From Azolla caroliniana (lineage: Eukaryota > Plantae > Polypodiophyta): a stretch of 64,000 nt of DNA. The DNA is taken from assembly GCA_043228905.1 (NCBI GenBank), contig JBHGNT010000010.1, positions 21,576,001 to 21,640,000 of the forward strand. The letters run 5' to 3'. Position numbers and translations under genes: made by a program. The notes below the pieces were generated by a model. That model ran no database searches. It was not told where the DNA came from and saw nothing but the letters and a program-made list of their open reading frames with translations. This document shows, one piece after another, positions 1 to 64,000 of the stretch (the stretch's first letter is position 1; each line of letters opens with the position of its first letter).

Positions 1-570
1 ACTAGGGCTATGTAAAGATTAGAAAACACGTTCGCGTTCACAAGTGGAAGGATCGCGCAAAAATAGAAGGATAAGGAATATTCCGTCTGATTTTGGGGCT
101 TTTTTGGCCATTTCACAAAACACCTTGATACCAATATCACATGTTCTCTAAAACTTGATGAAAAAGTTAAAATTTTCACCATTTGGTAAATTTGAAAAAT
201 ACGAAAATTTGGCCAAATACGAAAAGTAACTTTGTGTTTTTTTAAGGAGAAATTACAACTAATTGTATTTTAGATCCTAATGATATCATAAGTGAAAGAT
301 TTCAAAACAATCAACTTTTTTATTTCGTTTGATAAAATGTTGTCTAAATTTGTTACATATCGTTGCGCAAAAATACATTTAGGCGTTATTTGCATCACTA
401 TCATCATTCCTTTCATGAGAATCACTACTATAGCTAATATACAATTGTGACTCTTCCTCCTCATTTTCAAATATACCAATCCAATCATTGTCTTCACCAA
501 ATGGTGTCTCCAAATTGTGTGCACTAAAGCTTGTTTGCCTTCAATCTGAGATATCTTCTAGACTTGGTAA
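1..570 (-). mobile_element. Sola1-like DNA transposon remnant, copy 2 (3' UTR and C-terminal coding end), left part
   Basis: Aligns by eye to ~30605-31086 (cacaagtggaagga..., ttgccttcaa...tagacttggtaa); interrupted at 571 by an LTR element. Confidence 0.75.
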
Positions 571-1036
571 TGTCAGGAATAGTACTAAACAGAGAGAGGA
601 TTAGTACTAAACAGAGAGAGAATTAGTACTAGAGAAGGGAAGTACTATTAGTACTAAGAGGATGGGACTGCATAAGACTCCCGAGAGAGGAAGAGAGAAG
701 AGTAGAGAGAGAGATAGCGAGGACGAGAGAGAGAGAGATGATGATAACAGATTATATATTATAAGAAGAGTAAGTACACAAGGGCTATGAGGCTAAAGAC
801 TAGCGTTGAACCAATTTGGTTCAACATAATGAACCTAATGCCCTCTTTTATAGTGTTCTCAGGAGTAATCCTGAAGCTTCTAGAATGTTCCAGAGAAATC
901 TGGAATATACATTAATTTCCTATAATAAAATGTAAACGAAAATAATATCTTATGTATTACAATAGATGATATAATGGTCAAGAGCTCGACCCATATAACC
1001 TAAGGTCATGGGTTCGAGTCTTGCCATATCATGACA
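571..1036 (-). repeat. 3' LTR of element A
   Basis: TGTCA...TGACA termini; near-identical to 5592-6035 except short tandem duplications. Confidence 0.95.
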
Positions 1037-1059
1037 CTATCCCCCCTTTAAAACGACGA

Positions 1060-4000
1060 GTGTCACGAGTCGTTTTGGATGAAGGACTCGGTTTGTGTGG
1101 ATATTGACGATGGAAGTCTTCAAGAAGCGCACAAGCATTAGTCACATTCTCAATCGGTTCCCAAGTACGGCATTGGTCACATTCTCAATCGGTTCCCAAG
1201 TACGTTCGCTGGGACTATAGCCTAGCCAATCGACTAGATAGTAGAGCTTGTTGCGAACAATCTTGGAATCAAGGATGGCGGCAACCTCGTACTCTGGTCC
1301 ATCTTCAAGCTCGATCGGGGGTGGAGGTTGTATAATACGTCCTGGGATGGTGCTCTCGTGATAGGGTTCGAGGAGAGAACTATGAAACACCGGATGTATC
1401 CGAAGTTGAGGAAGTAGATCGAGACAAAAAGTGACATCATTAATCTTTCCGATAATACGGAAAGGACCTAAGCGCTGATAATCCAATTTCTCACATGGGC
1501 GAGTAGTCTTGATGTGTCGTCGTAGCAGCCACACCCGATCTCCAATGTTAAAACTAGATGGAAGTCGATGATGATCCGCGTAGACCTTGTGTTTTTGTTG
1601 AGCTTGTTGGAGACGAGTAGATAAATCCGCTTGTATCTTACATAACGGCTCCAAATGATCCTCCGCGCAAGGATTTGTGGACACCTCTGGGGTTTGAAGT
1701 ACACTCCATCGAGGGTGACATCCCGTATAAGCATAAAATGGCGTAACTTTAGTCAATGTGTGGATAGAGTTATTATAGGCAAATTCGGCGAAGTGGAGAA
1801 TATCTGCCCAGTTATCCTGATGATAGTTGAGAAAGCACTGCAGATATTGCTCCAACGTTTGATTTGTTCGTTCAGCTTGGCCGTTGGTTTGTGGGTGGTA
1901 GCCGGAGGAGAGGTTACAAGTGACCTTGAGCATTTTAAAAAGGTGCTTCCAGAATTTTGACACGAACTGGGGTCCACGGTCGCTGACGATACTATCGAGA
2001 AGTTCATGATGCCGACATACTTCACGCATGACAATTTCGACGGTGTCTTCACTGGAGATTTCCTTAGTACATGGCAAGAAATGAGCCATCTTCGTATATC
2101 GATCTACCACTGTTAGAATCGCATTGAACCCCTCAAAGACTGGAAGATCTGTGATGAAGTCTAGAGCAATGGATTGCCACGGCTTGCTTGGAATTTGGTA
2201 ATGGTTCTAATAAACCATATGGATGATGCCTTGGCATTTTCGCTCTGCAGCATGTATCACAAGTCCGAACAAAATCTTCAACAAATTGTCGCATACGGGG
2301 CCACCAGAATGATTGTTGTATTAAATCTAATGTTTTAGTACTACCAAAATGCCCAACTGTATATGTGTTATGACAGTTTTGTACTGCTCGAAGGCGGCAA
2401 GAACCATTAGGAACATACAAAAGTTCTTTAAAGAAGAGTAATCCATCATGGTATTTGAATTGCCGATAGTCCGTACCTGGTGGTTGCGACTGTGAACACG
2501 ACGCTTGAGAGGGATCAATTTGTGCTAGTATAGCTTGGGCAAAAGCATCTGTCTTCAGGTCCGCACGTATGATATTGATAACGTGGGAATCCATGGGCAT
2601 GCCAAAAACCTGTGTTGCTTGCAGTCGTGCCGGTCCCAAGATTACTTGCTTTTGGTTATGGAAAGTTGGCTCGCTGGGACGCGGTGTTAGATAATGCATC
2701 TGCCTTCCCTTGGTGCTTCCCCGGACGATATGTAATTTTGAAGTCGAAACGTGTGAGGAAGTGGGCCCACCGAGCTTGATGTCGATTTAACACACGAGCA
2801 TCCTGAAAGTAGGCAAGGTTTTTATGGTCACTGAATACGGTCACAGAATGCTCCCCAATGCGAAATCCGATGCGTCAGCTTCGATAATGAATGGTTTTTT
2901 CGGATCGACATGCGCTAGAATTGGAGCCAATGTAAATGCCTTCTTAAGACTCTCGAAAGCCATATCTGCTTCTTCAGACCAAACGAATGATTGTCCCTTC
3001 CTGGTAAGCTATGTGAAAGGCAGAACGAGCTTTGAGTAATCTTGTATAAACTTCCGGTAAAAATTGGCAAAGCCTAAAAAGCGTTGCACATCCTGCACCG
3101 AGCGCGGAGTCTGCCATTCTACCACTGTCTTGACCTTAGCTGGGTCCATGGAGATGCCTTCTGATGAAATGACGTAGCCGAGAAATTCCACCTGGTTGCA
3201 CCCGAAATAACATTTTTCTAGCTTTGCGTAAAGACCATGTTCTCGAAGTCATTTTAGTACTAACAGTACATGAGAATCATGCTCTTCTTCGGTCGTTGAA
3301 TAAACCAGTAGATCATCCAAGTAGATGATCAGACACACATCCAAGAGATCTCGGAATATATCATTTGCCATGTGCTGGAAGACTGCTGGTGCATTAGTGA
3401 GGCCGAACAACATGACCGTATACTCGAAGTGCCCATATCTAGTGCGGAACGTGGTCTTCCATTCATCTCCTGGTCGGATCTGTACGAGGTTATAGGCCCC
3501 ATGTAAGTGCATACTCATTGCGGATTGTAACTTTATTCAAGCCATGGTAATCTACGACTAGACGAAGTGAGCCATCCTTTTTCTTGACGAAGAAAATGGG
3601 TGCGCCGGTTGGAGATTTCGAATGTCGAATGAATCCATTCTCCAAATTCTCCTCTATATAGGCTCGAAGGACTTCTAGCTCGGTTGGTGACAAATTGTAG
3701 ATCGGTCCCCATGGTGGCTCTTTCCCTAGTTGTAAATCGATGGGGCAATCATATGGTCGATGGTGAGGAAGTGTATTGGCTCGTACTTTATCGAATACAT
3801 TGGCATAATGATTATACTTCTTTGGAAGCTGAACAGTGGACTCCTCTTTAATGGTGTCGGAGGGTTTTAGTGATATTGCGAAGAGAAACATTTCTTCCTT
3901 GCGTCCTTCTTCCCGCAATTGATGTAGTGAAATGGTGGCAATCGTCTAAGTAGATCCTCAGGTTTGTCGACACCGGATTTCTCTTGTTCTCCAATCTATG

Positions 4001-4414
4001 TCTGGGCTATGTAACTCGAACCATGGTAATCCCAAAATGATGGGATGTTCTGGGATACTAATAGTATTAAATGATACTACACATGCTAAGTTATCTAGGA
4101 CAATATTAACGGGTTCTGACTCTTCTGTGATATTTCCAGAAGCAATGGGACGACCATCAATGACGACTACAGAGGCTGGACACGGGAGTTTTTTAAGAGA
4201 TATCTGATGAGCTTGGGCAAAATTCCTATCCATAAAGCAAGAATTAGCTCTGGAGTCTAGAAGTGCTAAGACGTGTATTGGAGGGGTTAACTGTTCCTTG
4301 GGCTACGAACACATTGCTAACTTGCTTAGAGGGAATGGAACCACTAATGGGCTGCACAGATCTAGGGCTGTCCAACCAAACGGCTCCTATTTTGGCTGGA
4401 CTTAGTCGTTTAAC
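1060..4414 (-). pseudogene. pol: pol of element A (protease, RT, RNase H, integrase, chromodomain), frameshifted with small deletions
   Basis: ALLDS protease motif near 4260; YLDD in ORF 3249-3518; integrase SDRGPQF...GQAERTNQ and chromodomain EYEVAAILDS...YLVDWLGYSPSERTWEP in ORF 1142-2110. Confidence 0.93.
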
Positions 4415-5517
4415 TCTTCTTCTAACTGACTAAGGACATCAAATTTGTTCGCTAGATCTAGGCTATTAGTACTATGAGATATCCCTACTGTAATAGGCTC
4501 GGGTTTAGTACAATTAGAACTAGAAACTATTTGGTTTACTTGTCTTCTTGGTCTATGGGGACAATTTATGGCAATGTGTCCTGGTCCACCACAGTAGAGA
4601 CATAGTCAATTTGTTCGGCGTCGCTGCTTTTCTTCTTCGGATAATGGCCCTCGATGACGTGTATTGTCAATCTCCATCGGAGTCGAAGTATTCACTGGAG
4701 GCGCATTATAGGACTGCCTCGGTAAAGGTTTTGCTACCATTGAGGCGTAGGTGGGCTCTGATCTTGCCCTCGACATCTGTAGCTATCGTTCCGAACGTCG
4801 CTCAAAGAGGCGGTTGTCACATTTCACCGTGCGACTGATTGCTTCTGTTAAGGACTTTGGCTCTTCAGGGAAGGTCAAGAGTAAATCCTTGACATCGTTG
4901 CGTAAACCATAACGAAATTGCTCCATCAACGCTTGATCATTCCAAGGGATGTCAGCGACGAGTAGGCGGAAATCTCCTTGGCATAATCGCCGGATTTTGT
5001 TGATTGCGGTCCTTATGCTGTCAGTATCTCCAAAGCATGCTTTAAACTCACCTATAAACTCTTCAAAGTTGTTGAGTAATGGAGACTCCTTTTCCAACAG
5101 TGGAGCGAACCATGCCAACGCTGAGCCACTTAACAACGTCCCTACTAAACCCACTCGTGATGCATCGGTATGATATCAGGAAGGATGCATTTGAATAACT
5201 AATCGTACCTGATTAAGGAACCCTCTAAACTGCGGTCGTGTTCCATCGAACTTCGTGGGGAGGCCAATCTTGGGTTCCTTATGAATCCCTTGTGTTCCCG
5301 GGCCTTGTTGTTGCATCGCTACGATGGTTGCTTCGAGTTGTTGCACGTGTAATGCAAGTTCCCCATGTTGTTGTTGCGTTTGCTGCTTTTCTAAGGAGAT
5401 TTGTTGAAGATCCCCCAGCAACCGTTGATTTTCTTGTTCCAAAGCAAGCAACTTCTCTTTCAAGCATTGAAACTCTGAGAAAACAGATTGATATTCCTGA
5501 GCACTAATAGTGGCCAT
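4387..5517 (-). pseudogene. gag: gag of element A
   Basis: ORFs 5176-5589 and 4783-5154 (PTKFDG, LLSGSALAWF, FRYGL); CCHC knuckle CLYCGGPGHIAINC near 4560-4605. Confidence 0.9.
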
Positions 5518-5591
5518 GGGATGAAAAGAAAAGAGGAATAAGAGATTAGTATGAAGGGAGAGAGACAGAAGTGAGGAAAATTGGTTCAAAC

Positions 5592-6035
5592 TGTCAGGAA
5601 TAGTACTAAATAGAGAGAGAATTAGTACTAGAGAAGGGAAGTACTATTAGTACTAAGAGGACGGGACTGCGTAAGACTCCCGAGAGAGGAAGAGAGAAGA
5701 GTAGAGAGAGAGATAGCGAGGACGAGAGAGAGAGAGAGATGATGATAACATATTATATATTATAAGAAGAGTAAGTACAAAAGGGCTATGAGGCTAAAGA
5801 CTGGCGTTGAACCAATTTGGTTCAACATAATGCCTAGTGCCCTCTTTTATAGTGTTCTCAGGAGTAATCCTGAAGCTTCTAGAATGTTCTAGAGAAATCT
5901 GGAATATACATTAATTTCCTATAATAAAATATAAATGAAAATAATATCTTTCGTATTACAATAGATGATATAATGGTCAAGAGCTCGACCCATATAACCT
6001 AAGGTCATGGGTTCGAGTCTTGCCATATAATGATA
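5592..6035 (-). repeat. 5' LTR of element A
   Basis: Direct repeat of 571-1036; minus-strand TATAAAA at 5845-5851. Confidence 0.95.
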
Positions 6036-6341
6036 GGTAATATCTCTTTTATTATGTCTATCGTTGTCATCCTTAAACATCCAACTTTTGTTAGTGTAAA
6101 ATCATACACAATGATATCCACCTCACTAATGTCAATGATAACTGCATTCCAAAGGTTTAATGCATCACCACGTCCAAAACTTTACCAATGCAGAATTGGT
6201 GCCCTAGGTCATGGTCATCTACATGTGTAGCTATTAATATCCCCTGTCATCTACATGTCTTGCAAGTTTCCTTGTCACCTGAGTTATGCTCGTGTTGTCA
6301 TCCTTAGTTCCACATAAATGTTTCTCTATTGTAGATGAACC
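6036..6341 (-). pseudogene. Sola1-like transposase remnant, copy 2, right part (internally deleted)
   Basis: Continues the homology to ~31082-31512 (VDIIVYDFTLTK.G.L; cacataaatgt.tct) directly after the TSD. Confidence 0.75.
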
Positions 6342-6917
6342 TATTGGGAAATCAGTTCCTCCGGATGGGATCCGGTGATGAATAAAGAGGACCTGGTGAG
6401 AACTGGAAGAGAGCCGGTGAGAACCGGAAGAGATCCGGAAACCAGATCGATGGACCCGGTGAGAACCGGAAGAGAGGATAGATTTGTAAATATGTCTTGA
6501 ATAAGCCCATTGAGGCTATATTTTGTAAATAGCCCTAAGTTCATATAAGTATAAATATGACTTAGGGAAATCACTTTAGTATGTGCTTGTTGTGTTGTCA
6601 TATTGCTGTAACTGTTGTACAGAGAGAGAGAGGGAGAGAGAGAGATACAGAGTGATACTCTGTTGTAACCGCCACTGTGCAAAGAAACAGAGGTTGAGGT
6701 TGTTGCCTCCGAGTCTTTGATTGTACCCCTTCTCTTCATAGTGATAGTTTGGAGTTTGTGGGCTCCCGTGGTTTTTCCCTACTGGGGTTTTCCATGTAAA
6801 CATCTTGTGTCATTTTCTGGTGTGCTCTCCCCACTTCCCATTTCTGTGTTGGATTCTTATTGAGAAGTGATTTACTACTCGATTGTGGCCGAGCGATATT
6901 CTGCGCATTTCTCCACA
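6342..6917 (+). repeat. 5' LTR of Tnt1-like copia
   Basis: T(A)TTGGGAAA...TCTCCACA immediately before the Met PBS; no partner LTR in the window. Confidence 0.8.
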
Positions 6918-6946
6918 AACTGGTATTAGAGCGAACAACATAGGAA

Positions 6947-9193
6947 ATGGAAGAATCGTTCGGCGGCATGTTCAAGCTCACCGGCTCCAACTACTCAGTG
7001 TGGAAGTCAAAGATGAGGGATATGCTAGTAGTCAAAGATCTTTGGTTGCCGGTTCAGTTCGGGGACAAGAGACCGGATAAGATTGACGCCACAGTGTGAG
7101 AGGTGATGCACATGAAGAGGACGGCATACATCCGGTGCTTCATTGACATGAGCATGCACAACAACTTCAATGAAGAGAGCAAGGCTCATGAACTCTGGGA
7201 GAAGATCGACATCATGTTCTAGAACAAGAATGCCGTTAATCGGGTTTCGGTATTTCGGAAGCTAGTGAGGCTCCGGTACCAAGACGGGCTCTAGTATGGT
7301 GGAGCACATGAATGCCTTCCAGGGGCTGATGCACCAAGCAACCTTGTTGGAAGTACCTCTCGTCGATGAGTTACTTGCTCTACTCCTGCTCGGTTCCCTC
7401 CCGGATAGCTGGGAGACGTTAGTTGTCACGTTGGGCAACGTTGGGCCGGAAGGAAAACAACTATCCCTAGCAAGAGTCAAGTCAAACTTGCTAGATGAGG
7501 AGGCACGTCGGAAAGACAAGGAGGTGATCTCCGACGCCAAAGCCCTCCTTACCAAATCAGAATGCGGAAGACAAAGGAATCGGAGCCCCCAGAACCGGGA
7601 AAAGTCGGGGACACGCTCAAAGTCAAGGGGGAGGCCCACTTGCTTCTATTACGGGAAGCCGGGGCACATCCAGAAGAACTGTCGGCATTTCTGGAAAGAC
7701 AAGGGAATTGATAGTACCGATTCGAAGAAGTCACCGGAGTGAAACGGTTTGGATCGGCGAGGCCCGGATCGGAAGGGAACGACGGCGATCACGACAAGTG
7801 AAGAAGAACTAATGCTCATCACCAAGGAGAATGAGTTGAACCTGGTAGTCGACGAGACAACATGGGTTGTCGATTCCGGACCGTCGTTCCACCTTACCCC
7901 GGACCGAAAATGGTTCTCATCCTACACATCCAGTGAGCACGACTGTGTCCGGATGGGGAATGAAGGGACATGCCGAATTATCGGCATAAGGGATGTGCTG
8001 TTGACGACATCAACTGGATGCAAGTTGCTGCTGAAGGATGTCTGACACGTTTCGGAGGTTCGACTGAACCTGATATCAGTTGGTCGGCTAGATGATGAAG
8101 GCTACATAGGTAGCATTCGGAAGGTCAACACATTGTACTTGATGAATGCCCAGATATGCCGGGAAGAAGTGAACGTAGCATCCGACACTGCCGGTGAGCT
8201 GTGGCACAAAAGACTGTGTCACATGAGTGAGAAGGGGATGAAGAGGCTTGATGAAGACAACCTCATTCCGGTGAAGGACGTGCAACTTGAGAAGTGCACC
8301 GACTGCCTGGCCGGCAAGCAAAACCGCATCTCCTTCCGGTCAAGAACACCGATGAGACGGAATGCACCACTGGAGCTGGTGCATACCGATGTGTGTCAAG
8401 TTGACACGAAGTCACATGCTAGATCGTAGTACTTCGTAACGTTCATAAACGACCACAGCCGGAAGCTGTGGGTCTCACTGTTGAAGATGAAGGACCAAGT
8501 GTTATCCGTCTTCAAAGAGCTCCACGCGAGAGTGGAAAGAGAAACCGGCCGGAAGCTGAAGGTGGTTCGAGCAGATAACGGAGGAGAATACCGGGGGTAG
8601 TTCGAGGAGTACTGCCGGTCGAAGGGAATCCGACTCGATTTTACTGTGCCGAAGACGCTGGAACTAAACAGGCTGGACGAAAGGATGAACCGGACCATAA
8701 TGGAGAGAGTCCGGAGCATGCTAGCACATGCCAAGTTACCCAAGAAGTTTTGGGTTGAGGCGTTGACGACGACGACATATGTGATAAACAGATCACCCTC
8801 AATACCCTTGGACGGAGACTCACCGCAGAAATTATGGACCGGTAAGGATGTGTCTTACCGGCATCTGAAGGTGTTCGGGTGTCTCGCATACGTGCATGTA
8901 GGGAAGGACAAGAGAGAAAAGCTGGATCCGAAATCCCGACCATGCATATTCCTTGGATACGACGATGATGAGTTCAGTTACCGGGTGTGGGATCTGGTCG
9001 ATAGAAAGATGTTCCGGAGTCGGGACATAGTTTTCATGGAAGATAGGACCATTGCCGACTGGGAGTCGGAGAAGAAGGTAACGAACTCCGGATCATCCAT
9101 TGAAAACCGGCTTGAGGACAAAAAGATATACCCGGTTGAAAACCGGATGTTAGCCGGTAATCGGATAAAACTCGATGAACCGGCCGGATACCG
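6947..9193 (+). pseudogene. copia gag-protease-integrase
   Basis: NYSVWKSKM, LLLLGSLPDSW, zinc knuckle CFYYGKPGHIQKNC, WVVDSG, LWHKRLCH, integrase core; several in-frame stops. Confidence 0.92.
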
Positions 9194-9873
9194 TGTCGCG
9201 TTGTTACACGCGTGCGTGGAGAACAAGGCGGGACCACTGGGGTCTTGGACCGAGGAATAGGTGAGAAGAGAGGGAGAGAGAGACACGCTCACACACGGAT
9301 AGACAAAGAAGCACGCGGGAACGCAGCTCGATCAACACAAGAGACACAAGTTGGGCAGGAGGTAGAGTATAATAACGCGTATATAAATATATGTATGAAG
9401 ATGACTCGGACGGTTACAGCCGATTAGGTTGGCGAGACGGGTGTCGACGCCTGATCACCCACGCATACAGGGGAGCAAGATGGAGATTCTGCCGGAAGCA
9501 CACGGGCGTTCCACGGAGCAGAATCAGCCACTCGAGAACCTGCGCAAAGAAAGCTTATGGAGAACGACAGAGGAGAAGAGCTCCGTCCTAGTCCGACATC
9601 ACTTGTTCCCCTCTAGCGCGCGATACCCTCTCTCCCCCATTTCCCTCTCTTTTATAGCTCAAGGAGGGAGGCCGTCTTGCCCGTTTACATCACATTAATT
9701 CTCTGTCCTTTCGGACAGAGATACTCCTCGATTCTCCCTATAGAATATTGCTACCTAGGATCTAACCCTTGCGCCTACCTATCTACTTTACGACAAGGGA
9801 CGTGCCCACGTGTAAGGGCCGGTTCACACACATTATACACGGTTTGCGCCTGGGGACGGTTTTCTTCACGACA
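9194..9873 (-). repeat. 3' LTR of element B
   Basis: TGTCG...CGACA; direct repeat of 23070-23759. Confidence 0.95.
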
Positions 9874-9949
9874 TCCGCCCCCACCTAACCGCGCATCCAC
9901 CGGTATGTGCCAAAATTGGGTTCCTATGAGAGAAAACCGATCCTTGCTT

Positions 9950-12073
9950 TTACTCCTCGTTTACCGGTTCAACCTCTGCCTCGGGCCGCTCGTCATCGCT
10001 GTCCATGCCTCCTAGCCCCGGCTCCCCGTCGTGCCGTTTCTTGAACGCTTTGATCCTCTTCCCCGCTACCGGTATCGCCATTCTCGTACCGTCGAGCTCC
10101 GCGAGATGGTACGTCCCATTGGCGTTGGCGCCTGTTACTACATAAGACCCGAACCACCTCCTCGCAAACTTTCGCGTGGCGCTGTGCTGATTGTCGAGAC
10201 TGCTGTCGTAGACTAGCACCCAGTTGCCTTCCTCGATCTTCCTTGGCCTGGACCGGTGTGTTCGGTTGAACCGGGCTTTGTTCCTTATCCGTGCTACTCG
10301 AAGTTTGTCCGCGGCTCGCTCTACGTCCTCCGGCCTCCGCTCGAGGTGTCGAATCCGCGCCGCCAACAGTTCCTCCCGGCTCATCTCATTCCTCCAGTCC
10401 ACCGTGGCCCACGAGGAGATCGTTCGCTCTGTTGGCATGATCGGCCTCTGTCCGAACATCAGCTCGGCCGGCATGAACCCGGTTACCGAACTGTGCGTAG
10501 TCCGGTCCACCCACAAGGCATAAGGTAGTAGCCGTGGCCAATCCCCGACTCGGCCTCCGCACGCCCGTACTAGCGCTTTGACAATTGGCCCATGTCCGCG
10601 CTCCACCTTCCCGTTTGCCTCCGGATTGTACGCTGTGGTGAGCGAAAGTTTGACTCCTAGCCGGTCGAACAACTCTTCGGCTTCTTCTGCGTCCAACTCG
10701 CCACGGTCAGCCACGATCTTCCCTACGCACCCGTATCGGCATACTACGTCCTCAATAAAAAACCGGCACACGGCTGCCGTCGTCTTGTTCTGCTGGGCTC
10801 GGCCTTCAACCTGGTTCGTTAGATCTTCCCGAGCCAGCACCAGATACCTTATCTGTCCTACCCCCATTGGCATCGTCACCAAATCCACCATCCACTTGAA
10901 GTGGATGGTCGGAGGGTAGGTCGGGTGAAGCTCGTCCCGATGTCGGATCATGGAGTGCACCTGACAGCTTTCGCAAGTCCTCACGAACCGATGCACGTCC
11001 CGGTATAGTCCCGGCCACCAGTACTTCCCCTTTAGCTTTTCGAACGTGGCCCACGTTCCACGGTGTCCAGCCCACGGGCTATCGTGGTACGCCGCCAGCA
11101 AATCCTCTTGTTCCCCCTTCTTCGCCACCACTCGGAGCGGGATGCCGTTCCTCTTCTTCGGGTGCTTCCAGATGTATCCATCCCGGAGAAAGAATCGGTA
11201 GGCTTTCTTCCGAATCCGGTTGGCCTCGTCCGTTGTCCATGCTGCGTCCGGTGTCATTGTGTTCAGGAACCCGCCGATCTGCAGCCACTCCTCGTTGTAC
11301 TTGCTCTCGTCGAAGTCGTTAAGCGTTGGAGAGCATTCCCCGTTGGTTGTCATGTAAGCCGCCTTGAAGAAGTCCATGCCGACTTCCTCGTCCTCTGAAA
11401 CCATGCCGCCGTCGTTTTCGAACCTCGCCCTTGAAAGCATGTCGGCCATGGCGTTCTCTTTCCCAGAAATGTGTCGTATTTCCGGATTCAGGGACTTGAT
11501 GTACGCTATCCACCTGAGCATTGCCAGGTCCGGTGTCGCGCATCCGGAAACCATGCCAAGAATTGGCAGGCAGTCCGTCTCGATAAATACCTCTGCCCCG
11601 ATCAGGTAGTCATTGTCGGCCTTTACCACCGAAACGATACCCCAGAGCTCGCGTTTAACCTGGGCGTATCCTCGCTGTCGCTCATTGAGGACCTTCACGC
11701 CAAACCGGATCGGGGAACGCATGCCGTCCTCGTCCTCCTGGTTGACGACCCATCCGATCCCAGTTGGACTCGTGTCTACCGTTACGTAAATTGGAGTGTC
11801 CTTTCCGTAGACAGCCTTCCGGAGCGCCGGAGCTGCGGCAAGTGCTTCCTTCATCTTTCAGACATACTCCGTATGCCCATCTCTCCACTCGAATTTTCAC
11901 CCCTTTTTTAGCATCTCGTATAACGGCTCCGCGACGTGGGCGTAATGCGGGATCCATATGTGGTAGAACGCGCACGCTCCCAAGAACCTCCGAACCTCCG
12001 TGACCGAGCTGCAATCGTTCTTCATCGCGGAGATGGCTTCTACCTTAGCCGGAGCCGGTTTCCGGCCGTACGG
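9950..12073 (-). pseudogene. pol: RT end, RNase H and integrase of element B
   Basis: ORF 9950-11854: VDTSPTGIG, ETDC, HHCC zinc finger, VADRGE, GKVERGH; no chromodomain. Confidence 0.93.
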
Positions 12074-12773
12074 TGTCGCGTCATTACGCGCTGTCATGAA
12101 GAAAACCGTCCACAAGCGGAATCGGCGCACCGGAGCATAGGAACCGGCTCTTCATGCACGTACGCCTTGTGTTGTACATAGGAGAGAATTAGGGACATGG
12201 GAGATCCTAGGTAGGTAGATTCGGTAGGTAGGAAGTTAATAGGAAACAGCTCCCTTCTTGCCTATAAATGGAGGGAGACGAGGAGGAGGAGAGGTATCGC
12301 GAAGTAAGAGAGGACGAAGTGCTGTCGGATTGTGGGTGAAGGCTTCTCTTTCTCTTCCAAACTCCATAGCTTCTTTCTGCGCAGGTTTCGGGAGGTTCGC
12401 GCTGCTCTGAGGAATGCCCGAGTGCTTCCGGCAGCACCTCCAACCTACTCCTTTCTTTCTGTGTGTTTACGAATAGGCATCAACATTTGTTCGCCGGCCT
12501 GTTCGGTTGTAACCGACTTCGTGTTCTTGTTGTTTGTCTTTGTTAATACATACATACATTCATGTCTATCTATGTCGCTGTCCCACTCGCGTCTTTGTGT
12601 CGAAGGGCCGTGTCCCTGCGAATCTACGCTCGCACGTAGTGGGTTCCCTTCTCCTTTCTCTCTCGCTCTTCGGTACAAGACCTCCGAGGTCCCGCCTCAT
12701 TCCACGCATCCGCGAGGAATACCTCGACATCTTGGTGAACCCGACGTGAAGGAAGGCGGCAGAAGAGCAGAAG

Positions 12774-14891
12774 ATGAAAGGGTCGGATCTTGCGGAGGCC
12801 ATGGCTTCGGCCGTGGATCGGATATTGAGCGCACGCGAGGGCTCCGGCGCCCTCGACAGAGCCATTGAGGCGGTCGTCGGTACGATCGGCCGGTTCAGCG
12901 GAAAGGATGCCACGAAGTATTTGGCGTCCTATGGGGCAGAAATGCTGATGCGGGACATTCCGGAAGAGAGGCGTCTTGCCGGGTTTCCTCGAGTGGCGAT
13001 GCCGAGCATCCATGCGGAGGTGCGGGCGGAGAGCCGTACCTGGGAGGAGTTCGAAGGCCGACTCCTGGAAAAATATGGGCTGGACGACGCGCTCCGGCTT
13101 TCGAAACGAGACTTCATGGAATGGGTGGAGTCCCCCGGCAAGGGAAGAAACGCGTCGGCACTCCTCCGGGAATTCGAAGAACGCTTTGTGCGCCTTTTGG
13201 CGCTTGACCGAACCGTTCTGGATACGAGCCGGGTCCTACTGTTCGTCAAGTCGGTGGACGAGCGGGACCGGGATCAAGTCGGCTCCTTGCTGGAAACCGA
13301 AGACGGGCTGACGACCGACTGGGCTGCGGTTAAGAGAGTCTGTGGCCGTTTCGACAAACGGCGAGAATGGGCTGACAACGGGGCGGCTGGTGCGGGCTCT
13401 GTCACATCAAGGAGGCTTGAACCGGCACCACAAGGACGAAGGGAAGAAACCCGGGAATGGCTCGAAACCGGTCCGGCTTCGACCGGCATGGTCAGTGGCT
13501 CGTCCGGAGGAGCAGCGCTGGAGGAGTTGACGCGAGCGATAAAGGATCTCCAGATCGCCCAGACTCGAAGGGAAGGCGGCGAACCGGCTCGTGACCGACG
13601 GCCGGTAGCAGGGAACAGGTGCATGTGGTGCGACGAGGTCGGCCACATCCGGAAGGACTGCGGCGGTTTCGCAGAAGCGTTGAGGAACCGGGTGGTATAC
13701 CTGTGGGAAGGCCGGGTGCATGCCGGCGACACCAGAAGGGCCCTAAACCGAAACGACGGGCGAGGAGGAATGAAGAGACTGATGGAAGAGGCAGCGGCCC
13801 GACACGTGGAGGCCATCCATTACTCGGCGTCGGCCGACATTCGGGTCGGGGGCAGCGAGGCCCGAAAGGAGGGCAAAGACGGATTTTGGTTAGCAATGCT
13901 GGAAGTTCTTGCCGGCGCACGGCTAAGGAAAGATGAAACAGACCGCGCCGTGAGACGGGTTCGGGAAATAACCGGGTGGAGCGACCTGGTCGAGGAGAAG
14001 ACGGGCTTCGTAGAAGCCGCCTGCCGGAACTACGAGGCTCTGGTAGAAGACAAACGAGTGGGGAAAGCCGGAGCGGCCGGGCCCTCACAACGATACGAGA
14101 CCCGATTCGGGCAACGACGGAACGATGTCGGTGGGTCCAGCGCGCAGGATAACCCCAAGAAGGGCGGATACCGACTAGGGACGAAAATAGAAAGGGCCAC
14201 GGACCTATGAAAGGTCTTAGAAGAACGGATCCTCGACAGCAAAGTGGAGCTGTCATTGCGGGAGGTGCTAGGGATCGCCAAGATGGAGTTCCACGACTCC
14301 ATTGTGGACTTGGTGAAACGGAAGAGGCTGTCGACGGAGACGGAACCGGAAAGACCGGTGGAGGTGTGGACGACGCACATCGATGACTTGGCGCTGGAAG
14401 ATGAGTGGGCGGAGAGCCACTATTCGAGGCCGCACTGGGCCCGAGCGACCACGGAGACCCCGGTAAAGATCGGAGATGTTCAGGAACCGGTGGTGGCACT
14501 GGTGGACCACGGTTCGGAAATAAACCTGATGTCCATGGACTTCTACAAAAAGGGAAAGTGGCCGATCAACACCAAGCACGGGTGGAAGATACGGGCGGCG
14601 ACGCGCGCCACCGAGGAACTGCACGGGGCCTGCCCGAACGTGCGAGTCAAGATCGGCGACGTCGAGATTGACCAGCACTTCTTCGTACAGGAGACGTCCT
14701 CGCACCCGGCCATATTAGGGGAACCATACATCACGGCGGCGCGAATGGAGACCAAGGTGCTGGACAACGGTTCGGCTTACGCAAGGGTCAAAAGCCAGGA
14801 CGAGCGCCATTCGGTCCAATTTCTGACGGTGCGGCCGAACCACGAGCGAAACCGCGAATCCCTCGGTGGCGAGAACCGGGAGGATTTTTAG
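12774..14891 (+). pseudogene. gag: gag-protease ORF of element C (one premature stop at 14208-14210)
   Basis: CMWCDEVGHIRKDC knuckle and ALVDHGSEINL protease motif in the same frame; ends ...REDF*. Confidence 0.92.
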
Positions 14892-17800
14892 AGAGGGCTG
14901 CCAAGGCGTGGGGCCGAGACAGCCCGGACACTCGGGAAAGACCCCACGACTGTACGATAGAACCGAAACCGAAGGAACCCTGTACGATAGGTAGGAAATT
15001 TTGCTTCTCCAACAACGGAGGGTGTATGCTAGTCGGCATCGTTGGCCGAGAAAAGGCAAGGGCGGAAGTGCAACTTCGAGCGAGCGGAGTTCTCGGCCCG
15101 GACGAGGAAATCAGCGGGGCCGTGGAGGCGGTCTCCTTCGACGACACCTTGGGGATGCTGAGGAAGGTAGCCGGAGAAGACCTTAACGAAGACCGGACGA
15201 TACCGGTATGTTCCGAAGAGATGTACGAAGTCATCGCGAACTTCAGCCAGGGGCTCCGGTCGGATCGGACGGCCCGAGTTAGCACGAAGTACAAGACTGT
15301 GGACCGGAAGGTAAGGCCAGTCGCGGCACCCTTACCGGAGGGCAGCGAGTCCCGAATCAGAGGGGTTGCGTCGGACCCCAGTTTACGAGATCGGGCCTGC
15401 ATAGGACACACCTTCACCGACGGGACGCTCCGGGAGCTCAAGATCGGTGGGGGCGGGTTCCTACTGCCGGCGGAGGAAGACCGGTTTCGGAGAATGCTCG
15501 GAAGGCACGGGAAAGCCTTCGCATTTTCACCGGAAGAGATCGGGTGCGTAGACCCGACAATCGTGGAGCCGATGGTGATATTCACGGTACCGCATGTGCC
15601 GTGGAATCTCAAGCCGATTCCGGTACCAAGAGCTCACATCCCGGAGTTGATGGAGCTACTGAGGCAGAAAGTCGAGTGCGCCATACTCAAACCGATGGTT
15701 TACTGTACCAAAGAAAAACGGGACATTGCGCTTCATTCAAGACCTGCAGCCGGTCAACAAAGTGACCATTCGTAACGCAGGGGTCAGACCGACCATAGAC
15801 GAGTTCGCGGAGGCCTTCGCCGGAAGGTCGATTTATTCGGTCGGTGATCTATACTCGGGGTACGACCAGTTCCAGCTAGCCATGGAGAGTAGAGACATTA
15901 CGACGATGCGAACTCCCCTCGGCCTAGTGCGAATGTGTACCCTGCCACGAGGGACCAACTCGGTGGCCCACATGGTGAATGCAATGAACAAGGTACTGAG
16001 GGATTGCATCCCGAACATCACCATGCCATTTCTAGACGACATCCCGATCAAGGGGTGCCCGGTGGAAGAGAAGGACGCAACACTCGGACCGGACGGATGC
16101 CAGCGATTCGTGGCAACACACATCGACAACTGCGAGAAGGTGCTACAAAGGCTAGAGGATGCGAGGCTCACCTTCTCCGAGGAGAAATCGGCCTTCGGGC
16201 AATCGGAAATTTTGGTGGTCGGACACCTATGTGGACCATATGGCCGGCAGCTGTCTCCGGCAAAGGTAGAAGCCATCTCCGCGATGAAGACCGACTGTAG
16301 CTCGGTTACGGAAGTTCGGAGGTTCCTGGGGGCATGCACGTTCTAGCACATATGGATCCCACATTGCGCCCACGTTGCGGAGCCGCTATACGGGTTGCTG
16401 AAGAAAGGGCGAAAATTCGAGTGGCGAGACGAGCACACGGAGTCGGTCCGGAAGCTGAAGGAAGCTCTTGCGGCAGCACCGACGCTCCGGAAGGCTGTCT
16501 ACGAGAAGGGTACCCCGGTATACATAACGGTGGATACGAGTCCGACCGGGATCGGATGGGTCGTCAACCAAGAAAACAAGGACGGCACCCGGTTCCCGAT
16601 CCGATTCGGCGCGAAGGTCCTCAGTGAGCGACAACGAGGGTACGCCCAGGTTAAACGCGAACTCTGGGGTATCGTTTCGGCAGTAAAGGCCGACAAAGAC
16701 TACCTGATCGGGACGGAAGTGATTATCGAGACGGATTGCCTGCCAATTCTCGGCATGGTCTCCGGATGCGCGACACCGGACCTGGCGATGCTCAGGTGGA
16801 TAGCGTACATCAAGTCCCTGGATCCGGAAATACGGCACATTTCTGGAAAGGACAACGCCATGGCCGACATGCTTTCGAGGGCGAGGTTTGATGACGAGGG
16901 CGGCATGGTTTCGGAGGACGAAGAAGTCGGCGTGGACTTCTTCGAGGCGGCGTACGTGACGACCGATGGGACGAGCACTCCGGCACTTAACGACTTCGAC
17001 GAGAGCAAGTACGACGGCGAGTGGCTCCAGATCGATGGATTTTTGAGGACAATGACGTCGGATGCGTCATGGACGAAGGACGAGGCCAACCGGATCCGGA
17101 AGAAAGCTTACCGATTCTTTCTCCGGGACGGATATTTATGGAAGCACCCGAAGAAGAGGAACGGCGTCCCGCTCCGGGTGGTGGCGATGAAGGAAGAACA
17201 GGAGGAGCTGCTGACGGCCTACCACGATAGCCCTTGGGCTGGACACCGTGGAACATGGGCCACGTTCGAGAAGATAAAGGGGAAGTACTGGTGGCCGGGA
17301 CTGTACCGGGACGTGCATCGGTTCGTGACAACTTGCGAGAGCTGTCAGATGCACTCCATAGTCCGGCATCGGGACGAGCTTCACCCTACGTACCCTACGT
17401 ACCCTCCGACCATCCACTTCAAATGGATGGTAGATCTGGTGACGATGCCGATGGGCGTAGGACAAATGCGGTATTTGGTCCTGGCTCGGGAAGATCTGAC
17501 GAACCAGGTGGAAGGCCGAGCCCTTCAGAACAAAACGACCGCGGCCGTATGTCGGTTCCTGATCGAGGACGTGATATGCCGGTATGGGTGCGTCGGGAAG
17601 ATCGTGGCTGATCGCGGGGAGTTGGACGCCGAAGAGGCCGAGGAGCTATTCGACCAGCTAGGAGTCAAGCTCTCGCTTACCACTGCGTACAATCCGGAGG
17701 CGAATGGGAAGGTGGAGCGCGGACACGGACCGATCGTCAAGGCGTTAGTTCGGGCATGCGGAGGTCAAGTCGGGAACTGGCCGCGGCTGCTGCCTTACGC

Positions 17801-18368
17801 GTTGTGGGCGGACCGAACTACGCACAGTTCGGTAACCGGATTCATGCCGGTAGAGCTCATGTTTGGGCAGAAGCCGATCATGTCGATGGAAAGTACGATC
17901 TCCTCATGGGCAACCGTGGCCTGGAGAGATGAGATGAGCCGGGAGGAACTGTTGGCGGCGCGCATACGACAGCTCGAGCGAAGACCGGAGGACGTGGAGC
18001 AGGCTGCGGAAAAGCTTTGGGAAGCAAGGATGAGGAACAAAGCCCGGTTCGACTGAACGCACCGGCTCCGACCGAAGAAGATCGAGGAAGGCGACTGGGT
18101 GCTATTCTACGACAGCAGCCTCGACAACCAGCACCGAGCGACACGAAAGTTCGCAAGAAGGTGGTTCAGGCCTTACATGGTACAAAGCGCCAACGACAAC
18201 GGGACGTACCATCTGGCGGAACTCGACGGCACGAGAATGGCGATACCGGTAGCTGGGAAGCGGATCAAAGCGTTCAAGAAGCGTCACGACAACGAGCCGG
18301 GTCCGGTTAACCTGGACCGGAACGACGAACGATCCAAAACCGAGGAAGAACCGACGGGCAGGGAATGA
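14882..18368 (+). pseudogene. pol: RT-RNase H-integrase ORF of element C (-1 frame relative to gag-PR)
   Basis: ORFs 15026-15775, 15726-16346 (FLDD), 16395-18056 and 18099-18368; one small deletion and two stops. Confidence 0.93.
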
Positions 18369-19363
18369 AGGCTGGACCGGTTTTCTCCGTCCCAACTCAA
18401 TTTGGCGCATGCCGGTGGATGCGCGGTTAGGTGGGGGCGGATGTCGTGAAGAAAACCGTCCACAAGCGGAATCGGCGCACCGGAGCATAGGAACCGGCTC
18501 TTCATGCACGTACGCCTTGTGTTGTACATAGGAGAGAATTAGGGACATGGGAGATCCTAGGTAGGTAGATTCGGTAGGTAGGAAGTTAATAGGAAACGGC
18601 TCCCTTCTTGCCTATAAAAGGAGGGAGACAAGGAGGAGGCGAGGTATCGCGAAGTAAGAGAGGACGAAGTGCTGTCGGATTGTGGGCGAAGGCTTCTCTC
18701 TCTCTTCCAAACTCCATAGCTTCTTTCTGCGCAGGTTTCGGGAGGCTCGCGTTGCTCTGAGGAATGCCCGAGTGCTTCCGGCAGCACCTCCAACCTACTC
18801 CTTTCTTTCTGTGCGTTTACGAACAGGCATCGGCATCTGTTCGCCGGCCTGTTCGGTTGTAACCGACTTCGTGTTCTTGTTGTTTGTCTTTGTTAATACA
18901 TACATACATTCGTGTCTATCTATGTCGCTGTCCCACTCGCGTCTTTGTGTCGAAGGGCCGTGTCCCTGCGAATCTACGCTCGCACGTAGTGGGTTCCCTT
19001 CTCCTTTCTCTCTCGCTCTTCGGTACAAGACCCCCGAGGTCCCGCCTCATTCCACGCATCCGCGAGGAATACCTCGACAGCGCGTGCGTGGAGAAAGGCG
19101 GGACCACGAGAGTCTTGGACTAGGGAGTGACGGAGCGTAGGAGGTCGTGCTTCACCGTTTCCGGGGAGATCCCAGAAGAACACCGGAAGCGACCGAAGGG
19201 AGAGAGAGAAAGAGAGGGAGCGCGCGCTTAACACCGACTCACGCACACACACGCACACACACACACATGCCGACCCGACTCACGCCCTTATGTACAGGAA
19301 ACGCAGGAAAGGGGAAACACCCGATACCAACGGAGACGCGAATATACACAGACAGACGCAACG

Positions 19364-19395
<32 letters not shown>

Positions 19396-19562
19396 GAAGA
19401 ATACATTCCTGGCGTCGAGCCGGACCAAGGTAGGTTACAACAGTCGTCGGCTGCCAAGCCGCCGGTCGGGGAGCTCACGGGCTCGTCGCGCCGAGCGGGG
19501 TCTTGCGCAGGAGACGAGCTGAAGCAAACCCTAAGCAAACACGAAGGGGGTAGAAGAAGAAG

Positions 19563-19593
<31 letters not shown>

Positions 19594-19856
19594 GTAGCTA
19601 ACCCTAAATCTAACGGTATACCCTCTAACGCAAAATGAGCAACCCGTTCACAAAGGGCGCTCCCTTCCTTTTATAGAACAAGGAGAGGGATGCGTTACAA
19701 TGTGGGATAAATCCCGATTTACATGGGATCGTCTGTCCTGACTTGACTACTCTTCGGCACCATAAAGGCGCCCTCGTTATTCACACTAAATGTACATGGG
19801 TGCGTACACACGCTGCACCCCGCCGATGTAGCCAATGTTTCCCGGTTTCCGCCTTT

Positions 19857-20935
19857 GGCAGGGTACACATCCGTACTAGGCCGAGAGGAGTTCGCATTGT
19901 CGTGATGTGTTTGCTCTCTATTGCAAGTTGGAACTGATAGTACCCCGAGGAGAGATCACCGACCGAGTAAATCGACCTTCCAGCGAAGGCCTCCGCGAAC
20001 TCGTCTATTGTCGATCCGATTCCTGCGTTTCGAATAATCACCTTGTTGACCGACTGCAGGTCTTGAATAAAGCGCAGCGTGCCGTCCTTCTTCGGCACGG
20101 TAAACCACCGATTCGAGTATGGGGCACTCGAAGGTTCGAGGATTCCCATCTCGACCTTCTGCTTTAACAGCTCCATCCGCTTCGGGATGTGAGCTCTGGG
20201 TACTGGAATCGGTTTGAGACTCCACGGCACATGCGGTACCGTGAATATCACCATTGGTTCCACGACTGTCGGGTCTACGCACCCGATCTCCTCCGGTGAG
20301 AATGCGAAAGCCTTCCCGTGCCTTCCGAGCATTCCCCGAAACCGGTCTTCCTCCGCCAGCAGTAGGAAGCCGCCCCCACCGACCTTGAGCTCCCGTAGCG
20401 TTATGTCGGTGAACGTGTGTCCTATGCGGGCCGGATTTCGTAAACTCGGGTCCGACGCAACCCCTTTTATTCGCAACTCGCTGCCCTCCAGCAAGGGAGC
20501 CGCGACTGGCCTCGACTTCCGGTCCACAGTCTTGTACCTCGTGTCCACTCGGGCCGTTCGAACCGACTCAAGCCCTCTTCCGAAGTCTGCAATGACTTCG
20601 TACATCTTTTCCGAACATACCGGAATCGTCCGGTCCTCTTTAAGGAATCCTCCAACTACCTCTCATAGCTTCCCCAAGGTATCGTCGAAAGAGACCGCCT
20701 CCACGGCTCCGTTGATTTACTCTCCAAGGCAGAGGATGCCACATGCCCGAAGTCGCTCCTCCGCCCTCTTCTTCTTCCGCCCAACAACGTCAACTATCGT
20801 ACACCCTCCGTTGTCGGAGAACCAAAATTTCCTACTTATAGTACTGGTCTTCTTCGCTATCGTACACTTGTGGGGTTTTCCCGGAGTGTCCGGACTATTG
20901 CGGTCCCACGCCTTGATAGCCCTCTCTAAAAATCC
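19857..20935 (-). pseudogene. pol: N-terminal pol/RT part of element B
   Basis: ORF 19781-20605 (WFTVPKKDGTLRFIQDLQ...MCTLP); about 300 bp of RT missing at the junction with LTR X. Confidence 0.9.
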
Positions 20936-23026
20936 TCTCGGCTTTCTCCCCCGAGGGTCTCGCGGTTCTGCTCATGGTTCGGTCTCACCGTCAGCAACTG
21001 GACCGAGTGATGCCCATCCTGGCTCTTGACCCTTGCATAGGCCGAGCCGTTGTCCAGCACCTTGGTCTCCATCCGTGCTGTCGTGATGTACGGTTCTCCT
21101 AGTATAACCGGATGTGAGGACGTCTCTTGCACGAAGAAGTGCTGGTCAATCTCGACATCGCCGATCTTTACTCGTACATTCGGGCAGGCTCCATGCAGTT
21201 CTTCGGTGCCACGCGTCGCTGCCCGTATCTTCCACCCGTGCTTGGTGTTGATCGGCCATTTCCCTTTCTTGTAGAAGTCCATGGACATCAAATTGATTTC
21301 TGAACCGTGGTCTACCAACGCCACCACCGGTTCTTGAACATCTCCGATCTTCACGGGGGTCTCCGTAGTCGCTCTAGCCCAGTGCGGCCTCGAATAGTGG
21401 CTCTCCGCCAACTCGTCTTCCAGCGCCATGTCCTCTATGTGCGTCGTTCGCACCTCCACCGACTTCTCCGGTTCTTCCTCCGTTGACAGCCTCTTCCTCT
21501 TCACCAAGTCTAAGATGGAGTCGTGGAACTCCTTCTTGGCGATCCCGAGCACTTCCCACAGCGACAGTTCCACCTTGCTGTCGAGGATTCGTTCTTCTAG
21601 GACCTTTCGCAGGTCCGTGGTTCTTTCGATTTCTGTGCCCAGCTGGTATCCGCCCCTCTTGGGATTATCCTGGGCGCCGGTTGCACCGGCCTCATTCCGC
21701 CTTTGCCCGAACCGAGTTTCATATCGTTGCGAGGGCCCGCTTGTCCTCCACCAGAGCCTCGTAGTTTTGACAAGCGGCTTCGACGAAGCCCGTCTTTTCT
21801 TCCACCGGGTCACTCCACCGGGTCACCTCCCGGACCCGTTTTTCCGCGCGGTTCGCCTCTTCGTTCCTTAGACGTGCGCCGGCGAGGCCTTCTAGCATCG
21901 TCAGCCAGAACCCGGCTTTGTTCGTCTTCGGGGCCTCGCCACCTCCGACCCGAATACCAGCTGACGCCGAGTAGTGGACGGTCTCCGCGTGACGAGCCGC
22001 CTCCTCCATCAGCCTTTTCATACCCCCTCGCCCGACGTTTAGATTCAAGGCCCTTCGGGTCTCGCTGGCGTGCACCCGACCGTTCCACAGGTACACCACG
22101 TTGCTTCTCACCGCCTCGGCGAAGTCCCCGCAGTACTTCCGGATGTGCCCGACCGCGTCACACCACATGCACATGTTTTCATCCAGAGGTCGTCGGTCAC
22201 GGGCCTGTTCGCCACCATCCCTCCGTGCCTGGGCGATCTGGAGATCCTTTACCATCCGCGTCAGCTCCTCCAGAGCTGCTCCCCCGGACGAGCCCTTGAC
22301 CATGCCGGTTGAAGCCGACCCGGTCTCGAGCCAATCTCGGGTCTCCTCCCTTCGCGTTGGTGGTGTTGGCTCGAGCTTCCTTGCTGCGACAGAGCCCGCC
22401 CCTGTCGATCCTTTGTCAATCCATTCCCGCCGTTTGTCGAAACGACCACAAACCCTTTTCACCACGGCCCAGTCGGCCGTCAGCCCGTCGTCAATCTCCA
22501 ACAGGGGGCCTACCTGGTCCCGATCCCGCTCGTCAACTGACTTAACAAACAATAGGACACGACTTGTGTCCAGAACGGTCTGGTCAAGCACCAAGAGGCA
22601 CGCGAAGCGTTCCTCAAACTCCCGAAGGAGCACTGACACGTTCCTTCCTTTGTCGGGGGTCTCCACCCACTCCATGAAGTCCCGCTTCGAAAGTCGAAGC
22701 GCATCTTCAAGCCCGTATCTTTCGAGGAGCCGACGTTCGAACTCCTCCCAGGTCCGGCTCTCGGCCCGTACCTCGAGCACCTCCGCATGGATGCCCGGCA
22801 TCGCCACTCGAGGGAATCCGGCTAGTCGCCTCTCTTCCGGAATGTCCCGCATTACCATCTCAGCCTGGTAGGACGCCAAGTAGCTCGTGGCATCCTTCCC
22901 ACTAAACCGACCGATCATACCGACAACCGCCTCGATAGCCCTATCAAGGGCTCCGGTGCCTTCGCGCGCACTCACTATACGGTCCACAGTCGAAGCCATG
23001 GCTTCTGCAAGGTCCGACCCCCTCAT
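20926..23026 (-). pseudogene. gag: gag-protease of element B
   Basis: ORFs 21719-23026 and 20926-21813, collinear with element C gag-PR; one frameshifting deletion. Confidence 0.92.
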
Positions 23027-23069
23027 CTTCTACTCCTCTGCCGCCTGTTCACGTCGGGTTCACCAAATA

Positions 23070-23759
23070 TGTCGTGTTGTTACGCGCGTGTGTGGAGAAC
23101 AAGGCGGGATCACTGGGGTCTTGGACCGAGGAATAGGTGAGAATAGAGAGAGAGAGAGAGAGAGAGAGACACGCTCACACACGGATAGACAAAGAAGCGC
23201 GCGGGAACGCAGCCCGATCAACACAAGAGACACAAGTTGGGCAGGAGGTAGAGTATAAGAACGCGTATATAAATATATGTATGCAGATGACTCGGACGGT
23301 TACAACCGATCAGGTCGGCGAGACGGGTGTCGACACCTGATCACCCACGCATACAGGGGAGCAAGATGGAGATTCTGCCGGAAGCACATGGGCGTTCCAC
23401 GGAGCAGAATCAGCCACTCGAGAACCTGCGCAAAGAAAGCTTATGGAGAACGACAGAGGAGAATAGCTCGGTCCCAGTCCGACAGCACTTCGTCCCCTCT
23501 AGCGCGCGATACTCTCTCTCCCCCGTCTCCCTCTCTTTTATAGCTCAAGGAGGGAGGCCGTCTTGCCCGTTTACATCACATTAATTCTCTGTCCTTTCGG
23601 ACAGAGATACTCCTCGATTCTCCCTATAGAATATTGCTACCTAGGATCTAACCCTTGTGCCTACCTATCTACTTTACGACAAGGGACGTGCCCACGTGTA
23701 AGGGCCGGTTCACACACATTATACACGGTTTGCGCCTGGGGATGGTTTTCTTCACGACA
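23070..23759 (-). repeat. 5' LTR of element B
   Basis: Adjacent to the Trp PBS; direct repeat of 9194-9873. Confidence 0.95.
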
Positions 23760-23763
23760 ACGG

Positions 23764-24615
23764 ACAGGAAACCGAACCGACCGAAGAAGAAGAAGAAGAA
23801 GACACCGGAACCGGACAAGATCCCGAATCGGATTCGGATTCAGAACAAACAAAGGAACCGGCAGTCAGAAACCAAGGACGGAGATATCCTCTCCGGGATA
23901 GAAGTGCCCCCCGAAGATTTCCGGATGCAGAGCATGTGTTGCTAACCGATGAGGGGGAGCCGGAAAGCTTTGAAGAAGCAAGGGTAGACACCCACAGCCG
24001 CAAGTGGTTAAATGCCCTACATGATGAGATGGATTCCCTGCATGAGAACCATACAAATAAATTGGTGGAGTTGCCGAAAAGAAAGAGGGCACTCCAGAAC
24101 AAGTGGGTGTACAAGCTGAAACCGGGAGATGCCGGAAATCCACCAAGGTATAAGGCCCGAATCGTGATGAAGGGCTTCTAGCAGAAGAAAGGAGTGGACT
24201 TTGATGAGATCTTTGCCCCGGTAGTAAAGATGACATGCATCCGGACGGGTATTGGGCATAGCGGCAAGCATGGACCTTGAGGTAGAGCAACTGGACGTCA
24301 AGACGACATTCCTACACCGAGACCTCGAAGAAGAGATCTACATGCATCAACCGGAAGGATTTGAGAAGAAGGGGAAGGAGCACCTGGTGTGCCGACTGAA
24401 GAAGAACTTATATGGACTGAAGCAAGCTCCCCGGCAATGGTATCGGAAGTTTGACTCCTTCATGACCGATGAAGGGTACCACAAGTCGCAGGCCGATCAC
24501 TGCGTGTTTGTAAAGAAATTTGATGGAGGAGATTTCCTGATATTGCTCCTTTATGTGGACGACATGTTGATCGTCGGACGAGACTGAGTCAAGATACGGA
24601 TGCTGAAGAAGGCCC
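23764..24615 (+). pseudogene. copia reverse transcriptase (continuation of 6947-9193), truncated
   Basis: EPESFEEA, YKARIVMKGF, LYGLKQAPRQWY, LLYVDDML. Confidence 0.92.
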
Positions 24616-26989
24616 TTAACCAGACCTTCTCAATATCTCAAAATTGGTAGTCATTTTGTCTGCCAATCTAATGCTCAGAGCCCCGAAGGTGAACAAGTGT
24701 ATGACCGAAGCCTCGAAAGCAATGATTATTCCACTGCCCAATATATTACTCGAAGCCTTGAACCTGAGCATACGAGTGGCGACCACATCCAACCCTGTGC
24801 ATCCTCCATGATTGCAAGAAAACAAAGCTCCAGATATGAGAATATGGATCTCAGCCACCTAAAAACCTGCAACCTCTCCAGAACAACCTTAAAAGACAAA
24901 GAAATTAGGGCTAAAAAGACTAAAGTAAAGATATCTATGATGCAACTAAGGACGAGGTGCTTGAAAAGTTGACATGTCACTTCGTAACAGAGATGGAGTC
25001 CGACATATCCATCTTTGCAGCCATTATCGAAGGAGACAACTACCACACGGCTCCAATTCTCACCTTCAAGCAAGCATTAAAAAGTAAAGAAAAAGAGAAT
25101 TGGGTTGTGGCAATTAAATCTGAATTCTCAACACTCCAAAAGAATCACACATGGACATTAGTACCGCGGCCTTGTCACTCCAATGTCATCACTTGTAAGT
25201 GGTTTTTTACGAAGAAATATGATGCCCTAGGTACTCCCGTGAGGTTCAAAGCGAGATTAGTTGCTCGAGGATTCTCAGAAATACCAAGTATGGACTACCA
25301 TGAAACTTTTTCACCCACTCTAAAGATTGCTGCACTTCGATTGATTCTTGCCATTACGGCATATTTAAATCTTGAACTTCATCATGTTGATGTTGAAACA
25401 ACTTTTTTACATGGTGATTTAGAAGAAGATATATATCTGGAACAACCCCAAATGTTAGATAATAATATAGACCCTAATTATGTGTGTAAACTTAACAAAC
25501 CTTTATATGGCCTAAAAAAATCCCCTAGACAATGGTATGCCAAGTTTCATAGGTTCCTCTTATCAATCAAATTTCAACAACTTCAATCGGAACCTAATCT
25601 ATATATAAGGAAAACAAAAACTGAATTCTTACTCTTGGGAGTCTATGTGGATGATTTACCTATTGCTGGGACATCGGAAGACTTGGTAGTGGAATTTATT
25701 GCAGAGTTACGACAACAATTCCCTATCAAACATCTTGGGCCATTAGAACATTTTCTTGGGATTCATGTAAAAAGGAATCGAACTCTAGGTACACTCTCCC
25801 TATCACAAGAAAACTTTGTTGATAATATACTAACCAAGTTTGATATGTTTGAGTGTTCTCCAATCTCCACTCCCCTCACAGTACCATGCAAATTATCATC
25901 CGAAGATTCACCACATACAACTGAAGAAACTTACTTTATGAAGAATATCTAGTATCGCCAAGTGTTGGGGAGCATTTGATACCTCGTCAGCTGCACTCGA
26001 CCCGACTTATCTTTTGCCACTGGATACCTATCAAGATTCATGGAGAATCCAGGAGTTAACCATTGGAAAGCACTTAAAAGAGTATTACGGTATTTGAAGT
26101 ACACAAGGGATATGACACTTTCTTACACATCATACTCTAAAGCCCAACATTCAAATATCCAAGGTTGGCTATCAACACCACTACATGGTTGGACGGATGC
26201 AAATTGGGGGGGGGGGGGACAAGGATACCTCTCGATCCACCTCTGGCTATGTATTCCTATTTGCAAGTGGTGCCATTTCATGGTGAACAAAGAAACACGC
26301 TACCGTCGCCCTCTCTTCCACTGAAGCAAAATACATAGCAACTACTCTCACTACTAAGGAAAGATTATGGTTGAAGTCCATCATTGATGAACTTGCCATC
26401 CTCAAAATTTCTGAATTCAAGTTATGGTGTGACAACCAATCCTAAACCCCAACTTCATAGAGCAAAACAAGCATATCCGCGCACGGCATCACTTCATCTC
26501 AGAACTTCTTGAAGAATCTAACCTCTCTATTGGGCATACTTCAACACAAGCTATGTGGGCTGATTTTCTTACCAAGCCAATAGCCAACGCAAAACATTGG
26601 AGTTGTTGCCACCATATTGGATTAAGTATTCATCCAAATAGATGAGTTAGTGGTGTCACAGCTAAGGGGGGGTGTTAAGATTACCTGTTTACACCACAAA
26701 TGATAAAACATGAGTTATGAGAATAAAGACAAAATATGAGTTACAAAGAACAATAAGAAAAAGACAAAACAATAGTTCCAAAGAAGTAACGGCTAGTTGT
26801 TACTTCGTTGTATATATATATGTATGAAGTATTGTTTAGTTATGTGTGTGATACTACATCTAGAGTTGTTACTGTAGGTTCTTACATTGTAATACACCTG
26901 TCTTAATATAATATCTTCTACATTCTTCGAAAACTCTCTCTCGTTCTCTGTTGTCAATCCAACCCATTATGTTCTAAACTTTTCTTACA
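24616..26989 (+). mobile_element. 3' half of a second Ty1/copia element (RT, RNase H, PPT, 3' LTR 26673-26989)
   Basis: ORF 24957-25952 (FKARLVARGF, YVDDL); RNase H GWTDANWG; PPT AAGGGGGGG then TGTTAAGA...TCTTACA. Confidence 0.88.
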
Positions 26990-29900
26990 AGTTGAATCGG
27001 TTCCGGCTCTTCCACTGGCTCATGCTCTTTCTCCGCTTGTGATTGTTCGGTCTCGTACGCTTCTAACTCTAGTGTGTAGTCGATTTGATCCTCGCCGAAC
27101 TGGTCCAAAACCTGCATTATTTCAACGGAGTGGCGTTCAGCCAATGCCTTGTAGTCATTTGCTAGGTCTTCCCGGATAGCGTTAATGCTTTACTCGTCGA
27201 GCTTGTAGAACCTTCGGCCATACTTCCTTCTGTTGTCCTAGTCCGCCCGAAAAATCTGAAGTTTGGTTGCTTGTGTGGACCAATCCTCCCATCCTCATTG
27301 CATTTTGTCGGAGATCATTTGTATGGCTGAGTCCTGTCAAGTGGAAATCAACATCTGAATCCGTTTAGTGTACATCTCCGTTTTCACGGGCATTTCTTGA
27401 AACGCATCAGGACTCGAGTTGTTTAATCTTACTTGCAACGCGTCCTGATTGAATGTTGTAATGGTCTTGGATTAGACTCATGTTCGTCTGCAAGATTCTT
27501 AATTCTTTGTCATGCAATTCTTCTATGGTGGCCATTTCTTGGTGCATTCAGAGCCTGATTTTCCTCCGCCAATTTTCGTCCGGTCGTCATATGCTCCTCA
27601 TACAACTCCTTTTGCTTCGCGTTGGCTTCCCTCTAGTGCTGGAGTTCAGACCGGAGCTGCTCGATCTTTGTCTAGGCATTTGCGGTTGCTTTCTTCGCCT
27701 TCGTTGTTACTGCCTGTTTCACCTCAACCTCTTCGCGTAGTGCCTAGATTTCGGTTGTGGTCTGTGATGGTAACCGTTTTGGCTTCATGCAGCAACTGCT
27801 GCTCTAATTGGACAATTAAGTTTTATGCGTCCTACAGTTGTTGTTTGGTATCTTTTCCCATTCATCGCGCTTGCTTGTTTCTGTAGGCCATCTCTTTCGC
27901 TCCTAACCGCACCCAAGCCAACTCTTGGTGAACTTCGACCAGGGCCATGTTCAAGGCGGGCAACTTGATTGCCATGTGCCCTCCGTCAACGTATAGTTTG
28001 CGGCCGATCTGGTGTAGGGCCTCTTCCAACTCCGGCTGATTAAGCCAGCTATAGCTCGTTAGATTAGCTACCGCTCCAAGTGCTCTTCGGCCATGCGTTG
28101 GGCTGCTGCAACCTGTTGGGTGGCAAGGAATTCCACCAGTTCAAAAGTCATGTTGAATTGGATGATGGCGACGAACTCGTGGGCGACCACCGAGATTTTG
28201 CGATAAGCGAGGACCTCGCTCTCTTGTATTAAGGACCCTTGGCCCCGCTATAGATTCCTGGTTAGTGTCGTTGCTTCTGCCAACTCCGGAACGACTCTTG
28301 TCAACTTGATAGCAACCGGGGCCTCCTTGGCCGGGTTAGTCACAACGTCTTTCGCTAACCCTTGGCATTTTTCCGTCCAATGAGCGACATTTTGGTACTC
28401 ATGATTCTCCCAAAAATGAATGAGAAATTTCCAAAATGAAGGATGTACCCTATAAACAAATCCTTGGGTGTATAAGATATCTAGTAAGTTGCACACGTCC
28501 CGATATTTGCTTTGCCGCTGGTTTTCTTTCTCGTTTCATGGCTAATCCAGGACCAAAGCATTGGATCGCGCTCAAAAGATTACTACGCTACTTGAAGCAT
28601 ACTCAACATTATGTGTTGACTTACTCTGCCACACAATCTGAGTCAACCACACTTGTGCAAGGATGGACAAATCCCTCTAGCCTACTAATTGGTTGGTCAG
28701 ACTCGGATTGGGGCGGAGATGTGGACGATCGCAAGTCAACAGGTGGATATGTTTACACACTAGCTGGCGCTGCAATTTCGTGGAAGTGAAAGAAACAAAC
28801 TACCGTAGCGTTGTCATCCACCGAAGCTGAATATATTGCCGCGGCTTTAGCGGCTAAGGAAGGCATATGGATTAAAGCTATGCTCGACAAATTTAAACTA
28901 TTTACTATTCCAACAGTGACTTTGTTTTGCGATAATCAATCTTGCATCAAGTTAGCCAACAATCCGAAGATGAGCGACAATATACGTCATGTGGACTTAA
29001 AACATCATTTTCTTTGCGATCTCATTGAAACAAAGAAGATGGAGTTAAAGTTTGCTCCCACTCATCAAATGTGGGCTGATTTTCTAATGAAACCTCTTCA
29101 ACATTCAAAGCACATTATTTGTTGCAAGCAAGTTGGATTAATTGATGTAATCGAAGATAAAGATGAAAACCTACAATTCTAGAAATTTTCGCTTAGGGGG
29201 GAGTGTGGAAAATATTAAGCAAAAAAATTAATATATTAATATATATAAATAGTTAGTACTTCTTATGAATACGGTTTCCTTCATGAGAAGGAAACCGTAA
29301 GTGTATTGGTGGTGGTCTATATAAAGCCACCACCAACGTTGTAACTATTAGGGTGTTTTAATATAATAAATGATTTACTGTTTCCCTCATCTCTTTCTTC
29401 TCTCTTTCTCTTCTTTCCCAACAAATTGTACTTGTCGAACCGGGGGTGTGGGGTTGGTTTTCGTCTTCGGCGGGCCTAAGGGTGCTGCTTGTTGCAACCG
29501 TTCGCTCTCCTCATCTTGCCACTCCGTTCTATAGAGACCACCAAGTTGAATCTTTCGGTCGGGGTCTAGCAGTTGAGATGGTGACGGACAAGCCGTTGTT
29601 AGAGCAGGGAGTGCCGTTGTCGGCAGAAACAATACTGTCAAGTATTGTGCAACGATGGGAAACAATTTCTTCTCGGCCTGCAGGGTGAGGAGTCCGGCGC
29701 CTAAGGTCGTGCCTGTGACGAAGCCCCAATCGATTGGGTTGCCTTCATACATCGCAATGATCACTCATGCCTTGTCCTTCGGCATCCCATAAGATTGGGA
29801 TGCTTGCAAGCAACCTCCAATAGAAGTTTCGCGATATCCCGGAAGATGTTCGGAGCCTTCTATGTTTTGTACGCCTTTGTGCAAGCAGAATACTACCCAA

Positions 29901-30121
29901 AATACTTCTCCAACGCTACGGTCGGAGGAATATCGAAACATCGATCTCTGAGTGGACTCAAGCCCACCTTTTTTTATTGTGGCGTTGGTGATAGTATCGA
30001 CATTTATTGTGGCGTTGTCCTGGGTGTTGGGGTGCGGCAGTGCCTCGACGACGCTGGTATAACCTCCCAACCCGTGGTCGTGGAGCCACAGTCGTAAAGT
30101 AGGGGGGATGTTGATTGCCAT
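26990..30121 (-). pseudogene. Long decayed ORF of unknown function (probable TE accessory gene), split by the copia fragment at 28436-29390
   Basis: Protein-like frames 29765-30121, 29387-29764 (IAMYEGNPIDWG) and 28248-28435, continuing as charged helical sequence to ~26990 with scattered stops. Confidence 0.5.
28436..29390 (+). mobile_element. 3' fragment of a third Ty1/copia element (RNase H, PPT, 187-bp LTR 29204-29390)
   Basis: PYKQILG...TRPDI, WSDSDWGG, SSTEAEY, ADFLMKP; PPT TAGGGGGGAG; TGTGGAAAA...TTTTCCCTCA. Confidence 0.88.
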
Positions 30122-31056
30122 TACAACAAGAGGGTAGAGATCTGCAGAAGGGTGATCTATGTGTAGAGGCCGAGGAGAGAATGGAGGGGGGGAGCGAGGG
30201 GGTCTTCTATTCTGAGCTCTACGTTCATCTGTGCATGAAATGCTGGGTAAAATGCTCAGACCTTCTTTTTGTGTGGTTTAGTGAGGGACATCAACTTCCA
30301 AGATTCCTCGAGCCATGACACCATGTGTGTGAATAATAAGGTACTTTCTTTCTTGGGTTGCGTGCCTACATGCAAAAGGTCTTTAAATAGTTTTGAATAC
30401 CTCTCTTTTTTCTCTTTTTGTTTTCACTTTAGAAAGGTAAAATACAATCATGTTTACAATAACGGTACATTAAAGAATCCCTCTATTTATAGGGAGTGGG
30501 GTCCATCACGCAAGGTTGGTTTGGTAGGGAGATGCTTGGTGGTTAGTTTTTTCGTAAACGGGTTTGGTGGTGTGGGACCCAAGTATGGTTTGAGCCGAAA
30601 TCTGTTGTCACAAGTGGAAGGATTGCACATAAATGGAAGGATAAGAAATATTTTGATTGATTTTAGTACTTTTTCAATAATTTTACAAAACACATTGATA
30701 CCAGTATCATACATTCTCAAATATACTATGAAAAAGAGGAATTTCAAAAAGTTACATTCTCAATTTATATCACAAACTTTACAACCAATGTTATTTTATA
30801 AGAAATGATTTTCATAGAAATCATAAGAAATCAAAACACATGCTTTTATATTACTCAATTTGTTACAATCGAAATGTAGTTACACTTAATAACAAAAAAT
30901 ACATTCATGATCACTCCTTTACGGAGAATTACTACTATAACTAATATTCAATGACAATTCCTCCTCATCATCCTCGGATGTACCAATCAATGCATTATCT
31001 TCATCATAAACCAAATGGTTTGACTCTAGATTATATGTAGCAGATCTCGTTTGCCT

Positions 31057-33703
31057 TCAACTCGAGCCACCTTGTAGACTTGGTAATTTTTCTTTTATTA
31101 TATCTATTGTTGACTTCCTTAATCGGCCAGCCTTTGTAAGTGTGAAGTCGTACACAATGATATCCACATAAGAGATATCAAGGGTTGAGGTGTTACAAAT
31201 ATTTCGCTTCCTCTTCCTACCTCCCCTTGTTGTTGGGCATTCAATCATCTCCAATGTATACTTACCCGTAAAAGCATTTGCACTTCTAGTGTTGTACCAA
31301 TGAACTTTTATAGACTTGATCGTCTTTTCTATTTCATGCATTAGCATTTCTAAAATTTTACCAACCCAAAATTGGTGGCCATGTGAGTTCTCATCAGCAG
31401 GCATTGCAATCAACATCCCCGTCGCGAGCTCTTGCAAATTGCATTGCCATCTAGCTTCGGCTGCTTTGGTCATCCTTGGTCCCACATAAATGTCTCTTTG
31501 TTGTGGATGGACCAAATTGTCATTAATCGCATTTGTTGGTTGCTCCGGAGTTTTATTTACACGATCATGTTGTAGCGACCATGTGACTGGCGTTTCCAAG
31601 TTCCAATTGTCACCAAATACACAATTGTCTATAATTCCTTTCTGATCACTAAAAAATACATCCCACCATGACGTGTCTTGTTGTGCGGCATATTTCTTTG
31701 CAACCTCAATATTCTTTCTTTTTTCTTCTAAGGCTTGGAGCCATAATTGTTTTTGTTCCAATACCAAGTCACTATGCAACTGTCCTTTCTTCTCAATTGG
31801 CATTTGTTTAGCTCCATGGACAATTGTACTCGGCATACAAAGTAAGAATTAGCAACCACCTTTACGTTCCCATTTTATAGAAGATGAATATTGTTTGGCA
31901 TACTAAAGTGTAGAACCACTTATTTCATTTTTCTTTATCATAAAAATATGATTGAAGCTTATATTGTTTAACTGGGCGAGCACTTTAACATTCCCAACAA
32001 CCCCATCTGATATATATCTCTTAACGTCATATACCTCTTTCAAGTGTAACACTTTTGGGCGTGGTGTATATGCATCACAAATGACATCAAATAGTTTTGG
32101 TAATGTGAAAGCATCATGCCGAGACAACTATCTGGAGAATGTGATAAACATCTGATCTATATGATCATGTGTGTGGCCAACCAAAAGAAAATTGGCTTTC
32201 ACTTTTCTAAAATATCCTTGGTTGACCAACATACTTAGATAGTCAAACACAGTTGAATTTTTGTTCTCTCTAGTAGTATTGTCCAATTGAATGTATAGAA
32301 CAAGGGGGAACGGTTGGCCCCAAGACATCAAAACTCAGTGAATCATTGTAACTGTTAGGTTAGGGTCATTGTGAACATTGGGGTATGTAATGAAGACGTG
32401 AGGTCCAACAAACCTATTATATGCCAAGCATCCCGCCAAGTGCATTTGAACAAGGCACTCATCATTGATGTCTTTGGGGAGCCTTCGCATATGCGGCAAG
32501 CACGTCTTCTTCTGGTCCATGCCATCTATCATTAAGCACATGTATTGTTCGGGCCTCTCCAAACACTTCTCTCTATGATGCATCTCCTTCTTTCATTCTA
32601 ACGATTGTGCTTCACGATACTCTTGTAGTAACTTCTTACTCATATCCTTTTCCATTGATGTCTTTGCACCTTTAGCCAAACTTTTAATATTTGCACAAAT
32701 GGAGCAATACCCCATGCGTACTTTACGCAAAATGATAACATTTGAAAACCAAGCTCTCCATAATCTTGTGAATTGGCTATATGTGATAGATTTATTACTT
32801 GAGCCCACCATATCTATTCGATAGACATCATAAACTTCCCGATGTGTGTAATTATCAGAGAGGTGCATCCTACCTGTAGTGGGCATTACTTCACAATTTA
32901 ACTGAAAGTAACTTTTCATCCAACCAATAGCATGTCTTCCAATTGCACCTTTCATACTTGGAACCTCTTTACAATTGAGCATCTGATCCCCGCTAAGTAG
33001 ACGTTGTTGTACTCTATGTAGTCGCATGTTACTAACACATTGCACAATTTTGAAGGCCACTCTACAGATCTGTTGCGCATGGAAGATATAATACTAGAAT
33101 GATACTTTGATCCCCGTACATTTGTCAGACACTAGTTGCATATGAGAGTCGAGGTAAGTGTCTTGCTCATCACCAGTCATCAGAAAATAGTATCGTCTTA
33201 ATTCTCGCAACTTTGATTTTCCAATCATAGACATACAACCACGGGCACAATATGTTTTGTTGCCATCAAATCCAATCAACTTAGCTGATGTCACCAAGTT
33301 AAATCTAGCCAGACGAATTCTACGTGGGATTCTTCTAGTATGCATAGGGCTTCTAGATTTCTCTTCCTGCATAGAAGTTGGGGTAACCTTGTTACAATCC
33401 AATTCTTTGTTGTCACCATCGCCCATGATCTTTGATGTTTCATTGGCACTACCTTCATTCTCCGTATCTTTATTAATATCGTATTCTTCAATAGAGAACT
33501 CTTCACATGTGTCATTATTCACGTGTTTTAGGTGAAGATGACCTCAGACAATACTCTTCGATAGAAATGGGTGAGTCTGTCGACAGACAATATTCTTTGA
33601 TAGAAAATGGTGAGTCTGTCGACAGACAATACTCTTCGATAAAAAATGAAGAGTCTGATGACAAACAATATTCTTCAATCAAGAACGGTGAGTCTTCATT
33701 CAT
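31057..33703 (-). pseudogene. DDD transposase, Sola1-like
   Basis: Motifs IDGMDQKK, YIQLDNTTRENKN, FLLVGHTHDHIDQMF and CxxC (CSICAN) in consecutive ORFs separated by stops. Confidence 0.78.
33530..33700 (-). repeat. 39-bp coding tandem repeat (about 4.5 copies) at the transposase N-terminus
   Basis: Unit GTGAGTCTGTCGACAGACAATACTCTTCGATAGAAAATG; translates to (EEYCLSTDSPFSI)n. Confidence 0.9.
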
Positions 33704-34179
33704 GGCTTAAGGTCCACACAGAGCTCTTCAAGTTATGTGCTTGGGCTAATATAAAAAATGATAAGCTCCTCTCTAAACATAAGCTCCCTCAATATAATGT
33801 CTATATTATTTAATATTATAATAATACAATAAAGAAAGATATTTTTTTAATATAATAATTTTATTCAACATATTAATAACTACTAAAACTAGTTAATATA
33901 AAGTCCATAAATTATATTTTATACCTTATTAATCCTATAGTATATAATTTAAATTTAATTTAATTTATCCATCAAGTATAATATTATTAAATATATGGAG
34001 GCAAAAATATGTAAGTTTAATCCCAATCATTAGGGCAATAATATTCTTCACGTGTAGGCCTACTTGGTACTCCTAAACATTAAGTATATAGTATACATAT
34101 ATTACATACATTAAATTTCTATATACATATTGTATATATTTACAATCATTACAAAGTCATATATATGTTGGTTTAAATT

Positions 34180-34605
34180 TAAAATCATTGGTTCATTTAT
34201 GGCGCCTATATTTAATATAGAACTTCTCAATCATTGGTTCATTCATGGCCACCATCTTTAATACAAAACATTAGAGAGTCATAAAAATGTTGTTGTGAGT
34301 ATTCAATCATTGGTTCATTCATGAACTTCATATTTAATAATGCACATTAGAGAGTCATAAATATTTTGGTTAGACTATTCAATAATTGTTTTATTCATGA
34401 CCTTCAAAGGCAATCAAAAATATAAAATAATCATTAATATGTTAGTTTGAGTATTTAATCATTGATTCATTCATAAACATCATTTAATTAAAACCCATTA
34501 GAGAGTCATAATTATATTGGTTTCAATATCCAATCATTGGTACATTCAAGATTATGTACTAAATAAAGTGTACTAAGGTCTAAGAAAAAAGTGTACTAAG
34601 GTCAA
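34180..34605. repeat. Degenerate ~75-bp tandem repeats with core AATCATTGGTTCATTCATG, then GTGTACTAAGGTC repeats
   Basis: Six core copies between ~34182 and ~34550; CATTAGAGAGTCATAA recurs three times. Confidence 0.8.
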
Positions 34606-34689
34606 AGAAACTCTCTCTTAGGTCTAACTAACTAACCTCAAGCTTACCAACCATGGTTAAAGTAACCGTGGTTAAAGCAGTGGTCAATT

Positions 34690-34856
34690 CCTATAAATAG
34701 GAAGACCCCCCCTCATTTTGCGATCACTCACACACAGAACAGAGCACACAGCACACAGAGCCCAAAGCACGCAACACCAATTGTCATCTCCTTGTTAGGA
34801 TCTACCACGACAATCATGTCTTCTAAGAAGAGCGAGCACCAAGATACCAGGTAAGC
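34690..34856 (+). promoter_or_regulatory. TATA box, leader, short first exon (MSSKKSEHQDT) and GTAAG donor of an unidentified gene
   Basis: CTATAAATAG at 34691-34700, CA-rich leader, ATG at ~34816, CAG/GTAAG at 34848-34855. Confidence 0.4.
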
Positions 34857-36184
34857 ACCTAGTTGTATAGACACTTCTTTTTTAAATATGTTTTTCAATC
34901 ACTATAACTCGATACAAGGTATCAAGTTCCTTTCAAGAGGTTTCTATTATCATGAGGAACTTGATACGGCGTAATCGTGAAGATCTGTTACTACGCGCGG
35001 ATCATGAGGTGGAACTGCCGGGGTTCTGGACCAAAAGGATTTGAAGTTTGCACAACCTTTAGCGAGAAAGTATTTAAGATAATTTGAGAGAGAGAGATTG
35101 AGATTAAACGCTTGACTTTAGATTGAGAAAGATTGATATGGCGAAAAGAGAGATTAAGATTGAGCAATTGACTTTAGATTTAAAAAACAAGTTACACGAT
35201 CAATTCGATAACGAATTTTCTTCTCTTAATTTCATATAATAAAAAAGTACCTAACCCTTCTTCTTTTTCCATCTCCTCTATTATAGATGCCCTCATGCAT
35301 TTGAGGGTACAAGACATGCATAAAATGCATGTTTGCGATTTGGCACTCATGTATTACATGTGGTGCATGATAATCATGTCACTCATTTTAGCTCTCATGT
35401 TTGAGAATTTACATATAAAGTTACAATGATAGAAATATAATTTCAAGAAAATGTGTTGGCTTAGTAATAAGCTTATAGACTCTCAACTTGGAGGTGCAAG
35501 GTTCAAATCCACACGTGCACTCCTTGTGTATATATATATGTGTATTATATTTATTTAATTATATATCTATCCGGTCGCCGGATGTCGGATGTCGTCGGTT
35601 CGCCGGATTCGATTTGATTACCGACCGGTTCCGATTTGATTGCCGACCGATTCTGGTTCCGGTTTGCTCTCCGACCGGTCGCGGATTGCTTACAGGCCGG
35701 TCCCAGTTTGCTTACTGGCCGGTTCCAGTTTGCTCTCCGACTCGGTTCCGGTTTACTTTCCGACTAGTTCCAGTTTACTTTCCGACCGGTTCCATTTTTT
35801 TGCTAGTTGGTTTTTGGGAATTTGGCCACATTCATCCATCTAGACAAAGTGGCCAAAAGTGCTCTTAGCACAAATGAAGAATAAGGGATCTCAATGTGCT
35901 TATATAGCCAAGGCCTTAACTTTCCTATCTATGTGGGATATTTCACAGTTTTATTTTTTTCTCTTTTTCTTTTGCAAAACTTCATACCCACATAAGTTGA
36001 CACTTAGATGTCTGTTTCTTATGTAGTAAAGTGCATCTGAAAACTCTTCAAGACCTCCATCTTTTTGTAGTTTTATGTGATTTTCACACCATTGCTGAAA
36101 ATCTTCACGACATCCACCCCCACCAAACCGCACGTCCTCTGGTATGTGCCAAGAAGAGAGAGTGTGAGATTTCGACTATGGTGA

Positions 36185-39100
36185 TCAATCAGATTCCTCC
36201 GTGTCTTCATTCACATCCGTCATACTATCTTCATCGTCGAGGTAATCGAGGTTAGGATCCTCGTCTTGTCTTTTCTTGAAAACCTTTACACTTTTTCCCG
36301 CAATAGGTATGGCCAACCTTGATCCATCTAGCTCCGCAAGGTGGTATGTGGCATTGTCGTTGGCACTTATCACCACATACAGTCCGAACCATCTTCTTGC
36401 GAACTTTCTTGTTGTATAGTGTTGATTGTCAAGGCTGATGTCGTAGACCAATACCCAATCTCCTTCTTCGATCCTCTTGGGACGCAGTCGATGCGTCTTG
36501 TCGAACCGAATTTTGTTCTTCACTCGAGCTGCCTCCATCATTTTTCACGCATGTTCTAGATCTTCAAGTCTTCTTTCAAGTTGCCTTATCTGTGCCGCTA
36601 ATCATTCTTCTTGGCTCATCTCGTTCTCCAATGGTATCGCTACCCATGAGACGATCGTCCTTTCGATGGGCATCACCGGCTTTTGTCCATACATAAGCTC
36701 TGTTGGCATATACCCTCTCACTAAGTTATGTGTTGTTCTGTCGGCCCACAAGGCATAGGGCAATAGTCGTGGCCAATTCCCGACTCGACCATTGCATGCT
36801 TGTACGATGGCTTTGACGATGGGTCCATGCCCTCGCTCGATCTTCCCATTCACTTCTGGATTGTAGGCAGTCATGAGGGAGAGCTTCATGCCTAGTCGTT
36901 CGGAAAGCTTTGTTGCTTCGTGTGCGTCCAACTCCCCTCGATCGACGACTATCTTCCCCACACATCTGTATCGGCAGACAACCTCTTCAAGTAGAAATTT
37001 GCAAACAGTTGACATCGTTTTATTTGTCAAGGCCTGCCCTTCCACTTGATTTGTTAAGTCTTCTCTTGCCAGCACTAAGTACTTCATTTGTCTCACTCCC
37101 ATTGGCATCGAGACCAAATCAACAGTCTATTTGAAGTGTATGGTGAGCGGGTATGTCGGTCGTAGCTCATCACGATGACGTATGTTGGAATGTACTTGGC
37201 AAGTTTTGCATGTGGACACGAAATGGAGTACATCTTTGTACATGCTTGGCCACCAGTACTTTTCCTTCAACTTTTCGAACGTCGCCCATGTTCCTCTATG
37301 ACCTGCCCAAGCACTCTCGTGGAATTCGGTCATCAGCGTCACTTGCTCTTCTTTCTTCACCACCACTCGACGTGGTATTCTTGTCCTTCTTTTTGGGTGT
37401 CGCCAAAGGAATCCTCCCTTTAAGAAGTATTGGCAAGCTTTCTTTCGGATTCGTAGGGCCTCCTCCTTCATCAACGAAGCATTCGTTGACATTGATCTTA
37501 GGAATTTGCCGATTAGTAACGGTTTAGGGTTTAGGGTAACGGTTACCACTCCCCTTCGTACTCATCCTCGTTGAAGGCGTGGAGGGTTAGCGTGTCCTTG
37601 TCTTCCGCCAATAATCGAGCCATCTTGAAGAAGTCGAGGGTGACGTCTTCATCTTCCGAAACCATGTCACTTTCAAATCTTGCCCTTGACAACATATCAG
37701 CCATGGCGTTGCACATCCCGAGATCATTCCAAGGATTGGGAGCCAATCTGTCTCTATTATCACTTCCGTCCCGATCAGGTAATCTTTGTTCATCTTCACT
37801 GCCGACACAATACCCCAAAGTTCCTGCTTGACTTGGGCGTATTTTTGTTGTCGTTCGCTGAGAACCTTCGCTCCGAACCGGATGGCATATCACGCATTAT
37901 CTTCTCCTTCTTGGTTGATGACCCACCCGATTCCGGTTGGGCTCGTATCTACAGTCACATAAATCGGCTTCCTTTCGGTATAGTTGGCGTTTCTTAGTGA
38001 TGGAGCTTCAAGAAGTAGTTTCTTCAATCCTCGCATCGTGTTTGTATGCTCGCTTCGCCATTCGAACTTCATTCTTTTCTTTAGTAGTCCATATAACGGT
38101 TTGGCGACATGATCGTAGTGAGAAATCCAGATATGATAAAACGCGCATGCTCCAAGGAACCTTCGAACCTCCGTTTGGTTTTCTCATTCTGCTTTCATGT
38201 CTTAGATCGCGTTTACTTTGGATAGCGAAGGCTTCCGGCCGTATGCTCCACACAAGTGACCTACCACCAAGATCTTTGGTTGCCCGAATGCGGATTTTTC
38301 TCCCGAAAATGTCAAATTCGCATCTTCAAGCCTTTGAAGCACCTTTTCGCAATCTTTCATATGATCCGCGACGAACTTTCTACACCCTTCCTTATCTTTT
38401 GATTCATCTTTCTCCTCATCCGAACATCCTTTTATTGTAATATCATCCAAGAATGGCATCGTGATGTCCGGGATACAATCCTCCAAGACTTTGTTCATGA
38501 CATTCACCATATGAGCCACCGAGTTCGTTGCGCCTTGAGGTAAGGTACACATCCACACAAGCCCGATCGGAGTCCTCATGGTTGTAATGTCATGACTGTC
38601 GATCGCCAATTGGAATTGGTCATATCCGGAGTAGAGATCGCCAATGGAGTAGATGGATTGGCACGCAAACGCATCTGCAAATTCGTCCACGCTCAAACCG
38701 ATTCCGGCATTTCGAATTGTCACCTTGTTGACGGGTTGAAGATCTTGGATGAATCGCAATGATCCATACTTCTTCGGCACCATGAACCACCTATTGGAAT
38801 AAGGAGCATTCAACGGTTCCAGAATTCCCATATTCACCTTCTCCTTTAAGAGCTCGATCAGCTTCGGTAGGTGTGCTCTCGGAACCGGTATCGGTTTCAA
38901 ATTCCAAGGTACATGCAGCACCGTGAAGATCACCATCGGCTCCATCGCCCATGGATCAGCACATCCGATTTCTTGTGGGAAAAATGCGAAAGTCTTCCCA
39001 TGTCTCTCAAGCATGTTGCGAAACTTTCGCTCCTCTTCAGGGAGAAGGAAATCCTCCCTTCCAACTCATAGCTTTCCCTTCGTCTCTTTGGTGAAGACAT

Positions 39101-39480
39101 GACCTATTGTCTTCGAATCTCTTAAGCTTGGATCGTTAGCGACTTCCTTCATCTTTTGCCAGCTATCTTCCAATAGCGGAATTGCAACTGGCTTGACCTT
39201 CTTATCCACCGTTTTATATTTTGTGTTAACGTCAAATTCCTTCATTAAGATGCTTCGATGATATTCATCGATGATAATGTACATGTTGATGTAGCTAACC
39301 GAAATCACGTGATGATCATGAAGATAGCTGAAGTCCACGACGTCCTCGATTTCGCCGATGGTGTCCTTAAATGAGGCTTCTTCCATAATATGAGTCACGA
39401 ACTCTTCTTCTTCTATTATGTTTTCTTCCTTCAGCATCTTCTCGAAGTTTTGTATCCGATGCTTGTCCTTCTTGTCAGGT
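36185..39480 (-). pseudogene. pol: pol (RT, RNase H, integrase) of element E
   Basis: ORFs 38202-39014 (FLDD), 37127-37549, 36602-37117 and 36185-36541, homologous to elements B/C/D. Confidence 0.92.
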
Positions 39481-41140
39481 AGTACTAGTTTTTGCTTTTT
39501 GCGGCTTCTCTTCTTCCTCATCCAATTGTTGTATTTTTCTCTTTACAAGGTCCACGATCGTGTCATGGAACTCCTTCTTCGTAATGCCAAGCAATTCCCT
39601 CAAGGACAAAGTCACGTGGCTATCAAGAACATGTTCTTCGAGAATCTTCTTTAGGTCCGTCGTCTGCTCTATGTCTGACCTTAGCTTATAGGTACGCATA
39701 GCCCTTGTTCTCCGAGCGGGGTCATCGACACCAACCTTCATGGGTCATATGGTTTCTTCGATTCGTATGCTCGGCTCTCCTTTTCGGCTTGATTCTCGTT
39801 CCTCCATTTGTAAAGCTCGACTTGTCTCCGCATCTTCCTTCTTTTTCGCGTTCCTTGTTTCATGTCTTTTTTATGGGCCTTGCTCTTCTATTCTTTTTCT
39901 CTTTTCTTCGACGAACACCTCGTGGTTGTCGCACATCACCTCCGCAAGTATGGTGTTGTCATCCACCGAATCCGACCATCCGATTATACTTTGTACACTT
40001 CGATCCGCAAGCTCTACTTCGTTCGAAGTGACTTTTCCTTTCTTCTCATATTCGAGAACAGAAGTCCAAAACTTTGCTTCCGCTCTAGCAGCTTCAGTCT
40101 TGTCTTTCCTGACTCTTATTCCGGCGGACGCAGCATAGTGCATCGCATCCACATGAGTCGCATCGGCATCCTCCATAGCTTTCTTCATTCCTCCTATTCC
40201 GAAATTCACCCGTAGGGGTCTTCTAGTCTCGCTCGAGGAGATCATGCTGTCATCTATGTATACGATATTTTGTCAAATGGCGTCTCAAAGGCTCGAACAA
40301 TCTCTTCTCATGTGGTCCATGCCATCGCACCACACGCATCTAAAGGGTTCTTTTCCTTTGGGCCCCCGATGATTCATGTTGGCTAGCGTAACCGTCTCGA
40401 ACTTCTTCACCAATTCTTCTATGATGTTGTCATCAATCTTCTTTTCTTCCGGGCTGCTTTGTTTGGGTTGCTCAGCTACTTTCGGTTGTCTAGTTTTCTC
40501 CGCAACAGTCGATGCCGCCAAGTCGGTGTCATCAACCCACTGACGACGCTTGTCGAGCCTATTGCATGCTCGCTTCACCGCAACCCAGTCCGCCACAAGC
40601 CCGTTCGCTTGGGTATCATTTTCGAGGAGAGTCCCCAACTCTCGCATATCCTTCATGTCCACAGCTTTCAAGAAGTACAAAGTCTTGTCCTCCTCAAGCA
40701 GCACTAAACATCTGGTCGAATTCGTCGTACACCCTTGAGGCGCTCATCTTCTTATTCTTCTTCTCTATCCACTTCATCAAGGCATGTCGAGTCATCCTCG
40801 TTGAGTCTTCAGTCACGAACTCCGCTAATATCGCTTTCTCAAACTCAGACCATGTTGCCTTACCTTCTTGAAGCTCGATGACGCGTCTTTGGATGTTGTT
40901 GGTGGCAACTCGCTTGAAACTCGAGATTTGTCGTGCTTCAGACACGTCTCTTTGATTCATCTCCCTTCTGTATGCATCAAGGAACTTCGTAACGTTCCTT
41001 CCATCAAATTGACCCTCGAGCTCTAAAACACGATTGATGGCCTTCTCCACGCTCACATCGTTGTCTCGAGATCTCATCATTTGTTCGACGATCAGCATCA
41101 TCCTTTCGAACTCTCTTGCTTGATTGCTTGAGGATGCCAT
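39475..41140 (-). pseudogene. gag: gag of element E; protease region deleted
   Basis: FDGRNVTKFL, CVWCDGMDHMRRDC, LRELLGITKKEFHD, followed directly by pol-frame sequence with no DHGSE motif. Confidence 0.85.
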
Positions 41141-41691
41141 CTCCAAGTATCGGTTGATCCTCAATTTGATCCTTCCTGCCACCTCTTTCACGTCGGGTTC
41201 ACCACTTAATTGTGTCGAGAAGATCCGTCACTACGCACGGATCGTGAGGCGGAACCGCCGGGGTTCTGAACCAGAAGAATTCGAAGTTTGCACAACCTTT
41301 AGCGAGAAAGTATTTAAGATAATTTGAGAGAGAGAGATTGAGATTAAACGCTTGACTTTAAATTGAGAAAAATTGATCTGGCGAAAAGAGAGAGATTAAG
41401 ATAGAGCAATTGACTTTAGATTTAAGAAACAAGTTACACGATCAATTTGATAACGAATTTTATTCTCTTAATTTCATATAATAAAAAAATACCTAACCCT
41501 TCTTCTTTTTCTATCTCCTCTTTTATAGATGCCCTCATGCATTTGAGGGTACAAGACATGCATAAAATGCATGTTTGCCATTTGGCACTCATGTATTACA
41601 TGTGGTGCATGATAATCATGTCAATCATTTTAGCTCTAATGTATAAGAATTTACATATAAAGTTACAATGATAGAAATATAATTTCAAGAA

Positions 41692-41766
41692 AATGTGTTG
41701 GCTTAGTGGTAAGCCTATAGACTCTCACCTTGGAGGTGCAAGGTTCAAATCCACACGTGCACTCCT
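41692..41766 (+). other. tRNA-derived (Glu-CTC-like) Pol III A/B-box module inside the LTR; second copy at ~35451-35524
   Basis: A box TGGCTTAGTGG with D-stem GGCT/AGCC, loop CTCTCAC, B box GGTTCAAATCC at 41742-41752; acceptor stem does not pair. Confidence 0.7.
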
Positions 41767-42529
41767 TGTGTATATATACTGGTTGTCGCCGGTTCTCCAG
41801 ATCCCATTTGATTACCGGCCGGTTCCGGTTTGATTGACGACAGATTCCGGATTACTCTCTGACCCAGTTTCATTTTGCTTTTCGGCCGGGTCCATTTTTT
41901 TGCCATTTGGTTTTTGGGAATTTGGCCACATTCAACCATCTAGACAAAGTGGCCAAAAGTGCTCTTAGCACAAATGAAGAATAAGGGATCTCAATATGCT
42001 TATATAACCAGGGCCTTAACTTTCCTATCTATGTGGGATATTTCACAGTTTTATTTTTTTCTCTTTTTCTTTTGCAAAACTTCATGCCCACATAAGTTGA
42101 CACTTAGATGTCTGTTTCTTATGTAGTAAAGTGCATCCGAAACTCTTCAAGACCTCTATCCTTTCGTAGCTTTATGTGATTTTCACACCATTGCTGATAA
42201 TCTTCACGATAGTGTATCAAGTTCCTGTATAAAACCCTCACTTTTTACAAGAACTCGATACGGCGTATCGAGTTCCTATTTAAAAAAGAGTGTTTTATAC
42301 CTGAACAAGTTTTGTCATTTCGTGTACTACTTTTGTAACATTTTGCAGAATAAGACTATTACATTGTTTGTCTCTTTGTCTCTCTTTCTCTCACTCTATT
42401 TCTTTGATCTTGCTTTAACTTGTTCACTTGGTGATTTTCTTGACATAAATGTTGTTCATGTTTCCGCACTGACGATCTCAAACTCCAACAATATGTGTTT
42501 TTTTTCAATATTCTGTGAAGATTTGTAGG

Positions 42530-43941
42530 AAAATATTAGGTACTAGATCATGGAAAGAATCAACTGCAAATGTCTTTTGGAGATGAAATGGAATTTCTCA
42601 CAACATCTCAAACAATTTTGGAAATGGTTGTGGGGTATAAAAATGAGTAGAAAATTTGTTTGTTTCCATTGGTTGTTGGTTCATAAAGTTATACCAGTTA
42701 ATGGGTGGCAAAAAGGGAATGTAAACAAGATGTGCCCTTTGTGTACAAATCTAGTGGAGACTACTAAGCATTGTTTGTGGAGTTGTGGTTTTGTTATGGA
42801 CATATGGAAACGAATCATAACATTATTGATACCAGTATATCCTCGAGCAATGTATACATGGGGAGCGGTATTATGGGTGGCGGTACAAGATAAACTTATT
42901 GTCATAGACACGCCAACCATGAACTACGACAGAGCATGGATGACGAGGCTACAACCAATAAGTGGAACCGGAAGTAACAAGGCTAGGAACTCTAGAAGTT
43001 GTGAGCAAGACTATGAACATAGGAATCTAAGGTTAACTAAAGAGCATGAAGACAAATATGAAGATCAAGGAGACAATATGGCATGAAATGAGAATACTAA
43101 ATTAATGTGTCAACGACTAGTGTTGAATCCCTTGAAATGGACCAAGGAGGTTACAAGTATTTATACAAGTTCTAAGATTGAATATCTCTAGAATATACCA
43201 TATAATATTTCTAGAATATACTAACAAGAATATAATATGCTAAATTATACAATATTAAACTATATTCATGTTCACAAGAGTTTTCATATGGTCTAACACA
43301 ACACTATGTACTAGGTGTGTTATAGGTTGGAGGTTCGAGTCTAGAATGTGACATTATCTCCCCTCTTACGCAACCTTCCCAAACAGGTCACTAGGTTATG
43401 GGGATATCAGTGATGAAAATCATGGACCACCTTCGGGAAATTTTGTAAATTCTTCGCTAATTCCCATCTGGCGTCAGACAGGGGGTAACCCTTCCACAAG
43501 ATGAGGTATTCGAAGGTGTGGAAATAGGAACACAAACACAAATGGGCGTGAGCGACCATGTGTGGTCTTCACTGGGAACATAAATACTATGGTACATGAA
43601 CAAGAGGAGGTTGCAGATGCTACTGTGATAAGACATGGTTTGGTGGGAAAAAAATTGACAATACCTTTGAATCCAAAAATAGAGACTGATAAATCTCAAA
43701 TATGGCAATTGGTAAGTAGTATTACAATTTGGTATATTTGGAAGGCTTGATGTCTAAAGGTATTTCAAAATGTGACTAAAAGACTTACCCAAATAATTTT
43801 TGGGATTTGGACAACGATTGTGCATAGTCTCATAGGTTTGTTGGATAGTATAAAAGGTAATATGCAACCAGCGGAGCTTAAACGATTGAAGTTCCATGCC
43901 ATCTAGGACATAAGTATATATTTATAGACTGTGTTGAGCGG
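42530..43941 (+). pseudogene. LINE (L1-clade) ORF2 3' fragment, split by the insertion at 42900-43585
   Basis: zf-RVT-type motif FWKWLW...CPLC...ETTKHCLWSC and downstream IWYIWKA. Confidence 0.8.
42900..43585 (-). mobile_element. 3' fragment of a second chromovirus family (LTR 42900-43353, PPT, chromodomain)
   Basis: TGTCATA...TGTGACA; PPT complement TTATCTCCCCTCTT; minus strand encodes EYLILWKGYPLSDARWE. Confidence 0.82.
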
Positions 43942-43988
43942 TATCGTGTTGCTACGCGCGTGCGTGTAGAACGAGGCGGGACCACCGG
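43942..43988 (-). repeat. 47-bp U5-end stub of a Trp-primed family LTR, interrupted by element H
   Basis: TATCGTGTTGCTACGCGCGTGCGTG...GGCGGGACCAC matches the start of the B/D LTRs; left flank GCGG. Confidence 0.75.
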
Positions 43989-44603
43989 TGTCGTGAAGAA
44001 TTTCGGCCAGAGGCGGAAACCGGGAAACATTGGCTATATCGGCGGGGTGCAGCGTGTGTATGCACCCATGTACATTTAGTGTGAATATCGAGGGCGCCTT
44101 TATGGCGCCGAAGAGTAGTCAAGTCGGGGCAGACAATCCCATGTAAGTCGGGATTTGTCCCACATTGTAACCCATCCCTTTCCTTGTTCTATAAAAGGAA
44201 GGGAACGCCCTTTGTGAAAGGGTTGCCCATTTTGCATTAGAGGGTATACCGTTAGGTTTAGAGTTAGTTTCTTCTTCTTCTTCTCCTTCGTGTTCGCTTA
44301 GGGTTTGCTTCAGCTCATCTCCTGCGCAAGACCCCGCTCGGCGCGACGAGCCCGTGAGCTCCCCGACGGCGGCTTGGCAGCTGACGACTACTGTAACTTG
44401 CCTTGGAACGGCTCGAAGCCGGGAATGTATTCTTCTTTTATATACATATATACGTTTGTGTCTATTTGTGTATATTCGCGTCTTCGTTGGTGTCGGGTGC
44501 TTCCCCTTTCCTGCACTTCCTGTACTTAAGGGTGTGAGTCGGGTTGGCCTGTGTGTGTGTGTGTGTGTGTGTGTGTGAGCGAGCGTGCGTGAGTCGGTGT
44601 TAA

Positions 44604-44648
<45 letters not shown>

Positions 44649-44815
44649 TCGGTTGCTTCCGGTGTGCTTCTGGGATGCCCCGGAAACGGTGAAGCACGAC
44701 TTCCTACGCTCCATCACTCCCTAGTCCAAGACCCCCGTGGTCCCGCCTTTCTCCACGCACACGCGTAACAACGCGACATATTTGGTGAACCCGACGTGAA
44801 AGGCGGCAAGGGAGG

Positions 44816-46582
44816 ATGGAGTCGGAAGACGACGACCTTGCGGAGATGGTGGCCGAAGTGGTGTTGGAGTCGGCACGAGTGGTGATGAGGCGAGAAGCAG
44901 CGCAACAGGCGGTTGAGCGAGTGGTCTAAAGAGTTGGCCGTTTCAACGGGGACAAAGTCCCATCTTACTTGGAAGCCTACAACGCGGAAATGGAGGGGCG
45001 TGGCGTAGACGAGGCGTTGAGGTTGGAGTTCTTCTGTCGGGTCGTGGCTGTCCGGATGCATGCAGAAATAAAGGAGCTCCGTGAGGCTCATATTTCGTGG
45101 GAGGCCTTCGAACAGGCGCTCCTGAAGGCATACGGAGGACGGCGGAAGAGCCAAGGACGACACGACTTTGACCAGTGGGTAGCATCGGCAAAGACCCACC
45201 GGGGCGCGACCAAGGCGTTCCGAGAGTTCGAGCGACGGCTTGCTCGACTCCCAAAGCAGGAACAAGGTTTGGTGGGGGCGGACAAAGTCCTTTTGTTCGT
45301 CAGGTCGATCGACCGAGCGGAACGGGAAGCCATCGAGATTGAGCTCGAAGACGATGACGGAGCGAATGGGCTTACGGAGGACTGGTCGAAGGTCGGAAGG
45401 GTGTGCCAATGGCTAGACAACGAGTGAGCCGAGAAGGCTAAGAGGAAGGTACGCGACGGCGTGCCATCACAGCGGGAAGAGGCCGAACGGCAAAGAGCGA
45501 CGGCAAGGGTCGGCGTTGGGGCCAGGATTGCGGAGGCGTACGCAACTCTCGAGGCGATGCTCAAGGAAGAGGAAAGACGTAGGCCGCAAGCTGAGACTGA
45601 GAAGACGGACTTGCCCCACGCAACGGCGGGAGATCGGTACCACGGTACGACGGAAGAGGGTGCGGAACAAAACGCCCTCTCGACTCGCGGAGATAGAACG
45701 GCCAAGGACGAGGCCGAGATACAAATCGCGAAACCGGAACGTTGGGACCAGCGGTTTCGGGCGTGTCAGCCCGAGATCCCGATCATGGGAGAAGCAAGCC
45801 CAGACGGGGCTTGCGCGATCGGTAAGAAAACGACCGCCGACCATGAAGAGTCGGTGGCTACGGACAAGGGCGTAAAACGGACAGGCGATTCCTTGTGTCT
45901 TCCCACGCTTGTTCCCGGGACAATGGCAGTCGGGCCCGAGTGCCCACGTGAGTCCCAAGCGGAGGAAGGCGGCGGCGATAGACCAAGATCACCGGCGAGA
46001 CGATACGGGGAAGGAACGGACGAAAGCCCACGGACCCAATTCCGGAGAACTCGGCATTCGGGCCCGTATGCCCATGTAAGACCGAGGAGATGGATTGCGG
46101 TACCGAGGAGTCCTGGCACGATGCCAGCGAAGTCGGATGGGAAACGGCCTGCGAGGAGACCGAGGACGGACGCGGCACGAGGAGATCGGCATTCCGATAC
46201 GGGTGGAGCGTGATCCTGTCGTGGATCGTTCGATCGGGGCCGGATTCGGCATGAAAGTGCCGATACGGAAGGGGGTGCGGGACGAGCCGCCCTCTTTTAC
46301 ATGGGGAGAAAGACCGATCGGGCGAAGGTCGAGATTTGGAAAGAGAATGAAAGACGGTCCTATGGGATTCCTTACGCCGATCCGGCTGCAGGCCCGAGTG
46401 CCGACGTGAGTCCTATAAGAGAGATCGGTGGCGACAGGAGAACGGGACTCGGCAATCCGGAGAAGGACGAACGGACCCGAGCGAGAACCGGGCGGAGCGG
46501 ACTCCCGAGTAACCATTCTGGGAAGGAGGAAGAGAGTTGGCCTACGAAGAGGCCGAGGACACGGTACGTCGGTACCACGTGA
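44816..46582 (+). pseudogene. gag: Gag capsid-like domain with in-frame charged repetitive extension
   Basis: GRFNGDKVPSYL...VLLFVRSID...GLTEDW is homologous to B/C gag; ORFs 44969, 45461 and 46301 share one frame separated by single stops. Confidence 0.7.
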
Positions 46583-46662
46583 GAGGGTGCGGAACAAAAC
46601 GCCCTCTCGGCATGCGGAAAAGGACGACCCAGGACAGGGTCAAGAAGGCGACGAACGCCCAA

Positions 46663-46880
46663 GGAGGATCCTTCACACCGGATCTAGAGACTTCGGCAAT
46701 CGGCAACGCGGTCGACGTAAGACCAAGATACTGACGGTGGCGGCGAGGTGACGAAGGCAAGGGCTACGGATGGGCGGTCTACGGAGGATCCTTCACACCG
46801 GTTCTAGAGACTTCGGCAGTCGGTAACGCGGTCGACGTAAGACCAAGATACTGACGGTGGCGGCAAGGTGATGAAGGCAA
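46663..46880 (+). repeat. 120-bp tandem duplication within a wider degenerate repeat array (~45600-47900)
   Basis: GGAGGATCCTTCACACCGG...GACGGTGGCGGC at 46663 and 46783; the motif ACGTAAGACC recurs across the region. Confidence 0.85.
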
Positions 46881-48001
46881 TGGGCGTAAGGAAGTCCGGT
46901 CCTACGGGATCCCCACACCGGTTCCGGAGACTCCGGCTGTTCTGCCAACGTGGCAACGTAAGACCGAGGGAGAAGGTTGGTGGCGGCGGGAAACGGGACT
47001 CGGCTATGCGGAAGACACGAGGAGAGTCCGGGATTGACTCAAAACAAAGGCACCCGAATTTCGGCAAGCATAGAAACGGAGTCCGGTCCTATGGGACCCT
47101 CACACTGATCCGGAGACTCCGGCAGTTCGGCCAACGTGGCAACGTGAGACCGAGGGAGAAGGACGGTGGCGGCAGGGAACGGGACCCGACGACACGAGGT
47201 TTCGGAAGGAGCCGGTAGGGGCAAACTACGGGGAGGTGTGTCAGGCCGGAAAGGCACACCTGGAACAGAACAAGAGTCTCGCAAATGGCCATCGCGGGCC
47301 GGATCGAAGCGTGACTACGGGACGGTGTTCGGCGCGGGCGGGGCCAAACGAAGGATGCGAAAGATGGCAAGAGAGGCCGGAGGAGGATCCTCCACACTCG
47401 CTTCGTAGATCTCGGTAGCTCCGTCGAAGTAGCGAAGACTGACACGGCAAGCCCAGGGTGACAAGCTGGTGGGGGCGAGGGCATGACGGCAAGCGGAAGA
47501 CTCAGGACCTATCGCAGCAGCACGAAGACGGGAAAGGCCAAGCGGGCTACTACGGGGTGTTCCTCGGATGCAAAGGACACCGGTATGCAGGTGAGCGGCG
47601 ATGCACGATCTGACCAAAAAGGGGGCCAACAAGGCGTGCAATGAACCGAAGTGCGACACAGGCAGTGCCAAACAACGGACGTGGGTATGTGGCACACGGA
47701 GGTGCCGGAGCGGAAAGGCGAGCGCGGAGATAGGTTGCGTGGTTCGGAGGTAGCGCGGAGAAGGCCGGAAAGGGATCCTCCACACTATTCCGGAGACCAT
47801 GGCGGTTCGAGCCGACACGGCGATGTAAGACCATGGAGAAGGAAGGTGGCGGCGAAAGGACGAAGGCAACGCGAAACGACATAGGACGGCACCATTACGA
47901 CGCGATTGGACAACGGAGGCCAAGCGGGCCACTCCGGGCATGTCTCAAGCAGAGGACATCGGGCATACGGCGGGAAGCGGGGCGTTCATACGGCCGAACA
48001 A

Positions 48002-51000
48002 GGGCTAACAGTACTTGACTGCTCATAAATGAGCCTCGACTCTTACTCCCAAAACTATTCCTTACGAGGAATATCTTTCTAACGGCCTTTCGGTCTATGC
48101 ACCGATACGGCATTCTTACACATCGGTCTGCGTACCGGTTTTACACATCGGATTACACACAAATGTTGAGCTTATCTCTCAACACTCCCCCTCAAGCTCA
48201 ACTTGAGGTTCCGCCTGCTCTGCCGCACCTATGCTCCGGCTTCTCCTAGCTCCACGCCTCGCTCGCGCTCCTCGGCCTGTTCGACTCCGCGCGCTTCGAC
48301 CCTTCTGGTCGGCTTGTCTGTTCCCACTGCCCTTCACAGCACCCTTGTTGATGCGGTGTTGGCGCTTCTCCTACTACCTTCTTTTCCGCTTGGTTCTCGG
48401 TTGATTCAGTGTACCTGAATCAAACATCCAAACCGACTCAGCTATCTCCGATCGGTTTTCGCTCTCGTCCGATTTTCGCTCTCGTCCGAGTTGGCTATCT
48501 CCAACTCGTCTTCGGTTTCTCATCGTTGACGATGTCATCTCGCCCATGCCTGGTTGGCTCCGGCATTTTCTTTCGGCTACTCCCCTTATGTCCGCTTTCG
48601 GACTCTTCCGCGGATCCGCACTCTGCTTCTTCAGCCGAATCGAGGTCGAATTCGTCATCCGACTCGGCACCACGGTATTTTCTGCTCCTTTCCTGCTCCC
48701 TTTCGTGGTCATCTGGGACGTTTCTCCCCCTCAAGTTCGGCACGTCGAGGTGACGCAACCCAAGAGCACCCGAGAATTGCCGTAACTTGTCCAAACCAAG
48801 AGGCTTGGTGAAGATGTCGGCGGGCTGTCGATCTGTCAGAACATACTGAAGTTCGACTTCACCAGAAAGGACACGCTCACGGACAAAATGGTAGTGCACC
48901 TCAATGTGCTTGGTCCGTGCGTGGAAGACGGGGTTCTTCGCGAGTTGGATGCTGCTGAGGTTGTCGTAGTAGATCGTCGTCGGATCGGACACCTCCACCT
49001 GCAGATCCTTAAGTAGCCACTTCAACCATATGGCTTCACATGTCGCGATAGCCGCTCCTCGATACTCAGCTTCAGTGCTCGAGAGTGCAACTGTCGGCTG
49101 CTTCTTGCTACTCCACATGATCGCGGCACTCCCAAGAGAGAACGCGTATCCGGACGTGGATCGATGATCGGCGACATTGCCAGCCCAGTCGGCATCGGCG
49201 TAGCCGACCAACTGCGGGGCTGTATCGGTCCGATATAGCAATCCCCGGTCCTTAGTGCCGCTTACGTACCGCAGTACGCGTTGCGCACACTGAAGGTGCT
49301 CCTCGGTAGGTTGCGCGATAAACTGACTGATCACCCCGACCGGATAACTAAGATTGGATCGGGTGATTGTCAAGTAGATAAGGCTTCCGACAATTTGTCG
49401 GAACCTTGTCGGATCGCAAACCTTGCCGGAATTGGGGCGAAGCTTGACAGTTCTATCCAGAGGAGTCGAGACGGACTTACAGTCTGCCATCTCGAATTTG
49501 ATGAGCATATTCAGCGCATAATGACGTTGGCTGATCAGTATGCCTTCGGGGGTGCGGATCACTTCGATCTCAAGGAAGTAATGAAGGTCCTCTAGATCCT
49601 TCATGTCCAATGATGCCTCAAGCTGGAGCTTCACACGGTTGATTTCACCTAGGTCAGCGCCGGTGATGACCAAGTCATCAACATAGAGTAAAATACTGAC
49701 CGGCCCGAGTCGACCTTTCCGAATGAACAACGAGGAGTCCGACTTTGACGTCGCAAAGCCCATCTGACGCAGCCGATGCGTGATCTTAGCATTCCAGGCA
49801 CGCGGGGCTTGCTTCAGTCCGTAAAGGGACTTCTTCAATCGGCACACTGCCGACGTGTTCATTCCGAAGTGAAATCTGGGGGGCTGTACCATGTACACTT
49901 GGTCCTCAAGGTCACCTTGCAGGAACGCATTCTTTACATCCATCTGATGTGAGTGCCACCCCTTGGCCGCGGCTACCACGAGCAAAACACGGACAGTCGT
50001 CTCATCGTAGTCGATGTTGTGTTTCTGCGCATAGCCTTTTGCCACTAATCGGGCCTTGTATCGGTTGACCGAGCTGTCAGTGTTGTACTTGACCTTGTAC
50101 ACCCACCTACATCTGATCGTCTTCACATCCTTTGGTGCGTCAACCAAGTCCCAGGTCCCGTTTTCCGCCAATGTGTGCATCTCTTCCTTCATCGCGGCGC
50201 GCCAATTCGCGTCCTTCGCCGCTTCTGCGTACCTCTCTGGCTCACGCACTTCCGCTACATCAGTCATGTACGCATAATGATGCGCCATGTACTCGTTGTA
50301 TCCGAACCGCACAACTGGGTTCTTTTGGCGGGTAGATCGGCGTAATCGGTCATTAGCCGATGTCGAGGTCTTCTCGGCCGACGCGGACTTCACTCCTGAA
50401 GGCCCGTCGCCGCTTCCCTCGGAGTCGGACTCTCATCGGTCTGACTCGTTCCTATCCGTGCCGGAATCCGACATCTTCTTCTTCCCTTTCTCTTTGCACG
50501 TAAGCTGTCTCCTCGGCTTCTTACGCGGGGAATGCACGGCCGAGTCTTCACTACTCATCGGCTTTCCATCGGACTGGTCGTACCGACTCAGTCGTCCATT
50601 CGGTCCACTTAACCGAAACGAAATCGGACTCGCTTCGGGGATCCCGATTTCAGGCTGAGCCGGAGGCACCTTGGCCTCGCTGTCCTCATTGTCAGAACTC
50701 AGATTGGAGGTGAGATCCAGAGTCGGAGGCAAGTACCAGTACGCGGACTCATCAAACACAACGTCGCGGCTCACGCGTGCTTGTTTGGTACGCGGGTTAT
50801 AGCACTTATAACCCTTCTGCTCGTCCGAATAGCCGACCAAGATACACTTCTCGGCTTTTGCGTCCAACTTCCTCCTTTTCTCCTTCGGCACATGCACATA
50901 CGCAATGCTACCGAAAACTCATAGGTGTCGCAAGTTCGGCTTCGTTCCGAAGAAAAGCTCGTGCACTGACACTTTTTCTCCGATCCGGTTCTGGATGTAT

Positions 51001-53456
51001 ACTGCGGTCCTTACCACCTCAGCCCAGTAGAACTTGGGCAAGATCTTCTCCTCGAGCATTGCCCGTACCGCTTCCACAACCGATCGATTTTTTCTCTCGG
51101 CCACGCGATTTTGCTCCGGCGTGTATCTACAACTGAATTCGTGCCGAATTCCCATCTGTTGTAGATAACCGGTGAACTGACCGGAAAAGTATTCTTTTCC
51201 GCCATCCGACCGCAGGCACTTGATCCTTCTTCCTGTTTCCGTATCCACGAACCCTTTGAGGTCCCGGAAACAGTCGAAGACTTCGCTTTTCCTCTCAATG
51301 AGGTAGATCCACGTGTGCCGCGTGTAGTCGTCGATGGAGACAAAATATCAGCTCCCGCCAAGACTAACATTTTGTGCCAGCCCCCACACATAAGAGTGTA
51401 TCAAGTCGAGCTTGTTCCGGCTCGGGTTACGCTCGTTGGGGAAAGGAAGTCGGTGTTGCTTCCCAAGCTGGCAGGCTTCACAAATTTATGCCTTCCGGCC
51501 ACTAAATTTGGGCAATCTGAACACCACTTGTTTTGATTGCAGGTCTTGAAGCCGCTGGTAGTTGACGTGGCCTATCCACTTGTGCCATAAGTCGATGTCT
51601 GACTCAACTTTTTGTCCCTTTGCGAACATTGTGGTGCCACCGTCAGTAGAGTCGAGGATAAACATCCTCCCATCTATGCGCCCTTGCGCAATAATACGGC
51701 CTTCTTCCTCAATGAAGCACTTGAGGTGCGTAAACCGGACCTCCATCCCTTGGTCGACGATCTATCCGACCGTCACCAAGTTCTTCGTTATTGTCGGAAC
51801 GTGTAGCACGTTCATGAGTTTGCCTTTCTAGCCGACATGGCTCAGGGGAACTTCTCCGACATTCGCGATCCGATGCGGAGTGTCGTCTCCGGTTGCGACT
51901 ACTCCTGGTTGCATCAGTTTTTCTAGGTACGAGAACCACTCCTTATGGCTCGTCATGTGATTTGACACGCCAGAGTCGACGTACCACACCTCGTCCAATT
52001 TCGGGGTGGTCTGCTTCATTGAGTTTGCTTCGTGTCTCGTCACGAAGACTGACCCATTTCCGGGTTCTCCGAATCCTTCGGCGTAGTGCGATCGTTGCCG
52101 ATTTCCTCTCTCGGTCTGTTCGGAGCATGTTCCGGACCCGGTTCTCTCCGAATCGGCGCGTTTTTTCCAGCACTCGCACTCCCTGTGGCCTTTCTTGCCA
52201 CAGTACCAGCATTCCACGGCGGATTTCCCTTGCCGGTTCTCGTCGCCTCGACTCCCCCTGTTTCCGGAAGGTCTGGCATTGTTGTCGGCATCACTTCGGT
52301 GCCTTCTTCCTTGATCCCGTCGGCCGCCTCGTTCGCCACGACCACAAGGCCTATCTCCCTCCGTGTACAACATCTTGTTGTCGGTGTGCATGCTTGTTGA
52401 CGCACCCACGTGGTTCACCTCTACCAGGAGCATCGACTGTAGGTCAAAAAAGGACGGCGTATTCTCCCGGGTACACACAGCAGTTCAGAACGCCCCGAAC
52501 TTCAACGCCAAACCCCCAAGACAGACCTGGACCATCTCGCTTTCCTCGATGTTCACATCAATGGAAGCTAAGGAGTCGCATATGTTCTTAATCCTCGAGG
52601 TATAGTCCACCACCGACAAATCGCATTGCCGTAGGTTGCTCAACTCCTGTCGAAGCTTAAGCTTCCTGGTTGTGGTGCTCACGGCGAAGATCTTCTTCAG
52701 ATTTTCCTACGCACCCTTTAGTGTTTTTGCATCCCGAACGTAGCTTAACATGTGTTCGCCCACACAAGATGCGAAACAGTACAGCACTCTGCTCGCCGAT
52801 TGTTCACACGCCGGGAAGTCTTTGTGTGTCGAATCGGGTGCTGTGTCATTTGCTCCATCGGCATAGCTCCAGTAACCATGTCCGAGTAGGTACTGGTGCA
52901 TCTTGTAGGACCAAGATGCATAGTTGGTTCTGTCGAGCTTCTCCGTTGGAAGCGAGCTAGCCATACCTCTGTCCATCGGTTTTCTTGTTCTTCATCGTTG
53001 TTGTTTTCTTTCCTTCAAGCAAAGTCGGTTGTAGAGGTTCTCAACCCTCGCGCTCTGATACCATGAAAAGAATGGCGTGCGGAAGCAATATAGGAAATCC
53101 GAACAACAGAAAACGCACCTGTTTAATGGCAAGCTTAGGTTTGCACAGTACGCACGGGAGAGACAGAGAGAGAGTAAGCACAAGAGCTTAATTCAAAACG
53201 ATAATACTCAATCTATACATTAGATGTGCTCAATGAGCACTTTTATACAAGCCCTAACAATGGGCTAACACAAGTACTGACAGTACTTGACTGCTCATAA
53301 ATGAGCCTCGACTCTTACTCCCAAAACTATTCCTTACGAGGAATATCTTTCTAACGGCCTTTCGGTCTACAGACCGATACGGCCTTCCTACACATCAGCC
53401 TGCGTACCGGTTTTACACATTGGATTACGCACAAATGTTGAGCTTGTCTCTCAACA
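48002..53456 (-). mobile_element. Ty1/copia element I, nearly complete (3' LTR truncated)
   Basis: 5' LTR 53064-53456; Met PBS complement GCTCTGATACCA 53052-53063; PPT complement from 48185; 3' LTR remnant 48002-48184. Confidence 0.93.
48495..52976 (-). pseudogene. copia gag-pol of element I
   Basis: NYASWSYKM, CWYCGKKGHRECEC, WYVDSG, LRSDGGKEY, YKARLVAKGY, LYVDDL, YADADWAG, ADIFTKPL. Confidence 0.94.
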
Positions 53457-54018
53457 ACCTCTGTCCCGATCAGGTAGTCTTTATCGGCCTTCACCGCCGA
53501 AATGATACCCCAAAGTTCGTGTTTAACCTGAGTGTATCCTCGCTATCGCTCATTGACGACCTTCGCGCCAAACCGGATGGGGAACCTCGTGCCAACGTCA
53601 TCCTCTTGGTTGATCACCCATCCGATCCCGGTAGGACTCGTGTCTACGGTTACGTAAATCGAAGTGTCTTTGCCGTAGACAGCCTTTCGGAGCGCCGGTG
53701 CCGTGGCAAGTGCTTCCTTCATCTTTCGGACTGACTCCGTATGCTCGTCTCCCCACTCCAATTTACGCCCTTTCTTCAGCAACCCATACAGCGGCTCCGC
53801 GACTTGGGCGTAATGTGGGATCCAGATATGGTAGAACGCACATGCTCCCAAGAATCTCCGAACCTCCATGACCGAATTGCAGTCATGCTTCATCGCGGAA
53901 ATGGCTTCCACCTTGGCCGGAGACGGTTTCCGACCGTATGGTCCGCATAGGTGCCCGAAGACCATGATCTATGATTGCCTGAAGGCCGATTTTTTCCCAG
54001 AGAAGCTGAGCCTCGCGC
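53457..54018 (-). pseudogene. pol: RT/RNase H fragment of another Trp-primed family element
   Basis: ORF 53543-53965 GHLCGPYGRKPSPAKVEAI...VDTSPTGIG. Confidence 0.88.
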
Positions 54019-54099
54019 AAACACGGTGTCGCGTTGTTACGCGCGTGCGTGGAGAACAAGGCGGGACCACTGGGGTCTTGGACTGAGGAATAGGTGAGG

Positions 54100-54130
<31 letters not shown>

Positions 54131-54768
54131 CGCTCACTCACGTATAGACAAAGAAGCGCACGGGGACGCGGCACAACAACACAGGAGACGCGAGTTGAGA
54201 ACACTAGAGTATGTATGTAAACGACTCGAACGGTTACAGTCGATCAGGTCGGCGAGGTGGATGCCGACGCCTGATCACCCACGCACACAGGAGAGCAAGA
54301 TGGAGATTCTGCCGGAAGCACATGGGCGTTCCACGGAGCAGAATCAGCCTCTTGAGAACCTACGCAAAAGAAAGCTATGGAGAACGACAGAGAAGAAGAC
54401 CTCGGTCCTAGTCCGACATCACTTCGTTCCTTCTTGCACGGCCCCCTTCTCTCCCCCATCTCCCTCTCTTTTATAGCTCAAGGAGGGAGGCCATTTCACC
54501 CGTTTACATCACATTAATTCTCTGTCCTTTCGGACAGAGATACTCCTCGATTTCCCTTATAGAATATTGCTACCTAGGATTTAACCTTTGTGCCTACCTA
54601 TCTACTATACGACAAGGGACGTGCCCACGTGTAAGGGCCGGTTCACACACACTATACACGGTTTGCGCCTGGGGACGGTTTTCTTCACGACATCCGCCCC
54701 CACCTAACCGCGCATCCACCGGTATGCACCAAAATTGGGTTCCTACGGGAGAAAACCGATCCTTGCTT

Positions 54769-57700
54769 TTATTCCTCGTTTACCGGTTCATCCACCACCT
54801 CGGGCTGCTCGTCGTCGCTGTCCATGCCCCCTAGCTCCGGCTCCCCGTCGTGCCGTTTCTTGAACGCTTTGATCCTCTTCCCCGCTACCGGTATCGCCAT
54901 TCTCGTACCGTCGAGCTCCGCGAGATGGTACGTCCCATTGGCGTTGGCGCCTGTTACTACATAAGACCCGAACCACCTCCTCGCAAACTTTCACGTGGCG
55001 CTGTGCTGATTGTCGAGACTGCTGTCGTAGACTAGCACCCAGTTGCCTTCCTCGATCTTCCTTGGCCTGGACCGGTGTGTTCGGTCGAACCGGGCTTTGT
55101 TCCTTATCCGCGCTACTCGAAGTTTCTCCGCGGCTCGCTCTACGTCCTCCGACCTCCGCTCGAGCTGTCGAATCCATGCCGCCAACTGTTCCTCCCGGCT
55201 CATCTCATCCCTCCAGTCCACCGTGGCCCACGATGAGATCGTTCGCCCTGTTGGCATGATCGGCTTCTGTCCGAACATCAGCTCAGCCGGCATGAACCCG
55301 GTTACCGAACTGTGCGTAGTCCGGTCCGCCCACAAGGCATAAGGTAGCAGTCGTGGCCAGTCCCCGACTTGGCCTCCGCACGCCCGTACTAGTGCTTTGA
55401 CAATTGGCTCGTGTCCGCACTCCACATTCCCGTTCGCCTCCGAATTGTACGTTGTGGTGAGCGAAAGTTTGACTTCTAGCCGGTCGAACAGCTCTTCGGC
55501 GTCTTCTGCGTCCAACTCACCACGGTCAGCCACGATCTTCCCTACGCACCCGTATCGGCATACTACGTCCTCAATCAAAAATCGGCACACAGTTGCCATC
55601 GTCTTGTTCTGCAGGGCTCGGCCTTCAACCTGGTTCGTTAGATCTTCCCGAGCCAGCACCAGATACCGCATCTGTCCTACCCCCATTGGCATCGTCACCA
55701 AATCCACCATCCACTTGAAGTGGACGGTCGGAGGGTAGGTCGGGTGAAGCTCGTCCCGATGTCAGATCATGAAGTGCACCTGACAGCTTTCGCAAGTCGT
55801 CAAGAACCGATGCACGTCTCGGTATAGTCCCGGCCACCAGTACTTCCCCTTTAGCTTTTCGAACGTGGCCCACGTTCCACGGTGTCCAGCCCACGGGCTA
55901 TCGTGGTACGCCGCCAGCAAATCCTCCTGATCCTCCTTCTTCGCCACCACTCGGACCGGGATGTCGTTCCTCTTCTTCGGGTGCTTCCATATGTATCCGT
56001 CCCGGAGAAAGAATCGGTAGGCTTTCTTCCGAATCTGGTTGGCCTCGTCCGTTGTCCATGTCGCGTCCGGTGTCATTGTTCTCAAGAACCCGCCGATCTG
56101 CAGCCACTCCCCGTCGTACTTGCTCTCGTCGAAATCGTTAAGCGTTGGAGAGCATTCCTTGCCGGTTGTTACGTAAGTCGCCTCGAAGAAGTCCACGCCG
56201 ACTTCCTCATCCTCTGAAACCATGCCGCCGTCATTTTCGAACCTCGCCCTTGAAAGCATGTCAGCCATGGCGTTGTCTTTCCCAGAAATGTGTCGTATTT
56301 CCGGATTCAGGGACTTGATGTACGCTATCCACATGAGCATTGCCAGGTCCGGCGTCACGAATCCGGAAACCATGCCAAGGATCGGTAGGCAGTCAATCTC
56401 GATAATTACCTCTGTCCCGATCAGGTATTCTGTATCGGCCTTTACCGCTGAAACGATACCCCAGAGTTCGCGCTTAACCTGGGCGTATCCTCGCTGTCAC
56501 TCACTGAGGACCTTTGCGTCGAACCGGATCAGGGAACGCATGTCGTCCTCGTCCTCTTGGTTGACGACCCATCCGATCCCGGTCGGACTCGTGTCTACCG
56601 TTACGTAAATTGGAGTGCTCTTTCCATAGACAGCCTTTCGGAGCGCCGGAGCCGCGGCAAGGGCTTCCTTCATCTTCCGGACAGACTCCGTATGCTCGCC
56701 TCTCCACTTGAATTTTCGCCCCTTTTTCAGCAACCCGTATAACGGCTCCACGACGTGAGCGTAATGCAGGATCCATATGTGGTAGAACGCGCACGCCCCC
56801 AAGAACCTCCGAACCTCCATGACCGAGCTGCAGTCGTTCTTCATCCGCAGAGATGGCTTCTACCTTAGCCGGAGACGGTTTCCGGCCGTATGGCCCGCAT
56901 AGGTGTCCGACGACCATGATCTCTGATTGCCCGAAGGCCGACTTTCCCCCGGAGAAGGTGAGCCTCGCGCTCTCCAACCTCTGCAGCACCTTCTCGCAGT
57001 CATCGATGTGCGTCGCCACGAATTTCTGGCACCTGTCCGGTCCGATCGTCTCGTCCCTTTCCTCCACCGCACATCCCTTGATCGGGACGTCGTCCAAAAA
57101 CGGCATGGTGATATCCGGGATACAATCCCTCAGCACTTTGTTCAATGCGTTCACCATGTGAGCCACCGAGTTCGTCCCTCCTTGCGGCAGGGTACACATT
57201 CGTACTAGGCCGAGAGGAGTTCGCATTCTCGTGATGTCCCTGCTCTCTACGGAAAGCTGGAACCGATCATACCCCGAGTAGAGATCACCGACTGAGTAAA
57301 TTGACCTTCCGGCGAAGGCCTCCGCGAACTCGTCTATTGTCGGTCCGATTCCCGCGTTTCGAATGGTCACCTTGTTGACCGGCTGCAGGTCTTGAATAAA
57401 GCGCAGCGTGCCGTCTTTCTTCGGCACGATAAACCACCGATTCGAGTATGGGGCACTTGACGGTTCGAGGATTCCCATCTCGACCTTTTGCTTTAACAGC
57501 TCCATCAGCTTCGGGATGTGAGCTCTGGGTACTGGAATCGGTTTGAGACTCCACGGCACATGCGGTACCGTGAATATCACCATCGGTTCCACGACTGTCG
57601 GGTCTACGCACCCGATCTCCTCCGGTGAGAATGCGAAAGCCTTCCCGTGCCTTCCGAGCATTCCCCGAAAACGATCCTCTTCTGCCAGCAGTAGGAAGCC

Positions 57701-58264
57701 GCCCCCACCGATTTTGAGCTCGCGCAGCATTATGTCCGTGAACGTGTGTCCTATGAGGGCCGGATTTCGTAAACTCGGGTCCATCGCAACCCCCTTTATT
57801 CACAACTCGCTGCCCTCCGGTAAGGGAGCCGCGACTGGCCTCACCTTCCAGTCCACACTCTTGTACCTCGTGTCCACTCGGTTCATCCGATCCGACTCGA
57901 GCCCTCTACTGAAGTCCGTGATGACTTCATACATCTTTTCCGAACATACCGGAATCGTCCGGTCCTCTTTAAGGACTCCTCCGACTACCTCTCGCAGCTC
58001 CCCCAAGGTATCGATGAAAGAAACCGCCTCCACGGCTCCGTTGATTTCCTCTCTAAGGCCGAGGATACCACATGCCCGAAGTTGCTCCTTCGCCCTTTTC
58101 TTCTCCCGGCCAACAACGTCGACTACCGTACACCCTCCGTTGTCAGAGAACCAAAATTTCCTACTTATAGTACAGGTTTTCTTTGCTATCGTACACTTGT
58201 GGCGTTTTCCCGGAGTGTCCGGACTATCGCAGCCCCACGCCTTGATAGCCCTCTTCAAAAATCC
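54769..58264 (-). pseudogene. pol: pol of element D
   Basis: ORFs 57800-58258, 56501-57784 (FLDD), 56497-56844, 55762-56373 and 54991-55710. Confidence 0.93.
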
Positions 58265-60808
58265 TCCCGGCTTTCGCCCCCGAGGGTCTCGCAGTTCCTC
58301 TCATGGTTCGATCTCACCGTCAGGAACTGGACCGAGTGACGCCCATCCTGGCTCTTGACCCTTGCATAGGTCGAGCCGTTGTCCAGCACCTTGGTCTCCA
58401 TCCGTGCTGCCGTGATGTACAGTTCTCCTAGTATAACCGGATGTAAGGACATCTCCTGCACGAAGAAGTGTTGGTCAATCTCGACATCGTCGATCTTTAC
58501 TCGTACGTTCGGGCAGGCTCCATGCAGTTCTTCGGTGGCACGCGTCGCCGCCCGTATTTTCCACCCGTGCTTGGTATTGATCGGCCATTTTCCCTTCTTA
58601 TAGAAGTCCATGGACATCAAATTGATTTCTGAACCATGGTCCACCAACGCCACCACCGGTTCATGAACATCTCCGATCTTCACGGGGGTCTCCGTGGTCG
58701 CTCTGGCCCAGTGCGGCCTCGAATAGTGGCTCTCCGCCAACTCGTCTTCCAGCGCCATGTCCTCTATGTGCGTCGTCCGCACCTCCACCGGCTTCTCCGG
58801 TTCTGTCTCCGTCAACAGCCTCTTCCTCTTCACCAAGTCTACGATGGAGTCGTGGAACTCCTTGGCGATCCCGAGCACTTCCCTCAGCGATAGCTCCACC
58901 TTGCTGTCGAGGATTCGTTCTTCCAGGACCTTTCGCAGGTCCGTGGATCTTTCGATTTCTGTGCCCAGCTGGTACCCGCCCTTCTTGGGATTATCCTGGG
59001 CACCGGTTACAACGGTCTCATTCCGTCTTTGCCCGAATCGAGTTTCATATTGCTGCGAGGGCCCGGCCCCTCCGGTTTTCCCTACCCGCTTGTCCTCTAC
59101 TAGAGCCTCGTAGTTTTGACAAGCGGCTTCGACGAAGCCCGTCTTTTCTTCCACCGAGTCACTCCACCCGGTTACCTCCCAGACCCGTTTTTCCGCGCGG
59201 TCCACCTCTTCTTTCCTCAGCCGTGCACCGGCGTGGCCTTCCAGCATCGTCGGCCAGAACCCGGCTTTGTTCGTCTTCGGGGCCTCGCCACCTCTGACCC
59301 GAATACCAGCTGACACCGAGTAGTGGACAGTCTCCGCGTGACGAGCCGCCGCCTCCTCCATCAGCCTTTTCATACCCCCTCGCCCGACGTTCAGGTTCAG
59401 GGCCCTTTGGGTCTCGCTGGCGTGCACCTGACCGTTCCACAGGTACACCACGTTGCTTCTCATCGCCTCGGCGAAGTCCCCGCAGTCCTTTCGGATGTGC
59501 CCAACCGCGTCACACCACATGCACTTGTTTTCTGCCAGAGGTCGTCGGTCACGGGCCTATTCGCCACCATCCCTCCGTGCCTGGGCGATCTGGAGATCCT
59601 TTACCATCCACGTCAGCTCCTCCAAAGCTGCTCCCCCGGACGAGCCATTGATCATGCCGGTTGAAGGCAACCCAGTCTCGAGCCAATTTCGGGTCTCTTC
59701 CCTTCGCATTGGTGGTGTTGGCTCGAGTTTCCTTGCTATGACAGAGCCCGCCCCTATCGATCCTTTGTCAACCCATTCCCGCCGTTTGTCGAAACAGCCA
59801 CAGACCCTTTTTACCACGGCCCAGTCGGCCGTCAGCCCGTCATCAGTCTCCAATAGGAGGCCTACCTGCTCCCAATCCCGCTCGTCAACCGACTTAACAA
59901 ACAATAGGACACGACTTGTATCCAGAACAGTCCGGTCAAGCACCGAGAGGCACGTGAAGCGTTCCTCAAACTCCCGAAGGAGCACTGACGCGTTCCTTCC
60001 TTTGTCGGGGGTCTCCACCCACTCCATGAAGTCCCGCTTCGAAAGTCGAAGCGCATCTTCAAGCCCGTATCTTTCGAGGAGCCGACCTTCGAACTCCTCC
60101 CAGGTCCAGCTCTCGGCCCGTACCTCGAGCACCTCCGTATGGATACCCGGCATCGCCACTCGAGGGAATCTGGTAGAAGCCTCTCTTCCGGAATGTCCCT
60201 CATTACCATCTCAGCCCGGTAGGACGCCAAGTAGCTCGTGGCATCCTTTTGTCAGGAATAGTACTAAAGCAGAGATGGAATTAGTACTAAGAAGAGTAGT
60301 ACTATTAGTACTAAGAGGACGGGATTGCGTAAGATTCCCGAGAGAGAGGAAGTGAGAAGAGGAGAGAGAGAGAAATAGGATGATGACAGCAGCTCTTATA
60401 TTATATGAAAGATAAGTACAAATCGACTAAGAGGCTTAAGACTGGTGTTGAACCAATTTGGTTCAAAACAATGCCTTGTGCCTCCTTTTATAGTGTTTTT
60501 AGGAATAATCCTGAAGCTTCTAGAATGTTCCAGAGAGATCTGGAATATACATCAATTTTCTATGATAAAGTATAAATGAAAATAATATCCTACAAAATAC
60601 AATTCATAGTCTAATGGTAAGAGCTCGACCCATGTAGCATAAAGTCATGGGTTCGAGTCTTGCCATATCATGACACTTTTCCACTAAACCGGCCGATCGT
60701 ACCGACAACCGCCTCGATAGCCCTATCAAGGGCGCCAGTGCCTTCGCGCACACTCACTATACGGTCTACAGCCGAAGCCATGGCTTCTGCAAGGTCCGAT
60801 CCCCTCAT
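58255..60808 (-). pseudogene. gag: gag-protease of element D, interrupted by a solo LTR
   Basis: ORFs 59557-60159 and 58255-59520 (zinc knuckle and ALVDHGSE in one frame, ending REDF*). Confidence 0.92.
60250..60675 (-). mobile_element. Solo LTR related to the element A family
   Basis: TGTCAGGAATAGTACT...CATGACA homologous to 571-1036; 5-bp TSD CCTTT/CTTTT (one C>T), whose removal restores the gag frame. Confidence 0.92.
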
Positions 60809-60922
60809 ATTCTACTCCTCTGCCGCCTTTTCACGTCGGGTTCACCAAATATGTCGCGTTGTTACGCGCGTGCGTGGAGAACAAGGCGGGACCACTGGGG
60901 TCTTGGACCGAGGAATAGGTGA

Positions 60923-60964
<42 letters not shown>

Positions 60965-61525
60965 GCTCACTCACGTATAGACAAAGAAGCGCACGGGGAT
61001 GCGGCACAACAACACAGGAGACGCGAGTTGAGAACACTAGAGTATGTATGTAAACGACTCGAACGGTTACAGCCGATCAGGTCGGCGAGGTGGATGCCGA
61101 CGCCTGATCACCCACGCACACAGGAGAGCAAGATGGAGATTCTGCCGGAAGCACACGGGCGTTCCACGGAGCAGAATCAGCCTCCTGAGAACTTGCGCAA
61201 AAGAAAGCTATGGAGAACGACAGAGAAGAAGACCTCAGTCCCAGTCCGACAGCACTTTGTTCCTTCTAGCGCGCCCCCCTTCTCTCCCCCGTCTCCCTCT
61301 CTTTTATAGCTCAAGGAGGGAGGCCGTTTCACCCGTTTACATCACATTAATTCTCTGTCCTTTCGGACAGAGATACTCCTCGATTTCCCTTATAGAATAT
61401 TGCTACCTAGGATTTAACCTTTGTGCCTACCTATCTACTATACGACAAGGGACGTGCCCACGTGTAAGGGCCGGTTCACACACACTATACACGGTTTGCG
61501 CCTGGGGACGGTTTTCTTCACGACA

Positions 61526-62103
61526 ACGGGAGCACACAAGAATCACAGTCCAATAACACAGCAAAACGAGATGACTAGAAGTCCGAGTATATGAACACGT
61601 ATGTATATAAATATATATATATATATATATCAAGACGGTTACAATTAACAGGCCGTCAAGGCGAACACCGACGCTTGTTCACTCTCACACAGAAGAGCGA
61701 GATGGAGACTCTGTCGGAAGCACACGGGCGTTCCACGGAGCAGAGTCAGCCTCCCGAAAACCTGCGCAAAATGGCTATGGAGAGTGGCAGAGGAGAAGGG
61801 CTCGGTCCCAGTCCGGCAGCACTTCGTCCTCTCTAAAGCGCGATCCCTTTTCCATTCCTCTCCCTCTCTTTTATAGCCCAAGGAGGCAGGCCGTTATCAT
61901 CCGTTACATCACATTAATTCTCTGTCCTTTCGGACAGAGATACACCTCGATTCTCTCCCTATTGAATGCGTGCTACCTAGGATTTCACCTCAGCTGACTT
62001 GTACCTACCTACTTACTATACAACGAAAAGTGTGCTCGCGTGTAAGGGCCGGTTTACACATGCTAAACTCGGTTTCCGCCTAGGGACGGTTTTCTTCACG
62101 ACA
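61526..62103 (-). repeat. Partial LTR of the Trp-primed lineage (target of element D)
   Basis: Diverged homolog of the B/D LTR ending TTCTTCACGACA; right flank ACGG. Confidence 0.85.
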
Positions 62104-64000
62104 ACGGGGCCACCAAAATGATCGTTGTACTAAATCTAATGTTTTAGTACTACCAAAATGCCCAACTGTATATGTGTCATGACAGTTTTGGACTACTCGA
62201 ATGCGGAAAGAACCATTAGGAACATACAAGAGTTCATTAAAGAATAGTAATCCATCATGCTATTTGAATTGTCGATAGTCCGTACCTGGTGGTTGCGACT
62301 GTGAACAAGATGCTCGAGAGGGATCAATTTGTGCTAGAATGGCTTGGGCGAAAGCATCGGTCTTCAAGTCCTCACGTATAGTATCGATAACGTGGGAATC
62401 CATTGGCATGCCAAAGACCTGTGTTGCTTGCAGTCGTGTCGGTCCCAAGATTACTTGCTTTTGGTTATCAAAAGTTGGCTCACCGGGACGCGGTGCTACG
62501 TACGAACGCCATGATAATGCATCTACCTTCCCTTGGTGCTTCCCCAGACGATATGTAATTTTGAAGTCGAAACGCGTGAGGAAGTGGGCCCACCGAGCTT
62601 GATGTCAATTTAACACACGAACATCCTGCAAGTAGGCAAGGTTTTTGTGGTCACTGAATACGATGACTTGATGAGAGGATCCCTCTAGAAAATGCCTCCA
62701 TTGCGTAAAAGAGTCCACTATTGCCAATAGCTCCTTATCATGAATTTCGTAGTTGATTTCTGCGGCGTCAAACTTGCGTGAGTGAAAAGCCACAGGATGT
62801 AGCTTCTCATCATTACCCCGTTGTGACAGAATGCTCCCCAATGCGAAATCCGATGTGTCTGCTTCGATAATGAATGGTTTTTCTGGATCGACATGAGCTA
62901 GAATTGGAGCCGATGTAAATGCCTTTTTAAGACTCTCGAAAGCCATGTCCGCTTCCTTAGACCAAACAAACGATTGTCCCTTCCTGGTAAGCTGTGTGAG
63001 AGGCAGAACGAGCTTTGAGTAATCTTGTATGAACTTCCGGTAAAAATTGGCAAAGCCTAAAAAGCATTGCACATCTCGCACCAAATGCGGAGTCTGCCAC
63101 TCTACCACAGTTTTGACCTTAGCTGGGTCCATGGAGATGCCTTCTGAGGAAATGACATAGCCTAGAAATTCCACCTGGTTGCACCCAAAACTACATTTTT
63201 CCATCTTTGCATAAAGACCATGTACTCGAAGTCGTTTTAGTACTAACAATACATGAGAATCATGCTCTTCTTGGGTCTTCGAATAAACCAGTAGATCATC
63301 CAAATAGATGATCAAACAAACATCCAAGAGATCTCGGAATATATCATTTGCCATGTGCTGGAAGACTGTTGGCGCATTAGTGAGGCCGAACGGCATGACT
63401 GTATACTCGAAGTGCCCATATTTGGTGAGAAACGCGGTCTTCCATTCATCTCCTGGTCGGATCTGTACGAGGTTATAGGCTCCCCATAAGTCGATCTTTG
63501 TGAAGAACCTGGCACCATTGATCCGTTCTAAAAGACTTGAGATAAGGGGAAGTGCATACCTATTTCTGATTGTCACCTTATTCAAGCCATAGTAATCTAC
63601 AACGAGACGAAGTGATCCATCCTTTTTCTTGACAAAGAAAATGGGTGCGCCGGCTGGAGATTTCGAATGTCGAATGAAACCATTTTCCAAATTCTCCTCT
63701 ATATAGGCTCACAGGACTTCTAGCTCGGTTGGTGACAAATTGTAGATCGGTCCCCATGGTGGCTCTTTCCCCGGTTGTAAATCGATGGGGCAATCATACG
63801 GTCGATGGTGAGGAAGCGTATTGGCTTGTACTTTATCGAACACATCGGCATAATGATGATACTTCTTTGGAAGTTGAATGGTGGACTCTTCTTTAATTGT
63901 GTCTGAGGGCTTTATTGATATTGCGAAGAGAAACATTTCTTCCTTGCGTCCTTCTTCCCGCAACTGATGTAGAGAAATGGTTGCAATCTCATGAGTAGAC
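62104..64000 (-). pseudogene. pol: pol fragment (RT-RNase H-integrase N-terminus) of a second element A-family chromovirus; runs off the window
   Basis: ORF 62605-63690 (YLDD, EADTSDFALG, HDKELLAIV), highly similar to 2295-3955. Confidence 0.93.

What the first reader, a model, noticed from the sequence alone, without database searches (positions are those of the whole stretch)
962..1036. Antisense tRNA-like Pol III promoter at the very edge of U3 in chromovirus LTRs
Seen: the last ~70 nt (+ strand) of both element A LTRs (962-1036, 5961-6035) and of the diverged solo LTR (60606-60675) read like a tRNA gene. The solo copy has A box TAGTCTAATGG and B box GGTTCGAGTC, ending about 16 nt from the terminus. 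A different chromovirus LTR also has GGTTCGAGTC 12 nt from the same terminus (43332-43341), with TGGTCTAA upstream. The B box is unchanged while neighbouring bases diverge. All face antisense to the element. Established: Cassandra TRIMs carry 5S Pol III units in their LTRs, and TFIIIC-bound B boxes act as chromatin barriers. Inference: these LTRs carry their own TFIIIC site, either as an insulator or to make antisense RNA over the PPT/integrase end from the 3' LTR.
Basis: partly seen in the sequence, partly recalled or inferred. Interest (0 to 1): 0.72.

Follow-up and report, generated by a model that had tools for sequence, protein, structure and literature searches.

The report
Backward tRNA promoter in chromovirus LTRs
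Several protein-coding plant jumping genes carry, at the outer tip of their end repeats, a backward-facing stretch with the two promoter boxes of a tRNA gene at tRNA spacing, which likely binds the factor TFIIIC and would help keep the element's own promoter open, although neither binding nor an RNA has been shown.

Summary
The sequence signal is real. A tRNA profile gives only 5 hits in the 64-kb window. All lie in LTR U3 regions and face antisense, against 0 hits at 7 bits or more in 20 shuffles. Element A is a self-priming, Tcn1-type chromovirus. A box, AGGTC-like loop and B box sit at tRNA spacing (43-46 nt) at the U3 tip of family A, of element B (A box broken) and of two related families found elsewhere, while the middles are unrelated. 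Five other rows of the same clade lack the unit. Within that family the whole stem and LTR tip are conserved, not just the B box, and element A's own A box is damaged. It is not a tRNA. Best reading: a captured tRNA/SINE promoter kept as a TFIIIC site beside the heat-shock and TATA promoter. Function is untested. The closest known case is Helenus (non-autonomous; tRNA part sense in the copies seen).

The parts
571..1036 (-). Element A 3' LTR (U3 tip at 1036)
   Evidence: TSD GGTAA at 566-570 and 6036-6040
5592..6035 (-). Element A 5' LTR, 95.9% identical to the 3' LTR
967..977 (+). A box of element A (TGATATAATGG; A at tRNA position 10); same at 5966-5976
1003..1020 (+). AGGTC variable-loop motif plus B box GGTTCGAGTC (1011-1020); 44 nt from the A-box T to G52; same at 6002-6019
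966..1032 (.). Long hairpin pairing the B-box arm with the D/anticodon part; 19-pair core 974-1027, extended to the LTR tip in element A
873..890 (.). Heat-shock-element-like GAAnnTTCnnGAAnnTTC array in U3; also 5872-5889 and 60513-60530
   Evidence: 6 of 7 window matches lie in these LTRs; null mean 0.76; the name HSE is recalled
845..852 (-). Pol II TATA box (TATAAAAG), 115-120 nt inside the A box
5578..5589 (-). Self-priming site after the 5' LTR; 12-nt complement of LTR 5807-5818, which lies 33 nt below the TATA box; no tRNA PBS
   Evidence: rule from PMC6317226
1039..1049 (-). Polypurine tract next to the 3' LTR
1073..1076 (+). First TTTT downstream of the unit; a Pol III RNA from the 3' LTR would end here (about 115-120 nt)
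   Evidence: the transcript itself is inferred
1142..2206 (-). Integrase core, SH3 and chromodomain of element A
60250..60675 (-). Solo LTR of family A (81% identical); A box 60607-60617, B box 60650-60659, hairpin 60614-60666
42900..43353 (-). Element B 3' LTR; partial A box 43289-43296, AGGTT plus B box 43324-43341; no hairpin; chromodomain remnant at 43440-43508
41699..41751 (+). Comparable antisense A/B-box unit in mid-U3 of non-chromovirus element C (5' LTR); second copy 35457-35509

Best explanation
The U3 tip of these self-priming chromovirus LTRs holds an antisense, likely tRNA- or SINE-derived A-box/B-box unit that is likely kept as a binding site for TFIIIC, which would hold open chromatin just outside the element's heat-shock-element and TATA promoter. 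Shown: the boxes, their tRNA spacing, the strand asymmetry, recurrence in four families with unrelated middles, absence in sister families, loss of the tRNA fold, and the hairpin in family A. Inferred: (1) capture from a tRNA gene or SINE; (2) TFIIIC binding, probably only on new unmethylated copies, because the B box holds a CpG; (3) a benefit as a barrier or nucleosome-free patch for an element whose chromodomain is thought to aim it at silent chromatin; (4) the backward orientation spares the element cut-short sense transcripts. The B box matters more than the A box. The family-A hairpin is a later addition that now constrains both arms.
For: Profile hits fall only in U3 and only antisense, 5 of 5 in the window, null 0. 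3 of 104 called LTR starts (178 loci) have an antisense hit within 35 nt of the tip, against 0.04 expected, and all three sit in element A's 9-row clade. Spacing is 43-46 nt in all 7 units measured; 181 of 187 real tRNAs have 42-46. Middles are 23-58% identical between families. The B-box word is the longest shared by A and B. In four runs, A-box variation falls mostly on tolerated positions: position 9 A/G, position 11 T/C and position 12 free; T8, ATGG at 60614-60617 and 7 of 15 left-arm sites show no row at 2%. The 50 nt upstream are 80-86% AT in 5 of 5 units, as for land-plant Pol III genes (PMC13578239). The A box lies about 115-180 nt from the Pol II TATA, divergent, in A, B, C, L007 and L018.
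Against: No binding or RNA data. Five of 9 clade rows (L001, L002, L004, L005, L037) and, by eye, SM-Tcn1 lack the unit, so it is dispensable. G10 is replaced by A in element A, and contigs with that A make up about 33%, 55% and 1% of depth in three runs. A boxes of B and L018 and the B boxes of L010 and L018 depart from consensus. Within family A the hairpin and the integrase attachment end explain B-box conservation without TFIIIC (stems 43/44, P 0.002). B-box variation across the population could not be read, because one search lists no differences within about 30 nt of the stretch ends. CpG methylation is reported to exclude TFIIIC (PMC11346459). Only two independent lineages carry it, and the profile came from phage and bacterial tRNAs.
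Confidence: 0.4

Rival explanations
1. The unit is a working Pol III gene for a short antisense hairpin RNA (about 115-120 nt from the 3' LTR) that would act as a small-RNA precursor, a silencing decoy or a brake on the element, like the Pol III hairpin cassettes in foamy-virus U3.
For: The hairpin is far stronger than tRNAs give by nature (-23.9 and -29.2 kcal/mol; 0 of 197 tRNAs as low). It folds better on the antisense strand in the solo LTR and L010. A TTTT follows the B box by 52 nt in A and 54 nt in L010. The predicted RNA folds as two hairpins, z -4.7. Precedent: PMC7693620 (passages).
Against: A box damaged in A and B. No hairpin in B, C, L007 or L018. The second hairpin lies in integrase coding sequence and is not formed in L010. 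0 of 19 pairs change on both sides among 4 sequences. Distance to the first TTTT varies from 17 to 284 nt among the 9 copies checked.
Confidence: 0.2
2. The unit is a neutral relic of a SINE or tRNA insertion that hitchhikes at the LTR end; the hairpin arose by template-switch correction of an imperfect inverted repeat.
For: It is absent from 5 of 9 clade rows. Similar units occur elsewhere and in sense orientation (two in L337). Kojima notes that 'not a few' LTRs hold tRNA-like parts. The G10-to-A change improves pairing with the LTR end at the cost of the A box.
Against: Boxes and spacing survive while middles fall to near-random identity, across integrases only 52-57% identical. Same position and strand in two lineages, and similar distance to TATA in an unrelated element.
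Confidence: 0.2
3. The working part is the hairpin itself, in the genomic RNA or single-stranded cDNA just after the PPT, where it would aid plus-strand priming, packaging or end processing; the tRNA likeness is only its history.
For: Both arms are conserved in family A while loop sites vary up to 48%. It folds on the sense strand too (z -4.8 and -4.0).
Against: It is limited to family A; it cannot explain box retention in B, L007 and L018; there is no covariation.
Confidence: 0.12
4. The sense RNA is complementary to the T and D loops of a host tRNA and anneals it, like the U3 half of Ty3's two-part primer site.
For: It explains the antisense orientation and the U3 position directly; Ty3 precedent in PMC5371799 (passages).
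Against: Element A is self-priming, with no tRNA PBS. In family A the anti-T-loop is locked in a hairpin. T-stem and middle differ in every family, so no single tRNA is matched.
Confidence: 0.08

Closest known systems
Helenus / TRIMp3 (Kojima 2024, PMC10886601; text parts 1-5 of 6 read, supplement passages seen)
   Same: tRNA-derived sequence in LTRs, conserved only around boxes A and B, no working tRNA; Pol III use inferred, not shown.
   Different: Helenus are short non-coding TRIMs. In the LTRs seen (Helenus-1_SMo and neighbours) the tRNA part is sense and mid-LTR, and it is thought to drive the genomic RNA. Here the host is a 5.5-kb gag-pol chromovirus with its own TATA promoter, and the unit is antisense at the U3 tip. 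The paper says an autonomous partner must use Pol II.
Cassandra TRIMs (as described in PMC10886601; original paper not read)
   Same: Pol III promoter inside a plant LTR.
   Different: 5S-type promoter, non-autonomous, transcription shown; here tRNA-type boxes, coding element, nothing shown.
Tcn1 chromoviruses (PMC6317226 passages and supplement 5; PMC2864245 passages and supplement S3)
   Same: Chromodomain, self-priming, 5-bp TSD, size about 5.5 kb.
   Different: No tRNA-like U3 unit in the passages seen; the SM-Tcn1 LTR has tandem repeats there (by eye).
Foamy-virus Pol III miRNA cassettes in U3 (PMC7693620, passages)
   Same: A coding retroelement with a hairpin-forming Pol III unit in U3.
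   Different: Animal retroviruses with expression and function shown; here antisense, tRNA-derived, hairpin in one family only, no RNA shown.
ETC sites / tDNA insulators (PMC11346459, passages; the fission-yeast barrier work is recalled)
   Same: B-box-centred TFIIIC binding with a weak or missing A box.
   Different: Host chromosomal sites, not carried on a mobile element.
Ty3 bipartite primer site (PMC5371799, passages); HIV-1 U3 tRNA-like motif (recalled, no call)
   Same: tRNA-complementary sequence in U3.
   Different: Those elements are tRNA-primed; element A self-primes.

Membership tests
Tcn1 chromovirus (element A) | Gypsy order with integrase plus chromodomain | tested here: met
Tcn1 chromovirus (element A) | Self-priming site instead of a tRNA PBS | tested here: met
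   12-nt complement between 5578-5589 and LTR 5807-5818
Tcn1 chromovirus (element A) | 5-bp TSD | tested here: met
   GGTAA/GGTAA
Tcn1 chromovirus (element A) | Chromodomain aromatic cage | tested here: met
   Y, W and Y seen by eye; cage positions are recalled
Tcn1 chromovirus (element A) | Placement with named Tcn1 references in a tree | not tested
   the tree holds no named reference; the REXdb files were too large to read
tRNA gene | Cloverleaf; passes ARAGORN or Rfam tRNA | tested here: not met
Type 2 Pol III promoter | B box consensus | tested here: met
   exact in A (both LTRs), solo, B and C; one departure each in L010 and L018
Type 2 Pol III promoter | A box consensus | tested here: inconclusive
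   met in solo, L010 and C 5' LTR; G10 lost in A and L018; GG lost in B and C 3' LTR
Type 2 Pol III promoter | A-B spacing as in tRNA genes | tested here: met
   43-46 nt
Type 2 Pol III promoter | TFIIIC or Pol III occupancy; transcript | not testable with these tools
   only contigs were available
Helenus / TRIMp3 | Short non-coding TRIM | tested here: not met
   5465 bp with gag-pol remnants
Helenus / TRIMp3 | tRNA unit oriented to transcribe the element | tested here: not met
   antisense, against sense in Helenus-1_SMo
SINE insertion | Own TSD, body and tail | tested here: inconclusive
   none seen by eye in A or B; a TA-rich tail follows the unit in C
Pol III pri-miRNA cassette | Stable hairpin in the predicted RNA | tested here: met
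   family A only
Pol III pri-miRNA cassette | Processed small RNAs | not testable with these tools
   no raw small-RNA reads were offered

The most novel reading that the evidence does not exclude
A clade of self-priming plant chromoviruses carries its own divergent Pol III unit at the LTR edge. It works as a portable TFIIIC insulator for a heterochromatin-seeking element, and in family A it also makes a heat-responsive antisense hairpin RNA, a plant retrotransposon counterpart of the foamy-virus U3 Pol III cassette.
Probability: 0.2. Interest if true: 0.8.

Novelty: new variant of a known kind. Interest (0 to 1): 0.52.

Why it matters
Chromoviruses are thought to insert into silent chromatin yet must stay transcribable. 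A built-in TFIIIC site would be a simple, testable answer and would extend LTR-borne Pol III promoters from non-coding TRIMs to coding elements. At high copy number such LTRs would also scatter potential TFIIIC sites and false tRNA calls over the genome. If it is only a relic, it is an annotation caveat.

Tried and rejected
ARAGORN: 0 genes in the window and 0 in 60 of the first 80 loci. Rfam: no tRNA hit at E up to 5 for the whole window or up to 10 for the two local stretches, so 'working tRNA' is rejected. blastn against phages: one chance hit. No own genome is held. A single-protein scan of viral contigs found nothing. RNA run X20 has no cover at 944-1167; these are contigs from one small run and prove nothing. 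One search shows no variant in the B box, but it lists none within about 30 nt of either end, so I did not count that as conservation. Depth peaks near the B box were not used, since the tool warns that depth is no copy number. The z-scores are invalid because unscored shuffles were set to -99; only the shuffle counts were used. A plain inverted duplication giving a chance A box was weighed down: the sense strand scores about -2 bits against 14-18 for the antisense strand. The two-hairpin fold of the predicted RNA is not kept in L010. The landing-pad idea from earlier notes finds no insertion upstream of any of the 6 window copies (small n). The careful tree did not finish; the quick tree was used.

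Full report
Element anatomy. Element A lies on the minus strand from 6035 to 571, with a GGTAA target-site duplication and LTRs 95.9% identical. It holds gag, RT/RNase H, integrase and chromodomain remnants and a PPT next to the 3' LTR. There is no tRNA primer site: 12 bases after the 5' LTR are complementary to LTR bases 33 nt below the TATA box. That is the self-priming rule that Neumann et al. give for Tcn1 (83% of 1500 elements). I call it Tcn1-type; no named reference was placed in a tree. The host is likely a non-seed land plant (inference from the lineage distribution). The solo LTR (60250-60675) is 81% identical. Element B (LTR 42900-43353) keeps only a chromodomain remnant in view.

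Is the signal real? The coordinates are right. The stretch is not a tRNA by ARAGORN or Rfam, and the B-box count alone is marginal. I built a sequence-only profile from 217 of 502 distinct phage and bacterial tRNAs, at most 12 per isotype. In the window it gives 5 hits at 5 bits or more: three family-A LTRs and two LTRs of an unrelated element C, all in U3 and antisense. Twenty block-shuffled windows give 0.7 hits each at 5 bits and none at 7. Element B is not among these hits, but its tip scores 7.2 bits, reached by 0 of 200 shuffles. The opposite strands score about -2, so the likeness is not a by-product of symmetry.

Related elements. Three scans gave 178 loci, and an LTR start was called by a PPT rule in 104. 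Of 12 hits at 7 bits or more in 1.01 Mb, three lie antisense within 35 nt of the tip: L010 (family A), L007 and L018. About 0.04 are expected (P 0.0007 for two). A quick tree of 37 rows (A plus the 36 loci with an LTR start, at least 41% identity and at least 115 aa) puts all four carriers in one 9-row clade (support 93), as two lineages. L001 and L002/L004/L005/L037 lack the unit; 2 changes, 4 of 500 shuffles as low. One gain with losses and two gains both remain open. SM-Tcn1 lacks it by eye. A, B, C, L007, L010, L018 and the solo LTR all show A box, AGGTC-like loop and B box at 43-46 nt, within the real tRNA range, while middles between families are 23-58% identical. A distant element, L337, has two sense units deeper in its LTR, so such modules are not confined to this clade or strand.

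The hairpin. In family A the unit folds into a long stem on either strand (z -5.4/-4.8 in A, -6.2/-4.0 in the solo LTR, 0 of 200 shuffles; weaker in L010, z -2.0/-0.5). Real tRNAs do not pair these segments so well (0 of 197). B, C, L007 and L018 have no such fold. Between A and the solo LTR the stems match at 43 of 44 bases against about 82% in the rest of U3 (P 0.002), while the B box alone (10/10) has P 0.14. No pair changes on both sides among 4 sequences.

Population variation. Contigs from four runs laid on the solo LTR could report differences only at about 60605-60644, so the B box was not tested. In that range tolerated A-box sites vary up to 50-98%, loop sites up to 48%, left-stem sites at most 10.4%, and the end pair at 60634 up to 25%. 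G10 is replaced by A in 0-23% of depth there, and in about 33%, 55% and 1% of depth in three runs laid on element A (top 40 of 188 rows shown). That change extends the hairpin and damages the A box, and the subfamily amplified anyway. Depth shares are rough.

Mechanism. U3 reads inward from the tip: B box, A box, AT-rich stretch, heat-shock-like array, TATA. A- and B-boxes bind TFIIIC, and an AT-rich upstream region binds TFIIIB (PMC13578239, section 20). TFIIIC also sits at ETC sites without Pol III and is reported to be excluded by CpG methylation (PMC11346459 passages). Because B boxes are better kept than A boxes, I favour a TFIIIC site acting on new copies to keep the Pol II promoter open (0.4). 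The rivals are an antisense Pol III hairpin RNA (0.2), a neutral relic (0.2), a hairpin role in reverse transcription (0.12) and tRNA annealing (0.08). tRNA or SINE descent itself I put at about 0.85. All functional steps are inferred.

Literature. Nine searches showed no description of an antisense tRNA-type unit in coding plant chromovirus LTRs; the library lacks most subscription papers. Kojima 2024 (parts 1-5 of 6 and supplement passages) describes Helenus and says that 'not a few' Repbase LTRs hold tRNA-like parts, studying only the TRIMs; so the kind is known. Seen as passages only: PMC3601003, PMC10730233, PMC13192763, 10.64898/2026.03.01.708851, PMC5371799 and PMC7693620. REXdb files 1 and 3 and the Novikova .doc files could not be read and may bear on how widespread the unit is. 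Unreviewed earlier notes report a similar unit in gut-fungus chromovirus LTRs; they are a lead, not support.

Verdict. A real, recurring feature and a new variant of a known kind; function untested; interest 0.52.

Noticed in passing
window 41699-41751 and 35457-35509: Non-chromovirus element C carries its own antisense A/B-box unit in mid-U3, about 170 nt from its TATA, followed by a TA-rich tail; it is the best-scoring unit in the window (20 bits). Its PBS starts TGGTGAACCC, likely tRNA-Trp type as in Phygy (identity recalled).
   Followed up: partly
window 873-890, 5872-5889, 60513-60530; L007 4270-4339: Heat-shock-element-like arrays in U3 of family A and L007 suggest heat-responsive LTRs.
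   Followed up: partly
L337 4870-4890 and 4999-5059: A distant gypsy element (33% integrase identity) has two sense tRNA-like A/B units in its LTR.
   Followed up: no
window 805-826, 5806-5827, 60446-60466: The self-primer sits in a 21-nt near-perfect palindrome at the predicted start of R; L001, L007 and L018 have a different palindrome in the same place.
   Followed up: partly
SM-Tcn1 record, PMC2864245 supplement S3: By eye, the bases after its 5' LTR are complementary to a stretch inside the LTR, so it looks self-priming although that paper reported no evidence for it.
   Followed up: no
window 1029-1056; P0002, P0003, P0007, P0008: In close relatives the pol frame appears to run through the PPT and stop inside the first bases of the 3' LTR, which would add a coding constraint on the LTR tip; element A's frame shifts earlier, near 1170.
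   Followed up: partly
window 1050-1076: An 8-bp stem ending in TTTT lies in the integrase tail, on the antisense strand; it is not formed in L010.
   Followed up: yes
L344-L422: Many prokaryote genome bins in the genome collection hold contigs with eukaryotic chromovirus integrases, likely contamination.
   Followed up: no

What the first reader, a model, noticed from the sequence alone, without database searches (positions are those of the whole stretch)
9190..62107. The tRNA-Trp-primed Ty3/gypsy lineage integrates with a CpG at the centre of its 4-bp target site (8 of 8 insertions)
Seen: the 4 bases abutting every mappable insertion are N-CG-N. B has ACCG/ACGG (9190/23760; the left copy deviates). 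X has ACGG (12070), C GCGC/GCGC (12088/19080), E GCGT/GTGT (34969/42212), the stub GCGG (43938), H CCGG (43985), D ACGG/ACGG (54023/61526) and the LTR ending 62103 ACGG (62104). Three of these sites lie in AT-rich, CpG-poor DNA. The chromovirus insertions here (GGTAA, CCTTT) show no such bias. Established: CG-rich target specificity is known for Drosophila errantiviruses such as ZAM, whereas most plant LTR elements have weak sequence preference. Inference: a chromodomain-less integrase reading CpG, possibly methyl-CpG, would steer the lineage into methylated TE arrays. That would also explain three hits inside its own CG-rich LTRs. Four of the eight sites have only one flank.
Basis: partly seen in the sequence, partly recalled or inferred. 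Interest (0 to 1): 0.8.

Follow-up and report, generated by a model that had tools for sequence, protein, structure and literature searches.

The report
Phygy-like retrotransposon inserts at CpG
A family of plant jumping genes inserts almost only at a CG pair across this whole genome, a habit already reported for the moss Phygy group that it likely belongs to, and the data fit an enzyme that likely reads the plain DNA letters rather than seeking out methylated repeats.

Summary
All 39 intact copies with matching 4-bp duplications have CG at the centre (local chance 5%). At least 1,973 of 2,379 outer LTR junctions of the main family read N-CG. It is not new: Neumann et al. 2019 list Phygy, the tRNA-Trp-primed, chromodomain-less Ty3/gypsy clade of the moss Physcomitrella, with a 4-bp NCGN duplication in 186 elements. 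These elements match Phygy in primer, duplication and domain layout; no labelled Phygy sequence was available for a tree. The host is likely a fern. Additions: the motif is VCGB (38 of 39) inside a weak palindrome, and TG/CA centres occur only one-sided, so they are decay and not a general preference for bendable steps. The methyl-CpG steering idea found no support. Insertions land in their own lineage (10 of 64) or in repeats (48 of 64) about as often as random VCGB sites do, and the integrase model has no extra reader domain. Methylation itself was not measured. The scan noted a CpG-centred duplication before in a fungal genome (unchecked).

The parts
9190..9193 (.). B left target copy ACCG (likely mutated from ACGG)
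9194..9873 (-). B 3' LTR (PPT ends at 9874)
   Evidence: 3.7% from the 5' LTR
9950..11857 (-). B RNase H-integrase ORF, no chromodomain hit
12070..12073 (.). X target copy ACGG, inside B's RT/RNase H region; other flank lost in a deletion
12074..19859 (-). X LTR (12074-12091 and 19084-19859), split by C, 5' end missing; same family as H
12088..12091 (.). C left target copy GCGC, 15-18 nt inside X's LTR end
12092..19079 (+). Element C, 6,988 bp; LTRs 12092-12729 and 18442-19079 (2.5% apart); gag, RT, RNase H, integrase with stops
12733..12749 (+). C primer-binding site, complementary to the 3' end of the genome's own tRNA-Trp(CCA)
19080..19083 (.). C right target copy GCGC
23070..23759 (-). B 5' LTR, tRNA-Trp PBS starting at 23065
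23760..23763 (.). B right target copy ACGG
34969..34972 (.). E left target copy GCGT
34973..42211 (-). Element E, second family (RT 80% to the main family); LTRs 34973-36112 and 41213-42211, 6.4% apart
42212..42215 (.). E right target copy GTGT (CG to TG decay)
43938..43941 (.). Stub target copy GCGG, single flank
43942..43984 (-). LTR-end stub interrupted by H
43985..43988 (.). H target copy CCGG, single flank
43989..44778 (+). H 5' LTR, PBS at 44783, followed by a gag-like region; short family without pol
54023..54026 (.). D left target copy ACGG
54027..61525 (-). Element D; LTRs 54027-54692 and 60852-61525 (2.6% apart); holds a chromovirus solo LTR at 60250-60675
61526..61529 (.). D right target copy ACGG, inside an LTR of the lineage
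61530..62103 (-). Host LTR remnant ending at 62103
62104..62107 (.). Target copy ACGG in a chromovirus pol region, single flank

Best explanation
These are non-chromovirus Ty3/gypsy retrotransposons, likely of the Phygy clade, that insert with a CG at the centre of a 4-bp duplication, and their integrase likely picks that site by reading the local DNA letters, not methylation or chromatin. Shown: tRNA-Trp primer site, 4-bp duplication, VCGB target inside a weak palindrome (A/G-C-V-CG-B-G-T/C), no chromodomain, and nesting in own copies at the rate their share of such sites predicts. Inferred: as in 4-bp retroviral intasomes, the integrase bends the target sharply at a central pyrimidine-purine step and avoids T and A at the outer positions; extra base contacts would narrow the central step to CG alone. 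TG or CA centres are inferred to be later deamination of one copy. Short copies without pol use the same target, so they are likely inserted by the same enzyme in trans.
For: 39 of 39 matched duplications have central CG, 38 of 39 VCGB against 47% expected. Genome-wide at least 1,973 of 2,379 and, for a second family group, 1,449 VCGB of 2,077. Of the first 100 V-YR-B junctions listed, 92 CG, 4 TG, 4 CA, 0 TA; no matched pair has TG, CA or TA, and 3 pairs have it on one side only. Half-site bias: C at -1 in 61 of 129 vs 21%, C at -2 in 8 of 129 vs 24%. No excess in own lineage (10 of 64 vs 211 of 1,200, P 0.61), in repeats (48 of 64 vs 791 of 1,200, P 0.13) or in CpG-dense DNA (P 0.78). Integrase model aligns end to end with foamy-virus and Ty3 integrases with no added domain. 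Published: Phygy NCGN, 4 bp, tRNA-Trp; YR centre and T/A avoidance in 4-bp retroviruses.
Against: Methylation of target sites before insertion was not measured, and if most CpGs of this genome are methylated the repeat proxy cannot tell the readings apart. With the first 20 background regions self-insertion looked enriched (9 of 39 vs 8.2%, Fisher P 0.004); it vanished with 40 regions and a block bootstrap, whose interval is wide (7-29%). The last 30 nt of the LTR get 8 hits against 1.6 expected from uniform VCGB use and 4.3 from the full motif (P 0.07). No residue was tied to CG recognition. No labelled Phygy sequence was in the tree. Paired data come from one chromosome and one family group; surviving insertions are filtered by selection.
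Confidence: 0.72

Rival explanations
1. The integrase reads CpG and prefers it methylated, which would steer the lineage into silenced repeats without a chromodomain.
For: The central step is CG and not any flexible step. 48 of 64 flanks are repeat-like, slightly above the 66% expected. One-sided CG to TG/CA decay shows the sites are likely methylated at least after insertion. A 1992 paper title on CpG methylation and retroviral integration appears in a reference list (paper not seen).
Against: No excess in repeats, own lineage or CpG-dense DNA. 16 of 64 flanks match no repeat held, 7 of them at 30-39% GC. No added domain in Pfam or in the model. Animal Ginger1 transposases give CG-centred 4-bp duplications too.
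Confidence: 0.13
2. Sequence reading sets the base pair, and a separate chromatin or regional preference (heterochromatin, or the end of own LTRs) sets the neighbourhood.
For: LTR-end excess of 8 vs 1.6-4.3 expected; dense nesting in this window; Phygy-labelled domains are enriched at centromeres of a liverwort (passage).
Against: Nested hits are spread over LTR, gag and pol (22 mapped); only 19 of 2,379 junctions lie in the LTR-end stretch; no repeat excess.
Confidence: 0.12
3. The CG belongs to the element, or comes from CpG-rich surroundings by chance.
For: Many sites lie in GC-rich repeats.
Against: The 4-mers vary in their outer bases and match between both ends in 39 pairs; LTR ends are fixed by paired LTRs, PBS and PPT; background CG is 3-5%.
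Confidence: 0.01

Closest known systems
Phygy clade, non-chromovirus Ty3/gypsy (Neumann et al. 2019, PMC6317226; passages of the main text and Additional file 5 read)
   Same: 4-bp duplication with NCGN (100% of 186 elements there, 39 of 39 here), tRNA-Trp primer, no chromodomain, no extra RNase H, no extra ORF, coding region filling the interior.
   Different: Defined there as specific to Physcomitrella patens; here the host is likely a fern. Copies are mostly 6.6-7.4 kb against 7.7-10.0 kb. The VCGB rule and flanking palindrome are not stated in the passages read.
Ginger1 DNA transposons (Bao et al. 2010, PMC2836005; passages read)
   Same: Gypsy-like integrase with a 4-bp CG-centred duplication: CCGG 75%, CCGT/ACGG 24%.
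   Different: DNA transposons of animals with terminal inverted repeats; here ACGG/CCGT and ACGT lead and CCGG is 5 of 39.
Retroviruses with 4-bp duplications: PFV, MoMLV (Serrao et al. 2015, PMC4422553; abstract and section 6 read)
   Same: Central pyrimidine-purine step; T and A avoided at the first and last duplicated base; the integrase model's best fold match is PFV integrase.
   Different: Their preference is a moderate enrichment of any YR step; here it is CG in every matched pair.
Drosophila errantiviruses, ZAM subgroup (Nefedova and Kim 2017, PMC5408687; passages and section 5 read)
   Same: Sequence-specific palindromic target containing CG.
   Different: Target given as CGCG; three-ORF insect elements with AGT ends; not close relatives by any search here.

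Membership tests
Phygy | 4-bp target duplication with NCGN | tested here: met
   39 of 39 matched pairs
Phygy | tRNA-Trp primer-binding site | tested here: met
   5 PBS in the window; the complementary end belongs to tRNA-Trp(CCA) in 6 of 6 loci checked of 63
Phygy | No chromodomain, no archaeal-type RNase H, no extra ORF | tested here: met
   A natural full pol ORF shows RT, one RNase H, zinc finger and core only at E up to 0.1; gag and pol ORFs fill the interior; the window's chromovirus does hit Chromo
Phygy | RT/RH/INT phylogeny groups with the P. patens reference elements | tested here: inconclusive
   RT tree of 119 rows puts the elements among Adiantum, Riccia and Calypogeia proteins (65-73% identity) and far from the chromovirus (26%), but holds no labelled Phygy row
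TatI | 4-bp duplication and tRNA-Trp primer | tested here: met
TatI | Archaeal-type RNase H domain (100% of TatI) | tested here: not met
   No second RNase H hit in the full pol ORF
Selgy | tRNA-Ala primer | tested here: not met
   Primer is tRNA-Trp
Chromovirus | Chromodomain at the integrase C-terminus | tested here: not met
Methyl-CpG-reading integrase (proposed) | Prefers methylated over unmethylated CpG | not testable with these tools
   Only proxies, all without excess

The most novel reading that the evidence does not exclude
Phygy-like integrases sense 5-methyl-CpG directly in their catalytic core or SH3-like domain, a chromodomain-free way of aiming a retrotransposon at already silenced DNA, possibly an old trait shared with fungal relatives and Ginger1 transposases.
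Probability: 0.12. Interest if true: 0.72.

Novelty: new member of a known kind. Interest (0 to 1): 0.2.

Why it matters
The target preference is already in print, so the main claim is a rediscovery. What remains useful: the preference appears to hold in a likely fern, far from the moss in which it was noted; it is among the strictest sequence preferences seen for a plant LTR element; and thousands of sites here define the motif well enough to design a clean methylated-versus-unmethylated test. If that test came out positive it would be a new targeting route.

Tried and rejected
Boundary artefact: rejected. General bendable-step preference: rejected, no matched TG/CA/TA centre. Self-targeting: seemed present with 20 background regions, gone with 40. 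LTR-end hot spot: small, mostly explained by the motif. Stub and the LTR ending at 62103 as two ends of one insertion: flanks are not collinear, so counted apart. First structure model used the window's C integrase ORF, which stops before the C-terminal domain, so it was set aside for a natural full-length ORF. Metagenome contigs are short; 5 outer junctions were readable, 4 NCGN and 1 CCAT, too few and of unknown host to weigh. No Physcomitrella-named relative came up. Literature: 9 searches; NCGN with retrotransposon gave only Neumann 2019 as relevant; none of the listed titles reports a methyl-CpG test for Phygy, but most listed papers were seen as listings only and subscription papers are not held. 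Neumann's element table (Additional file 1) was not among the files read and may hold the VCGB detail.
Full report
Observation. The twelve 4-mers are at the stated places. Ten are N-CG-N, one is GTGT and one is ACCG. Every one of the eight insertions has at least one NCGN flank; C and D have exact duplications, B and E differ by one base, and X, the stub, H and the LTR ending at 62103 have one flank only. The product of local CpG frequencies is 3e-11 (post hoc). B's flanks are collinear in a Copia host whose other copies carry G where the left copy has C. The two chromovirus sites are 5 bp, GGTAA/GGTAA and CCTTT/CTTTT.

What the elements are. They have TG...CA LTRs of about 600-830 bp in the main family, a PPT, and a primer site that matches the genome's own tRNA-Trp. 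Pfam shows RT, RNase H, integrase zinc finger and core, with DUF4100 in gag and no chromodomain, while the neighbouring chromovirus does hit Chromo. Named relatives are from Adiantum, Riccia and Calypogeia, with fungal proteins further out. A host desaturase gene has ferns as best named hits at 54-55%, so the host is likely a fern; this rests on one gene.

Genome-wide counts. The 16-nt 5' end of the main family occurs 3,984 times; 1,605 are the internal PPT junction; 1,973 of the remaining 2,379 are followed by N-CG. This 83% is a lower bound, as the denominator keeps internal junctions with a mutated PPT. A second family group gives 1,449 VCGB of 2,077. Background CG frequency is 3.2-3.4%.

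Paired duplications. I fetched 80 regions of contig C1 chosen by PPT-side match or LTR spacing, not by flank. The script called 50 LTR pairs, 17 lone 3' ends, and failed to place the 3' end in 14 cases, which were dropped. Thirty-nine pairs have matching 4-mers and all 39 have central CG against 5.3% locally; 38 of 39 are VCGB against 47%. Of the 11 unmatched pairs, 3 have TG or CA on one side only, 4 differ by one outer base, and 4 differ by 2-4 bases (two are mis-pairings with 9% and 24% LTR divergence). Among 64 outer 3' flanks, 59 are CG, 3 TG, 1 CA, 1 CT. In the first 100 V-YR-B junctions, 92 are CG, 4 TG, 4 CA and none TA. TG and CA are therefore inferred to be decay, not targets. In 129 half-sites, C is favoured at -1 (47% vs 21%) and avoided at -2 (6% vs 24%); the two halves of one insertion share the duplicated bases.

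Is the lineage steered into repeats? With 20 evenly chosen 10-kb background regions, 9 of 39 empty sites lay in the lineage against 8.2% of VCGB sites (P 0.004, sites treated as independent). With 40 regions and a block bootstrap the excess vanished: 10 of 64 against 211 of 1,200 random VCGB sites (P 0.61). Repeat-like flanks were 48 of 64 against 791 of 1,200 (P 0.13), and CpG density was 0.054 in both. The lineage is 8.5% of background bases but 18.6% of VCGB sites. Repeat status was judged against about 1.2 Mb of held sequence only. Nested hits spread along the element. The LTR end is a mild hot spot: 19 of 2,379 junctions; in the subset with a counted host number (2,721) 8 were seen against 1.6 (uniform VCGB) or 4.3 (full motif, P 0.07).

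Integrase. A model of a natural full-length integrase (396 aa, mean pLDDT 84) aligns over about 380 columns with foamy-virus integrase (E 6e-19) and Ty3 integrase, ending in a low-confidence acidic tail. No added reader domain is seen. This does not exclude methyl sensing by the core itself.

Comparison with what is known. Neumann et al. 2019 write that plant duplications are highly variable except for Phygy, which prefers NCGN, and list 186 Phygy elements with 4-bp NCGN, 81% tRNA-Trp and no extra domain. TatI shares primer and duplication length but carries an extra RNase H not found here; Selgy uses tRNA-Ala. The RT tree has no labelled Phygy row, so membership is likely, not shown. Jedlicka et al. 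2019 (PMC6911290, passages) report 4-bp duplications for Phygy and do not list it among self-nesting families. Phygy-labelled elements are also reported from a liverwort (PMC12885004, two passages). Vendrell-Mir et al. 2020 (PMC7466625, passages) gave nothing on the target motif. Serrao et al. 2015 describe a central YR step and avoidance of T and A at the outer duplicated bases for 4-bp retroviruses, which matches the V and B rule. Ginger1 transposons give CCGG and CCGT/ACGG, a lead taken from an earlier scan note.

Mechanism. Shown: the motif, its strictness and the lack of excess in repeats. Inferred: the integrase bends the target at the central step and base contacts restrict it to CG; nesting follows the CG richness of the lineage; one-sided TG/CA is deamination after insertion. 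Untested: any role of methylation.

Verdict. A real, strong pattern that is already published for Phygy, here in a likely new host with a sharper motif. Interest 0.2; the methyl-reading case keeps about 12%.

Noticed in passing
window 43989-47997 (H), 12074-19859 (X); L126 (element of about 4.6 kb): H and X belong to a short family with the same ends, PBS and PPT, a gag-like region about 37% identical to the main gag and no pol; the L126 copy has a matched CCGT duplication. Likely non-autonomous.
   Followed up: partly
window 34955-34972 and 42212-42226: E inserted at the loop of a 13-bp perfect inverted repeat in AT-rich DNA; a similar palindrome lies in L150.
   Followed up: no
L124 and L125 (C1 21.43 and 21.48 Mb): The same nested pair with the same junction occurs twice about 43 kb apart: a local duplication or a co-mobilised nested pair.
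   Followed up: no
L071, L074, L079, L130: Young copies with unmatched duplications or tandem LTR-PBS junctions, likely recombinants between copies.
   Followed up: no
L064:1824-7447: gag-protease and RT-RNase H-integrase lie in two overlapping frames; Neumann's table leaves the Phygy organisation undetermined.
   Followed up: no
G000:C8:17796786-17823371 and C16:4989495-5105657: Clusters of tRNA-Trp-type 3' ends, on C8 spaced about 1.2 kb apart, likely tandem tRNA gene arrays.
   Followed up: no
window 47998-53456: Copia element with 187-bp LTRs between H and the RT fragment left of D.
   Followed up: no
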